From contig JBHGNT010000020.1 in the NCBI GenBank assembly GCA_043228905.1, positions 7,936,001 through 8,000,000 on the forward strand: a stretch of 64,000 bases of DNA, in the 5' to 3' direction. The notes under the pieces were generated by a model. That model was given only the letters and a program-made list of their open reading frames with translations, was not told the DNA's origin and did no database searches. Position 1 is the stretch's first letter. Each line of letters starts with the position of its first letter. The stretch comes from Azolla caroliniana. Taxonomy: Eukaryota; Plantae; Polypodiophyta. The position numbers and the translations under genes were made by a program. Below are positions 1 through 64,000 of this stretch, one piece after another.

Positions 1-95
1 AACCAATTCAGTTCAACGCCCGTTTTAAGCCTTGTAACTATCCTTGTACTCTTGTTGATATAATATACTTCCTGTTATCATACTTCTCTCTTCCA

Positions 96-102
<7 letters not shown>

Positions 103-136
<34 letters not shown>
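103..136. repeat. (CT)n microsatellite
   Basis: Run of TC dinucleotides seen directly. Confidence 0.9.
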
Positions 137-140
<4 letters not shown>

Positions 141-195
141 TCCTCACACGGTCTTTTCTCTCTTCTTTACCTCTCCAGTACTAATTCTCTCTGCC

Positions 196-1798
196 TCAAG
201 TATTATTCTTGACACAGACTAGATGTTCTTGGCCAAATGCCACGAAGCCTTTCAACTGCTCCATATAAATCTCCTCGTCTAGGTCACCATGGAGGAATGT
301 TGTTTTGACATTTAGTTGGATTAGCCCTAAATCCTCGGTTGCCACGACACCAAGCATGAAGCGAAGGGTCGTCATTTTCACCACTAATGAAAATATTTCA
401 TTCAAGTCGATGCCATATTCCTATCGGAACCCTTTTGTTAGTAGTCTAGCCTTAAATTTTGGGTTGGTCGAATCGAACATCTCTTTTAATTTGTAGATCC
501 AGTTGCGCGGAAGAGCACATCATTTTTTTGGTAATTCGACCAAGTCTCAAGTCTTGTTTTTCCAAATGGAGTTCATCTCTAACTCCATCACCAAATTCCA
601 TGTGGCCGAATTGGTTGATGTTGATGCTCCTTCATAGGATATCGGCTCACCAACGTCTGTGAAGAAGATTCTAGGAGAGTACTTTTCTGAAGGATGTGAT
701 AGTCTTTTGAATTTCCTTGGTATGACTAGGCTAGCTTGATCAGGTATTTGGTTCGAATGATCTAGGGCCAAAACGTTCGGCTGGAGTTGATTCGGTGCTA
801 GATGATTTGGCTACCCATGAAGCCGACCTCGTGTTTTGGGCTGGGCCGTCATGAAGGGCCTGCACTTCCGAGAAAGTTACCTGTCGAACTTCAATACCCG
901 TTGAAGACAACTTCCGAACTTTGACTGATCTGTTTGTTCTCGGGGTCCCAAAGTCGGTATCTGATCTCCCCATGTGGTCCATAGCTAAGCAAGATGCATT
1001 TCCTGGACTTCGGTTCAAGCTTTTGGTGGTCGTCTTTCGGTACAAGGGCGTATGCTTCGCATCCAAAAATGCTCAACTTGTCATAATTCGACTTACTACT
1101 GGTCCATAATTCCTAAGGTATTTAAAGTCATAGAGGCCTACTCAACAACATATTAATTATGCGTATTGTTGTAAGCAAGGTCTCTGCTTAGAAGCCATAT
1201 GATAGTCTTGGAGTGTTGGAGCATAGCGATGATTCGTTCCTGAATTGTCTGATTCATTTGTTCAACAATTTCATTCGGCTCCAGACTATGTGGTCAGTGT
1301 ATTCACGTCAAATGCTGCACTGCTGGAAAAATCTGACGAATTCTTCACTTTTGTACTCTCCTCCATTGTCAGACTGTAAACATTTTAGCTTCCAACAGAG
1401 CTGGTTCTCCACCATGGTGAGCCATTCAGAAAAGATCGAGAACACCCGATCTTTGGTTCTGGCCGGGTATGCCCACACCTTACGAGTCAAATTGTCAATG
1501 AAGCTGGCAAAGTAGGTGGCTCCGCCAAGAGACTGATGTAGCATTGGGCCAGAGATGTCTGAATGGACCAAATTGAGCGAACTTCATTCTCTTTGTGGTG
1601 CCGTCGGGTGCGAGGCTATGACTTGTTTGCCATATTGGAAGTGCTTGCAAAATTGGTGGTTCGAGAAGGAGAGTTTGGAGATGATAGGTGCATTATGCCA
1701 GCCTCGCTAAGATGTCTGAGTTGTCTGTGCCATAGTGATGACACGAGAATTTCAACCAAAAACAAGTCACCCTCTTTGTGCGACGTATAAAGGGTACA
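196..1798 (-). pseudogene. Decayed Ty1/Copia pol, 3' part (GAG-pre-integrase, integrase, start of RT); Copia 1
   Basis: Fragment ORFs read LWHRQLRHLSE, VHSDISGP..KCLQSDNGGEY, FGCEAYALVPK..KLEPKSRKC and VKTTFLHGDLDEEIYM, with many stops and frameshifts. Confidence 0.9.
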
Positions 1799-1824
1799 GG
1801 GTGGAAGCACGCTACGGTGTACCA
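1799..1824 (+). repeat. Left TIR of Sola2-like #1
   Basis: Reverse complement of 21342-21367 with 2 mismatches; preceded by TACA. Confidence 0.9.
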
Positions 1825-2369
1825 GAAAAGTATTGTTTTTTGCCACAAAAATTGTCAGTACTTTCGATACTATTAGTACTGAATAATTCAGAAAAAAAAA
1901 TCAGAGAAAAAGAAAATCGATTTTGGAGAGTGGGGTGACTGTAGTACAAGGAGTGGGGGGAACACGTGAGGAGATGTTCTTTTCATTTTGGGGGCTATTT
2001 TCCCCTCACGTCGATTTTGGCGCTTCCCCTCACATCGTTTTTGGCGCTTCCCCTCATACTCCTCTTCCTCTATCCCTCTGAGCTCTTCATCTCAAACATC
2101 CATGTCACGTTTCTACTTTTCCTCCAATCTAAGAGTTTTGCTAGGGTTTAGGGAGCAAATCTCAGACATCCATGTCAGGTTGGAGCTTTTGAGTTGAGGA
2201 TTTCTGGTTTTTTTAGGGTTTCTGTTTTTGTTAGGGTTTAGGTTGAGGAACATAGACTATTCTGAGGCCTCTTATAACAGCCAATAGTGACTTCTTCGAC
2301 AATGACTTTCTTACTTCCACCGATTGCAGTTTATGTCGTGGTGATTTGGGGCTTTTTCCGTCGAGGCGA

Positions 2370-2830
2370 GGATCCTTCCACTGAATCCAGGCGGCATATC
2401 ACAAAGATTCAAGGCGCCCTCCACCATTGGAGGTTCCTTCCACTAAATCAAGGCGACATATCACAAAGATTCAAGGCGCCCTCCACCATTGGAGGTTCTT
2501 TCCAACAAATTGAGGCGGCATATCACACAGAATCAACGCTCCCGCCACCATTGGAGGTTCCTTCCATCCAATTTTTTATTTTCAGGACTAAAATTTTTCA
2601 TTTCTTCATTTTTCAGTACTAAATTTTTAGATTTTACAATTGTCAAATTTGTACGTCGTGCTTCCACCATTGGAGGTTCCTTCCAGCAAATCAAGGCGAC
2701 ATATCACACTGAATCAACACTCCCGCCACCATTGGAGGTTCCTTCCATCCATTTTTTTATTTTCAAGACTAAAATTTTTCATTTCTTCATTTTTCAGTAC
2801 TAAATTTTTAGATTTTACAATTGTCATATT
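2370..2830 (+). repeat. Subterminal tandem repeats upstream of transposase (~60-bp units with core ccaccattggaggttccttcca, plus a ~180-bp duplication)
   Basis: The core recurs five times, and 2480-2645 is duplicated at about 2660-2826. Confidence 0.8.
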
Positions 2831-2979
2831 TATTCCTTAACTCTAATGTTCGAAACAAATTATTTCTCACTTTGCAGGCCACATTTTAAAACATTTGACT
2901 GTGTTTTCTTAGTGTAGTCTATATAACATTAACTACTCTCACCGGACACTTAATTTTTTTGGATAAATCTAGTGACCAA

Positions 2980-5900
2980 ATGGGGGTCCCCAATGAGAGT
3001 GAGTTGTCAAGTAACTCATGTATATCTGAAAGGACCAAGAGACGGGTGGTTCTTCACATAGTTCGTTATTTGGTAGAAATAATGAAGAGATTTAGTGAAG
3101 AGGATCGTAGGGATATTATATGTAGAGTGTTACACCATCAACGTTTGAATGAAGACATGGAGAGAATAAAATTTAGGGACCAATGTGTTTCAGAAGAGAT
3201 TGTAGAGTCTATGAAGTCATCCCTAGACTTAGTGAAAGGTGTAGAGAGCATAGACAAACTTGCTGCAAAGAGGGTAGCCCTACACATGGTTGTGAACGGT
3301 GCGAGAGAAAAAAAATATAGTGATACTAAAGTTGCCTTAGCCCTGGGTATTCAAAGAAGGAACTTGAGGAAACATCGTCGAAATATACACTCAAGCCAAT
3401 TCAAGTGGCTGGGGTTGGGACGTAGACAACGATGCGATGCCTTATCTCAAGAGATTATTGAGAAAGTGGATTCATTTTGGGCAAAAAATACGCATGTCTC
3501 ACCAAATAAGAAGGACGTGTGTAGACAATGAATAAGTCAGGGTTAGTACCAGATTCACCCTAGACACTTCTTAGAGATGACAGAGGTATTCCATTTTTTT
3601 ATATCAATTCACATTCCATAAATTTTTGTTTTGACCAAGTGAACTGTAGGCTATATATATTGGTTGATGTAGGCTGAATTGTACATGAACTTTAAAGACC
3701 AACATCCAAGCTTGACTGTTGGATTCCGCAAGTTCCAAGGTTTGAAACCATTTTATGTTAGAAAATTAAATGAGAGGAATACATGTTGTTGTGTGTACCA
3801 CGTGAAGATGGACATGTTAAGGCTAGGAGTGAATGCAATGCGTACTGATTCTAAGGGTATACATGGGGAATTATGTGTCTGCACTTGTGAGGTTTGTAGA
3901 CCAAATGGGAAGGATAATAGGTGTAATGCACGAAACATGACTTATGCATCCGTTTCTGAGCTATGGAGGTCTTGTGTTTGTGAAAAAGAAGAATGATGTG
4001 AGTGGCATCGTCGTACATGTCTATTAAGAACATGTAAGGTTTGTCCGCTACCATTATTTTGTAGGCAGGAGCTTGATTTGGGAAACAGTCATATCGTGAA
4101 ATGGAAATATTTAGAGTATGTGACTGAAAATATTGGCAAGGGACTTATAACTAAGCGTATCAAGGAAGTATATAAGGAGACATGTGCTGCTACCCTTGTC
4201 TCAGAATTTAAGAAACAACTTGGGGAGTTCATTCCACATAACTTCCAGAGTTATTGGCAAAATTCACAGTTCAAGGAATGTATTAATAACTTACCAACGG
4301 GTGTCAACGTATCCGTTATTGACTTTGCAGAAGACTATACATTTAAAGTTCAAAATGAGGTTCAATCAATGCATTGGTACAATGATCAATGTACAATACT
4401 TGTACATATTTGCTATTGGAGGCAAGACGGTGAGTTACATAAGAAATCAATATTTTACATTTCAGACAATAAAAAGCATGATACACTATTTGTTCAACAT
4501 TGTTTTAAGCTTCACCATGCAGATTTATTGTCTCTAGGGTTAACCTTTAACCGTCATTGGGTTTGGTCTGATGGTGCTGCCTCGCAGTTTAAGGCGGCAC
4601 GATCGTTCTACTTTATCGCCAGGTAATTTTTAATCCATATGTTTAGTACTTATCATGCAATGTGTAAGGAAGTAATTCTTTTGTTAGTGCATGCATACTA
4701 ATTATGTTTGTAACTATTCGAACACAACACTATTCACATGGATGCATGCATACTAATTTTGTTTGTAACTAAGTTAACTGTTCTTGATTGATCAAATAGT
4801 ATTATCCTGTCACGGGAATCTGTGTTTATTATCTTTTAATCCATGTGAAGTGTTCTCCATAGACACATTGTACTATGTTGTGTGTTGTATCTGTACTAAA
4901 TCAATATTTACATAAGGATGTAAAGTACTCGTCTTGTACTCATAGTATTGTCCATCCTTAAGAGAATTGTACTAATTATCTTTTAATCCATGTGAAGTGT
5001 TCTCCATAGACACATTGTACTATGTTGTATATTGTATTTGTACTAAATTAGTATTTATTGAAGGATGTAAAATACTCGTCTTGTACTCATAGTATTGTCC
5101 GTCCTTAAGAGAATTGTACTAATCATCTTTTAATCCATGTGAAGTGTTCTCCATAGACACATTGTACTATGTTGTGTGTTGTATCTGTACTAAATCAGTA
5201 TTTACTCAACTTGTACTCATAGTATTGACTGTCCTTAAGAGAATTGTACTAATTATCTTTTAATCCATGTTGAGGGTTTTCCATGGACATTGTATTGTAC
5301 TATGTGTTGTATGTGTACTAAAGAAGTAATTATCGAAGGATGTAAAGTACATGTCTTTTACTCATAGTATTGTCCTAGATTGAAGAGTTTGTACTAATTA
5401 TCTATTAATCAATGTTGAGTGTTCTCCATGAACACACTGTATTGTACTTGGTGTTGTATCTATACTAAATCAGTAATAATCGGAAGATGTAAAGTACATG
5501 TCTTGTACTCATAGTATTGTCTTATATTGAAGAGTTCGTACTACTTATCTATTAATCCATGCTGAGTGTTCTCCATGAACACGTTGTATTGTACTATGTG
5601 TTGTATCTATACTAAATGATTGTTTATTGGGGGATGTAAAGTACATGTGTTGTAGTACTAATTATCTTCTAAGGAGGGTTGTGTTCTCCGTGGACACATT
5701 GTACTGTATTATGTATTGTATCTGTACTAAATCAGTATTAATAAATGTAAAGTACTCGTCGTCAGCAACATAGTACTATTTGATATTGAAGAGTTTGTAC
5801 TATTTATTTGTTAATTCATGTAGAGTGCTTTCCATGAATTCATTGTACTATGCTTTATGTTGTATCCATACTAAATTAGTATTAATGGATGCCAAGTTCA

Positions 5901-6330
5901 CATGGTTGACAACATAGTACTATTTATCTTTTAATAAGTGTAGAGTGTTCTCAATGGATACGTTGTGCTATGCTTTATTTTGTATTTGTACTAAATCAGT
6001 ATTAATGGATGTGTACTACTCTCGATTGACAAAATAGTACTAATTTTGTTGGAAACCTAAGATACAAAAGCAGGTATTTCTCCTTATTCAACATTTGTAT
6101 GCAATGGAACTACTTCGGGTCTGGACATGGAAAAGGAGAGCATGATGGCACGGGGGCTGTGATCAAACGTGCCCTTACAAGTGAGCAATTGGATAATAAT
6201 GGTGCTAAGTTACAAAATGCACATGATGTTGTGCAGTGGCTACTAACATGGAAGATGTCAAATGATGGCAAGAACAGATTGTTTGTTGAAGTTCGCGCTG
6301 ATGAGGTTGATAGAACCAAATCATATGGTT
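2980..6330 (+). pseudogene. Spliced Sola2-like DDD transposase (exons ~2980-3585, 3673-4622, 6074-~6330), with stops/frameshifts and a lost C-terminus
   Basis: Motifs VSPNKKD, TCCCVYH, DFAEDY..QNEVQSMHW, KKHD, WSDGAASQFK and WNYFGSGHGKGEHDG..IKR. GT-AG introns at 3586-3672 and 4623-6073 restore the frame. Confidence 0.85.
4690..6050. repeat. Degenerate ~120-150-bp tandem array filling transposase intron 2, rich in GTAC/AGTACT
   Basis: Recurrent block atccatgtgaagtgttctccatagacacattgtactatgttgt...gtactcatagtattgtc. Confidence 0.85.
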
Positions 6331-7711
6331 GTATGCTCATGTTGTTGCTAGTATGCTCAGTCTCAATACAATTAGGCTCCTGTATGTGGGCTACAGCAAT
6401 ACCCCTGGCGAACTCTTGGCTGGTCATAGTCACCTCATTCTTAAGACCATTGTGCTCTCCTTCTTGGGTCAACTCCTCTTGTACGGTGGCTATCACCTCA
6501 TTCTTAAGAGAACCGTGCTCCCCTTCTTGGGTGGTCTTTATTGCCTGGTCCTCATGGGTGATGCTAGTAGGCTCCCCTTCATTAGTAACGATGTTCTTTC
6601 CACAATCCTCATGGGATTCTTTACACACTACAGGTACATTCTCAGTACAATCAGTCTTCTCTTTAGTACTTGCCATATTCTTTCCACACTCCTCATGGGC
6701 TTCTTTAGACAAATTATTGTTTGTACATGCTAACTGCTCTTCAAATATGAATGCTTCGTTTTTCTCACAGTCCTCATGTGTGGAAGATGTGCTTCCAGAG
6801 TCTACCGTCGTGCAAAGGTTAATCCCAGAATCTGACTCTGTACTTGTGCTCCATATAGTTCCCGATTCATTTGATTGCAATTGGGAATCGGACTGCTCTT
6901 GTAAACCTAAATAATGGGATGTCAAAGAATATTAGTATCAACTCACATACTCAAAAGTTTGCAAACATACCAACAACAATGAACGTACAGCCGTAGATAC
7001 CCCATTGCAAGTGGTAGGCTCGGTCATCTTCTCCATAACATCTAAGTGCTCAACAGGGTTGTTATGATCTATAGAATGCACCAAAAGCAACACTATCATA
7101 GGGTTGTTATGATCTAAATCATTGTTTTCAAAAACCGTCTTTTGACGTGTACCTGGGAGTGTGATAAATTTGTCTTCACGATCAAGTTTTGGACTCGTAT
7201 CTCCCTCACCAAAGATCATTTCGTCATCAGCTAGTAACACAAGTACATGGTATTAGACAATGCAATAGGTTGACAACTCTCCGGACAGGTGAGAACATAT
7301 ATAACTCACCATTGCATTCAACTTTGCCTTTCTTGCCCTTTCCATACAACATTCTTGCAACATTCCTCATCTTACTTGGCTCTATTTCTAAAGAAATTAG
7401 GCATTCAACACTTTCTCAAATGAGAATTAAGATATGTTGGCAAAATTTGTGTTACCTGGATTGTTTTGATGTTGACCAGAGCTTGGGGAATTTGTTTGTA
7501 GAAGCATATGTTCCACTGCTCCAATGGCCCTTCTCATACATTCATCTTCATCATAAAACTCATAGGTTATTGGTAATGATGGTCCCTGAACCTTGGAATG
7601 TTCAGCAGATACCGAGGGTTTAGGCATAGGAGCCGGTTGTTCCATTACCTTCCCTGGCGTGGAGTTGCTTGACACTACAACATTCATTGCAAGAAACCAA
7701 AAAACCTTCAA
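6330..7711 (-). pseudogene. Low-complexity (E/K/T/N-rich) 3' exon of the cargo gene, truncated against the transposase
   Basis: Near-contiguous minus-strand ORFs 7427-7711, 6938-7240 and 6110-6925 with internal repeats (HEECGKN, TQEGEH..LKNEV). Confidence 0.5.
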
Positions 7712-7779
7712 GGTTAGTACCGTGATATAAAATATACAATATAGGTCACAAGAGCTGCATTACTAATTCATTAAGCTAC

Positions 7780-8450
7780 ACCTAGTTCCCATATTACACA
7801 ACTAGTACTAATCGTGAACAATGTACTACTCACTTAGTTCCCAATTTACACAAGTAGTACTAATCATGAACAATGTACTACTAACTTAGTCAAATTACAC
7901 AAGGAGTACTAATCATGAACAATGTACCACTCACTTAGTTGCCAAATTACACAAATAGTACTAATCATGAACAATGTACTAATCCTGAACAATATATTAT
8001 TCACTTAGTTCCTAAATTACTGAACTAGTACCAATAAGGAACAGAAGTAGTACTAATAATGAACAATGTACTGCTCACTTAGTTCCCAATTTACACAAGT
8101 AGTACTAATAATGAACAATGTACTGCTCACTTAGTTCCCAATTTACACAAGTAGTACTAATAATGAACAATGCACTACTCACTTAGTTCCCAATTTACAC
8201 AAGTAGTACTAATCATGCACAATGTATTACTCACTTAGTTCCCAAATTACACGAGTACTAATCATGAGCAATGTACTACTCACTTAGTTCCCAATTTACA
8301 AAACTAGTACTAATCATGAGCAATGTACTACTCACTTAGTTCCCAATTTACAGAACTAGTACTAATCATGAACAATGTACTACTCGCTAAGTACTAATCA
8401 ACAATGTACTACAAGTATAGTGTGTACTAACACTAGTACTAGGCACGTTG
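7780..8450. repeat. ~55-bp tandem array with TAGTACTA palindromes (cargo-gene intron)
   Basis: Unit cacttagttcccaatttacacaagtagtactaatcatgaacaatgtactact repeated about 10 times. Confidence 0.9.
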
Positions 8451-9036
8451 TAATATAGATTGGACTAACATCTAATCCAACAAATGTAGATTGGATTTTA
8501 GTACTAACGTGGTATTTTGCACACAAGTAATACTAAACGTGATATGTGTTCTACACACCTAATTACATAACTTGTACTAATTACACCAACAATATTAATC
8601 TTGAACAGTATTAGTACTAAACGTGATATGTGTTTGACACACCTCATTTCCAAATTACAAAAATTGTACTAATATTCAGCAATTTACTATACACCTTGTT
8701 CCCAAATTACATAACTAGTACTAATTCCCAAGTTACACAAACAATATTAACAGTCAACAGTGTACTACAAGTATAGTGTCTACTAAACTAGTACTAGGCA
8801 AGTTGCAATATAGATTGGACGATGTTGTACCTGGTTCCCTTTTAGTACTAATTCTGGAAAATATCCCTTCAACTACACATACCAATTATATATTAAGAGT
8901 ACTACCAATACTAACCCACATAATTAGGGTTCCACATATTAGTTGTTAGAGATATACTAATACTAATCCATTGTTCTCCTAAATTTGAAGTATGAATTGT
9001 GGCGTACACTAGTTCTAATACAAATGTAAATTGACA

Positions 9037-10395
9037 TCATATAATACAAACAATAGAATAGTAGAGCCACATACCGTACGGGTGTACTTTTAAACCCCAA
9101 GCATAGTACCACTCAACCACAATTGTAGTTTTACAGTCCATACATGTATTCTCTTTCTCAAAATGATACTTAGCACATAGCACATGATATGTGTGCAAGC
9201 ACGGTGTAATCACAACATCCATAGCCTCCAGCTTGAATCCGAGGCCACAAAATATACACCTGGCAGATTGCAAACACAAGTTATAATATATTAGCTAATA
9301 TGATATTTATACCACAAAAGTAGAAATAAATAACTTTTAAAGCCAATACTGTGATATAGCTATACTAGTAATGGTACTTTCCATACCACTTGGGTGCTCA
9401 ATTACAGATGGACACAAAGTTTCAAAACCTTTTTGTTTTAAATTCTGCATCAAGCACGCAAGGTTCTCGGAATGCAACTTTAAAGCTGACAACTTATTAT
9501 CTATTTCGGAATGTGCATTCCTACAAGTATCAAGGTCTCTCATCTATGAACCTAATTGAGTGCCCATATTTTTTAGCTCTTTCTTCAACACCTCACTTTC
9601 TGAATTTTGGATTGTCGATGCAATCCATTCATATGTAGTCTTTAATGAAGAGAATTTCTTTTCTACCTGTATCTCAGCTGATTTAACTGCTTCCAAATCA
9701 ACAAGTAGTGCTTGTAATATTGAGCTCATAGATGCTATGCAACTAGCCATCATCTGTTCATTTTTTTCAGTCATTGTGGCCCGTACCTTTGCAGATTGAA
9801 CTTGGTGGACAGGTGTTGTAGTTGGAATATCCACATGAGAGGTTCCCGATGACTTCAAGCCAGTGTTGGTACTAGAGGACCCTTTATAATGTTCTGACCG
9901 GTGCCAATTAAAATCTTCCCAATCTACGTTGATGCCACCCTGAACTTCACATGCAAATGCACGTGCAAAAACAGTACCCACCTCATTGTTATAGATTTGA
10001 TTTGTATCATAAACATGTTCATATCTCGTCTTCAATAAGTTCACATATTCCCTCTTCAATCCACTTATGTGGAATCCTCGCCTCGTATCGAGATGTGCTG
10101 ACCCCCAAGTTTTTATCAACCACTCTCTTAGCTCAGGATAAACTTCAGGTCGTGCTCAAAGGAAATAACTCCATCCGAGAGGTGTGTCTCGACTGATGGA
10201 GTGGTACATCTTCTTTCTTTGTGTTGATGAATTCATCACCCTTTCTTTTGTGGGTGTCTTCTTGCTTTCTTTGATAGGTGTCCTTTTTCCTTCCTTCACT
10301 GGTGTCTTCACTGTCTCTTTCATCAATGTCTTCTTTATGGGTGTCCTTCTCGTCATTGTCCTAGTCATCACTATTCTCGTTGAATGAGTATGCAT
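9037..10395 (-). pseudogene. Cargo gene of Sola2-like #1: basic repeats, unknown domain (NNE..FARAFA.E..G..VDW), coiled coil, RING-H2 finger
   Basis: ORFs 10156-10395, 9544-10119, 9337-9543 and 9037-9279. RING reads CIFC..PCLHTYHVLC..CMDC. A homologue lies in element #2. Confidence 0.7.
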
Positions 10396-10449
10396 GTACT
10401 AGAATAAAACTCATCAAATTACCATCAACACATAGCAAATCATCACATT

Positions 10450-10990
10450 GCATGTACAAGCCATGTCAAACACACAAAAACCCTAAATAATCGGAAGAAA
10501 ACTCATCCATGTCTAACACATACAAATTAAAAACAGACAGACAGGAAACACAGAGAAAACAAAAACATAGCAACTCATCATAGCCAACTCCATCTAAGTT
10601 GCATGTACAAACCATGTCAAACACACAACCACCCTAAACAGTAGGAAGAAAACTCATCCATCTCTAACACATACAAATTAAAAACAGACAGACATGAAAC
10701 ACAGAGAAAACAAAAATATACCAACAAAACAAAAACATAGCAACTCATCATAGCCAACTCCATCTAAGTTGCATGTACAAACCATGTCAAACACACAACC
10801 ACCCTAAACAGTCGGAAGAAAACTCATCCATGTCAAACACATACAAATTAAAAACAGACAGACAGGAAACACAAAGAAAATGAAAACATACCAGTTGGGC
10901 ATGCAACACATAGACTATGAATAATCAAAACCTAAAAATGCCCATACACATACAAATTAAAAACAGACGGACAAGAAACACACAGAAAAC
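10450..10990. repeat. ~150-170-bp tandem triplication (probable cargo-gene intron)
   Basis: catgtacaa.ccatgtcaaacacacaa...ggaagaaaactcatccat at ~10451, ~10602 and ~10772. Confidence 0.8.
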
Positions 10991-11251
10991 GATAACATAC
11001 TAGTTGGAGGCAGATGGAGCCAAGGTCGAAGGCAGAGGTACCACACCTTCGGAGCACACCAAGCCTTCAAAATCACCTATTTGCAAGAGGTTGTTGATGA
11101 GGTTGCTGCAGAGGAGACAAACGAGCATACACAAGGAAAGAAAATCAACAACAAGAACATCAATCCGGGGAAACAGAAATCTTTGCATATATAAAGACAG
11201 ATATCGAACCTGGCACAGAGGGGAACACAACAAAAACTACGCGGGGAAACA

Positions 11252-11638
11252 TGTTGTCTGTCTAGCCGGACTAGCCTCAACACAGGTGTCTATCCGACAC
11301 TTCTCCGAAGGGGTGGTAAGGATTGGATGCTAGGTTACACGCGTAAGATGATTACAATTAAGCACAGACGGTAAACAATACGAGATACAAATAAACACGC
11401 AATAATTACTATTGTATTACTTTCCGTCCCCTTTACAAATCATCGGATCCTTTTATAGGCATCCGGCAAGGTTACAATCGGTGCGCTTAGGCAACCGACA
11501 TCCGAATCCGTCCGGATCCGGATCGGTACAACTGTACCGGATCCGTCCCTCCGAATAATAATTCTACTATTATTTACTTCCTATTATCCGATCCGATTCC
11601 ACCTTCCCACTTATCCTTGCTCTTCTGATCGGCCAACA
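11252..11638 (-). repeat. 3' LTR of Gypsy A
   Basis: tgttg...caaca; direct repeat of 20498-20884. Confidence 0.95.
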
Positions 11639-11688
11639 CATGGCACGCCCGTGGGAAAGTGCCTTGCACTTCGAATCCACTCCCGGCC

Positions 11689-14600
11689 TCAGTCTTCCTC
11701 CAAAATATCGAGCACACTCTGCTCGATGGTGTCAAGTGGTGCTCCTTCCTCCTGTTCCTATTCCTTGCCTGCCTGGTCTCCGACCTCCGGTTGGGTGGGC
11801 TGTTCCGTAAAAATTTGCTGCTCCGGCTCTGCTTGATTCTGTGGTGCCGGTGCTTCCTCACCGCTTCGTCCGGGTTCTTCCTGTTCTCCCTCCGTTCCTG
11901 GCTCTGTTCTGTTACCGGTGTCGCTTTCTCCGGTCTCGACTGGTCGACTTGATATGCCTCCTTCCTCTGCTCTGGTGTCTTCCGGTCTCAGCTCTTCTTC
12001 TTCTTCGGCATCGGTCTGCTCCTGCTCTTCTTCAAGTTCGTCTTCGGGTATTCCTCGTCGGGGTTGTTCGGTGTCGGTTGGTTCATCTTCAGCCGGTCGC
12101 GTTCCCTCACCAATAGTGGTTGGTGTCGTTCTTCCCTTAGCTTCCTGTCGTAACCGGTCCTGCTCGTATCTCTCCAACTCCAATTGAGTTGCGAGCTGCC
12201 CGTCATCCAACCTCTCTACCAACCCTCGGATTTCTTTGAGATGTTCTTCCGCTAAAGTGTAGAAATCTTCCGACAATTCTTCCTGAATGGCGATGATACT
12301 TTCCTCATCCATCTTGTAGAACTTGTCACCGGTCTTCCTCCGATTCTCGGCATCCGCTCGGAGTGTCTGCAGCTCGGCTGCCTGTTGTGACCACTCCTTC
12401 CATAGCTTTTCCGTACTTTCGTTGATGCTTGCCTGAGCTCGGGTACTCCATCCTGACATGATGAGCTTGATCCGGTCAACCCCTGCCTTAGCATGCGCAT
12501 AAGCTTCCTGTTTTTCCTTCCTTGCCTGTTTTATAATGTCGGCCATTATCTGAGCATGGGCCTCGTAATCCGCTTTCTGCTTTTCATAGGTACTTTGCAG
12601 TTTGCTGATCGTGAAGGTCGATTTTTCCTTTTCTTCATTCCTGATCTTGGTCAGGTCCAGCTTTTCCCGCCTTAGCGCCTCTAATTCCTTCCTTCTCTCC
12701 GTTGCTTGGGCTATTTCCGCCGACAATGCTTCCTTGTTGGCACTGACCTCATCCATTGCCTTAGCCAGGTCTAATCGGGTCTCTTTGAGCTGTTCTTTCA
12801 GCTTCTCTATTTGCCGGTCGTAGTCTGCTGCCCGTTTTTTGTTGTCCGACTCGGCCTGCTTGTGATCTCGGTAGAGACGGTCGAAGTCCTCCGTCTTCTG
12901 CTTCAGGCGTCGGTTTGCCTGAGCTCTTAACCGATCGTCCCGGTCCTTCTGTTGTCGGAGTTCTTCCTGCAGTCGTTCTATCTCTTGCTCGGCATGTCGA
13001 CGCAGTCGGTCCTTCTCCTTTTGCAGCTTCTCTTTTTCTTCTTGCAGTCGGTCATTAGCGGCTCGACCTTTCCGGAGGCCTTCTTCCATTTTTCGTCTGT
13101 CATCCTCCACCGCTTTCCGCTGCTCCCTTTCTCTTTCCCTTAATGCCTCCTGAGCTTTTAACTCCTCTCGTAAGGTTTCTATTATTTTTTCGGTCTCAGG
13201 GCCGGTTTGCAAGGCTACCGGTTCTGGTTCTGGTTCTGGTTGCTTCCTTGTTGTCCCGACCGGCTCGATGACAACTTGTGCTTGTTGAATTCCTTCCCTT
13301 GCCTGCAACAGCTCCCCTTGCATTTCCTCGATCTGTGTTCGGAGCGCGACCAACTCCTGAGTTGTTGTATGTGTCAGCTGTTGCCTACACGTTTCTTCTT
13401 TTTCTAACTGGTCCGCTACTCCCGATAACTGCTCCGAAAGCCATCTCAGCCATTGTGGCTTTGTTCTTCCTGTGTCGGGGTGGCCTTGCTCACTTAACTC
13501 GGGCTGTTTTTCCAGCCTCTTCTCTGGCTCCGGCTCCGGCGCTTGTTCCTTCTTCTTCTCTGGGATGACCGGTTCTCTGAAGTTCGGCCCAACCGGTGTC
13601 AGTGCTGCTTCCCTCGGTACGGGTTCCGGTGCTGTTTCCGCCTCGGCTACTGGAGATGGTCCTTGTGCCCTCTGCTGAGTTCTGTCCACTGGTGGAGCCG
13701 GTCCTTTCGCCCGTTTCTCCCGACCTTGTCTTGCTGGGAGTCTTACCAGTGGTTCGGATGAGTCTTCTGTTTCAGCTTCCTCCTTCGGTGCGGTTACTAG
13801 ACGGACCTTTTGTATAAAGACCTCTGGTTCCGGTTCCGGCCGTCGCAGCGTTATATGGATTGGTTTGCGCGCTACCGGTTCCTCCTCGGCCGATTTCCCT
13901 TTGCCTTTACCTGCCGGTTTTGCCTTTGTTGCCGATTCCTGTTGCTGTCGGGATGATCCTTCCCCCTGTTGTTCTGCTTCTTGCTGGGTCCATCCGGGGG
14001 TGTGTTTCTCCAAGATCTGTCGGCGCTTTGTGACCTTTTTCGGCGTCGTCTCCTGCCGACCTCTTTTCTTTTGTGTGATGGGGAGCACCGGTGGGACTAA
14101 CACTGTTAGCCATTGTGCTATCCCGGCCCATGGCTTTTTTCCTTCCACAAGATTTTTGATGGCCTCCTTCAATCCTTCGGTTATGAAATGGAGCCAGTCT
14201 ATTTGTAAGCCTTTGTACGCTGCTATTAAGAACGCTGCCCGGTACTTGGCTATGGCCGGGGGACGGGGATCCACGAATCCGTATTCCATCATGGCGCGGG
14301 CCACTTCTCCGAACAGCAGGTTCTCTCCGCCCTGCGTTCGATACGCCTTGCTGTTGATAGAGTACTCCCCGAAATATTCGAACAGGATTTCACTTGAAGG
14401 GTTTTCGATTGTTTGAAGTCCTCCTGCTTTTATCCCCGTGAGCGCCTGCACCGCTCCTTCTGTGACTTCTGATATATCGATCGATGCAGCCGCCTGCTCT
14501 GGTTCTGCGTGTGGTGGAGCGTCGGCGATCCGCAGCAATCCTTTTAACCCGTTCTCCCTCATCCATTGGCGTGCCTCTTCCGACAGTACCATTGTTTCGA

Positions 14601-14793
14601 ATTCTTCTTCTGCTGCCTGTTGTTCGGGATCGCGCTGTGTGTGCTCTGTGCGTCGGGTCGCTCTTCTGTGCTTCTGCGCCTGTATGTAGGAAAATTCGTA
14701 AAAAGTGAGCCCTTCGCAGGCCTGTGTCTTATATAGTGGGTTGTGCCTCGAGCCGCCCTTTTTCGTTTCCCGCGCATGTTCCTCTCCCGCCAT
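11689..14793 (-). CDS. 3' extra ORF of Gypsy A (~1000 aa): helical N-domain, Pro/Glu linker, long coiled coil, acidic tail; one premature TAG at 11758; start codon uncertain
   Basis: ORF 11758-14856 is colinear with Gypsy B 54418-57129. Reading through the TAG gives DTIEQSVLDILEED*, matching ETLEQSILDNLGEQ* in B. No transmembrane segment is evident. Confidence 0.8.
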
Positions 14794-15006
14794 AATTAGT
14801 ATGTCCTTTCTTGTTTGCCGCGTGTGAGTGCCCACGTTCCATGCTTTAAATAGCAAGTACGCGCACGTCCTTCTTTAATGCATGGCGCCTCTTCGTTGCA
14901 TGGTGGTGCTCCCACCTCTTGTGATCTCCCCATCATTACTATGATTCGCGTCGATTTTGCCCACGTCTTCTTTTTTTTTTTCTTTTTTTTTTTTGTTTGG
15001 ACCACG

Positions 15007-18000
15007 TCATTTGCTGGTCCCCCCCGATTTGTTCGGGTCAGTTCGTGTGGATACCGGATCCTTCTGTCGGTTTTCCGGGATAGTCTTCGTCAGTATCGGT
15101 GTCGGTTCTTCCTCGGTCCGGATTTCCGGGTTTCGCTTGAACGGGTTGGCTGGCATATTTCCCTTATACGGCTTTAGCCGAAATCCATTTGCCCACTTGC
15201 CGATGACATCTCCAGACAACATGCCGAGCTGATACGAACCATTGTACTCCTTGGTGATCCAGAACGGTCCGGTCCATCGAAACCGCAACTTTCCCGGCAT
15301 GTTCCCCATCCGTGTCTGGAATAGTAGTACCGGTTTCCCGACTTCGAACTCCTTTTCATTGCCACGCCGGTGTCGGTCCACGAAGGCTTTTCTCCTCCTT
15401 TGCTCCAGTTCGAGTTGTAGTAAGCTGGCTATTCGGTTTTCCTCTAATTCCAACAACGTCGCCAGCCGGATCCGTTCGGACTCGCTCTCACTTAAGCGCT
15501 CCTTCACCTGAATCCGTAAGCTGGGGATCTGGAACTCTACCGGCATGACCGCTTCTAACCCGAATGCTAGTCGGAACGGGGTTGTCCGAATGCTGGTTTT
15601 GTACGTTGTTCGGTACGCCCATAGCGCGCTTTGCAATTTCGTATCCCAGTCGGTCCGGTTCTCGTTGACGATTTTTCGTCGGATGTTCTGCAAAGTTTTG
15701 TTCGTTGATTCTGCTAGTCCATTGGCTTGAGGGTAGTAGGGAGTACTCTTTTTATGTACCACCGCGTAAAATGACGTCAGGCTTTCTACTACCTGCCCGA
15801 GAGAATGTCCTCCTTGGTCACTTATAAGCTCGATCGGGCATCCATACCGGCACCATATACACTCGTACAGAAACTTTGCCGTGGACGCGGCCGAGTTGTC
15901 CCGTAAGGCCTTTGCTTCTACCCATTTGGTGCAATAGTCGCGTCGACGAAGACGTGAAAGCTTTTACTCCAATCCGGCGGTTGCACCACCGGAGCTTGCG
16001 ACAGCATAACCTTCAACGCTTTGTAGGATTCCTCCTCTGTCTCCGCCCATAGGAAGGGTACCCTATGTACGGCGGTATGTAACGGTGTAGCGAAGTCTTC
16101 GAGGTGCCGTATCATCCGGCTATGCCACCTTATTTGGCCCAGGAACCGGCTTAAAGCCTTTGCGTTACTTGGTGCTGGTGCCTCGAGAATCGCCTTGACT
16201 TTATCCGGATCTACCGCGATTCCTTCCTTACTCACCACGTGCCCTAGTAAGTTGCCGCTTGCCACTCCAAAGATGCACTTGGCCGGGTTCAAGCTCAATC
16301 GGTACTCGCGGCACTTCTCCAAGCACAGCCGGAGGTGATCGAGATGCTCTCCGTGCCGGCTGTAGACCGCGAAATCGTCAAGGAAGACCTGCATGAAACC
16401 GGGGATATATTCCCCGAAAATTTCCATTATTATCCTTTGAAAGGTCGTTGGAGCCGTCTTTAGTCCGAACATCATCACGACCGCGACGAACACTCCCCAT
16501 TCCGTCACGAACGTTGTCTTCTCCTGGTCGGCCGGGTTCATTCGTATTTGGTTGTAGCCGCTAAATCCATCCAGGAAGCTGTAAACTTCGTGGCCGGCTA
16601 CCGCATCTAACACCCCGTCCGTAAATGGTAGTGGAAACGCATCGGTCACAGTTGCGGCATTTAGTTTTCAGTAGTCCACGCATACCCGGATTTTGCCGTT
16701 CTTTTTCGGGACCACCACTATCGGACTCAGCCAGGTTGCCTGCTTGACCGGTCGGATAAATCCGACCCGGAGGAGCTTATCAATTTCCTCCTTCACCTTT
16801 GCCGCATAATTCGGATTCATCCGGTACCTGCGTTGAGCGATCGGTTTCGCGTCCGTACTTAGGTGAATTTGGTGCTGATAGAGCTGGGGGTCCAGCCCTC
16901 GCATGTCTTCGTACGACCACGCGGACACATCCTTGAAGTCTGTTAATAATGCTACCATTGCCTTCTTTTCTTCCTTCGGCAATTCCTTTGTAACATTTAC
17001 CGGTCGGGGCTTGTTTGTTGTGCCGAGGTCCACCTCCTCGAGTTGGGATGCTTTTACCCTCTGGGATATCGTCATTTCCCTCTCTAGGGATTCCTGCGCT
17101 TGTCGCAGTTCCCGGATCGCCGCTTGGTCCGGTTCTTCCGGCGTCGCAATGTACGGTTCTACTGCCGCCGTGATATCTACCTCAAATAGTGAGACGATTC
17201 GTGGGTGTTCCTCGAGGTACCGCTCGACTTCCTCGTCCGGTAATCCCTCCAACATGTTAATGCTTTCCGCATACAATGGAGTTGCTTCCTTACTGGTGAT
17301 CACCCGTGGTTGCGTCGTTACTCGTACCTTTGTTTTCCCTCGCCGGAATGTGATCTTGTTCTTTTGCCAGTTCTGCTTGATATGCGCCGTTCACAGCCAT
17401 GGTCGTCCTAGCAGTAGGGGGTACGCGCCTTGTACATTCAACTGCAGCACCACGGCCGATATCCGGAATACGTGGCCTCCGATCGTTACTTCCAAATCTC
17501 GGATAAGCCCGGTCGGTCGGACTGAGCTAGTATCCGCCATGCGTAACCAGAAGGGGCATGGTTCCCATTCCCGGATGCCCAGGTCGTTGCATGTCTGTTG
17601 GCTGATGACATTTACCCCGGAGCCTCCGTCAATAATCGTTCCAGCAATTTCCTTTCCTTTCATGATTGCCGTGATTGCCGGGCTACTTGTATCGACCACC
17701 GCTGGTCCTTCCTCCGGGTTGGAGAAGAATGCCGGTGCTAGCGTCGGCTTCGGTTTGCTGACGGATGCCTGTAGGTCTGCCGTAAATCGTGGCACTAACT
17801 GTAGTAGTCGTGCTAACGGCAGCACGATTTGACAGTCCTGTAGCGCTTGCCACGTCGGGTTTTCTCCTAACTGTATGATTTCTTCGTCTTTTGGCATATT
17901 TTGGTCTCTTACTTCTGCCGCATTCTGTTCATTGGCCTCCTTGATCCATTGTGTCGCTTGTTTTCTGATTGCCTCCTAGGCTTCCCACTCGGCGGTCTTT

Positions 18001-19965
18001 CCCTTTGACCGGGTTGTGACCTGCTCTACTTCTGTTATTTCGGATGTAACCATGTTGACTTCCGGCTGCTTGTCATAGCTTTTGATTGGGCATTGGTTAC
18101 TATAGTGGCCTTCCTTACGGCAGTAATAACAGTACACCTTGTGACTGTTGCTCGTTTCTCCTTTGTCCCCGGTTTGGAGGGTGGGTATGCTCCGGCGGTC
18201 GTTTTCGTTTCTTCGGTTATCCGGTACCGATACCGGGTTGTCATTCCTTGCTGCCTCCCGATGTTCCTCTCTTCGGAAAAATCCACGCTTCTGATTTCGT
18301 CGGAAATTTCGGTTCCCTTGTCGCCTCTCTTCTCTGCGTCGGTCGTATTCCGGGGATTCGTCTCGGTCGTACCGGTCCCGGGGGTAGCTATCTTTGCGTC
18401 TCTCCTCTCGGTCATAGTTGTCGCGTCTTCTATCAGCGTATCCTTGTCGCCTCTCTTCTCTGCGTCGGTCGTCTTCCGGGGATTCGTCTCTGTCGTACCG
18501 GTCCCGGGGGTAGCTATCTCTGCGTCTCTCCTCTCGGTCATAGTTGTCGCGTCTTCTATCAGCGTATCTGTTACCGCGTTCGCATTGGTAGCGGTCGTCT
18601 CTCCGGAATCGATCCTCGTCCGGGTTCTGATTGCGCGGTTCTATGTGTCGAACCAGTGCTGCCTGCCGATTTAACAGGTTATATTCGCATCGGTCCGTTG
18701 TATGGGCTCGAGAGTTGCAGATCACACATTGTGTCCGCAGGGTGTAGTCTACTGTTGAGTGCCCCGAATTTAGGCATGTTGTACATTGTAAGGCCTGTCG
18801 GAACCTCAGGTCTTCCTCCTTTGGGAGTGCCCGATGTAACATCCCCATTGACAAGAAGGGGCTAGTCTTGTCCATTTCTAAAACCCGATCAATAACTTGG
18901 TCTGGTTTGGAAATCAAGGACTCCGCACATTGTTCGAAGTGGCTCTTTCAGTACGGCCAAAAAGACTGCTTTGGCTTCGTCTTCGGGTGGTGCTCTTGTC
19001 AGTTGGCTGTGCAGGGTCTGGAACCGAATGATGAATTGTGGCACAATCTCGTTCTCTTCCTGCCGGGTGGTGTAGAACTGCCCGACCAATTCCCTTTGCT
19101 CAAATTGTCTGTGAAAAAACCTGAGGAATCTGGCCTTCAAGGCATCGAATGTGGCAAAGCTGCCCGATAAGTGCTTTGCGTGTCATCGGGCCGCCGGTCC
19201 TTCTAAGGTTATGCCGAATTCGGCGACTTTGGATCGTTCGGCTTCGGGCTCCGTCAGTCTTTGGGAGATATGGTTGGCTTCCCATGTTTGGAGGAATGCC
19301 TACACGTGTGCCTCCGCGTCGGCCTCATCCCGGTACTTTGGGTATGGGTACGGCATCGTGTCATCCAATTGACTCTCCTGTTTCCTCTGCTCTCTGTCCG
19401 CTGTTGGCATTGGTGTGAGAACCTTTGGTTCCTCCGCGGGTGTTGCCGGTGTCCGGTCCGTTGGTTCCTCCGCGGGTGTTGTCGGTATCCGCTCCTTCGG
19501 TTCCTTCGCGGTTGTTGTCGGTATCCGGTCAGCCTTCCTCGGCGATTGCCAGTCACCGAATTCCAGGGTTATTTCTTCCTCTGGTGCCGGTGTTACGGAG
19601 TCTTCCGACCCCTCGTCCTCCCAGTCGTTTGGTGTGTCGTGGCTGCTTTTATACCGAGACGCAACGCTTCCGTCGCTTTCCGACTCCGCCTCAAGTGTTG
19701 CGAATGCTTCCGAGTCCCCGTCGCCCGCAGCGAGCGTCTGCAGTATCGTTTCCGCCTCTTGCAGGCTTGTTATGCTACTGCCTTCGTCGGGGATTTGCAG
19801 AACCCGGAACTGCAGTGCTTCTTCTGTGACTCTCCGAAGAGTTTTGGAGAATGACCGATCCCGCTGGATCTCGTCGACGGCTTGATGCAGGGCTTCCCGT
19901 CGTTGCTCGCGTTCGGTGTATCGTCTCCCTCGTTCGGTGATGTGGTCGTCGTTTGGTCTAGACAT
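15007..19965 (-). pseudogene. gag-pol of Gypsy A (stops/frameshifts; RNase H and integrase Zn finger deleted at ~15940)
   Basis: CCHC knuckles, IIDGGSGVN protease, FLDD RT and PQANGLAE integrase; FHVFVDA is joined directly to the integrase core. Confidence 0.92.
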
Positions 19966-20001
19966 CCATCCCCCGATTGTCCTCTGCACTTTGCAGGAAT
20001 C

Positions 20002-20011
20002 GTGGTCGCCA
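20002..20011 (-). other. Primer-binding site, tRNA-Arg-like (TGGCGACCAC)
   Basis: Lies 6 nt inside the LTR end and is identical in Gypsy B. It is complementary to a ...GTGGTCG-CCA tRNA 3' end as in plant tRNA-Arg(UCG). Confidence 0.7.
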
Positions 20012-20017
20012 AAATAG

Positions 20018-20497
20018 TGTTGTCTGTCTAGCCGGACTAGCCTCAACACAGGTGTCTATCCGACACTTCTCCAAAGGGGTGGTAAGGATTGGATGCTAGG
20101 TTACACGCGTAAGATGATTACAATTAAGCACAGACGGTAAACAATACGAGATACAGATAAACACGCCGCCAAAATAGTGTTGTCTGTCTAGCCGGACTAG
20201 CCTCAACACAGGTGTCTATCCGACACTTCTCCAAAGGGGTGGTAAGGATTGGATGCTAGGTTACACGCGTAAGATTATTACAATTAAGCACAGACGGTAA
20301 ACAATACGAGATACAGATAAACACGCCGCCAAAATAGTGTTGTCTGTCTAGCCGGACTAGCCTCAACACAGGTGTCTATCCGACACTTCTCCAAAGGGGT
20401 GGTAAGGATTGGATGCTAGGTTACACGCGTAAGATGATTACAATTAAGCACAGACGGTAAACAATACGAGATACAGATAAACACGCCGCCAAAATAG
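20018..20497 (-). repeat. Three extra 160-bp copies of the LTR U5 end plus partial PBS
   Basis: tgttgtctgtctagcc starts at 20018, 20178, 20338 and 20498, each preceded by cgccaaaatag. Confidence 0.95.
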
Positions 20498-20884
20498 TGT
20501 TGTCTGTCTAGCCGGACTAGCCTCAACACAGGTGTCTATCCGACACTTCTCCAAAGGGGTGGTAAGGATTGGATGCTAGGTTACACGCGTAAGATTATTA
20601 CAATTAAGCACAGACGGTAAACAATATGAGATACAGATAAACACGCAATAATTACTATTGTATTACTTTCCGTCCCCTTTACAAATCATCGGATCCTTTT
20701 ATAGGCATCCGGCAAGGTTACAATCTGTGCGCTTAGGCAACCGACATCCGAATCGGTCCGGATCCGGATCGGTACAACTGTACCGGATCCGTCCCTCCAA
20801 ATAATAATTCTACTATTATTTACTTCCTATTATCTGATCCGATTCCGCCTTCCCACTTGTCCTTGCTCTTCTGATCGGCCAACA
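20498..20884 (-). repeat. 5' LTR of Gypsy A
   Basis: 387 bp, followed by TSD AAACA. Confidence 0.95.
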
Positions 20885-21341
20885 AAACAGAGAATTGAAG
20901 GTGGAGTGAGAGAGCGAAACAGAAAGAAAGAAAGAAACACAGATTCAAAGCTGGAGTGAGAGAGAGAAAGAGAGAGATAGGGAATAGATATGTGTCGTCT
21001 TTCTAACTTTCTGCCTCTGTCTGTCTGACGACTTCGAGACAGAAGAGAGAGAGAGAGAGAGAGAGAGATTGAGACTGAGATTGACCAACTATCACATTCC
21101 AAACCTTCTCCAGGTGTGCTTTCGTACAACTCTACCTAGGAGAATGAAGTTACAATTAATGTATTAAATACGGCCTTGGGACATTTCAAGTGTGACGTAT
21201 ATTATCTTTGTACATTCGAGTGTGATGTAATGAATTTGTTATTTGAAATTGAACACCATTCAATAAATGATAATTGTTTTATTTTCAATTTTTAATGTTT
21301 ATTTTCTTCCACGATTTAGTACTAAATTTTTGGCCAAAAGT

Positions 21342-21367
21342 TGGTACACCGTAGCATGCTTCGACCC
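21342..21367 (-). repeat. Right TIR of Sola2-like #1
   Basis: Ends in CCC and is followed by TACA. Confidence 0.9.
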
Positions 21368-22176
21368 TACAAGAAATGTACTTTCGGACCTCGAGATAGC
21401 AGGAGGTTCCCCTTTGGAGTGTCCACCCTCCTCATGAGAAGCTAGCATGGATGTCTTCTACGCCAAGTTGTCCAACCGAAATCATCAATCTCGAGAGCTC
21501 ATGTACATGTCGGACATTGTGTAGTACTAGTGTAGAACCACCCGAAAGGTTGAGCTCTAATATGTTCATTCAAATTATAGCGCAGTGTTGCAAGTTTCCG
21601 ACTCAAACTAAGTCAGAATGTTGGGACGATCATTGCCGAAATTGGGATCGATCAAGGGTCACGTGGTAAGATGCACTTGAATCCAAGAGCCATGTGCTTG
21701 ATTCCTCAGTCGTAATCAAAACTTCTCATTCGACGGAATTCTCTATAAACATGATGTTCAAATCATCCGTCAGTACTTTGGCTAATGACCAACATAGTTG
21801 ACCTCCTCATGTCAGCCACTCTTCTTCTTAGCTTGCTGAGCTTTATGATTCTTGGCTTTGAGAGTGCGGCCATTGGCCTTGATATGTCCAGGTTTCTTGC
21901 AATAGTTGCAGGTTCAATTATCCCGAGACTTGCTCTAGTTTTGCGTATTAGTCGTCGGTCGGGAAGAACTTCTTCCCCCACAAGTCGGTCGGTCGGTCGA
22001 ACCTTATACTGCATAGGCTAGCTTAATCATGTACGAACAGTTTCCTCCGAGTAGCTTCTGTCAAGATTGAGCTTATGACTTCGGAGTACTTCACGGCGCC
22101 AGGCGATGCGTTGCACACAATTGTGATGAAAGTTTCCCACGAAGGGGGGAGACTACTCATTAGCAACATTGCTTTC
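21368..22176 (-). pseudogene. Copia 1 continuation (protease region and gag fragment)
   Basis: KAMLLMSSLPPSWETFIT is Copia gag (UBN2-like). Removing 1799-21367 and one TACA rejoins GNLLLSRGPKVHFLY to the pre-integrase segment. Confidence 0.85.
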
Positions 22177-22387
22177 TGATAACTGTCTGTAACTGTCTGT
22201 AACTTTGGTGCCTGTTCATCTTTCCCAAAAATCGAATAAGGCGAAGTCGTTGGAGTCCCAAACAAGGATGTCTCGAAGATCGGGGTGTAGCAGTAGGTGT
22301 GTTTCTGATTGACAGAATTTCGTAGTACGGTTGATTTCTGCCTTTAGTGATGATTAGGGTTTGTGTTTCCCTTAAGTGGTTTAGGGT

Positions 22388-22460
22388 TTCAGATTACAAA
22401 TTTCAGATTACAAATTTCAGATTACAAGTTTCTAGTTACAAATTTCTAATTACAAATTTC
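22388..22460. repeat. 14-bp minisatellite (ttcagattacaaat) x~5
   Basis: Seen directly; a further copy occurs near 22568. Confidence 0.8.
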
Positions 22461-22675
22461 TTATTACTGTCGCAATGTGTTGTAATTTGGCACCAATTCT
22501 CATGACAAATTCTGATTAGGGTTTTTGATTTTTTAAGTGGTTGATTTCTGATACATGTTGAAAAGCACAGATTACAAATTTCAGATTACTGTCTCAAAGG
22601 GTTGTAATTTTGCACCAATTTCACATTAAAAATTCTGTTTTTGCACCAATTCTGATTACTGATTTTCTATTTCAG

Positions 22676-25570
22676 GTGTCTCGTTCCTCCCTATCCTAGA
22701 GTGTTGAACTTCGCAGAATTTTGCGAGACAAAGGAGGACTTTAACAACATATCTGGTATGTCGCTCGAGGGTATTGACCTTGATGTTCTAACAGATAGAT
22801 TGATTAGTAATGTAGACTGGATGTCAGTATATAAAGTGCCTAGAGTGAAAGGCAAGGTCAAGCTCAAGCATGTACGACCAGACCTGTACGACGACTGCAT
22901 GAGATTGTGCCAGAAAGTACATCAAGAGATCACGGTCAACAACGAGTTGTCCGTTTCATTTGCCAGATCTTTTGCATATGAGTATTGCAAAACAATGGAG
23001 GAATCTCGTGACCCTGAAATGTACAAGGTAGCTTGGGCAATTTATGGTGAGGCATCAGTAGAAAGATGTTGGAAGATGGGGAGCTTGCAACAAAAAATGG
23101 CAAGATTTTGGAGCTTGCCAGTTGATGATGCAACTGCCGACCGCAACAAACCCGCAAGTATACGCCACACCGACACACAATGAAAGCCAATGTCGATGAT
23201 ACAGGTGAGACATTCATTAGCTATATGCTAAAAAATGTCCATGAAGCCTGTGAGACATTGGAGTTTTTTAAGACTGATTTAGAGAAAGCAACATTGGCTA
23301 TTGCGATAGAGAGCAAAGTCACTTTGGCAATTACAACAATCAAAAATAAGATTCAGGTACCTATTGTTTTGCTAGTATGTAATATGTTATAAATAACTTG
23401 TACAGGAAAATGTGCTACTGAGGCATTATTTGGAACAGATTGCTCAACATGAACTTGAAATTGAGGGGTCGTTGGATCCCCAACGGAAAATTCAACGGCA
23501 GACAGAGATCCGGGTTCTTTAAATGAACCTAGACCTTCTAGGTGTAAATATTGTCGCTGATTACAATTTGGAAAAGCTACAAGTAAGTTAATGATTCTTG
23601 TTTCTTGTTGTTGTATCTTCCTCATTAAGGAATAATTAATTGGTAAATTTCTCAGTTGCGTTGAAGGAACAATACTCCCATCAAGAATAGGTAGTTAGTT
23701 GCCTTAAGAAGCAGCTACATTTTGCGGAGGGGATAGTAAGGAGCAGACAAGAATTGGATCTGAACATTCTTGCTCCCTTACCAAATGAAGGAGAACCAGG
23801 AAACGATATATTGATTGTTTAAGCACGTTGAATCGCTTGTGGATTACGTGTATAGGACAAATCTACTACTCTATTGGTTCACCTACAACCATGCCAACAC
23901 ACATACCATTTTGTTTGTTTTCAATATGCCTCTCCCATTACTGCATTTTGTTTGGGGGATTGTAGTACAACTCTCCCAGATGAGTGGAGAAAACACACAA
24001 GTAAAATTGCTGCTTGGGACCATAGTGTAGCTAATTAGTTCCATCTTTGCTAATTAGGTAAGTTCTATAAAGTGTGGAAACTATTTAGCTATTATGGTTG
24101 TAGTGTAGTAGCTAATTACCTAACATGTCGTTAATTAGCTAAGTGATAGCTAATTAGTTACTACCATACTTTAGCCGAGTAGCTAATTAGCTAAGTGGTA
24201 GCCAATTAGCTACTACCATAGTTTAGTACCGTAGCTAATTAGCTAAGTGGTAGCTAATTAGCTACTACCATAGTTTAGTTGAGTAACTAAGTAGCTAAGT
24301 GGTAGCTAATTAGCTACTACCATAGTTGAATACAATGGCTAAATATCTACTACCACAGTTTAGGTGAGTAACTAATTAGCTAAGTGGTAGCTAATTAGCT
24401 ATTGCAATACTTTAGCTCAGTAGCTAATTGGGTACTACCATAGTTTAGTACAATAGTTAATTAGCTACCAATCAACTAAAGTATGGTAGTAGCTAATTAG
24501 CTAAGTGGTAGCTAATTAGCTACTACCATACTTTAGCTGAGTAGCTAATTAGCTAGGTGGTAGCTAATTAGCTACTATCATAGTTTAGTATAGTAGTTAA
24601 TGAGCTAAGTAGGAGCTAATTAGCTACTACCACACTTTAGTTATAGTGGCTAATTAGCTTGTACCATACTTTAGTACAATAGCTAATTAGCTAAGTGGTA
24701 GCTAATTAGCGACTACCATACTTTAGCTGAGAGGCTAATTAGCTAAGTGGTAGCTAATTAGCTACTACAATAGTTTAGTACAGTAGCTAATTAGCTAAGT
24801 GGTAGCTAATTAGCTACTACCATACTTTAGTTATAGTGGCTAATTAGCTAGTACCAGGTTGTAGTGTAGTAGCTAAGCGAAGTAGCTAATTAGCTCAGTG
24901 GTAGCTAATTAGCTACTATAATTAGCTACTAACATACTTTAGTTATAGTGGCTAATTAGCTAGTACCAGGTTGTAGTGTAGTAGCTAAGCGACGTAGCTA
25001 ATTAGCTCCGTGTTAGCTAATTAGCTACTATCATAGTCTAGAAGAATAGCCAGTTTGCTAAGATGTAGCTAACTAGCGACCTTGTTGTTGTAGAATCTTG
25101 TGGATTAAGGAGGGTGCATGAGGTGTCTGGTGTTGATGACGCTACAACCGATGAGGAGATAGTTGCCAACGTGGCTGACAGTAAGACTCCTGCTATCACA
25201 TCTCCTTCAAATCAGCTCCACCCTATTCTGAAGCCATGAAATATTGAAAACAACATGTAAATTTGAGGTTCACAACAATAGTGTTTTTGAACACTTGAGG
25301 AAACATTTCTTCAAATCCCAAAACCTTGATTCCACCCCATTGAGCCCAATTACTGATAATATCCAAACAGATCCCGTTTTACTGGAAAAGCTAGTGCAAG
25401 ACGCGGCTAACTGGCAAGCCACTGCTGAGGTGATGGAAAGGTTGTCGGAGGAGGACACACTTGCGCAATGGGTCAAAGAAGCAAGGCTAAATGGGCAACC
25501 GGCTAGAAAAAGGCTGAAGAAGGGGCCACGATCGGGGACAAGACCAGTTACTGGGTCAAGGGGCTCTTGA
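22676..25570 (+). pseudogene. Cargo gene of Sola2-like #2: unknown domain (NNELSVSFARSFAYE..VAW), coiled coil, RING finger, downstream exon
   Basis: ORFs 22701-23183 and 23180-23392; RING remnant PCQHTYHFVC at ~23889-23920; GTAAG donor at ~24058 and AG at ~25094 around the array; ORF 25244-25570. Confidence 0.6.
24030..25075. repeat. Palindromic TAGCTAATTAGCTA array (cargo intron)
   Basis: Dozens of agctaattagct palindromes in ~35-55-bp units. Confidence 0.95.
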
Positions 25571-25839
25571 ATTGGAGCAAAATACTTATTAGTGGGATAT
25601 GATTGTTAGCAATTTTCCTAGGGTTTTATGAAGTTTTACTATGATCTATTTGGACAAGTAAAACCTCAGATTGGTTGTTGCTCTAAGCACATTATGTAAT
25701 GGAACTCTATGATGTTTCTCCAAGATAATTATGTTCATGTTGTTCTATGATGAAAAATATTTCATGTTCATTATGTTGTTTTGTGAGACTGTTAGTTACT
25801 TTGTGAGTGTGAATATGTTGGTGTTTTCTGATGTTGCAG

Positions 25840-26803
25840 AGTCTAAAGGGTTTGAATCTATTGCTCCTAAGGCCGATGGCAGTGTGGAAACTGTTGATAT
25901 TGATGCGTGTTTAGAGGGTCACATCTTGAAAGTAGATGTAGCAACTGACACAAATGATCTGTTCATGCAAGTTGATCAAGCATGTTGCGTAGATGATCTA
26001 ATTTTGCAGGTAGATACAGCATGTGATACCAGTGAACTGATATCGACCAGATCAGTATCTACATGCACCGAGCCAATGACTAAGTCGACAACACAAGACT
26101 ACCAGAATGTGAAGCCAAACCCAACATAGTCGACCAGGTGTTTGAAGAGGAAAAGGACACCAATTGTGCCAACAGAACCTGAGTTGATTGAAATTGATCG
26201 TGTGCTACCAGTAATTGGTGTAACAGACGCTCAGTTACAGGAATGGAAACCTAAACCATTAGAAGTCGAAAGAAGAGCCTTGATCTTGGAGCTTGATAAA
26301 GTCTTGATGAGTGTGCGATATACGACACCAAGGAGGGACGCAAATCAATTTGTGGAGTGGGTTGTGCAATACTTTGATTTGTTTATTTGGAGCAAAAAAC
26401 CACGTACAGATGTGTGGAAGTGTGTAGAAAGATTCTTCCCGAAGTGGCGACAACATTTCAAAGGTCAGTGGACACGAGAGAATTGTGAGCAGAAGGATAT
26501 TGCAAGATTCAAAAGACTTTCTGATTTTTGGGACACTTGGCCGGATTATAATGCCGACAATACGTTGATTCTGGATACAGAACATTTCTGACATTACTTC
26601 AACATTCACAAATGTTGTCTCATTCTACCCTATGAAATGCTTGAACACTATTTGGTGAAAACATTGAGCTACCAACTAGCTACATGGTTGTGGACTCCAT
26701 ACCTAGCTCAATATGCAGATGATATATGTAGAGAAGTTCCACTAACCAACAAGAGTTTAGTTGTTTATAGGCGATTTGAAGACATTGGCAATGGGATGTT
26801 ATA
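25840..26803 (+). pseudogene. FCP1/SCP (NIF, HAD-family) phosphatase-like domain, cargo of Sola2-like #2
   Basis: ORF 26142-26591 reads ALILELDKVLM..FVEWVVQYFDLFIWS..KRLSDFW..YNADNTLILD, the FCP1-homology pattern with motif-I D->E. Confidence 0.6.
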
Positions 26804-27163
26804 AATATGTAATTTGCTACCACTTAATCAATGAAGAATTAAATTGCTTGTTTTGCTTGTTTTGAGTAACTTATCTACTATGTACTTTTTCTTAAAATTA
26901 TGCAAACTATTTTTGTTGAGAAATCGTTCGGTCAAATCTCAATAAGCGAACTGTGTTGAAATACGAATAACAAATATGCCAGAAAACAGGACAACAATGG
27001 TGCACAGAGATTTAACGTGGAAACCCTAAAACGGGAGAAAACCACGGGAACAGAGCTTCACTATGTATAGTGGATATACAACATAGAATGTTACAACACT
27101 CCTTCGAGTGTATCAGCCATGCAGGGCTCTTGGCGTCTGTTCTTACGCACACAACTATGACGA

Positions 27164-27856
27164 TGTCGCGTTGTTACGCGCGTGCGTGGAGAAAGGCGGG
27201 ACCACGGGGGTCTTGGACTAGGGAGTGACGGAGCGTAGGAAGTCGAACTTCACCGTTTCCGGGGCATCCCAGAAGCACACCGGAAGCAACCGAAGGGAGA
27301 GAGAGAGAGAGAAAGAGACCGCGCTTAACACCGACTCACGCACACACATGCCGACCCGACTCACGCCCTTATATACAGGAAACGCAGGAAAAGGGGAAGC
27401 ACCCGACACCAACAGAGACGCGAATATACACAGACAGACGCAAATGTATATATATAAAGGGAAGAATACATTCCCGGCTTCGAGCCGGACCAAGGTAGGT
27501 TACAGCAGTCGTCTGTTGTCAAGCCGCCATCGGGGAGCTCTCGGCTCGTCGCGCCGAGCGGGGTCTTGCACAGGAGGCCGAGCCAAGAAAACCCTAAGCA
27601 AACACGAAAGAAGAAGAAGAAGAAGAACTAACCCTAAATCTAACGGTATACCCTCTAACGCAAAAATGGGCAACCCCTCATAAGTGACCCCTCCCTTCCT
27701 TTTATAGCCCAAGGAGGGAGGGACCTTACAATGTGGGATAGAATTTCCCCTCTTATTTCTATGCACCATTTCCTAGTATACATGTGCACATGGTGCACAC
27801 CACCGATTTGCCTATTACACCCTGGTTTCTGCCTATGGACGAAAATCTTCACGACA
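27164..27856. mobile_element. Solo LTR (693 bp) inserted in the 3' LTR of Copia 2
   Basis: Absent from the 5' LTR; termini tgtcgcg...cacgaca; imperfect 4-bp duplication ACGA/ACGC. Confidence 0.8.
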
Positions 27857-28158
27857 ACGCCGCTCTCACTCACTCTCTGTCTCACACGCTCACGCGCTAC
27901 TTTTGTTCTACACACAACACTATTTTGCCCTAGATGTATATATACTGATACATCGTATAGCCCATTTACAATTGTAGCCACTGCCACATATCATAATTAT
28001 TATTATTGCTATAGTAATAAACAATCGACTCTCTGTTGTCAACTCTTTGACTGTCAGCTACTTCCAAACAGTTGGTTCCTTCGACTCTTCCACTATCGGC
28101 TACTTCTGAACAGTCGGTTCCTCCCACTGGAGGGACATATCCCAAACAATCTCCCCCT

Positions 28159-31100
28159 TCACTCTTGTGGGAGGGAGTCAGTCAATCCTATCTTCCGTCG
28201 ACAAATTCTAAGTTTGTCCGTAGGTAGGTTCTTCGTGAGCATGTCGGATCCATTTTCGTTAGTATGGATCTTCACCAGGGAAAACTCTTCTTCTTCGACT
28301 CTCTCCCGAAACCACTGATACCTCCTTTGTATGTGCTTGGTTCGGGAGTGGTAAGCAGCATTCTTGGCTAGATGTATGGCACTCTAGCTGTCATAGTGAA
28401 GCAAGAACTCCCTCTACTTCATCCCTAGCTCGTTGAGAAAGTTTCTCATCCAGATCAGCTCTTTGTCGGCCTCTACCACTGCCATATACTCTGCCTCTGT
28501 AGTCGACAAGGCTACAGACTTCTGCAGTCGTGATTGCCACGACACTGCTCCCCCTGCATAGGTCATCACGTACCCTGATGTCGATCGGCTCGAGTCTACA
28601 TCTCCCGATATGTCCGAATCGGTTAAACCTTCCAACATAGGTTTTCTGACACCATACCTAAGGCACACCCTCGAGGTGCCTTTCAATTACCTGAGTATCA
28701 ACTTCACCGTTGCCAAGTGTTCTCTTCCTGGATTACTTATATATCGGCTTACTACTCCCACATCAAATGCTATGTCTGGTCTCATACAGACCATAACATA
28801 CATTAGACTGCCAACGGCCGAGGCATATGGTACCTTCCTCATCTCGGCCTTCTCCTTCTCCCCTTTCGGGCACTGCTTCGCATTGAACCTGCAATTTGTC
28901 GGCAACACTGAGCCGACTGGCTTTGCGTCTGACATGTTGAATCTTTCTAGGATCTTCGTCAGATACTTTTGTTGTGACAACCATAGCACCTTTTGAGTTC
29001 TATCTCAAACTATGTGCATTCCTAAGATCTATTTAGCCGGTCCAAGGTCTTTCATGGCAAACGACCTGCCTAGAGCTTTCTTCAAGCTTCCAATCTTCCT
29101 TGTGTCTTGACCAACTATCAACATGTCATCAACATATAACAAGAGAATCAAGAAGTCTCCTTCTTCATACCTTTTGACGAACACACGGTGATCAGCCTGT
29201 GTTTTCTGGATCTGGTATTCCATCATGAGCGACTCGAACTTCTTGTACCATTGGCGTGGAGCTTGTTTCAGACCGTACTAGTTTTTCTTCAGTCGACACA
29301 CCAAGTTCTCTTTCCCTTTCTCCTCAAAGCCTTCGGGTTGCTGCATGTAGATTTCTTCTTCTAGCTCCCCCTGTAAGAATGTGGTTTTGACGTCCAACTG
29401 TTCGATCTCCAGGTCCATACTAGCCACTATGCTCAGAACAGTTCGAATGGATGTCATCTTCACGACTGGTGCGAATATTTCGTCGAAGTCAACGCCCTTT
29501 TTCTGTTGAAAACCCTTCACCACTATGCGGGCTTTATACCTAGGCTCACTGTCGACTTCTCTAGTCTTCACCTTGTAGACCCACTTATTCCTGAGTGCTC
29601 TCTTACCTTTCGGCAGCTCTACTAGGTCGTAGGTGTAATTCTCGTGCAAGGATTCCATCTCATCTTGCATCGTGCTCAGCCATTTCTCTCTGTGCTCGTC
29701 GGCAAGGGCTTCTTCATAGTAGTCTGGTTCACCTTCATCAATCAAGAGGATGTATTGACTGGCATATGTTGTCAGTGCTTTCCTTTCTTTGAGTGGGTAT
29801 CTTCTTCCACTCGTTGTTGGCCCTCTTTCGGATGTCTTTGCCAACTCTTCTCTCCGCTCGGGTTCCTACACGTCAATCGGCATCTCCAGGTTGGACGACT
29901 CCAAGTCATACTCTTCAATTGACCTTGGCAGCTTTGCCAACTCAGACTCATAGTCAGTTGGTCTCTTTGAGTCGACCGACTCGGTTTTGGTTGTGCCAAC
30001 TGGCCGTCTCCGAACAGCTCACGATGTTGATTCGCTTGGCCTTAGTCGGGGTTGACTGGGGAGTCGTATCCGACTTCTGTTGCTTCCAGTCTTCAATCGT
30101 CTTATCTTCAAGAAAGACTACATCCCGACTTCTCACTAGCCTCTTGTCGACCAAGTCCCATAGCCTATAGCCGAACTCATCTTCCAAGTATCCCATGAAT
30201 ATGCATGCTTTCGACTTACCGTCGAGCTTTGACCTCTGATCCTTCGGTACATGCATATACACCAAACATCCAAACATCCTCAGGTGTTGGTAGGAGACAT
30301 CCTTCCCTGTCCACACTCTTTGTGGAACATCACCCTTTAATGGTACTAAGGGAGACCTGTTGATCAGATAAACAACTGTGTACATCGCCTCAACCCAATA
30401 GGATTTCAACAGTTTCACATGAGAGAGCATGCTCCTTACCCTCTCCATGATCGTTTGATTCATCCTCTCTACAAGCCCGTTCAACATTGGGGTCTTTGGC
30501 ACTGTGTATTCGATCCGAATACCTTGACACTTGCAATACTCCTCAAACTCCCTTCTATATTCGCCACCATTGTCGGTTTGGACAGCCTTCAACTTCCGAC
30601 TCGACTCTCGTTTAGCTCTAGCCTAGAACTCCTTGAAAACCGACAGTACTTGATCCTTCAACTTGAGTACGAAGGCGCATGTCTTATGACTATAGTCGAC
30701 AATAAACATCACAAAGTATTGTCCACCTTGATGCGATGGAGCATCTACATAGCACACATCCATGTGTACCAGTTCCAGTGGCACTTCTCTTCTTCTTGGT
30801 GGTCTTGTGTGGAAAGCTACTCTGTTTTTCTTTCCAACTAAGCAGTCAACGCACTTCTCCAGGTGCACTCTCTTGACTTCTGGTAGAAGCTTTTGGTCGG
30901 CTAGCAGGTGCATTCCTTTCTCACTCATGTGGCGTAGCCTCTTATGTCATATCTCTCCTGCCGAATCAACTACCACATTTACTTCCGATTTGCACAGTCG
31001 GGCATGCATCATAGATAATGTGCCTTCTTTCTATGCTCGGGCAACTATAAGATTCCCTCGGTAGAACTTCCACTTGCCATTCCGAAAACTACCACTATAG

Positions 31101-32233
31101 CCTTCGTCATCTAACCTTCTAGTCGATATCAGATTCAATCTAATATCAAGGACATGTCGAACATCCTTCAGAGTCAATTGACACCCTGTCGACGTCGTCA
31201 AGCAGACACTTCCGACTCTGGTTATCTTGCACTCTCAACTATCACCCATCTTCACGTAACCATGATCTCCGGCTATGTAAGTCAAGAAATACTCTCTCGA
31301 CGGAGTTATGTGGAACGATGCGCCAGAACCAATCACCCAAGTGCATTCTTCACTTGCAAGATTTGCACTTGTGTGTTCGCAGATGAACAACAGTTCTTCA
31401 TTGCTCGTAGCAATGGCAGAAGTGTTCTTCTCATCAGGAATCTTCCTGGATTCGACATTGTTTCCGACACCCTTGTCTTTTCTCATGTGTCGGGAGTCCT
31501 TTTGGAAGTGTCCAGGTTTACCACTGTAAAAGCACACTAGCTTACCTCTGGACTTTGATCTAGCTTGGGACTTTTCTCTCCATGGTGGACTTCTTTGCCG
31601 GTTCCTTCCTCTATCCGAATGTTGTGTTACATTCGACTCCGACTGACCGAGCACTCCCTTGTCCTTCCTTGTTGCCTCCTCATTTAGGATGCTTGTCTTC
31701 ACCATTTGTAGAGACAAGTTCTCTTCTTGACAAGAGGTGCTGAGAGTAACCATTAGGTTCTCCCAACTATCCGGTAGTGTGCACATCAGCAAAATGGCCT
31801 GCACCGCATCATCCAGGGGGAACTTGGTTGCAGCAAGTTGGTTTACATACCCCATGAACATGTTGATGTGTTCGACAATGCTCTCACCATCTCTATATTT
31901 CAGCCTTATGATTTTTCTCATCAGCGAGGTTTTATTGAGCGCGTTCTTCCTCTCATACAGACCCGACAACTTCTGCCACATCTCATGGGCATGTGTGTCG
32001 TTCGCAACATGTTGAAGGACACTTACGTCGACGCACTGTCGGATGGTGGCCATTGCTTTTCTGTTTAGAAGTTTCCAATCCGACTCCAATACCCCCCTGG
32101 GTATATCTGCTCTGTCGACTGGCTCGTACAGGTCTTTCACGATGAGAAGGTCTTCCATCTTTATCTTCTAGTCTGCATAGTTTTGTGAGTTTAGAACTAT
32201 CATACCTGGGAAACCGCTCACACCTCCTTCCAT
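28159..32233 (-). pseudogene. gag-pol of Copia 2
   Basis: LPDSWEN gag, WVIGSGASFH protease, TDNGGEY integrase, LLYVDD RT and ALSTTEAEY RNase H; many stops. Confidence 0.92.
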
Positions 32234-33006
32234 GCTTGCACCTCAAGCTCTGATACCAGTTTGTTGAGAAATCATTCGGTCAAATCTCAATAAGCGAATT
32301 ATGCTGAAATACGAATCATAGATATGCCAAAAAATAGGACAACAATGGTGCATAGAGATTTAACGTGGAAACCCTAAAATGGGAGAAAACCATGGGAACA
32401 GAGCTTCACTATGTATAGTGGATATACAACATAGAATGTTACAACACTCCTTCGAGTGTACCAGCCATGCAGGGCTCTTGGCGTCTATTGTTATGCACAC
32501 AACTATGACGCCGCTCTCACTCACTCTCTATCTCACACGCTCACGCGCTACTTTTGTTCTACACACTACACTATTTTGCCCTAGATGTATATATATTGAT
32601 ACATCGTATAGCCCATTTACAATTGTAGCCACTGCCACATATCATAATTATTATTATTGCTATAATAATAAACAATCGACTCTCTGTTGTCGACTCTTCG
32701 ATTGTCAACTACTTCCGAACAGTCAGTTCCTCCCATTGGAGGGACATATCCCCAACAATTTTAACTTGTACTTGGTTCACTTGAGTAAATCTGTATTTCA
32801 GAAAGAAGAAGCCTAAACAATATTATTAAACTGTATATTAGAAAGAAGATTGTATATAAAAATGACACACGATTTTGTTGAGAAAGAAGCACAAAAAGTA
32901 GACTATATATCAAATTAAAAACTCCCAAACAGGTCCATTAAACTATTTATTTGCAATACATGTGCTTTGTTTGTTTTACAAGAAAACTGGTAATTGCTAC
33001 TTGTAG

Positions 33007-36000
33007 CTACAAATTCCATGGCATATTGTTGTAAATACATTCATACACATTAGCACTAACTGTGTATAAACTTGAGCAGCTATTGTATTGCAACATTGGG
33101 ACATTGATGCACCTGACCAAATGAGAGTACATGTACGCCACTGGTTTGTCTTCTAATAGCCTATACACATAATCGTGATCATCTAGTCTTGCATAAAAAA
33201 TACTTTTGATGTAGAATGTCCCAGTAGATACAACATTTCCCCAAGCATCTAATAAATTCTGTGTTGCACACTATTTACTAACCGTGCACTTCAATATATA
33301 GAAATCAACACCCTTTGAATTGCCTTCTTCTGCATTTACAACGAAATTATCCCCAACATTTAAGACATCACTCAGAGTATCTCCACGTCCTTGATATGTG
33401 AAGTCAGCATTCTTTTCTGTTTCTCCATCAACTACTTCCTTATCGTTCAATGTATGATACTCCCAATTCTCAATATATATGTTTTGTTTAAACAATACCT
33501 CCAATTTCCCTGCACACAATGGATGCAAATACAAGTTAATTCTCTAACCGTAATACAATGACCATCCAACCTAGAATAACCGCGAACAGCATGGAGAGAT
33601 CGCAATTCGGGATATCCTTGGCACTCCTAGGTCTTCTCCCTATTTACTTTATCTATCTTCACATCCCAAAATTCACATTTCATATCTCGGACCTATGAGG
33701 AATAAACACTAGTTGCACTCGTTGACATATTAGCTCTTAAAAATTCAACTACATGTGCTTCACAATTCATTTGCACACCATCTGCCTTTAGTTGTTCATG
33801 GGTAAGTGCCCGCTTTATAACAGCACTTGCACCATCATGTTCACCTTTACCATGGCCAGACCCAAAAAAATTCCATCTCATCTCCAAACCTGTTATAGCA
33901 GGATACCTCCCCACAAAATAAAATGGATGTCTAGCCTTGAATTGTGATGCAGCTCCATCAGACCAGACCTAATGTTGAGTAAGCTCCAAACGTTTAGCTA
34001 ATAACCATTGCCAATGTAAGTTAAAACAATGTTGGACGAACAAGGTATCATGCTTCTTATCATCAGAAATAAACAAATGAATTACTTTTTATCATCACCT
34101 GAAACTCGAAAATATGTTATGTGCACAAAAATGGTTACCTGCGTTGAACACCAATGCATAGATTGAATTTCATTCTACTGCTTGAAAGTATAATTCTTTG
34201 CGAAATCTACTACTGAAACTACTACATCATTTGGAAAATCAGATATGAAAGTCTTAAACTGATGGGCTTGCCATGAATAAATGAAGTTGTGTTTAATGAA
34301 CTTTCCTAGAGATACTACAAATAGAGACGCCAAATCCCTTGGTTTAGGCGACTTCCTAACTACATCCTTTCTTTTACACACCTTTCCTTCGAAATTGGTG
34401 TCAGTTGATTCAAATAACTTGACAGAGATTAATATTTCACAACTCAATTCATTTGGACACCACCTAAATCTATTAGGGCCACAATCTTAACATAAACCCA
34501 TTACACATTTATGACTGTGGAAGATGGCCTCAGTTTCTCTCGGACACAATACTGAATCTAAAAGATAACTCATGGAAGAGATAACATGCTCAAATGATTT
34601 ATAGTGCTCATGCGCGCTCGATCGACAAATTGGGCACTCACAAGTGCAAACTACATTTGTTAGGGAGCCGATATGGTGACGTAGTAGATTAACAGAGTCC
34701 TTGAGAAAACCCATTTGTACATGGTAAATGCAATAGCATGTGTATCGATCCGTCAAGCGTCTCACAAAGTGTGTCTTAAGAGACTCGAATGTTCGTGGTT
34801 GAACTTTGATATTTGGATGCATTCGCTTGAACCTAATAAATAAATCGACCTGCATAATAAAATGGACATACTAATTAGCTCTATGGCCAAGTGGTAACTA
34901 TTTAGCTACTACCATAGTTTAGTACAATAGCTAATTAGCTAAGTGGTAGCTAATTAGCTACTACCATAGTTTAGTACAATAGTTAATTAGGTAAGTTGTA
35001 GCTAATTAGCTACTACCATAGTTTAGCATAGTAGCTAATTAGCTATGTGGTAGCTAATTAGCAACTACCATAGTTTAGTACAATAGCTAATTAGCTAAGT
35101 GGTAGCTAATTAGCTACTAACATACTTTAGTTGAGTAGCTAATTAGCTACTATCATACTTTAGTTGAGTGGCTAATTAGCTACTACCATAGTTTAATACA
35201 ATAGCTAATTAGCTAAGTGGTAGCTAATTAGCGACTACCATAGTTTAGTACAATAGCTAATTAGCTACCACATAGCTAATTAGCTACCACATAGCTAATT
35301 AGCTACAACCATACTTTAGCTGAGTAGCTAATTAGCTAAGTGGAAGCTAAGTAGCTACTACCACAGTTTAGTACAATAGCTAATTAGCTAAGTGGTAGCT
35401 AATTAGCTTCTACCATAGTTTAGTATAGTAGCTAATTAGTTAAGTGGTAGCTAATTAGCTACTACCATACTTTCGTTATAGTGGTTAATTAGCTAGTACC
35501 ATACTTTCGTTATAGTGGTTAATTAGCTAGTACCATACTTTAGTTGAGTCGTTAATTAGCTAACTGGTAGCTAATTAGCTACTACCATACTTTAGCTAAG
35601 TAGTTAATTAGCTACTACCATACTTTAGCTAAGTAGCTAATTAGCTACTACCATACTTTAGCTAAGTAGCTAATTAGCTACTATCATACTTTAGCTGAGT
35701 AGCTAATTAGCTAAGTGGTAGCTAGTTAGCTACTACTATACTATAGTTGAGTAGCTAATTAGCTAAGTGGTAGCTAATTAGCTACTACCATAGTTTAATA
35801 CAGTAGCTAATTAGCTACTACCATAGTTTAATACAGTAGCTAATTAGCTAAATGGTAGCTAATTAGCTACTACCATAGTTTAGTACAATAGCTATTCCAG
35901 TAGGGGATTGGCAATTCTAGTAGCTAATTAGCTATAGTCATAAGCAGCTAATTAGCTACTCTGGTAGCTAATTATCTATTGTTATAGGCAGCTAATTAGC

Positions 36001-36994
36001 TATTGTGGTAGCTAAGTAGCTATGAATGGTAGCTAATTAACTATTCTAGTATCTAAATAGCTATGTTCGATATTCTTAGGGAGCTAATTAGCTATTACTG
36101 GTAGCTAGTTAGCTATGGTCATATTTTGAGGTTGGTAATTAGCTATTCGGATATGGTCATATTCAGAGGTAGCTAATAAGCTAACTAACTAAGGTCAAAA
36201 GTCAAAACAAATGTTGAGATAAATGTAAATACCTGAGGTACATCAAGAAGATGAATGGGATGCTCATCGTATTGACTCCTTCCAACACGCTTCCTGCATA
36301 AATCCTTCTTATTGGGTGAAACCCTACTCTCATTAGTCCAAAATATTGTGATTATATCCTTGATTTCTAATGTTATGGGTGTGATTGGCTTACATCTTGT
36401 TGTTAGCTTTAGCAGACTAGTTCCTTCACCCAAGGAAACTATACGGTTCAATGTATTGTACACACTTTTTCTACTAACACCAATTACCTTAGATAGCACA
36501 CTGATGTTAATATAGTCAACATCACTATTAAGAAACATCATTAGACTAGACCTTTTTAAGACAAGATCATCTTCTAAACTGCTCATGGATACGAAACTAT
36601 TACGGAGATTATTTACTAGTACAGATGTTATGTTTGCATTAAGACCATCACAATCAACTGACTCCTTTATCGATGGATCATTTAATATTCCATAAAGTAC
36701 TACCTTCTTTTCTTCATTGCTAATGTGCTTGGTTTGAACATTGAAATAGTCTACAACCTTTCTCTTTATGATAGTAGTCTCATTACTTCCATTCTCAGTG
36801 ATATTTAGACCTATATCACAACCAACACTATCTTTACCTTTAGTGAGTGTGGCTTTCGTATCCTTCAACAATTGACGATGTTTTCTTTTTCTTTCTTCCC
36901 AATACTTTTGTATCTATTGTTGTGTCCTGATAACGTTATCCCTATCTTGATGATCATTGAGGGGTAATTCTGAACACCCTCCTTCCCCTTCCAT
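33007..36994 (-). pseudogene. Spliced Sola2-like transposase #2 (intron 34850-36232), decayed
   Basis: RVSPNKKD, TCYCIYH, VDFAKNY, SDGAASQFK, WNFFGSGHGKGEHDGA..IKR and a C-terminal VGDNFVV..DFYILKC domain. Confidence 0.85.
34870..36190. repeat. Palindromic TAGCTAATTAGCTA array filling transposase intron 1
   Basis: Same motif and units as 24030-25075. Confidence 0.95.
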
Positions 36995-37139
36995 TTGGCT
37001 CAACGAGTTTAAACCCTAATTTTCCCGAAAAAAGACACGTATCAAAGATGGATATGGGCAACAACAATACACAAAAATATTCCGCAATACACACAATTAT
37101 ACACAACAATACACAAGATAATCAATAGACAGAATAGTT

Positions 37140-38075
37140 ATTCAAATCCAAGACCGAACTGTGGCGGTAATCCAGGGCCGAATAGTGGTGGCAACTGAGT
37201 GTAGAATGACGGTAGTGGAGGAGTGAACTCCATTTGATCGAACAGTTTTGGCAATCCAGGACCGAACAAGTGCGGCAATTGAGTGTAGAATGATGGCAAT
37301 GGAGGAGTGAATTCTGTCGAATCAAACAGTGGCAAATGATGCTTGGTACGCACAGTGACGACAACTGAGAGTAGAATGGCAACAATGGAGAAGGAGTGAC
37401 CTCCTTCGGATCTAAAAGTGGTAGCAATACACCACCGAACAGTAGCTGCAACTAAGTGTAGAATGATGACAATGGATGAGTGAACTCCGTCAAATCGAAA
37501 AGTGGTAGCAATCCAAGACCGAACAGTAGCGGCAACTAAGTGTAGAATGATGGCAATGGAGGAGTGAACTCCGTCAAATCGAACAGTGGCAGATGATGCT
37601 TGGAATGCACAGTGATGACAACTGAGAGTACAATGGCGGTAGTGGAGAATGAGTGAACTCCCTCAGATCGAAAAGTGGCAGCAATACACAACCGAACAGT
37701 AGCGGCAACTAAGTGTAGAATGATGGCAATGGAGGAGTGAACTCTGTCAGATCTAACTGTGGCAGATGATGCTTGGAACGCATAGTGATGGCAACTGAGA
37801 GTAGAATGGTGGCAGTGGAGAAGGAGTTAACTCCGTCGGATCGAAAAGTGGCAGCAATATACGACCTTCACAGTAGCGGCAACTGAGTGTAGAGTGGCAG
37901 CAATGGAGGAGTGAACTTGGCAGATGATGCTTGGACTGAATAGTGGCGGCAACTGAGTGTAGAATGGCAACAATGGAGGAGTGAACTCCGTCGGATCAAA
38001 CAATGCCAGATGATACTTGGACCACACCATGCCAGTAACTGAGTGTAGAATGGCGGCAATGGAGTGAACTCAATA
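37140..38075. repeat. Subterminal tandem repeats (~70-80-bp units, core caactgagtgtagaatg..gcaatggaggagtgaactcc)
   Basis: About 12 recurrences upstream of transposase #2. Confidence 0.85.
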
Positions 38076-39005
38076 GGGTTTAGCAACAGTGGTAGTAATC
38101 TAAGCCAGAATACTCAACTAAAGATGGCCCACGTGATATGGCAAAGGATCATGCATAATGACCTAGGAATTGAGTATATAATTTATGGTGCACGTATCAA
38201 TTTATGTTGCACGTTTATGGTGCTCATTTATATAATTAAAACTCTCTACTATTTTCAATGGTAGCTTTTTGCATAGCTAATTTATGAATGATAGCTTTTT
38301 GCAAAAATGATTATTTATCAATGGTAGCTTTTTGCATAGCTAATTAGCTATGTCAAGGACATAGCTAATTGTTTACACTTGCATGCTTTCACCCTGTAGT
38401 TGTTCTCCACTTCCTAATACATACATCTTCTTAAGTATTTCTATTTTTGATGGCGAATCAAGCAAGAGTGGTTGTCAAACCCCCTTGAGCCTCACGCTCA
38501 TTTCAATTCAGAAATTGTTGAGCGAGCAAGCTCAACCGGATCCGAATCGGGGAGACGGATCGGAGAGACGCATTCAAGCGGGGACCGGAAGCCTTGTAGT
38601 AGCCTAGACTACTAGGTAATCATTGTCTCGTAGTTAGTGTCAGTCGCACGTAGGAATATTGAATTACTTGTCAGTACTTCTGTCAGTCCTTTATGGACTT
38701 GTATAAATAGTGTTGTGTAGCACGTTGTATGTACAGTGAGTTTTTCAGAGTGATATTTTTCAATTGAGTTTATGTTCTGCTCTCTCTCTCTCTCTCTCTC
38801 TCCCGCGTATACTCTCTGTGTATTAAGCTTCTCCATTAAACCTTCATCTTATTCTATGTTGCTATCTAGCTGAGCCGGTTCTGTCTAACGCTTCCGCACG
38901 TTTACATTCACATGGTATCAGAGCGAGAGGGTTGAGAACCTCTGCTTCCGACACTTGCTTTCCTAGACAACCCTAGAACCTAGTAACAACAGACAAAGAG
39001 AAGAT

Positions 39006-42000
39006 ATGGACAGAGGAATGGCGAGTTCACTTCCAACAGAGAAGCTCGACCGGAGCAACTACGCATCTTGCTCATACAAGATGAACCAATACCTGTTGGG
39101 GCATGGATATTAGAGCTTCATGGAACGAACGAGGTAGCACCGGAGCCGACACATAGTGACTTCCCGGTATGGGAGCAAGGAGCGAGCCGATTATTGTACG
39201 ACCTAGCATCCTATATGCACGATTAGATGCTCGGCTACATCAAGGATGCAAAGACGTCGAAGGAGGCCTAGGGAAATCTAAGGAAGATTTTCGCCGCGAG
39301 TACCACAACCCATAAGTTGCAGCTCCGGCAAGAGTTGAACAACATCCAGCAAAGAGACATGTCGGTTACAGATTACACCACCAAGGTAAAGGAGATTTGC
39401 GACGCACTCGGGTCCATCAACGTGATGGTGGACGAAGATGAGATGGTACAAATCTGCCTCAGTGGTCTAGCGCAAAGGTACAGGCCAATCCGAACAGCGA
39501 TCTGCGCCCGAGAGAAACCATCGCCTTTCTTCGACTTGCAATAGATGTTGATGGTCAAAGAAAACCACGTGAGTGGGTCAAGGAACACTCAATCGGACGG
39601 TCAGATGTTGTACACGGAGACAGATCAGCCCCATGGACGTGGTGGACGAGGTGGGTCAGCACACAATGGAGGCGGCATGAGCAGGACCGGAGGCACAAAG
39701 GTGGTGCTGACAACAGTTCCAGACCCTCCACGAGTAGGGGGAGTCAAAGCGGCGCCGGGAACCGGCAAGGAAAGGCCGACCAGGAATGCTAGTACTGTGG
39801 CAAAAAGGGCCACAGGGAAAGGGAGTGTTGGAAGAAGCGCACTGATTCGGACAAATCCGGATTCGGCAAAGCTCGCACTACGTAGAAGGATCGGAAGGAT
39901 CCGGAACCGGGAAAACCGGTAAAGGGCCAACCTTCGTGATGAAGCACAAGGCTAACTCGATGAAGAAGAATATTGTCAAGATTCGAATTCTTGACATGAC
40001 GATGTTATAATCAAGTGTTATGTGTTAACCACACATCTAGCATATAATCATGTGTATACTTCCTCATTGTAGGTTTTAGCTAGCATCTTGTGTATAATTT
40101 CTCCCTTGTATTATTTACACTTGGCACATGCATGCGTACCTACTGCCTACATGCTCTATTGTATCACATGCGTGCAACAGGTATGCATGCCACTTAGTAT
40201 AAATAGTTGAGTTCACCTTGAAGGAATTCAAGGTGAACAACGCCAGTCATGGACATAGCAATCTAGTATTCTCGTTTCGCCCATCTTCTCTACTCTTGTG
40301 TCATTATGTCATCGCTCCGTCGTAGTCTCATCATTTGTGCTCCGTCTTAGTCCGCACTTGGTGTGTCCGTGACAGTTACTTCCAAATCGGAGGAAGTATG
40401 GTACGTTGATTCTGGAGCGTCCAGCCATATGACGAGGCATGAACAGTTGTTCTCATTTTTGGAGAAACCGGAACAACCAGGAATCGTCGAAACCGGAGAC
40501 GACACCCCTCACCCAATTGTGCATGTCGGAGAAGTCCCTTTAAGCCATGTCGAACAAAAGGGAAAGTCGATGAACGTACTACACGTTCCGACTATCACAA
40601 AGAACCTGATGTCGGTTGGACCAAACATCGACCAGGGGATGTAGGTGCGATTTACGCACCTCGGGTGCTTCATCGAGGAAGAAGGTCGGATAATCGCGCA
40701 AGGGTGCAGAGAAGGGAGGATGTTCATCCTCAACACTAATGACGTCGGCACCGCCATGTTTGCTAAAGGAAAGAAGATTGAATCTGACATTGATTTCTGG
40801 CACAAGAGGATCGGCCACGTCAATTACCGGAGGCTTCAAGACTTGCAATCAAAACAAGTTGTGTTCGGATTGCCAAAATTCAGTGGCTGGAAGGCCAAAA
40901 TTTGTCAAGCCTGCCAACATGGGAAGCAACACCGGCTTCCATTCCCCTCCGAACGAAACCGGAGTTGTAACAAGCCCTACCTAATCCATTCGGATGTATG
41001 GGGACCGGCACAAAACGTTAATCTTGGCGGGAGTCGATACTTCGTCTCCTTCATCGACAACTATAGCCGGCACACGTGGATCTACCTCATCGAACGGAAG
41101 AGCGAAGTCTTCAAATGTTTCCGGAACTTACAAAGCTTAGTTGAACAGGAAATAGAGAGAAGAATCAAGTGCTTGTGGTCAGATGGCGAAAAAGAATACT
41201 TTTCCGGCCAATTCAACAGTTATCTGCAACAGAACGGAATTTGGAGAGAATTGAATTGCAGATACACGTGGAGCAAAATGGTGTGGCCGAAAGGAAGAAC
41301 TGGTCGATTGTCGACGCGGCAAGGGCAATGCTAGAGGAGAAGAGCATGCCCCATTTCTACTGGGTTGAGGCGGTCCGGACGATCGTCTACATCCAAAACC
41401 GGATCAGTGACAAGGTGTAAGCACATAAGTTGTATTTCGGGCGGAAGCCGAATTTGAGACACCTTCGGATATTCGGTAGCATAGCATATGTGCATGTACC
41501 GGATGAGAAGTAGAGGAAGCTGAATTAGAAGTCGGAGAAGTGCATCCTAATCGGTTACTCGCAAGAGCAAAAGGGGTATAAGTGTTATAACCCCCGGACT
41601 AAGGAGGTCTGAGTAAGCCGAGATGTCGAGTTTGATGAGACAGCATCATGGTACTCCCTGCCGACTCCAACTCCCGATGAAGACCCGGTTTCAGAAGATG
41701 AGGCTAGTGAGCCCGAGGAGGTCCAAGCAGAAGATGAAGAACTTGTCACTTTAGAAGAGAGTCTGATCTCATTCCGGCTAAGTGAACCGAATGAGCGGCT
41801 GAGTTGGGATGACCAGTCGGATGATGAACCAGTGAGTAGTGGAAACTCTGTCATGCTCTCCCCATGCAAGAAACCGAGGAGACGGTTCACGCGCAAAGAG
41901 AAGGGGAAGAAGAAGATGTCGGAATACGAAGCCGGCAACGTTGAGTTGGATCGGAGCGAATACGACTCTAGAAAGGAAGAAGGCGGATCTTCAGAAAGGA

Positions 42001-43335
42001 AGTTTGAATCGGCCAAGAAGGGCCTCAAACCGGGTAACGACAAGTTACGTCGGTCATCCTGCCAGAAGAACCCTGTTACACAGTATGGGTACAATGAGTA
42101 CATGGCGCATCACTATGCGTACATGACCAAAGTGGCGGAAGTGGGTTAGCTAGAGAGCTATGCAGAAGCGGCAAAGGACACAAATCGGCGTGCCGCTATG
42201 GAGGAAGAAATGCGGGCACTCGATGCCAATGACACATAGGACCTCGTTGACCCTCCCCGACATTGTAAACCGATCGGTTGCAAATGGTTGTACAAGGTAA
42301 AGTACAATGTTGATAGTTCGGTTAACTGGTACAAGGCCCGGTTAGTAGCGAAGGGATACGATAGACCCACGGAATCGACTACGACGAGACCGTTGCTCCA
42401 GTAGCGAAGATGACGACGGTTCGTGTGGTACTGGCGGTTGCTACAGCAAGGGGGTGGCATCTTCACTAGATGGACGTGAAGAATGCATTTCTTCAAGGTG
42501 ACCTTGAAGAACGGGTCTATAAGATCCAACCTCCCGGATTTCAATCGGAGATGAACAAGTCGGCGGTGTGTCGGCTTAAGAAGTCGCTTTACGGTCTGAA
42601 ACAAGCCGCCCGAGCTTGGAATGCGAAGATCACGCACCGGTTGTGTAAGATGAGGTTTGTGACCTCTAAATCTAACTCCTCGTTCTTCATCCGGCAAGGT
42701 CCGGATAGTCCGGTTTGCATCCTACTTTATGTTGATGATTTAGTCATCACCGGACCCGGACTCAATGAAATCGGCCGAGTAAAGTCCCAGCTATCGGACA
42801 TTTGAAATGAAGGACCTGGGGGACCTTAATTATTTTCTTGGGATCGAGGTGATCCGAACCCCCGACGGCATATTGCTCTCACAACGACACTATGTGTTGA
42901 ATATGTTGTACAAGTTCGGCATGCCGGAATGCCGACCTGTCTCCATGCCCCTGGACCGGAACCAAAAGCTCTGTCCCAACTCTGGACCGGCCTGCGATGA
43001 GAAACGGTTCCGACAAATTGTTGGAAGCCTCATATACCTGACAATCACTCGACCCGACCTCAATTACCCAATTGGAGTGATCAGCCAGTTCATGCAAAAG
43101 CCGACCGTCGAGCACCTTTTGTGCGCACACCAGATACTCTGGTATGTGAGCGGCACGAAGGATCGAGGATTGTTATACTGACACGGTATAGCTAGGAAGC
43201 TAGTCGGATATACCGATGCCGACTGGGCTGGTGATGCATCAGATCGCCGATTCACCTCCAATTACATGTTTTCTCTAGGTAGTGTGGTTGTTGCATGGAG
43301 TAGCAAGAAGCAGCCAACAGTGGTTCTGTCGAGCA
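39006..43335 (+). pseudogene. gag-pol of Copia 3
   Basis: WYVDSGAS, WHKRIGH, IHSDVWGP, LYGLKQA, LLYVDD and YTDADWAG; ends at KKQPTVVLS. Confidence 0.9.
39974..40374. mobile_element. Solo-LTR-like insertion (401 bp) between gag and protease of Copia 3
   Basis: Termini tgtca...tgaca, TATAAATA at ~40198, AT-richer than flanks; TSD not clean (AATAT/GTTAC). Confidence 0.7.
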
Positions 43336-44537
43336 AGAAGATGAGTTGGAGAACACCGACTCGGACAAGAGCGGGAACGAATCGGAGACAGCCAATTCGC
43401 TTCAACAGTTGGATTCGGAGGAGCCGGATCAACTAAAGGCCAAGCGGACACGGACGCAGCGGAAGTCGACGCCAACACAGAGGAACAGACGGATCGACAA
43501 GCGTCGGAGTCGCACCAATGAGGGAGCTGAAATGAACCTATTGAGCAGACAAGCCGACCAAGGAGGTCGAGGTGCGCAAAACCAGAAGGGTCGCCGCAAA
43601 CAAACCGGACCGGACGAGGAGCGCGGGCAAGGCGGAGCAACGCCAAAAGGAGCCGAGTAGAAGAATTGGCTGCCATGGACACTAACACCACGATTCGACC
43701 TCAAGTTGAGCTTGAGGGGGAGTGTTGAGCGAGCAAGCTCGACCGGATCCGGATCAGCTGAAGAAGCCTAAGCCGGATCGGCATCCGGAAGGATGAGCCG
43801 GATCGGTATCCGGAAACAACCGGCCGGATCGGGGAGACGGATCGGAGAGCCGGATTCGAGCGGGAACCGGAAGCCTATTAGTAGCCTAGACTACTAGGTA
43901 ATCATTGTCTCATAGTTAGTATCAGTCGCATGTAGGAAAATTGAAGTACTTGTCAGTCCTTTATGGACTTGTATAAATAGTGTTGTGTAGCACGTTGTAT
44001 GTACAATGAGTTTTTTAGAGTGATATTTTTTAATTGAGTTTATGTTCTGCTCTCTCTCTCTTTCTATCTCCCCCGCGTATACTCTCTGTGTATTAAGCTT
44101 CTCCATTAAACCTTCATCTTATTCTCTGTTGCTATCCGACGAAGCCGGTTTTGTCTAACGCTTCCGCACGTTTACATTCACAGAAATGATTAGAAACAAT
44201 ATCTCTCTCACACTTGCTCTCGTAGACAATGGAAGTAAATAATATGTTTATTATCCCTCTTGCTAAGAGGTCTAGCACCAACAAGGAAGAGAGATTAGTG
44301 TTTCTCTACTAAACACTATCACTAATCTCTCTTAAGCTTAAGGATTACAAGAAAGAGGAGAGGAAGTTTTAGCTCTTAATCACTAAGGAGATCTTTACAA
44401 ATGGAGGAACTTGTCATGAACACATGGCCATTATGTGAACCTCGAACCTTGTAATCCATAATTGAAAACCTCAACCATTAAGATAGCTTATTGTCATATG
44501 AGAAAATAAAAGGTACTTTTTGTATTAGATTGATTAT

Positions 44538-44833
44538 TGTAAAAACTCTAGATCATTCTAGAATGTTCTAGAATGTCCTAGAACATTCTAGGTCTAGAAC
44601 ATACATGTATTCTTTAGGAACCTATAAATAAGGGCATACATGTATTCTCAAATCAATTCGAATCAACAACAGTCTTTAGCTCTCATTACATATCTTGTAT
44701 CCATTCTCTTTCTTCCTCTATCTTAATACACTCATTCTTTTCTTACCATTTCATTCCTTTCTTCTCGTGTTCCCTTATATCCTTCTTCCATCACTCTATC
44801 TTTTATTCTTGGTTTTGATAGTTTGATTCGAAT

Positions 44834-44868
<35 letters not shown>

Positions 44869-45305
44869 CTCCTCTGTAACCATCATGAAACCATGGCCGC
44901 CATTAACTCCGAAGCATATCTCACTCTTGTTGGAAAAATGGAGAATCTTAAATCAATGTCTACTTGGGGATCTACAAAAGGTTACTATAGAGAAGCAACA
45001 ACAACAAGAGGAGTTCGCACGATGGGTTCAACAATTACATTCGACAATCATAGTGTTACAATAACAAAGGGTCGAAGGTCAAGGACTTATCAAGGAGCCG
45101 AAAATCAGCCTCCCAGCTAAATTTGATGGTTCGAGGGCGCATTTCTGAGGTTCCTTGAATCAAGTACGGTTGGTGATTCAAATGCATCCCACACGTTATC
45201 CGACAGATGCATCACGAGTCAGGTTAGTGGGCACCTTATTGATAGGCATAGCGTTGTCGTGGTTTGCTCCATTGCTAGAGGCAATTTCTCCTCTATTGAA
45301 TAATT
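44538..45305 (+). mobile_element. 5' fragment of a Tf1/Tcn1-type chromovirus: LTR (~44538-44820), self-priming PBS, gag start
   Basis: KFDGSRAHF..NQVRLVIQMHPTRYPTDASRV..ALSWFAPLLE is Ty3/PEG10-like gag. ttgattcgaatt (44823-44834) is complementary to 44655-44666. Confidence 0.75.
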
Positions 45306-45603
45306 GCTCCATTGATAGGCATAGCGTTGTTGTGGCTCATGCGACAAAGTCGCAAGGACTAAGGTTAAGGGGAGTTGAAGAAACTTAAATTTTAATAAGG
45401 CTTGTGTGGTGATGTTAGAAAGGTTAAGGATAGCAAGAAGAAGAGTTACAAGTACTATGTGAGAGAGAGCTGAGCATAGATAAAAGATAAATACAATGTA
45501 TGATTCAAGAAGCAAGATTATATGATATAAACATGATGTATATTAAAAATACAAGATTTTACCAACTTTACAATGCTTGATAGAAAGATGAATCCTTTCT
45601 CTA

Positions 45604-45670
45604 TCGACCCTTGATTTGAACCCACGACTTCAACTTTAAAACGCGAGGCTCTTCACCCAATGAGCTAGCT
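45604..45670 (-). other. tRNA-like cassette (Lys-UUU-like) in LTR
   Basis: tagctcattgggtgaagagc gives A box and GCTC/GAGC D stem; gtgggttcaaatc gives B box; no good acceptor stem. Confidence 0.55.
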
Positions 45671-45920
45671 TTAATACTTGATTATTAACTTTCTCTTGAT
45701 TGCTTCCCTTGTTTTCCCTTCTTTCTCTTTATATAGTTCTCATGCAAATGATAATGTGTGAGTGCATAACATGCATGAAATGCATGTGATGCATGATCAC
45801 CATTTGGCGCACATGCATTACATGTGATGCATGATAGCCATCATGCTCATCTAAGCTCCCATGTGTGAAAATATATATGGGATAACTATAATGATGGACA
45901 TAAAACTTTAAAATAAGTAA

Positions 45921-45979
45921 TCTAGCTTAGTGGTGTATGCTTTGTGCTTGGTATACAAGGTTGAGGGTTCAAGTCCCTT
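45921..45979 (+). other. tRNA-like cassette (Pro-UGG-like) in LTR; decayed second copy at 46057-46114
   Basis: tagcttagtgg A box, ttgtg-cttggta-tacaa anticodon arm, gaggg-ttcaagt-ccctt T arm. Confidence 0.6.
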
Positions 45980-48168
45980 AATTTTGCTTAATACAATATT
46001 TAGGTTTATTCTTATATAGTGGAGCACATTCTTGAGAACATTTCTAAAAACAAATAGCCTAGCCTAGTGGTATATACATTGTGCTTGGTTTATAAGGTTG
46101 TGGGTTCAAGTGTTTGAAATATTATTAAATATAATATTTAAATTTATTTTTATATCGTGAAGCAAATCCTTCACGACACCCACCCCCTCTAAACTTACAC
46201 ATTGGTTGTGCAGAGTTCATCCAACACTTCTTCCGATTCTTTTAGTTCTTCTACTTCTTCATAAAATTTGGGCTCTAGTGACTCCCTCCTTTTAAATATT
46301 TTAATCCTTTTTCCTACAATTGGGATATGAATTCCTGTCCCATCTAATTCATTGAGGAAATATGTGGCCTTAACTGTTATTTTCCTAACTTCATAAGGTC
46401 CAAACCATCTTTTTGTGAACTTCCGAATAGTATTGTATTGATTATCTAGGCTACTATCATATACTAATACCCAGTCTCCCTCTTGCACCTTCCTTGGTCG
46501 TATTCTTTTTATCTTGTCAAATCTGTCCTTATTCTTGATTCTTGCCTCTTTCAATCTAGTTGTTGCTTTTTCTATGTCTTCTATCCTAGATTGAGGTTGT
46601 CGTATCCGAATAGCAAGTAAATCTTCCCTACTCATTTCTGATTCCCAAGGCAACACAACCCATGTAGTTATCTTTTCTTCAATTGGCATTATCGGCTTCT
46701 GTCCTGTGATTAATTCTGCATGCATATATCCAGTAATAGTGCTATGAGTTGTCCTATCAACCCATAGTGCATAGGGTAAGACTTTTGGCCAATCACTGAC
46801 CCATCCTTTACATGCCTTTGCTAAAGCTTTAACTATTGGCCCATGTCCCCTTTCTATTTTTCCATTAGCTTCCGGATTGTATGCCATTATCAAAGATAAC
46901 CGAATCCCTATTTTGTCGAAAAAATCTTGAGCTTCTGTAGAATTGAGCTCTCCTCTATCTGCTAGTATCTTCCCGATATATCCATATATACAAACAATGT
47001 CCTCCAAGATGAATTGGCATACTCCTAATGTCCCTTTTGTTCGCAGTGCACGTCCTTCCACTTGATTTGTTAGATCTTCTCTTGCAAGAACCAAGTATCT
47101 TTTTGTCCTACTCCAAGTGGCATTGTTACCAAATCTATCATCCACTTGTAATGCACCCCCGGTGAGTATGTTGGGTGTAACTGATCACAAAATTTTACAT
47201 TTGAATAATATTGACAAGTGGGACAAGTTTCCACATACTTTTTAATTTTCTCATAGTATCGAGGCCACCAAAACCGTTCTATAATCTTATTGAAAGTGGC
47301 CCACACTCCTCGATGACCAACCCATTCTTTGTCATGCAGCTCTCTGATTATCTCCTTTCTTTGCCCTTTAGAACCTATTACTCTTTGCGGGTTTCCAATC
47401 TTGGTTTTCGGATGTCGCCATAGATATCCTTCATGCAAGAAGAACTTATGGGCTTTCTTGCGAAACTGTGCGAACTCTTTTCCATACCGATCTTTATACT
47501 TGTCAGGGGTTTGTAGATACTTCCCTATTTCCTTGAATTCTTCTTCATACTCCTCTTCTAGAAACTGCATTCCTCCTTCCCAGGTAATGCTTGTGGTGAA
47601 GAATGTTTGTTCTTTTTCCTCATCGTCCGAATCTAGAATCTCCTCTTCCTTATACCTTGCTCTTGATAACATATCCGCTACTGCATTTCTATTCCCAGAT
47701 GTTACCGGCCGGCAAGGAGTCCAAAATACGGAGTGAAGGAATTAATTAAGTAGGGTTGTAAATAAGCATAGTGTGGACAGACGGACTGGAAACGGTATGT
47801 CGTTCCAGATCCGGACGGATCCCGAATAGGTGCGATATGCACCGTTTTGTACTACGGGCCGGAAACCTATTTAAAGGCCCGGACCCCATTGTAATCGGAG
47901 CGGATAATTAATAGAGCATATGGTGTTATACTTCTGTGTTGATTTCCGTTCTGTACTTATTGTGATATCTTACGCGTGTAATTAACCAAAGCACTCTAAT
48001 CGTGTAACCTACGTAAGTCGGTGTAATCGTTGAATCTTAATCCTATGCCGTAATCATCCTTTGGTGAAGTGTCTCCGTGACACCTTGTGTTAGGCCTTGT
48101 CCGGTCAGAGAATAACACTGTTTTGGCGACCACGATTCCTGCTTTCTCGCAGCGAACGACGGTAATGG

Positions 48169-51100
48169 ATGACTAGACCAACGCACGACCTGGTTACAGA
48201 CCGAGCTCGACGCCTCGCCGAACGGCAAAGACGGCGTGAGACTTTCCAGCAAGCAGCGCACGAAATTCGCTCGGATCGTTCGTTCTCCAACGAGATCCGG
48301 AGAGTCGCGGAGGAATCTCTTCGGTTACAACAAACTCGCGACCAGGACGACGGAAGCAGTCTAAGTAGTCTCCGGGAAACCGAACGCCTCCTGGAGGCGC
48401 TGGCAAGCGGAGAAAACGAGGCAGAAGCCTTTTCAGCCTACGAATCGGATTCCGAAGGGGGATACAGCGTGCACACGAACTACCAGAGCAGCAACGATAC
48501 CCTCGGCGGCCCGGAGGACGACGGGTCGGATACCGTGCCGACTCCAGAACCGGAACCGCAAACGGAAGCCGTCAACCCACCAACACCGGAAGTGGAAGAA
48601 GCAAAGCCACCGACACCAACGAAAGAGCCGGCAAAGGTACCGGAAGACGAGCCGGTGAAAGAACCGGAAAAAGAACCGGAAGAGGAACCGGAAAAAGCAC
48701 CGGCAAAACAACCGGAAGTGGAACCGGAGAGGAAACCGGAAAGATATCAACAAACGCCACTAAACCGCGGCCTAATACTGGACGACGACATGCCGTTCCA
48801 ATACTCAAAGTATCGCGATGATCCGGACGCGGAAGCGCATGTTCATGCCTTCGAGCAGACATGGGAAGCAAATCACACGTCCCAGCGAATGACACCGGAG
48901 GAAGAAGAACGCTCGAAGATAGCGGAATTCGGGGTCACGTTGGAAGGACCAGCGACACGATGGCGGCGGACGCAGGACCCGGCGACCATCACAACCTTTG
49001 CAGAATTAAAAGCAAAATTCTTGCATTTTTTCCACAAGGAGGTCGACCAGACGACAATGGTGGGCTTGTTTTATACGATCCGACAGGAGGCAGGGGAAAG
49101 CATTCCCCAATTCGTCATCCGTTTCCAACGAATGCATACCCAGCTTACCCGTGCACCCCCGGAGGAGGAATTACGGACGATATTTTTAAACGCACTCCGG
49201 GAACCGTTACGCACGGTGTGTACGGTAATCGACTTTCGAGGAAGCACCATTGACCAAGTCATTGACCGGGTCAGAGAAATGGAAAAGTCAAGCTCATGGC
49301 TTACACTGGGAACACTGCAACGGGCGTTACCCACCGAGGAAGATCTCCGGTTCCGGCAGGCAATTCAATGCACAATCTGCTTGAATGCCGGACACTCGGC
49401 AGTGGAGTGCACCATGCGAACCCAGTGTGTGATTTGTCAATCCAAGAGTCATACAACAGACCGGTGCGAGTATAACCTGTTAAACCGACAAGCACCACCC
49501 GTCCGACGGATCGAGCCAAGAAGCAGCCGAGACGAAGATGAAGATCGTTGGCAAAAAATGAACCGGTACCGACCGGCACAGGATGTCCGGTACGGAGACA
49601 GACAAGAGAATGATGGCCGGTACGGGAATCGGCATGATAACTACGACCGGTATGAGCGATCGGACCGTTATCGGGAGCCCAACAGGCGACACGAGCAATA
49701 CGACAGAGACCATTCCCCTGGTTACCGAAGGCACCAGGAGGACTACGGCCGATTTTACGATCCACCACGACAGGACTACCGAAATAAAAATAAGAATAAT
49801 AAGAAACGTAATTTCAAGAAAGGTGGTCACCCTAGGGACCCGGAACATGGAACCCCAAGGAGCCAACCGGCACAGAACGCACCACTCACTACGGGACCGA
49901 CTCCGGCTACCAGCAATGCTGAATCCAGCAATACCCGTAAAGAGTACTGCTACTACTGCAGGCAGGAAGGCCACTACAGTAACCAGTGCCCGTTAAAGAG
50001 CTACGAGAAACGACCAGCAGTTAATATGGTGGTTCCGGAAGTGGCGGATATACAGCAAGTAACCACACGGTCGAAAGGCATGGCCAAAGAGTGGGAAACA
50101 CAAGAGGCCATACGAAAACAGGCGACGGAATGGGTGAAGGAATCCAATGAAAGGAACGTCGCGGACGCGGAACGGCAAAAGGCGAATACCATAGGGAGTG
50201 CCGGCGCTGGCCACGCAGAAAACGAGACATGGCAAGCACTGCAAGAATGTCAGATCACATTGCCATTAGGAAGACTCTTGCAGCTCGTGCCGCGATTTAC
50301 GGAAGGACTAAAAACGGTCATGACAGACGGTATAGCCCCACCGGCACCAGTCCTTTTCTCGAATCCGGAGGAGGGACCGACGGTGGTGGACACTAGTAGT
50401 CCGGTGATTACAGCTATTGTCAAAGGGCACGAACTTCCCGGCACAGTAATCGATGGAGGTTCCGGGGTGAACGTAATAAGCCTCCGCACGTGTGATGCCT
50501 TGGGTATACATGAATGGGAGCCATGTCCGTTCTGGCTACGGATGGCGGATACGAGCTCTGTACGGCCGACGGGCTTAATACGTAAATTGGAGGTCACCAT
50601 AGGAGGTCACACATTTCACATCTCGGCTGTAGTGCTACAGCTACAGGCGCAAGGCGCGTACCCACTGTTGCTGGGCAGACCATGGTTGAAAACAGCACAC
50701 ATGAAGCAAAATTGGCGGAAAAATATGATTACCTTCCGGCGCGGAAAAGCCAAGGTCCGGGTACCGACACAACCACGGACGAGCAACGGTAAGGAATGCA
50801 CACCGTTGTATGCGGAATGCGTGAACATGCTTGAAGGGTTGGCAGACGACGAAGAAGCCCAGTACTTGGAGGAACACCCGAAGATCGTACCACTCTTCGA
50901 GATTGACGTAGCTGAAGCCGTAGCGCCATACTTGCCGCAGCGGGACGACACCGAAGCCGAACCAGACAAAGATTCGATTCGGGAATTACGGCAAGCACAG
51001 GAAGCATTGGAACGGGAAATGGCCGTTTCCCAACGGGTAAAAACATCCCAGCTCGACGAAGTGAACCTAGGAAGCAAGGACGAATCAAAGCCGGTACACA

Positions 51101-54015
51101 TCGCCAAAGAAATGAAGCCGGAAGATAAAGCGGCGATGATCAAACTTCTCACGGAGTTTCGCGACGTATTCGCTTGGTCATACGAAGACATGCGAGGGCT
51201 GGACCCTCAATTATATCAGCATCAGATCCACTTAGGCAAGGACGCGAAACCAGTGGCGCAAAGACGTTACCGAATGAACCCCAACTACGCCGCCAAAGTG
51301 AAGGAGGAAATCGACAAACTCCTAAGAGTGGGCTTCATCCGGCCGGTAAAGAAAGCGACGTGGCTGAGCCCCATCGTCGTCGTCCCAAAGAAGAACGGTA
51401 AAATCCGCGTGTGTGTAGATTACAGGACACTAAATGCAGCCACAATTACGGATGCATTCCCTCTTCCGTTCACGGATGGAGTACTGGATGCCGTCGCCGG
51501 CCATGAAGTTTATAGCTTTCTAGACGGGTTCAGCGGTTACAATCAAATCCGGATGCACCCTGACGACCAGGAGAAGACAACGTTCGTCACCGAATGGGGG
51601 GTGTTTGTGGCCGAAGTAATGATGTTCGGCCTAAAAACGGCACCAGCAACTTTCCAGCGAATCATCATGGAGATCTTCGGCGAATACATTCCTTCCTTCA
51701 TGCAGGTTTTCCTGGATGATTTTGCAGTCTATAGCCGGGGAAAAGACCATTTGCAGCACCTACGGTTATGCCTTGAAAAGTGTAGGTTATACCGGCTAAG
51801 CTTAAACCCAGCAAAATGCATCTTTGGAGTTTCAAGTGGAATCTTACTGGGACACATTGTAAGTAAGGAGGGCATTGCGGTCGACCCGGACAAAGTAAAC
51901 GCGATACTAGGGGCACCGGCGCCGAAAACGGCCAAAGCACTAATCCGATTCTTAGGACAGATCCGGTGGCACAGCCCGATGCTCCGTCACTTGGCTGACT
52001 TGGCTACACCATTACACACCGCGGTACATCGGACACCATTCCAATGGACGGATACGGAGGATAAGGCATACAATGCCCTGAAGGTACTTTTATCGCAAGC
52101 ACCCGTCGTGCAGCCTCCGGATTGGAGCAAGGAATTTCATGTGTTCGTTGACGCTTCTGACATCGCTATCGGCAGCGCCTTAATGCAACTTACGGAGCCC
52201 AAATGGTACCGGCCGGTATATTACGCCAGCCGGAAGCTGTCCCAAGCGGAGAAGAACTATTCGACGACGGAACGGGAGGCCCTGGGCATGATCTACAGTG
52301 TAACAAAGTTTCGTCATTACCTATTGGGCAGGAAGTTCTCCTTCCATGTGGATCACTCGGCGCTCCTGTACTTAGTGTCCAAGGCGTCCCTGACCGGTAA
52401 GTTGGCCCGTTGGACCTTACTGTTGCAGGAGTTCGAATTCGAGATCTTCCACCGGCCCGGTATCCAGCATGCCGTAGCAGACTACCTGAGCCGGTTAGAG
52501 TCCGGAGAATCAGGCAACGGAGTATCGGATGAATTCCCGGACGCAGAGTTATTCCGTATCACCCCGGAAACGGCAGCGGACGACACGGTGGCATCAGAAG
52601 ATAGGTGGCTGACAAACATGCACCAGTTCCTAAGCACGGGCCTGCCACCGGAGGAAATGAACCGGGACGAGAGGAAACAACTGGCGGTGCAGAGCCGCAA
52701 TTTCTGTCTGTTACGGGACACTCTCTACCACAAAGGAGCAGATGGAATATGGAGACGGGCAGTCCGTAGTGACGAGAAACAAGTAATCTTACAGGAAGCA
52801 CATTGTGGGGTTGCCGGAGGACACTATGCCGGGGAAGCGACGGCAAGGAAGGTATGGTAGAGCGGCTTATGGTGGCCCACGACGTTAAAAGACGCCGTCA
52901 AGTATGCTAAGGAATGTGACCTATGCCAACGAATGGGCCAGCCTACGGAGCAAGCACGGATGCCACACCAACCGGTACTTCCACTAGAGCCATTCCAGAA
53001 GTGGGGGTTGGATTTTGTCGGACCGTTCAAGCCACCGGCAATGAGAACGGGTAATCGTTATGTCATCGTGGCAACAGATTATTGCACTAAATGGGTGGAG
53101 GCTAAGGCCTTGAGAGACAATACCGCGTCATCCACAGCAAAATTCCTGTACGAGAACATTTGGTGCCGATATGGATGTCCGATTGAATTAATCAGCGACC
53201 AAGGAGGGCACTTCCTCGGCCAGGTAGTTGAAAGCTTAACAACGTTCTATGCCGTGGTCCATAAACGGAGCACACCGTACTACCCACAAGCGAACGGGTT
53301 AGCAGAGTCCACCAACAAAACGCTGCAGAACATTCTCCGCAAAATCGTCAATGAAAACCGGACGGACTGGGATACAAAGCTCCATAGCGCGCTATGGGCG
53401 TACCGAACGGCATACAAAACAAGTATCCGGACAACGCCGTTCCGGTTAGCGTTCGGCTTAGAGGCGGTCGTGCCGGTGGAGTTTCAGGTACCAAGCTTAC
53501 GGATCCAACTACGGGAACGGCTGAATGAAAAGGAGTCGGAAGAAATGCGGCTAGCAGCACTATGCGAACTGGAGGAGCAACGGCTGGCCAGCATCCTACA
53601 CATGGAACTGGAGCAACGACGACGGAAAGCGTTTGTTGACCGTCACCGGAAAGGTAATGAAAAGATGTTCGAAATCGGAAAGCCGGTGCTAGTATTCCAA
53701 ACAAGGATGGGCAAGATGCCGGGTAAACTCCGGTTCAGATGGACAGGCCCGTATTGGCTGACACGGGAATACAACGGGTCCTATCAGTTAGGGACACTTG
53801 CCGGTGAAGTGCTAGGCAAGTGGGTCAACGGATTTAGATTAAAGCCCTATAAAGGACCGATGCCAAAGAACCCGTTTATGCAGACCACCGGCACTATACA
53901 AGGAACGGTACGGATGGAAGAAAAAGACGACGGGGAACCCGTAGCAGAGGCGAAGGAAGACACGGCAACCCGTAAAGAAAACGGTAAGGGTCCGAAGGGA
54001 CCTACGGATGTGTAA
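48169..54015 (+). CDS. Single-frame gag-pol of Gypsy B (three CCHC knuckles, PR, RT, RH, INT); one in-frame TAG at 52858-52860
   Basis: 1563-aa and 360-aa ORFs in the same frame with all canonical motifs. Confidence 0.93.
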
Positions 54016-54417
54016 GATCACATACCGTCATTTAAAAATAAAAATAAAAAAATAATAATAATAATAAATAATAATAATAATAATAAGAAATCATTAAAAA
54101 TCGAGGTATGAACGGACGTGAAAGCAAGGAGCGAAAAGGTACGAAGTGGGCATTTAAGAGCCGCCACGCTACTTAATACTAAATTGGTACACGACGTGGG
54201 CATGCTCGAAAAAGGCGCCAAGACGCACAGAGAAGAAGCAAAACGCATGGAGACCTTTTCATTTCGCGAGCCAAGAAGCACAGAAGCACCAAGGCGGTGA
54301 AAGCTTACCAAACGCGAACTTGCACTCAGAGAACCCCCACGTTCGGAACTCCCTCTCTCTCGCTCTCACTCTCATCACCACTCTACCTCGCCATCTTTCC
54401 TCGACCTCGAAGCAGAC

Positions 54418-57129
54418 ATGGAACCACAAACGTTGTCGGAAGCGGCCAGGAAATGGTTCAGGCAACACGGACTGGATGGGTTCTTGACCATCATGGAGGC
54501 ACCACCGCACAGAGAAGCCGACCGGGTCATCAAGGAGCTCGACACGGAAGTCATCACCGAGGAAGCGATCCGCGCGCTAACAGGCCTTCCGGAGGGAGGT
54601 ATTTTTCAGATTGATAACCCAACCTCAGAGCAACTCATCCGATATTTCGGTGAGTACTCTGTTGCCGGCAAAGGCTATCGAACGCAGGGCGGCGAAGATC
54701 CGCTATTCAGGGAGATAGCTCGAGTGCTCCATGAGTACGGCCACGTGTACCCCCGACCCCCTGTCATGCCAAAAAATCGGGCAGGGATGATCATAGCCAC
54801 CTATGAAGGGATCAAGGTGGACTAGCCGGTGTTGATTGCAGACGGTTTGTGCGCGGCAATCGACATGGTACGAGGAAAGGACGGCAAGGAGGGCCGGAAG
54901 CTGTGGCATGCCGTAGCTCAGTGGATAACATTGCTCGTGCTGCCGGTCGAGACCGTCCAGCCAAAGAAGCGGCCAAGATTATCGGAAGGAAGCACCTCGA
55001 AACCCGCGTCTAAACGACAGCAGCTGCTGGCGTCGAAGGCGACGAAAGGGAAGAAACGGCTCCCAGAACCGGAGGAGGTGTCACCGGTCCGACCCGTTAA
55101 GATAACCATACGGCGACCGGGACAGAAGGAACCGGAACCCTTGACGCCACAGAAACATGCCGTTACCCAGGAAGAGGAAACGGAGGAGCCAGAAGAGCAC
55201 CTCCAACGACGGTCAAGAAGTAGGACCGTCGGGACAGCGGGGGAGCGTTCGTACCCGCAAGAGGAAGAAACGTCCCCAACTCAACCTGAGCAAACCACAA
55301 GGGAGGAACCGGAACCGGTGCGTATGGAACCGGCCTTGTCGACTTCTATAGAAGAAGTCATTCCAACGGCTCCGGAGACGGCGAGAACCGGAACTCAACA
55401 GCCGGCGAGCCCAGCCAGCACACACGGCGGCCAAGGAGTAGAACCAGAACGGCAGATACAGGCACTCAGGCCAGACAATTCCACAGTGAACGAGCCGACC
55501 CGACCAGTACAGCAGCAAGGCACCAGTAGCATGTGGCTACGGTGGGTAGGCGAGCAGATCGCCGGAGTGGTCGAGTACATAGAGGCGGAGGAGAGAGCGC
55601 ACCACGAACGGTTGCTCGTCACAACCGTAGATCTAGAGACGGCCCGGTCCAGAATCCGGAGCCTTGAACAAGACTTGGACAGGGTCACAAGGGAAATGGC
55701 TCAATTGGCGTTGACAACACAAGTCCAAGCACCGGTGACTCCGGGCAATGTACAGAATAAAGCGTCAGATCAACCTGTACATAGTAATCAGACCCCGGCA
55801 ACGGAAACCGTTCCGGAGAGAAATGCGGCACAAGCCCAAGAGCTTGCGGACTTAAAAGATGAGCTAGCTGCCCAAGAAGCGCTGAGGAGCCGCGAAAGAG
55901 AGTTGAAGACGGCAGCGGAGGCAGAACTCAAAAAGACTGCTGAGAATCTACGCCGGGCCGAGGAGAGCTTACGAAAAGGCCACCAAGCGTACGACCGGCT
56001 CAGGGAGGAGAAGGAGAAAATGCTGCAAGAGAAGGACAGGCTCCGGAGGAACGCCGAAACAGAAGTAGAGTGCCTGAAAGAGGAACTCCGGCAGGTAAAG
56101 GACCGGGAGGACCGGAACCATCGCCAGATCAACAGCAAGCTCAAACAAAAAACGGAGGAATTTGAGCACTTGCATCGGGAGTATAAACGGTTGCAAACGG
56201 AGCACAAGGAACGGACAGATGAGCTCCGGCAAGCAGTTGATCAGACCGCAACGGCATACGCTAAGGAACAAGCGGAAACCAGAAGACGGTTGGAAGAGGC
56301 GGAGAAGGTTCGGACAGAGCTCCTCAGGCAACAGCAGGCGGAAAAAGAAAGAGCGGCGGAGGTACTGCAGAGGCTGCAAACAACATATCAAGGGCAGCTG
56401 ACGCGCTACAGAGAGCAGGCGGAGGATACGGCTAATCTCATTAAGCAGTTGAAGGAGGAACGACAAGTGGTGGAAAGTAGAGCGCAAATGGGAGCAAGTC
56501 GCATCCAGGATATCATGCGGGCCTAGTTGAACCAGACCAAGAGCTTGATTGACAACGGTTCCGTCAAATGGTGGACCAAGTGGGCCACGAACGCGGCAGA
56601 ACTCCAATTGCTCCGGGCCGACGTAGAGAACCGGCGGAAGGAGGGAGATGATTGCTATATGCTGACCTCCGAAGACTTCACCGGCATAAGAGATGAGCTG
56701 GCCGAAGACTTTCAAGCCTTGGCAGAGGACCAACTAGGGCAAGTCCGGCAACTTGTAGCTCAGCTGGACGACGACAGGTTGGAGGCGCAGATCCAGTTTG
56801 AAAGCTACGAGAGGTCCCGGATCCGGGAAGAGAAAGCACGCGAACCGGTTACGGTCAACCTCAGTGATGAGGAACCGTTACTAGAAGGAGACCGGACTGG
56901 AAGCAGTCAAACGGAGATGCCGGAGTCAGAGAGATAAACGGAGCAGCCGGAGTCAGAGAAACAAACGGAGCAGCCGCCTATAGAGCAGCCGGAACAGCCT
57001 CAGTCCCAACCGCAACCACAGCAGCAGCAGCAAGCACAGCAGCAGCAAGCACAGCCGCAACAACCACAACCGGAAGAACAAGTGGAAACTCTGGAACAAA
57101 GTATTTTGGACAATTTGGGTGAACAATGA
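54418..57129 (+). pseudogene. 3' extra ORF of Gypsy B (~903 codons, three in-frame stops)
   Basis: ORFs 54418-54825, 54829-56526 and 56527-56937 are in one frame and colinear with the Gypsy A extra ORF. Confidence 0.85.
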
Positions 57130-59671
57130 AGGGGCCGAGAAGGGTTCGACGTACAAGGTACTGTCCCACGGGCGTGCCATGTGTTACCGGCCGGCAAGGA
57201 GTCCAAAATACGGAGTGAAGGAATTAATTAAGTAGGGTTGTAAATAAGCATAGTGTGGACGGACGGACTGGAAACGGTATGCCGTTCCAGATCCGGACGG
57301 ATCCCGAATAGGTGCGATATGCACCGTTTTGTACTATGGGCCGGAAACCTATTTAAAGGCCCGGACCCCATTGTAATCGGTGCGGATAATTAATAGAGCA
57401 TATGGTGTTATACTTCTGTGTTGATTTCCGTTCTGTACTTATTGTGATATCTTACGCGTGTAATTAACCAAAGCACTCTAATTGTGTAACCTACGTAAGT
57501 CGGTGTAATCGTTGAATCTTAATCCTATGCCGTAATCATCCTTTGGTGAAGTGTCTCCGTGACACCTTGTGTTAGGCCTTGTCCGGTCAGAGAATAACAC
57601 CAGAGATATGTCTAACTTCAGGTTTGACTGATCTAATATAGATACACCATCTTAACATGGCTTGATCTGGAATATCACAATTAGCTATGATACCAAGAAT
57701 AGGCAAACAATCTATTTCTATTATTACTTCAGCACCAATTAAGTAATCTCTATCTGTCTTAACTGCTTTTACTACCCCCCATAGCTCTCTTTTGACCTGT
57801 GCATATTTTCTTTGTCGACCACTAAGAACCTTCGCTCTGAATCGAATTGGATACCTTTCTTCCCCATCTTGTTGGCTTATCACCCATCCAATTCCAATGG
57901 GACTGGAGTCTACTGTGAGATATATGGGCCGGGTGTAGTCAGGTTGCTTTAATGGTGGAGCTTGTGCCAAGTAAGACTTCAATTTCCTCATTGCCTCCGA
58001 ATTCTCTTCACTCCTTCAAATGTTTCTCCTTTTCTTAGGAGTCTGTATAAAGGTTCAAATAAATGGGCATAATGCGGAATCCATCTACATTAAAAAACAC
58101 ATACCCCCAGAAACCTTCGTACTTCTGAGACGCATGTCCATTCCTCTTGCATGTTTTGAATTGCATTGACCTTGGTGGGGGATTGCTTTCTCCTTTTCTT
58201 AGGAGTCTGTATAAAGGTTCAGATAAATGGGCATAATGCGGAATCCATCTACAGTAAAAAAACACATACCCCCAAAAACCTTCGTACTTCTGAGACACAT
58301 GTCCATTCCTCTTGCATGTTTTGAATTGCATTGACCTTGGTGGGGGGTGGCTTTCTCCCATACAGGCCACACATATGACCAACTATTAATATCTCTTTTG
58401 CCCCAAATATTGATTTCGCCCCTGATAAGGTCAAATGTACTTCTTCCATCCTTGATAGTATCTTCTCACAATCCTTGATATGGTCGTCAACGAATTGTCG
58501 GCAACCATCTTCATCCAATTCCTCATTCTTCTCTTCCTCCTTGCATCCCTTAATCGGAACATCATCTAAAAAAGGCATTGTAATATGAGGAATAAAATCA
58601 CAAAGTACCTTGTTCATTCTATTCATCATATGCACCATTGAGTTGGTCGCTCCTTGCGGCAAGGTACACATCCGTACTAACCCTATAAGTGTCTTGATAG
58701 AAGTAATATCTCAACTTTTGATAGTAAGTTGAAATTGATCATACCCGGAATAAAGATCTCCCATTGAATATATAGCTCTTCCTACAAACATCTCAGCAAA
58801 CTCATCCACAATTGTCCCTACTCCCGAGTTTCGGATTGTTACCTTATTCACAGGCTGCATATCTTGGATAAATCAGAGTTGTCCTTCTTTCTTTAACACA
58901 GTGAACCATCGACCCGAGTAAGGAGCGTTCGATGGTTCCAAGATACCCATCCTTATCTTCTCTTTCAGAAGTTCTAATAGTTGAGGGACTCTAGCCCTAG
59001 GCATGGGTATTGGCTTAAAGTTCCATGGAATATGAGGGATAGTGAATATAACCATGGGCTCTACAATTCCTGGATCCACACACCCTATTTCCTCAGGTTA
59101 GAATGTGAATGCCTTTCCATGCCTTTTTAACATCTCCCTGAATTGCTTTTCTTCAACTGGTAATAGGAAGTCACCCCCTCCTATTTTCATCCCTTGTATT
59201 GTTTCTGGAGTAAACTGACGGGAACCCGACGTTCCTTATGCGCGACGCTTGGCCACAACCGAGCGTAGAAAGATACACAGAAAACGGGAAATAAAACACG
59301 ACACAAAAGGAGAGGAAGATACACAGGAGGTTTACGTGGAAAACCCCAAACTAGGGGAAAAACCACGGCAGCCCACAGGCTGCAAACTGTCACTATGTAA
59401 GAATGTACAAAACAGTGAGTTCACGGAGGCAACGACCTTGGACTCACGATCTTCGCCACAGGCGGCGGTTACAACAGAGGCAGCGACCTCTTTCTCTCTC
59501 TCTCTCTCTCTGTACAACGTTACGTACTGTCTCTGCTTCTTGCACCAACAAGAAAATGACAACAACAGTTAAAAGTTTGCCCTAAGTCATATTTATACTA
59601 ATATGACTTTTCGGCTATTTACAAATGTAGCCTCAATGGGCTCTCAGAAACATATTTACGAATATGTCTCT

Positions 59672-59945
59672 TCATCCGGTTCATACCGGGCCTGCACCAT
59701 CCGGCTCTCCGTAGCCGGGTACTCCTCATCCGGTTCATACCGGGCCTGCACCATCCGGCTCTCCGTAGCCGGGCACTCCTCATCCGATTCATACCGGGCC
59801 TGCACCATCCGGCTCTCCGTAGCCGGGTACTCCTCATCCGGTTCATACCGGGCCTGCACCATCCGGCTCTCCGTAGCCGGGTACTCCTCATCAGGTTCAT
59901 ACCGGGCCTGCACCATCCGGCTCTTCATAGCCGGGTCCTCCTCAT
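59672..59945. repeat. 54-bp tandem repeat x5 in Copia 4 LTR (U3 side)
   Basis: Unit tcatccggttcataccgggcctgcaccatccggctctccgtagccgggtactcc. Confidence 0.95.
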
Positions 59946-60034
59946 ACGGTTTCGGCCTCGGCCGAGTTTGTTCATCGGCACTATTCTTCTTCCTTCCCAT
60001 CCGGAGGGACTTGTTTCCCAACATAAACACATGT

Positions 60035-63000
60035 ACTCCGGCATGGGGTGTCTTACCAGTCTGATCCGCTTTCGGCATGCGTCCAGCTTGTCGGGTGTCA
60101 GCACTTTGGTCAGCATATCTGACCCATTCTCGGCCGTGTGGATCTTCGTCAGTGCGAACTCCTGGTCATCTACTCTTTCCCGGATCCAGTGATATCTTCG
60201 TTGGATATGCTTCGTCCGAGAATGGTAGGCCGCATTCTTAGCAAGGTGGATGGCACTTTGACTGTCACAATAGAGTCGGTATTCCTCTTGCCGGATACCG
60301 AGCTCTCCAATGAAGTCCTTCATCCATAATATTTCCTTGCCGGCTTCCACAGCCGCCATGTACTCCGCCTCTGTGGTTGACAATGCAACCGTCTTCTGCA
60401 GCCTCGACTGCCATGAAACAGCTCCCCCTGCATATGTCATCACATACCCGGATGTAGACAGGCTGGTATCCACATCAGCCGACATGTCCGAATCGGTGAA
60501 ACCGTCCAGTTGAGGTTTCCCGGAGCCCAATCGGAGACACATATTTGAAGTGCCCTTCAAATACCAGAGTATCCATTTGACTGCGTTCCAGTGCTCCTTG
60601 TCGGGATTACTCATGAACCGGCTCACCACTCCGACTGCGTGTCCAATATCCGGTCGGGTACAAACCATTGCGTAAATCAAGCTCCCGACGGCAGAGGCAT
60701 ATGGAATCTTCATCATATCTGCCTTCTCTCCTTTCGTCTTCGGGCTTTGCTTGCCGGACAGCTTGCAGTTTGCCGGAAGTGTCGATCCGACCAGTTTTGC
60801 TTCTGACATGTTGAACCGGTGAAGCACCTTTGTCACATACTTCTCCTGTGATAGCCATAATTGCTTCACTGACCGGTCCCGAATGATGTGCATCCCCAAC
60901 ATCTGTCTTGCCGGACCCAAGTCTTTCATTGAGAAGGTCCGGTTGAGAGCCTTCTTCAGCATCCGTATTTTGCCTTGGTCTCGTCCGACAATCAACATGT
61001 CATCCACGTACAGGAGGAGTATCAGGAAGTCCCCTCCTTCGAACTTCTTCACAAACACGCAGTGATCGGCCTGCGTCTTGTGGTACCCTTGATCAGTCAT
61101 GAAGGAGTCGAACTTCCGGTACTATTGTCGGGGAGCCTGCTTCAGTCCGTACAGGCTCTTCTTCAACCGGCATACCAGGTGCTCCTTCCCTTTCTCCACA
61201 AATCCTTCCGGTTGTTGCATGTAGATCTCCTCTTCGAGGTCGCCGTGAAGGAATGTCGTCTTCACGTCCAGCTGCTCTACCTCGAGGTCCATGCTTGCTG
61301 CTATACTCAGCATCGTCCGGATGGAGGTCATCTTTACTACCGGGGCAAATATCTCATCGAAGTCCACGCCCTTCTTCTGCTGGAACCCCTTCACCACGAT
61401 CCTGGCTTTGTATCTCGGGGTTTGCCGGCATCTCCCGGTTTCAACTTGTACACCCACTTGTTTCAGAGTGCCCGCTTTCCTTTCGACAACTCCACCAATT
61501 CGTACGTATGGTTCTCATGCAGGGAATCCATCTCATCCTGCATGGCACTTAACCATTTTCGGATGTGGGTGTCTTCCTTCACTTCTTCAAAGCTTTCCAG
61601 CTCCCCCTCATCAGTCAACAGAACATGCTCTGCATCCGGAAATCTCCGGGGGGCCCTTCTCTCTCTGAGAGGATATCTCCGTCTTCGGGCTTCGGTAACC
61701 GGCTCCTCCATTTGCTCTTCATCCATATCCGATTTGGAGTCTTGGCCGGTTCCGGTCTCAGCTTCCTCTACCTCTTCATCTGCCGGTTCGGTATCCTCAC
61801 CGTAACCGGCTGGTTCCTCGAGTGCTAACCGGTCTCTTGCTGGTTGGGTCTGCTCATCGTAGAGTCTATCCTTACCGGTCGACTCAGAGTTCATTATCTT
61901 CTTCTCCGACTCCCAGTCGGCGAGCGTCTTGTCCTCCATGAAGATAATATCTCGACTCCGGAATACCTTCTTGTCGACCGGGTCCCACACTCGGTAGCCG
62001 AACTCATCGTCACCGTAACCGAGGAATATGCATGGCCGGGTCTTTGGATCTAGCTTTCCTCTCCGGTCCTTAGCTACATGCACGTACGCGAGACACCCGA
62101 ACACCTTCAGATGCCGGTAGGATACTTCCTTACCGGTCCACACTCTCTGTGGCGTGTCTCCGTCCAACGGTACTGAGGGTGATCTATTTATCACGTATGT
62201 CGTTGTCGACAGTGCCTCAGCCCAAAACTTCTTGAGTAGTTTTGCATGCGCTAGCATACTCCGGACCCTCTCCATTATGGTCCGGTTCATCCTCTCGGCC
62301 AGTCCGTTTAGTTCCGGCGTCTTCGGCACGGTAAATTCGAGCCGGATTCCCTTCGAGCGGCAGTACTCCTCGAACTGCCCCCGGTACTCTCCTCCGTTAT
62401 CTGCTCGAACCGCCTTCAACTTCCGGCCGGTTTCTCTTTCCACTCTCGCGTGGAGCTCTTTGAAGACGGATAACACTTGATCCTTCGTCTTCAGCGGTGT
62501 GGCCCACAGCTTCCAGCTGTGGTCATCTATGAACGTCACGAAGTACTGCGCTCCGGCATGTGACTTCGTGTCTACTTGACACATATCCGTATGCACCAAC
62601 TCCAGTGGTGCATTACGTCTCATCGGTGGCCTTGATCGAAAGGAGGTCTGGTTTTGCTTACCGGCCAGACAATCAGTGCACTTCTCCAAGTGCACGTTCT
62701 TCACTGGAATGAGGTTGTCATCTGCAAGCCTCTTCATCCCCTTCTCGCTCATATGACACAGCCTCTTGTGCCACAGCTCACCGGCAGTGTCGGATGTCAC
62801 GTTCACTTCTTCCGGACATAACCGGGCATTCATCATGTACAGTGTGTTTACCTTCTGGGCCCAAGCCACAATCAGGCTCCCTTTGCTGAACTTCATGACA
62901 CCGTTCCGGATGCTACCCATGTAGCCTTCATCATCTAGCCGACCGGCTGATATCAGGTTCAGACGAACTTCCGGAACGTGTCGGACATCCTTCAGCAGCA

Positions 63001-64000
63001 ACTTGCATCCGGTTGGTGTTGTCAGCCACACGTCTCCTATGCCGACAATTCGGCATGTCCCTTCATTTCCCATCCGGACACAGCCGTGATCACCGGCTGA
63101 GTAGGATGAGAAGCATTTCCGGTCCGGGGTAAGGTGGAACGACGCTCCGGAGTCTATCACCCAGGTCATCTCGTCGCCGGCAAGGTTTATTTCACTCTCC
63201 TCGGTGATGAGCATCAACTCTTCTTCACTTGCCGCGATTGCCGTCGTTCCCTTCCGGTCAGGCCCCCTCCAATCTTTACCGTTCCGGTTGGGGGTTTGCT
63301 TCGAATCGGTACCGTCGGTTTCCTTCTCTTTACGGAAATGCCGACAGTTCTTTTGGAAGTGACCCGGCTTGCCGCAATAGAAGCAAATGGGCCTCCCCCT
63401 TGACTTTGACCGTGTCCCCGACTTCTCCCGGTTCTGGGGACTACGGTTTCTATGTCTTCCGCGTTCCGATTCGGTAAGGAGCGCTTTGGAGTCGGAGCTC
63501 GTATCTTTATCCTTCCGACGCGCCTCCTCATCTAGCAAGCTCGACTTTACTCTTGCTAGGGATAACCATTTTCCTTCCGGCCCGGCGTTGCCCAAAGTGA
63601 CAACCAACGTCTCCCAGCTATCCGGGAGGGAACCGAGCAGGAGTAGCGCTAGTACCTCATCGGCAAGAGGTACTTCCAATGACGTTGCCTGGTGGATCAG
63701 CCCCTGGAAGGCATTCATGTGCTCCGCCATGCTGGAGCCATCTTGGTACAGGAGTCTTACTAGCTTCCGGAATACCGACACCTGATTGACAACATTTTTG
63801 TTCCGGAACATTATGCCGATCTTCTCCCAGAGCTCATGAACCTTGCTCTCTTCATTGAAGTTGTTGTACAGGCTCATGTCGATGAAGCACCGTATGTACG
63901 CCGTTGTCTTCATGTGCATCACCTCCCATATCGCGGCGTCGATTTTGTCCGGTCTCTTGTCCCCGAACTGAACCGGTAGCCAAAGGTCTTTAACAACGAG
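60035..64000 (-). pseudogene. gag-pol of Copia 4 (frameshift ~61440-61460, stop at 61122)
   Basis: CFYCGKPGHFQKNC, WVIDSGAS, RADNGGEY, LLYVDD and HSRTKHI. Confidence 0.92.

What the first reader, a model, noticed from the sequence alone, without database searches (positions are those of the whole stretch)
1799..38394. Large Sola2-like DNA transposons with a fixed two-gene architecture: spliced transposase plus convergent RING-finger cargo gene
Seen: two diverged elements (1799-21367 and ~22177-38394) share related GGG..CCC termini, a subterminal tandem array before the transposase, the same first transposase intron position (..HFLEMTE| vs ..HLLDVPQ|), and a convergent gene of unknown domain, coiled coil and RING. 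Known: the DFAE/SDG..QFK/HGKG..DG transposase, 4-bp TSD and GRG..CYC termini fit Sola2, which to my knowledge was described mostly from animals with long TIRs and no conserved cargo. Inference: this is a plant Sola2 lineage with short (26-bp) TIRs and a vertically kept putative E3 ubiquitin ligase accessory gene, analogous to accessory genes of MULE/CACTA elements and possibly anti-silencing.
Basis: partly seen in the sequence, partly recalled or inferred. Interest (0 to 1): 0.8.

Follow-up and report, generated by a model that had tools for sequence, protein, structure and literature searches.

The report
Sola transposons with conserved RING gene
These are two broken copies of a Sola-type cut-and-paste transposon, likely from a moss, liverwort or fern, whose relatives mostly carry a second, conserved RING-finger gene facing the transposase, and that gene likely helps the element escape host silencing.

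Summary
Largely confirmed. Element 1 (1799-21367) is a complete insertion: 26-bp TIRs, 4-bp TSD, same 5' end in other insertions. Element 2 has only its right TIR. Nested LTR retrotransposons inflate both; net sizes are about 10 kb. Both copies are defective. The transposase matches published Sola2 motifs; spliced contigs skip both introns. The plant Sola lineage itself (26-bp GGGT TIRs, 4-bp TSD, 10-11 kb) is already catalogued in a 2025 supplement. The second gene (unknown N-domain, coiled coil, RING-H2) was not found in print. Its RING lies convergent and downstream in 13 of 21 related loci with long flanks, tracks transposase divergence (Mantel rho 0.72) and is constrained like the transposase (dN/dS 0.23 vs 0.24). 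Its N-domain folds confidently without a PDB match. Several families, both window elements included, amplify their own short DNA motif as intron arrays, recalling VANDAL/VANC. Best reading: a VANC-like, self-targeted anti-silencing accessory gene (0.4); main rival: a MURB-like transposase cofactor (0.3). E3 activity and DNA binding are untested.

The parts
1795..1798 (.). Element 1 left target-site duplication (TACA); right copy at 21368-21371
   Evidence: empty-site test
1799..1824 (+). Element 1 5' TIR, 26 bp, begins GGGT
   Evidence: same boundary in L053 and L046
2368..2831 (+). Element 1 tandem array upstream of the transposase (62- and 181-bp units)
2980..3585 (+). Element 1 transposase exon 1 (two premature stops)
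   Evidence: 94-97% identical frames in L044, L053
3586..3672 (+). Element 1 transposase intron 1, 87 nt, GT..AG, phase 0
   Evidence: skipped by one contig of run X2; sites checked
3673..4622 (+). Element 1 transposase exon 2: Cys-rich region, first (DFAE) and second (SDG) catalytic Asp; one premature stop
4623..6073 (+). Element 1 transposase intron 2 with 147-bp tandem array rich in GTACTAA
   Evidence: an X2 contig continues from 4625 into sequence matching 6077 onward
6074..6333 (+). Element 1 transposase exon 3 with third catalytic Asp (HGKGEHDG), cut short by an internal deletion
   Evidence: L050, L070 continue about 210 aa
6335..7714 (-). Probable low-complexity tail exons of the element 1 accessory gene (exon structure inferred, no family match)
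7779..8392 (-). 52-bp tandem array, GTACTAA-rich, in an intron of the element 1 accessory gene
9080..9259 (-). Element 1 accessory gene RING-H2 exon
   Evidence: an X3 contig joins 9262 to 9390
9390..10392 (-). Element 1 accessory gene exon: basic leader, unknown N-domain, coiled coil (start approximate; two stops)
11252..20884 (-). Nested Ty3 LTR retrotransposon (TSD AAACA) in the 5' part of the element 1 accessory gene; not part of the Sola unit
21342..21367 (-). Element 1 3' TIR (24/26 match)
22175..22676 (+). Truncated left end of element 2 (no TIR); probable first small exon and intron of its accessory gene
22677..24020 (+). Element 2 accessory gene: N-domain (about 22704-23111), coiled-coil exons, RING-H2 (about 23820-23981); degenerate
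24022..25080 (+). AGCTAAT-rich 52-bp array in an intron of the element 2 accessory gene
25096..26804 (+). Element 2 accessory tail exons and NIF/FCP1-like domain (Pfam match about 26316-26636); same gene or adjacent gene
26914..32757 (-). Nested Copia LTR retrotransposon (TSD ATTTT) between the two converging genes; not part of the Sola unit
33007..34849 (-). Element 2 transposase exon 2 (whole catalytic core and C-terminus; stops and frameshifts)
   Evidence: open relative P0007, cluster of 34
34850..36232 (-). Element 2 transposase intron 1 with AGCTAAT-rich array
36233..36994 (-). Element 2 transposase exon 1 (weak helix-turn-helix match, below Pfam cutoff)
37169..37917 (-). Element 2 tandem array upstream of the transposase (84-87-bp units)
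38369..38394 (-). Element 2 5' TIR-like end, begins GGGT, flanked by TACA

Best explanation
These are defective copies of a Sola-superfamily cut-and-paste transposon of about 10-12.5 kb that carries a spliced transposase and a converging, co-inherited accessory gene (unknown N-domain, coiled coil, RING-H2), and that gene likely protects its own element family from host silencing. Shown: structure, mobility as a unit, transposase splicing in relatives, co-divergence and purifying selection of the RING, and family-specific motif arrays in introns of both genes. Inferred: the N-domain would bind the family's own short motif (GTACTAA in element 1, AGCTAAT in element 2); the coiled coil would oligomerise it along the arrays; the RING would recruit ubiquitin transfer to remove or block silencing chromatin or its readers locally; the NIF-like domain of one subclade would add a contact with phosphorylated transcription machinery. 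The logic would be that of VANDAL/VANC, reached with an unrelated protein.
For: Convergent downstream RING in 13 of 21 locus clusters with at least 6.7 kb of downstream sequence, 0 of 21 on the transposase strand, 1 of 17 upstream (leave-one-cluster-out HMM). N-domain found just 5' of the RING in 11 of those 13 and nowhere else among 22 clusters tested. L037 is a complete 12.5-kb element (TIR 17/20, TSD ATAA) containing both. Transposase versus RING distance, Mantel rho 0.715, p 0.0001, 16 elements. dN/dS 0.23 for RING and 0.24 for transposase over 5 non-overlapping pairs. N-domain family of 105 representatives at 50% identity, modelled at pLDDT 91. Element 1's two intron arrays share no BLAST similarity, yet hold 13 and 23 GTACTAA against 0.7 and 1.2 expected; element 2's hold 69 and 50 AGCTAAT against 3.0 and 1.8. 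Other families have other top motifs, partly shared within clades. VANC targets are short motifs amplified as tandem repeats in introns and terminal non-coding regions (PMC5735166 passages).
Against: No binding, ubiquitination or methylation data exist here. The same motifs also lie near the element ends (2-4 copies against 0.1-0.2 expected), which fits transposase binding sites equally well. The N-domain is not strongly basic (median net charge +2, range -6 to +7, n=39). Most RINGs lack the helix Trp and the Pro of the last Cys pair typical of active RING E3s (alignment; the typical pattern is my own knowledge), and the RING part of the full model is low confidence. Motif enrichment is weak (z under 7) in the older long-flank loci. 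8 of 21 long-flank loci show no RING. The coiled-coil region of element 1 against one X1 contig gave 8 synonymous and 20 nonsynonymous codons, close to neutral, though both copies are disabled and the list of differences was partial.
Confidence: 0.4

Rival explanations
1. The accessory protein is a transposition cofactor like maize MURB or the Harbinger partner protein. It binds the transposase and helps integration, targeting or transposase turnover; the motif arrays are transposase binding sites that expanded by slippage.
For: Tight co-divergence is expected of binding partners. The motifs occur near both ends. Transposase exon 1 has a weak helix-turn-helix match (E 0.003). MURA binds MURB through its variable N-terminus (PMC12973397 passages). 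That mudrA and mudrB are convergent is my own recall.
Against: The large arrays lie 2-8 kb inside the element, not at the ends. An intronless sister clade with open transposase frames shows no RING in the short flanks held (L023, 4.9 kb), so the chemistry may not need the gene.
Confidence: 0.3
2. The accessory protein is a trans-acting E3 ligase that degrades a host silencing or DNA-damage factor without binding DNA. The N-domain is the substrate-binding module and the arrays have another cause.
For: Substrate domain plus coiled coil plus RING is a common E3 layout (own knowledge). The N-domain is near neutral in charge. The RING ligands are kept under purifying selection.
Against: It does not explain why two unrelated arrays in one element converge on one motif. 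PMC12973397 states that broad anti-silencing appears rare in plants. The RING lacks typical E2-contact residues.
Confidence: 0.18
3. The gene is a captured host fragment carried passively, as in Pack-type elements, with no role for the transposon.
For: Every copy examined at DNA level is degenerate; the RING is missing in 8 of 21 loci; the one close comparison of the coiled coil looked near neutral.
Against: Same position, orientation and domain order across transposases only 30-50% identical; dN/dS 0.23; open frames kept in clusters of 31 and 37 members about 60% identical to each other; RING-negative loci are scattered on the tree, not a clade.
Confidence: 0.05

Closest known systems
Plant Sola elements in PMC12973397 Table S2 (Ceratodon purpureus x2, Rhytidiadelphus loreus, Cibotium barometz)
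   Same: TIRs of 26-32 bp, GGGTG termini in TIR or representative sequence, 4-bp TSD, 9.9-11.2 kb. Very probably the same lineage.
   Different: No second gene is described: the main text has 0 occurrences of RING or ubiquitin and Sola appears only in those 4 rows. Rows are labelled Sola1, Sola2 or both. Sequences were cut at 400 letters, so their cargo could not be checked.
Sola2 (animal Repbase families; amoebozoan DFa and PPa elements)
   Same: Catalytic motifs DF(A/S)ENY, SDG..QY/FK and HGK..(C/H)DG in the same order; 4-bp TSD. Amoebozoan members have 12-21 bp TIRs and a second gene.
   Different: The known second gene is Fanzor1, with 3' parts that differ between families. Here one accessory family is kept across the clade. 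Animal-type relatives are only 23-25% identical (P0036, P0037).
VANDAL MULEs with VANC anti-silencing proteins
   Same: Accessory gene inside a DNA transposon; family-specific short motif amplified as tandem repeats in introns and terminal regions.
   Different: Different transposase superfamily. No sequence link to VANC was tested or seen. RING and NIF-like domains are present here. Binding and demethylation are shown for VANC, not here.
MuDR (mudrA/mudrB)
   Same: Transposase plus an accessory gene needed for transposition; convergent layout (recalled).
   Different: No family match links MURB to this gene (Pfam scans); MULE TSDs are 7-12 bp with long TIRs.

Membership tests
Sola superfamily | 4-bp target-site duplication | tested here: met
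   TACA for element 1, ATAA for L037; definition in PMC10741241 passage
Sola superfamily | DDD transposase with three catalytic aspartates | tested here: met
   D222, D305 and D346 of the first row are invariant in 31 homologs and present in both elements
Sola superfamily | TIRs within the reported 11-1124 bp range; size mostly 2-9 kb, some over 15 kb | tested here: met
   26 bp; about 10-12.5 kb net (range)
Sola2 subgroup | Sola2 motif set around the catalytic residues | tested here: met
   Compared by eye with the Sola2 alignment in PMC3627910 additional file 10, part 1 of 2; P0037 carries the animal-type motifs and was found at E 2.7e-5
Sola2 subgroup | Groups with Sola2 rather than Sola1 or Sola3 in a tree with named references | tested here: inconclusive
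   Trees used only two unnamed Sola2-like outgroups; no Sola1 or Sola3 references were held; PMC12973397 labels similar elements Sola1, Sola2 or both
Sola2 subgroup | GRG..CYC termini (recalled, not read in any paper here) | tested here: met
   GGG..CCC in element 1 and L037; GGG at 9 mapped or candidate 5' ends
RING-H2 E3 ubiquitin ligase | C3H2C3 zinc-ligand spacing | tested here: met
   All eight ligand positions in element 1; pattern kept across 16 aligned RINGs apart from decay; weak Pfam RING hits below cutoff
RING-H2 E3 ubiquitin ligase | E2-docking residues (helix Trp, Pro in last Cys pair) | tested here: inconclusive
   Mostly absent; some active RINGs also lack them (own knowledge)
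RING-H2 E3 ubiquitin ligase | Ubiquitin transfer activity | not testable with these tools
   Needs an in vitro assay
NIF/FCP1/SCP phosphatase | PF03031 domain | tested here: met
   Element 2 32.4 bits, P0096 44.4, P0139 25.1; cutoff 21.8
NIF/FCP1/SCP phosphatase | DxDx(T/V) catalytic motif (recalled) | tested here: not met
   DLNG(V/L)L in six relatives and ELDKVL in element 2; likely catalytically altered or dead
VANC-type anti-silencing system (works-like test) | [quoted passage not shown] | tested here: met
VANC-type anti-silencing system (works-like test) | Accessory protein binds that motif and removes silencing from cognate copies | not testable with these tools
   Needs binding and methylome assays
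VANC protein family (membership) | Sequence or fold homology to VANC | not tested
   No VANC reference was held; PDB searches gave no match, which does not exclude it

The most novel reading that the evidence does not exclude
A second, independently evolved sequence-specific anti-silencing system: Sola elements of mosses, liverworts and ferns encode a DNA-binding domain of undescribed fold that reads a family-specific motif amplified in the element's own introns and delivers a RING ubiquitin ligase (plus, in one subclade, a CTD-phosphatase-like domain) to erase silencing, kept with the transposase since early land-plant divergence.
Probability: 0.25. Interest if true: 0.88.

Novelty: new variant of a known kind. 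Interest (0 to 1): 0.66.

Why it matters
Few transposon counter-defences are known in plants, and those cited in the papers read are from flowering plants. A conserved, selected RING gene in Sola elements gives a defined candidate in non-seed plants, where Ceratodon has recently active Sola copies. It predicts cognate protein-motif pairs that can be tested directly. The N-domain is a family of over 100 clusters with no Pfam or PDB match in these searches. Fern gene models such as MCO5555562.1 appear to be this cargo rather than host RING genes.

Tried and rejected
No whole genome is held, so copy number and a TIR survey were not possible. The original Sola paper was not held. A 'longer' homolog search with the element 2 N-domain found nothing among 261 candidates; the full HMMER search later found 105. 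Viral contigs held no relative of transposase or cargo. ESM Atlas searches gave only weak, uninformative hits. Fold searches of the N-domain model found no match: Foldseek PDB and BFVD none at E 0.001 or better, VIA-align best Z 2.5; the full-length model hit only generic coiled coils; this does not prove a new fold. The complex prediction of transposase core with N-domain returned no verdict; alignments were not used and transposase exon 1 was absent. No run is on record as RNA ('no RNA holder listed'); X1, X2 and X4 are guessed RNA, X3 probably DNA. My idea that the N-domain is related to the extra ORF of the window's Ty3 elements was rejected (hhalign prob 0.3-2%). The first profile comparison of the two cargo families was circular and was redone. 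A global alignment of the two N-domains misaligned. TIR plus TSD pairs were found in only 1 of 21 long loci. No NIF hit in the long-flank loci. Earlier-findings look-ups returned nothing. Nine literature searches listed no paper describing a Sola RING cargo; Repbase entries and subscription papers were not searchable.
Full report
Observation. Element 1 is a real, complete insertion. Its TIRs (1799-1824, 21342-21367) match at 24 of 26 and TACA lies on both sides. Removing it and one TSD copy gives a Copia pol frame that runs across the site. L053 and L046 begin to align at exactly 1799 with other flanks. Element 2 has a related end at 38394 but no partner end in the window; its left side meets a truncated Copia gag near 22174. 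A Ty3 (11252-20884) and a Copia (26914-32757), each with a 5-bp TSD, account for the large sizes; net lengths are about 9.9 and 10.4 kb. Both copies are defective: they carry premature stops, and element 1 has lost about 210 transposase residues after 6333 compared with L050 and L070.

Transposase. Exon 2 found 37 homologs at E 0.001 or better among 446 candidates; named ones are from Klebsormidium, Ceratodon and Calypogeia. The host is therefore likely a non-seed plant; I did not identify it further. Three aspartates are invariant and their motifs match the Sola2 alignment in PMC3627910 additional file 10 (part 1 of 2 read). Trees put all plant-type sequences apart from two animal-type Sola2-like proteins, but held no Sola1 or Sola3 reference, so the subgroup rests on motifs. 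One contig of run X2 skips 3586-3672, and another runs from the end of exon 2 into exon 3. These runs are guessed, not recorded, as RNA. Intron 1 is at the same codon in both elements; 19 of 27 loci scored have a gap there (16 with GT), and 8 form an intronless sister clade.

Accessory gene. The element 2 N-domain has 105 representatives at 50% identity. In 60 of them scanned with Pfam, no family was shared over the N-domain; RING (weak), NIF and fused retroelement or host pieces appeared in a few. Seven of ten looked up are Adiantum nelumboides hypothetical proteins or share that naming (P0139, P0126, P0096, P0098, P0057, P0075 are named so; four are unnamed). The element 1 version forms its own family of 6 hits and is homologous by profile comparison (prob 96%; reversed control 20%). 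AlphaFold2 models the N-domain at pLDDT 91, followed by long helices and a low-confidence RING. No solved structure matched. Element 2 also has a NIF/FCP1-like frame, convergent to the transposase as in L003 and L005; Adiantum models join N-domain, coiled coil, RING and NIF in one protein. The usual catalytic motif is altered.

Is the architecture fixed? A metagenome scan kept the best 80 of 372 confirmed stretches, from 40 of 64 parts of the collection. They form 53 clusters. I tested 28 with a leave-one-cluster-out RING profile; 21 have at least 6.7 kb downstream. In 13 of these 21 a RING lies 3.5-8.3 kb downstream on the opposite strand, in 0 of 21 on the same strand, and in 1 of 17 upstream; short L012 is also positive. 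Profile seeds came partly from downstream hits in other clusters. The N-domain sits just 5' of the RING in 11 of the 13. L037 is a full 12.5-kb element with TIR, TSD, transposase, N-domain and RING. The 8 negatives are scattered among positives on the tree, and four show other repeats downstream, so decay and nesting are the likely cause. These clusters are distinct element families but may come from few host species. The intronless sister clade has too little flank to judge; L023 shows a cullin-like fragment (name recalled) and no RING in 4.9 kb.

Co-inheritance and selection. Across 16 elements, RING distance follows transposase distance (Mantel rho 0.715, p 0.0001). Over 5 non-overlapping pairs, dN/dS is 0.23 for the RING and 0.24 for the transposase; synonymous sites are near saturation and the RING sample is small (about 145 synonymous sites). 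Against this, element 1's coiled-coil region versus one disabled X1 contig looked near neutral (8 synonymous, 20 nonsynonymous; partial list).

Motif arrays. Introns of both genes hold tandem arrays. In element 1 the two arrays have different units and no BLAST similarity, yet both are about 19-fold enriched in GTACTAA; element 2's are 23- to 28-fold enriched in AGCTAAT; each motif also occurs near the element ends. Other families have other top motifs: ATGCTA in L003, AGGTGA in L005, AGGACT among the top motifs in L045, L065 and L077, AGTCCA in L012 and L059; enrichment is weak in the old copies. VANDAL elements amplify VANC target motifs in the same way (PMC5735166, passages).

Mechanism. 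Shown: a mobile two-gene unit with a selected accessory gene and self-specific motif arrays. Inferred, most likely (0.4): the accessory protein binds those arrays and uses its RING to relieve silencing of its own family. Main rival (0.3): a MURB-like transposase cofactor, the motifs being transposase sites; MURA-MURB binding maps to the transposase N-terminus (PMC12973397, passages), a region I could not test. A non-DNA-binding E3 against a host factor gets 0.18 and passive cargo 0.05. The N-domain's modest charge and the RING's missing E2-contact residues weigh against the favoured model.

Novelty. Sola elements are known in plants: passages in PMC10741241, PMC6890710, PMC6786969 and bioRxiv 10.64898/2026.07.23.736688. 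Table S2 of PMC12973397 lists four moss and fern Sola clusters with 26-32 bp TIRs, 4-bp TSDs and 9.9-11.2 kb, very probably this lineage. Short-TIR Sola2 elements with Fanzor1 cargo are described (PMC3627910, passages and two supplements). PMC5751038, PMC4455052, PMC12859917 and bioRxiv 10.1101/2021.09.26.461848 (passages) add nothing on cargo. Nine searches showed no description of the RING gene, its N-domain, the NIF-like addition or the motif arrays. The original Sola paper and Repbase entries could not be read and may bear on this. Verdict: a new variant of a known kind; interest 0.66.

Noticed in passing
window 4622 to 6991: One X1 contig joins the exon 2 donor to a GT..AG acceptor at 6991, skipping the third catalytic Asp and running antisense into the accessory gene's tail; single contig, 27 letters on the far side.
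   Followed up: partly
window 11758-14874 (-) and 54301-56937 (+): Both Ty3 elements carry a large extra coiled-coil-rich ORF after pol on the same strand (1038 aa in the first); not related to the Sola accessory N-domain.
   Followed up: partly
window 20007-20646: The nested Ty3 has four near-identical 160-bp units at its 5' LTR and one at the 3' LTR.
   Followed up: no
window 1795-1798 and 38395-38398: Both elements have TACA at their 5' flank; other mapped 5' flanks vary and are AT-rich, so a strict target is unlikely.
   Followed up: partly
P0016 (Klebsormidium nitens model): The transposase homolog is fused to an N-terminal leucine-rich-repeat region; possibly a gene-model fusion or a different cargo.
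   Followed up: no
L023 5703-6023; L023, L027, L038, L039, L041, L056, L057, L075: Sister clade lacking intron 1; L023 has other introns and a cullin-like fragment (name recalled) 3 kb downstream, so it may be compact, cargo-free or domesticated.
   Followed up: partly
window Sola exons versus Ty3 interiors: CG observed/expected is about 0.5-0.6 in the Sola genes but about 1.05 in the Ty3 elements.
   Followed up: no
window 38470-64000: Further nested LTR retrotransposons (LTR pairs 38533/43817 and 47700/57182, a Copia at 59.9-64 kb) make up the rest of the window.
   Followed up: no
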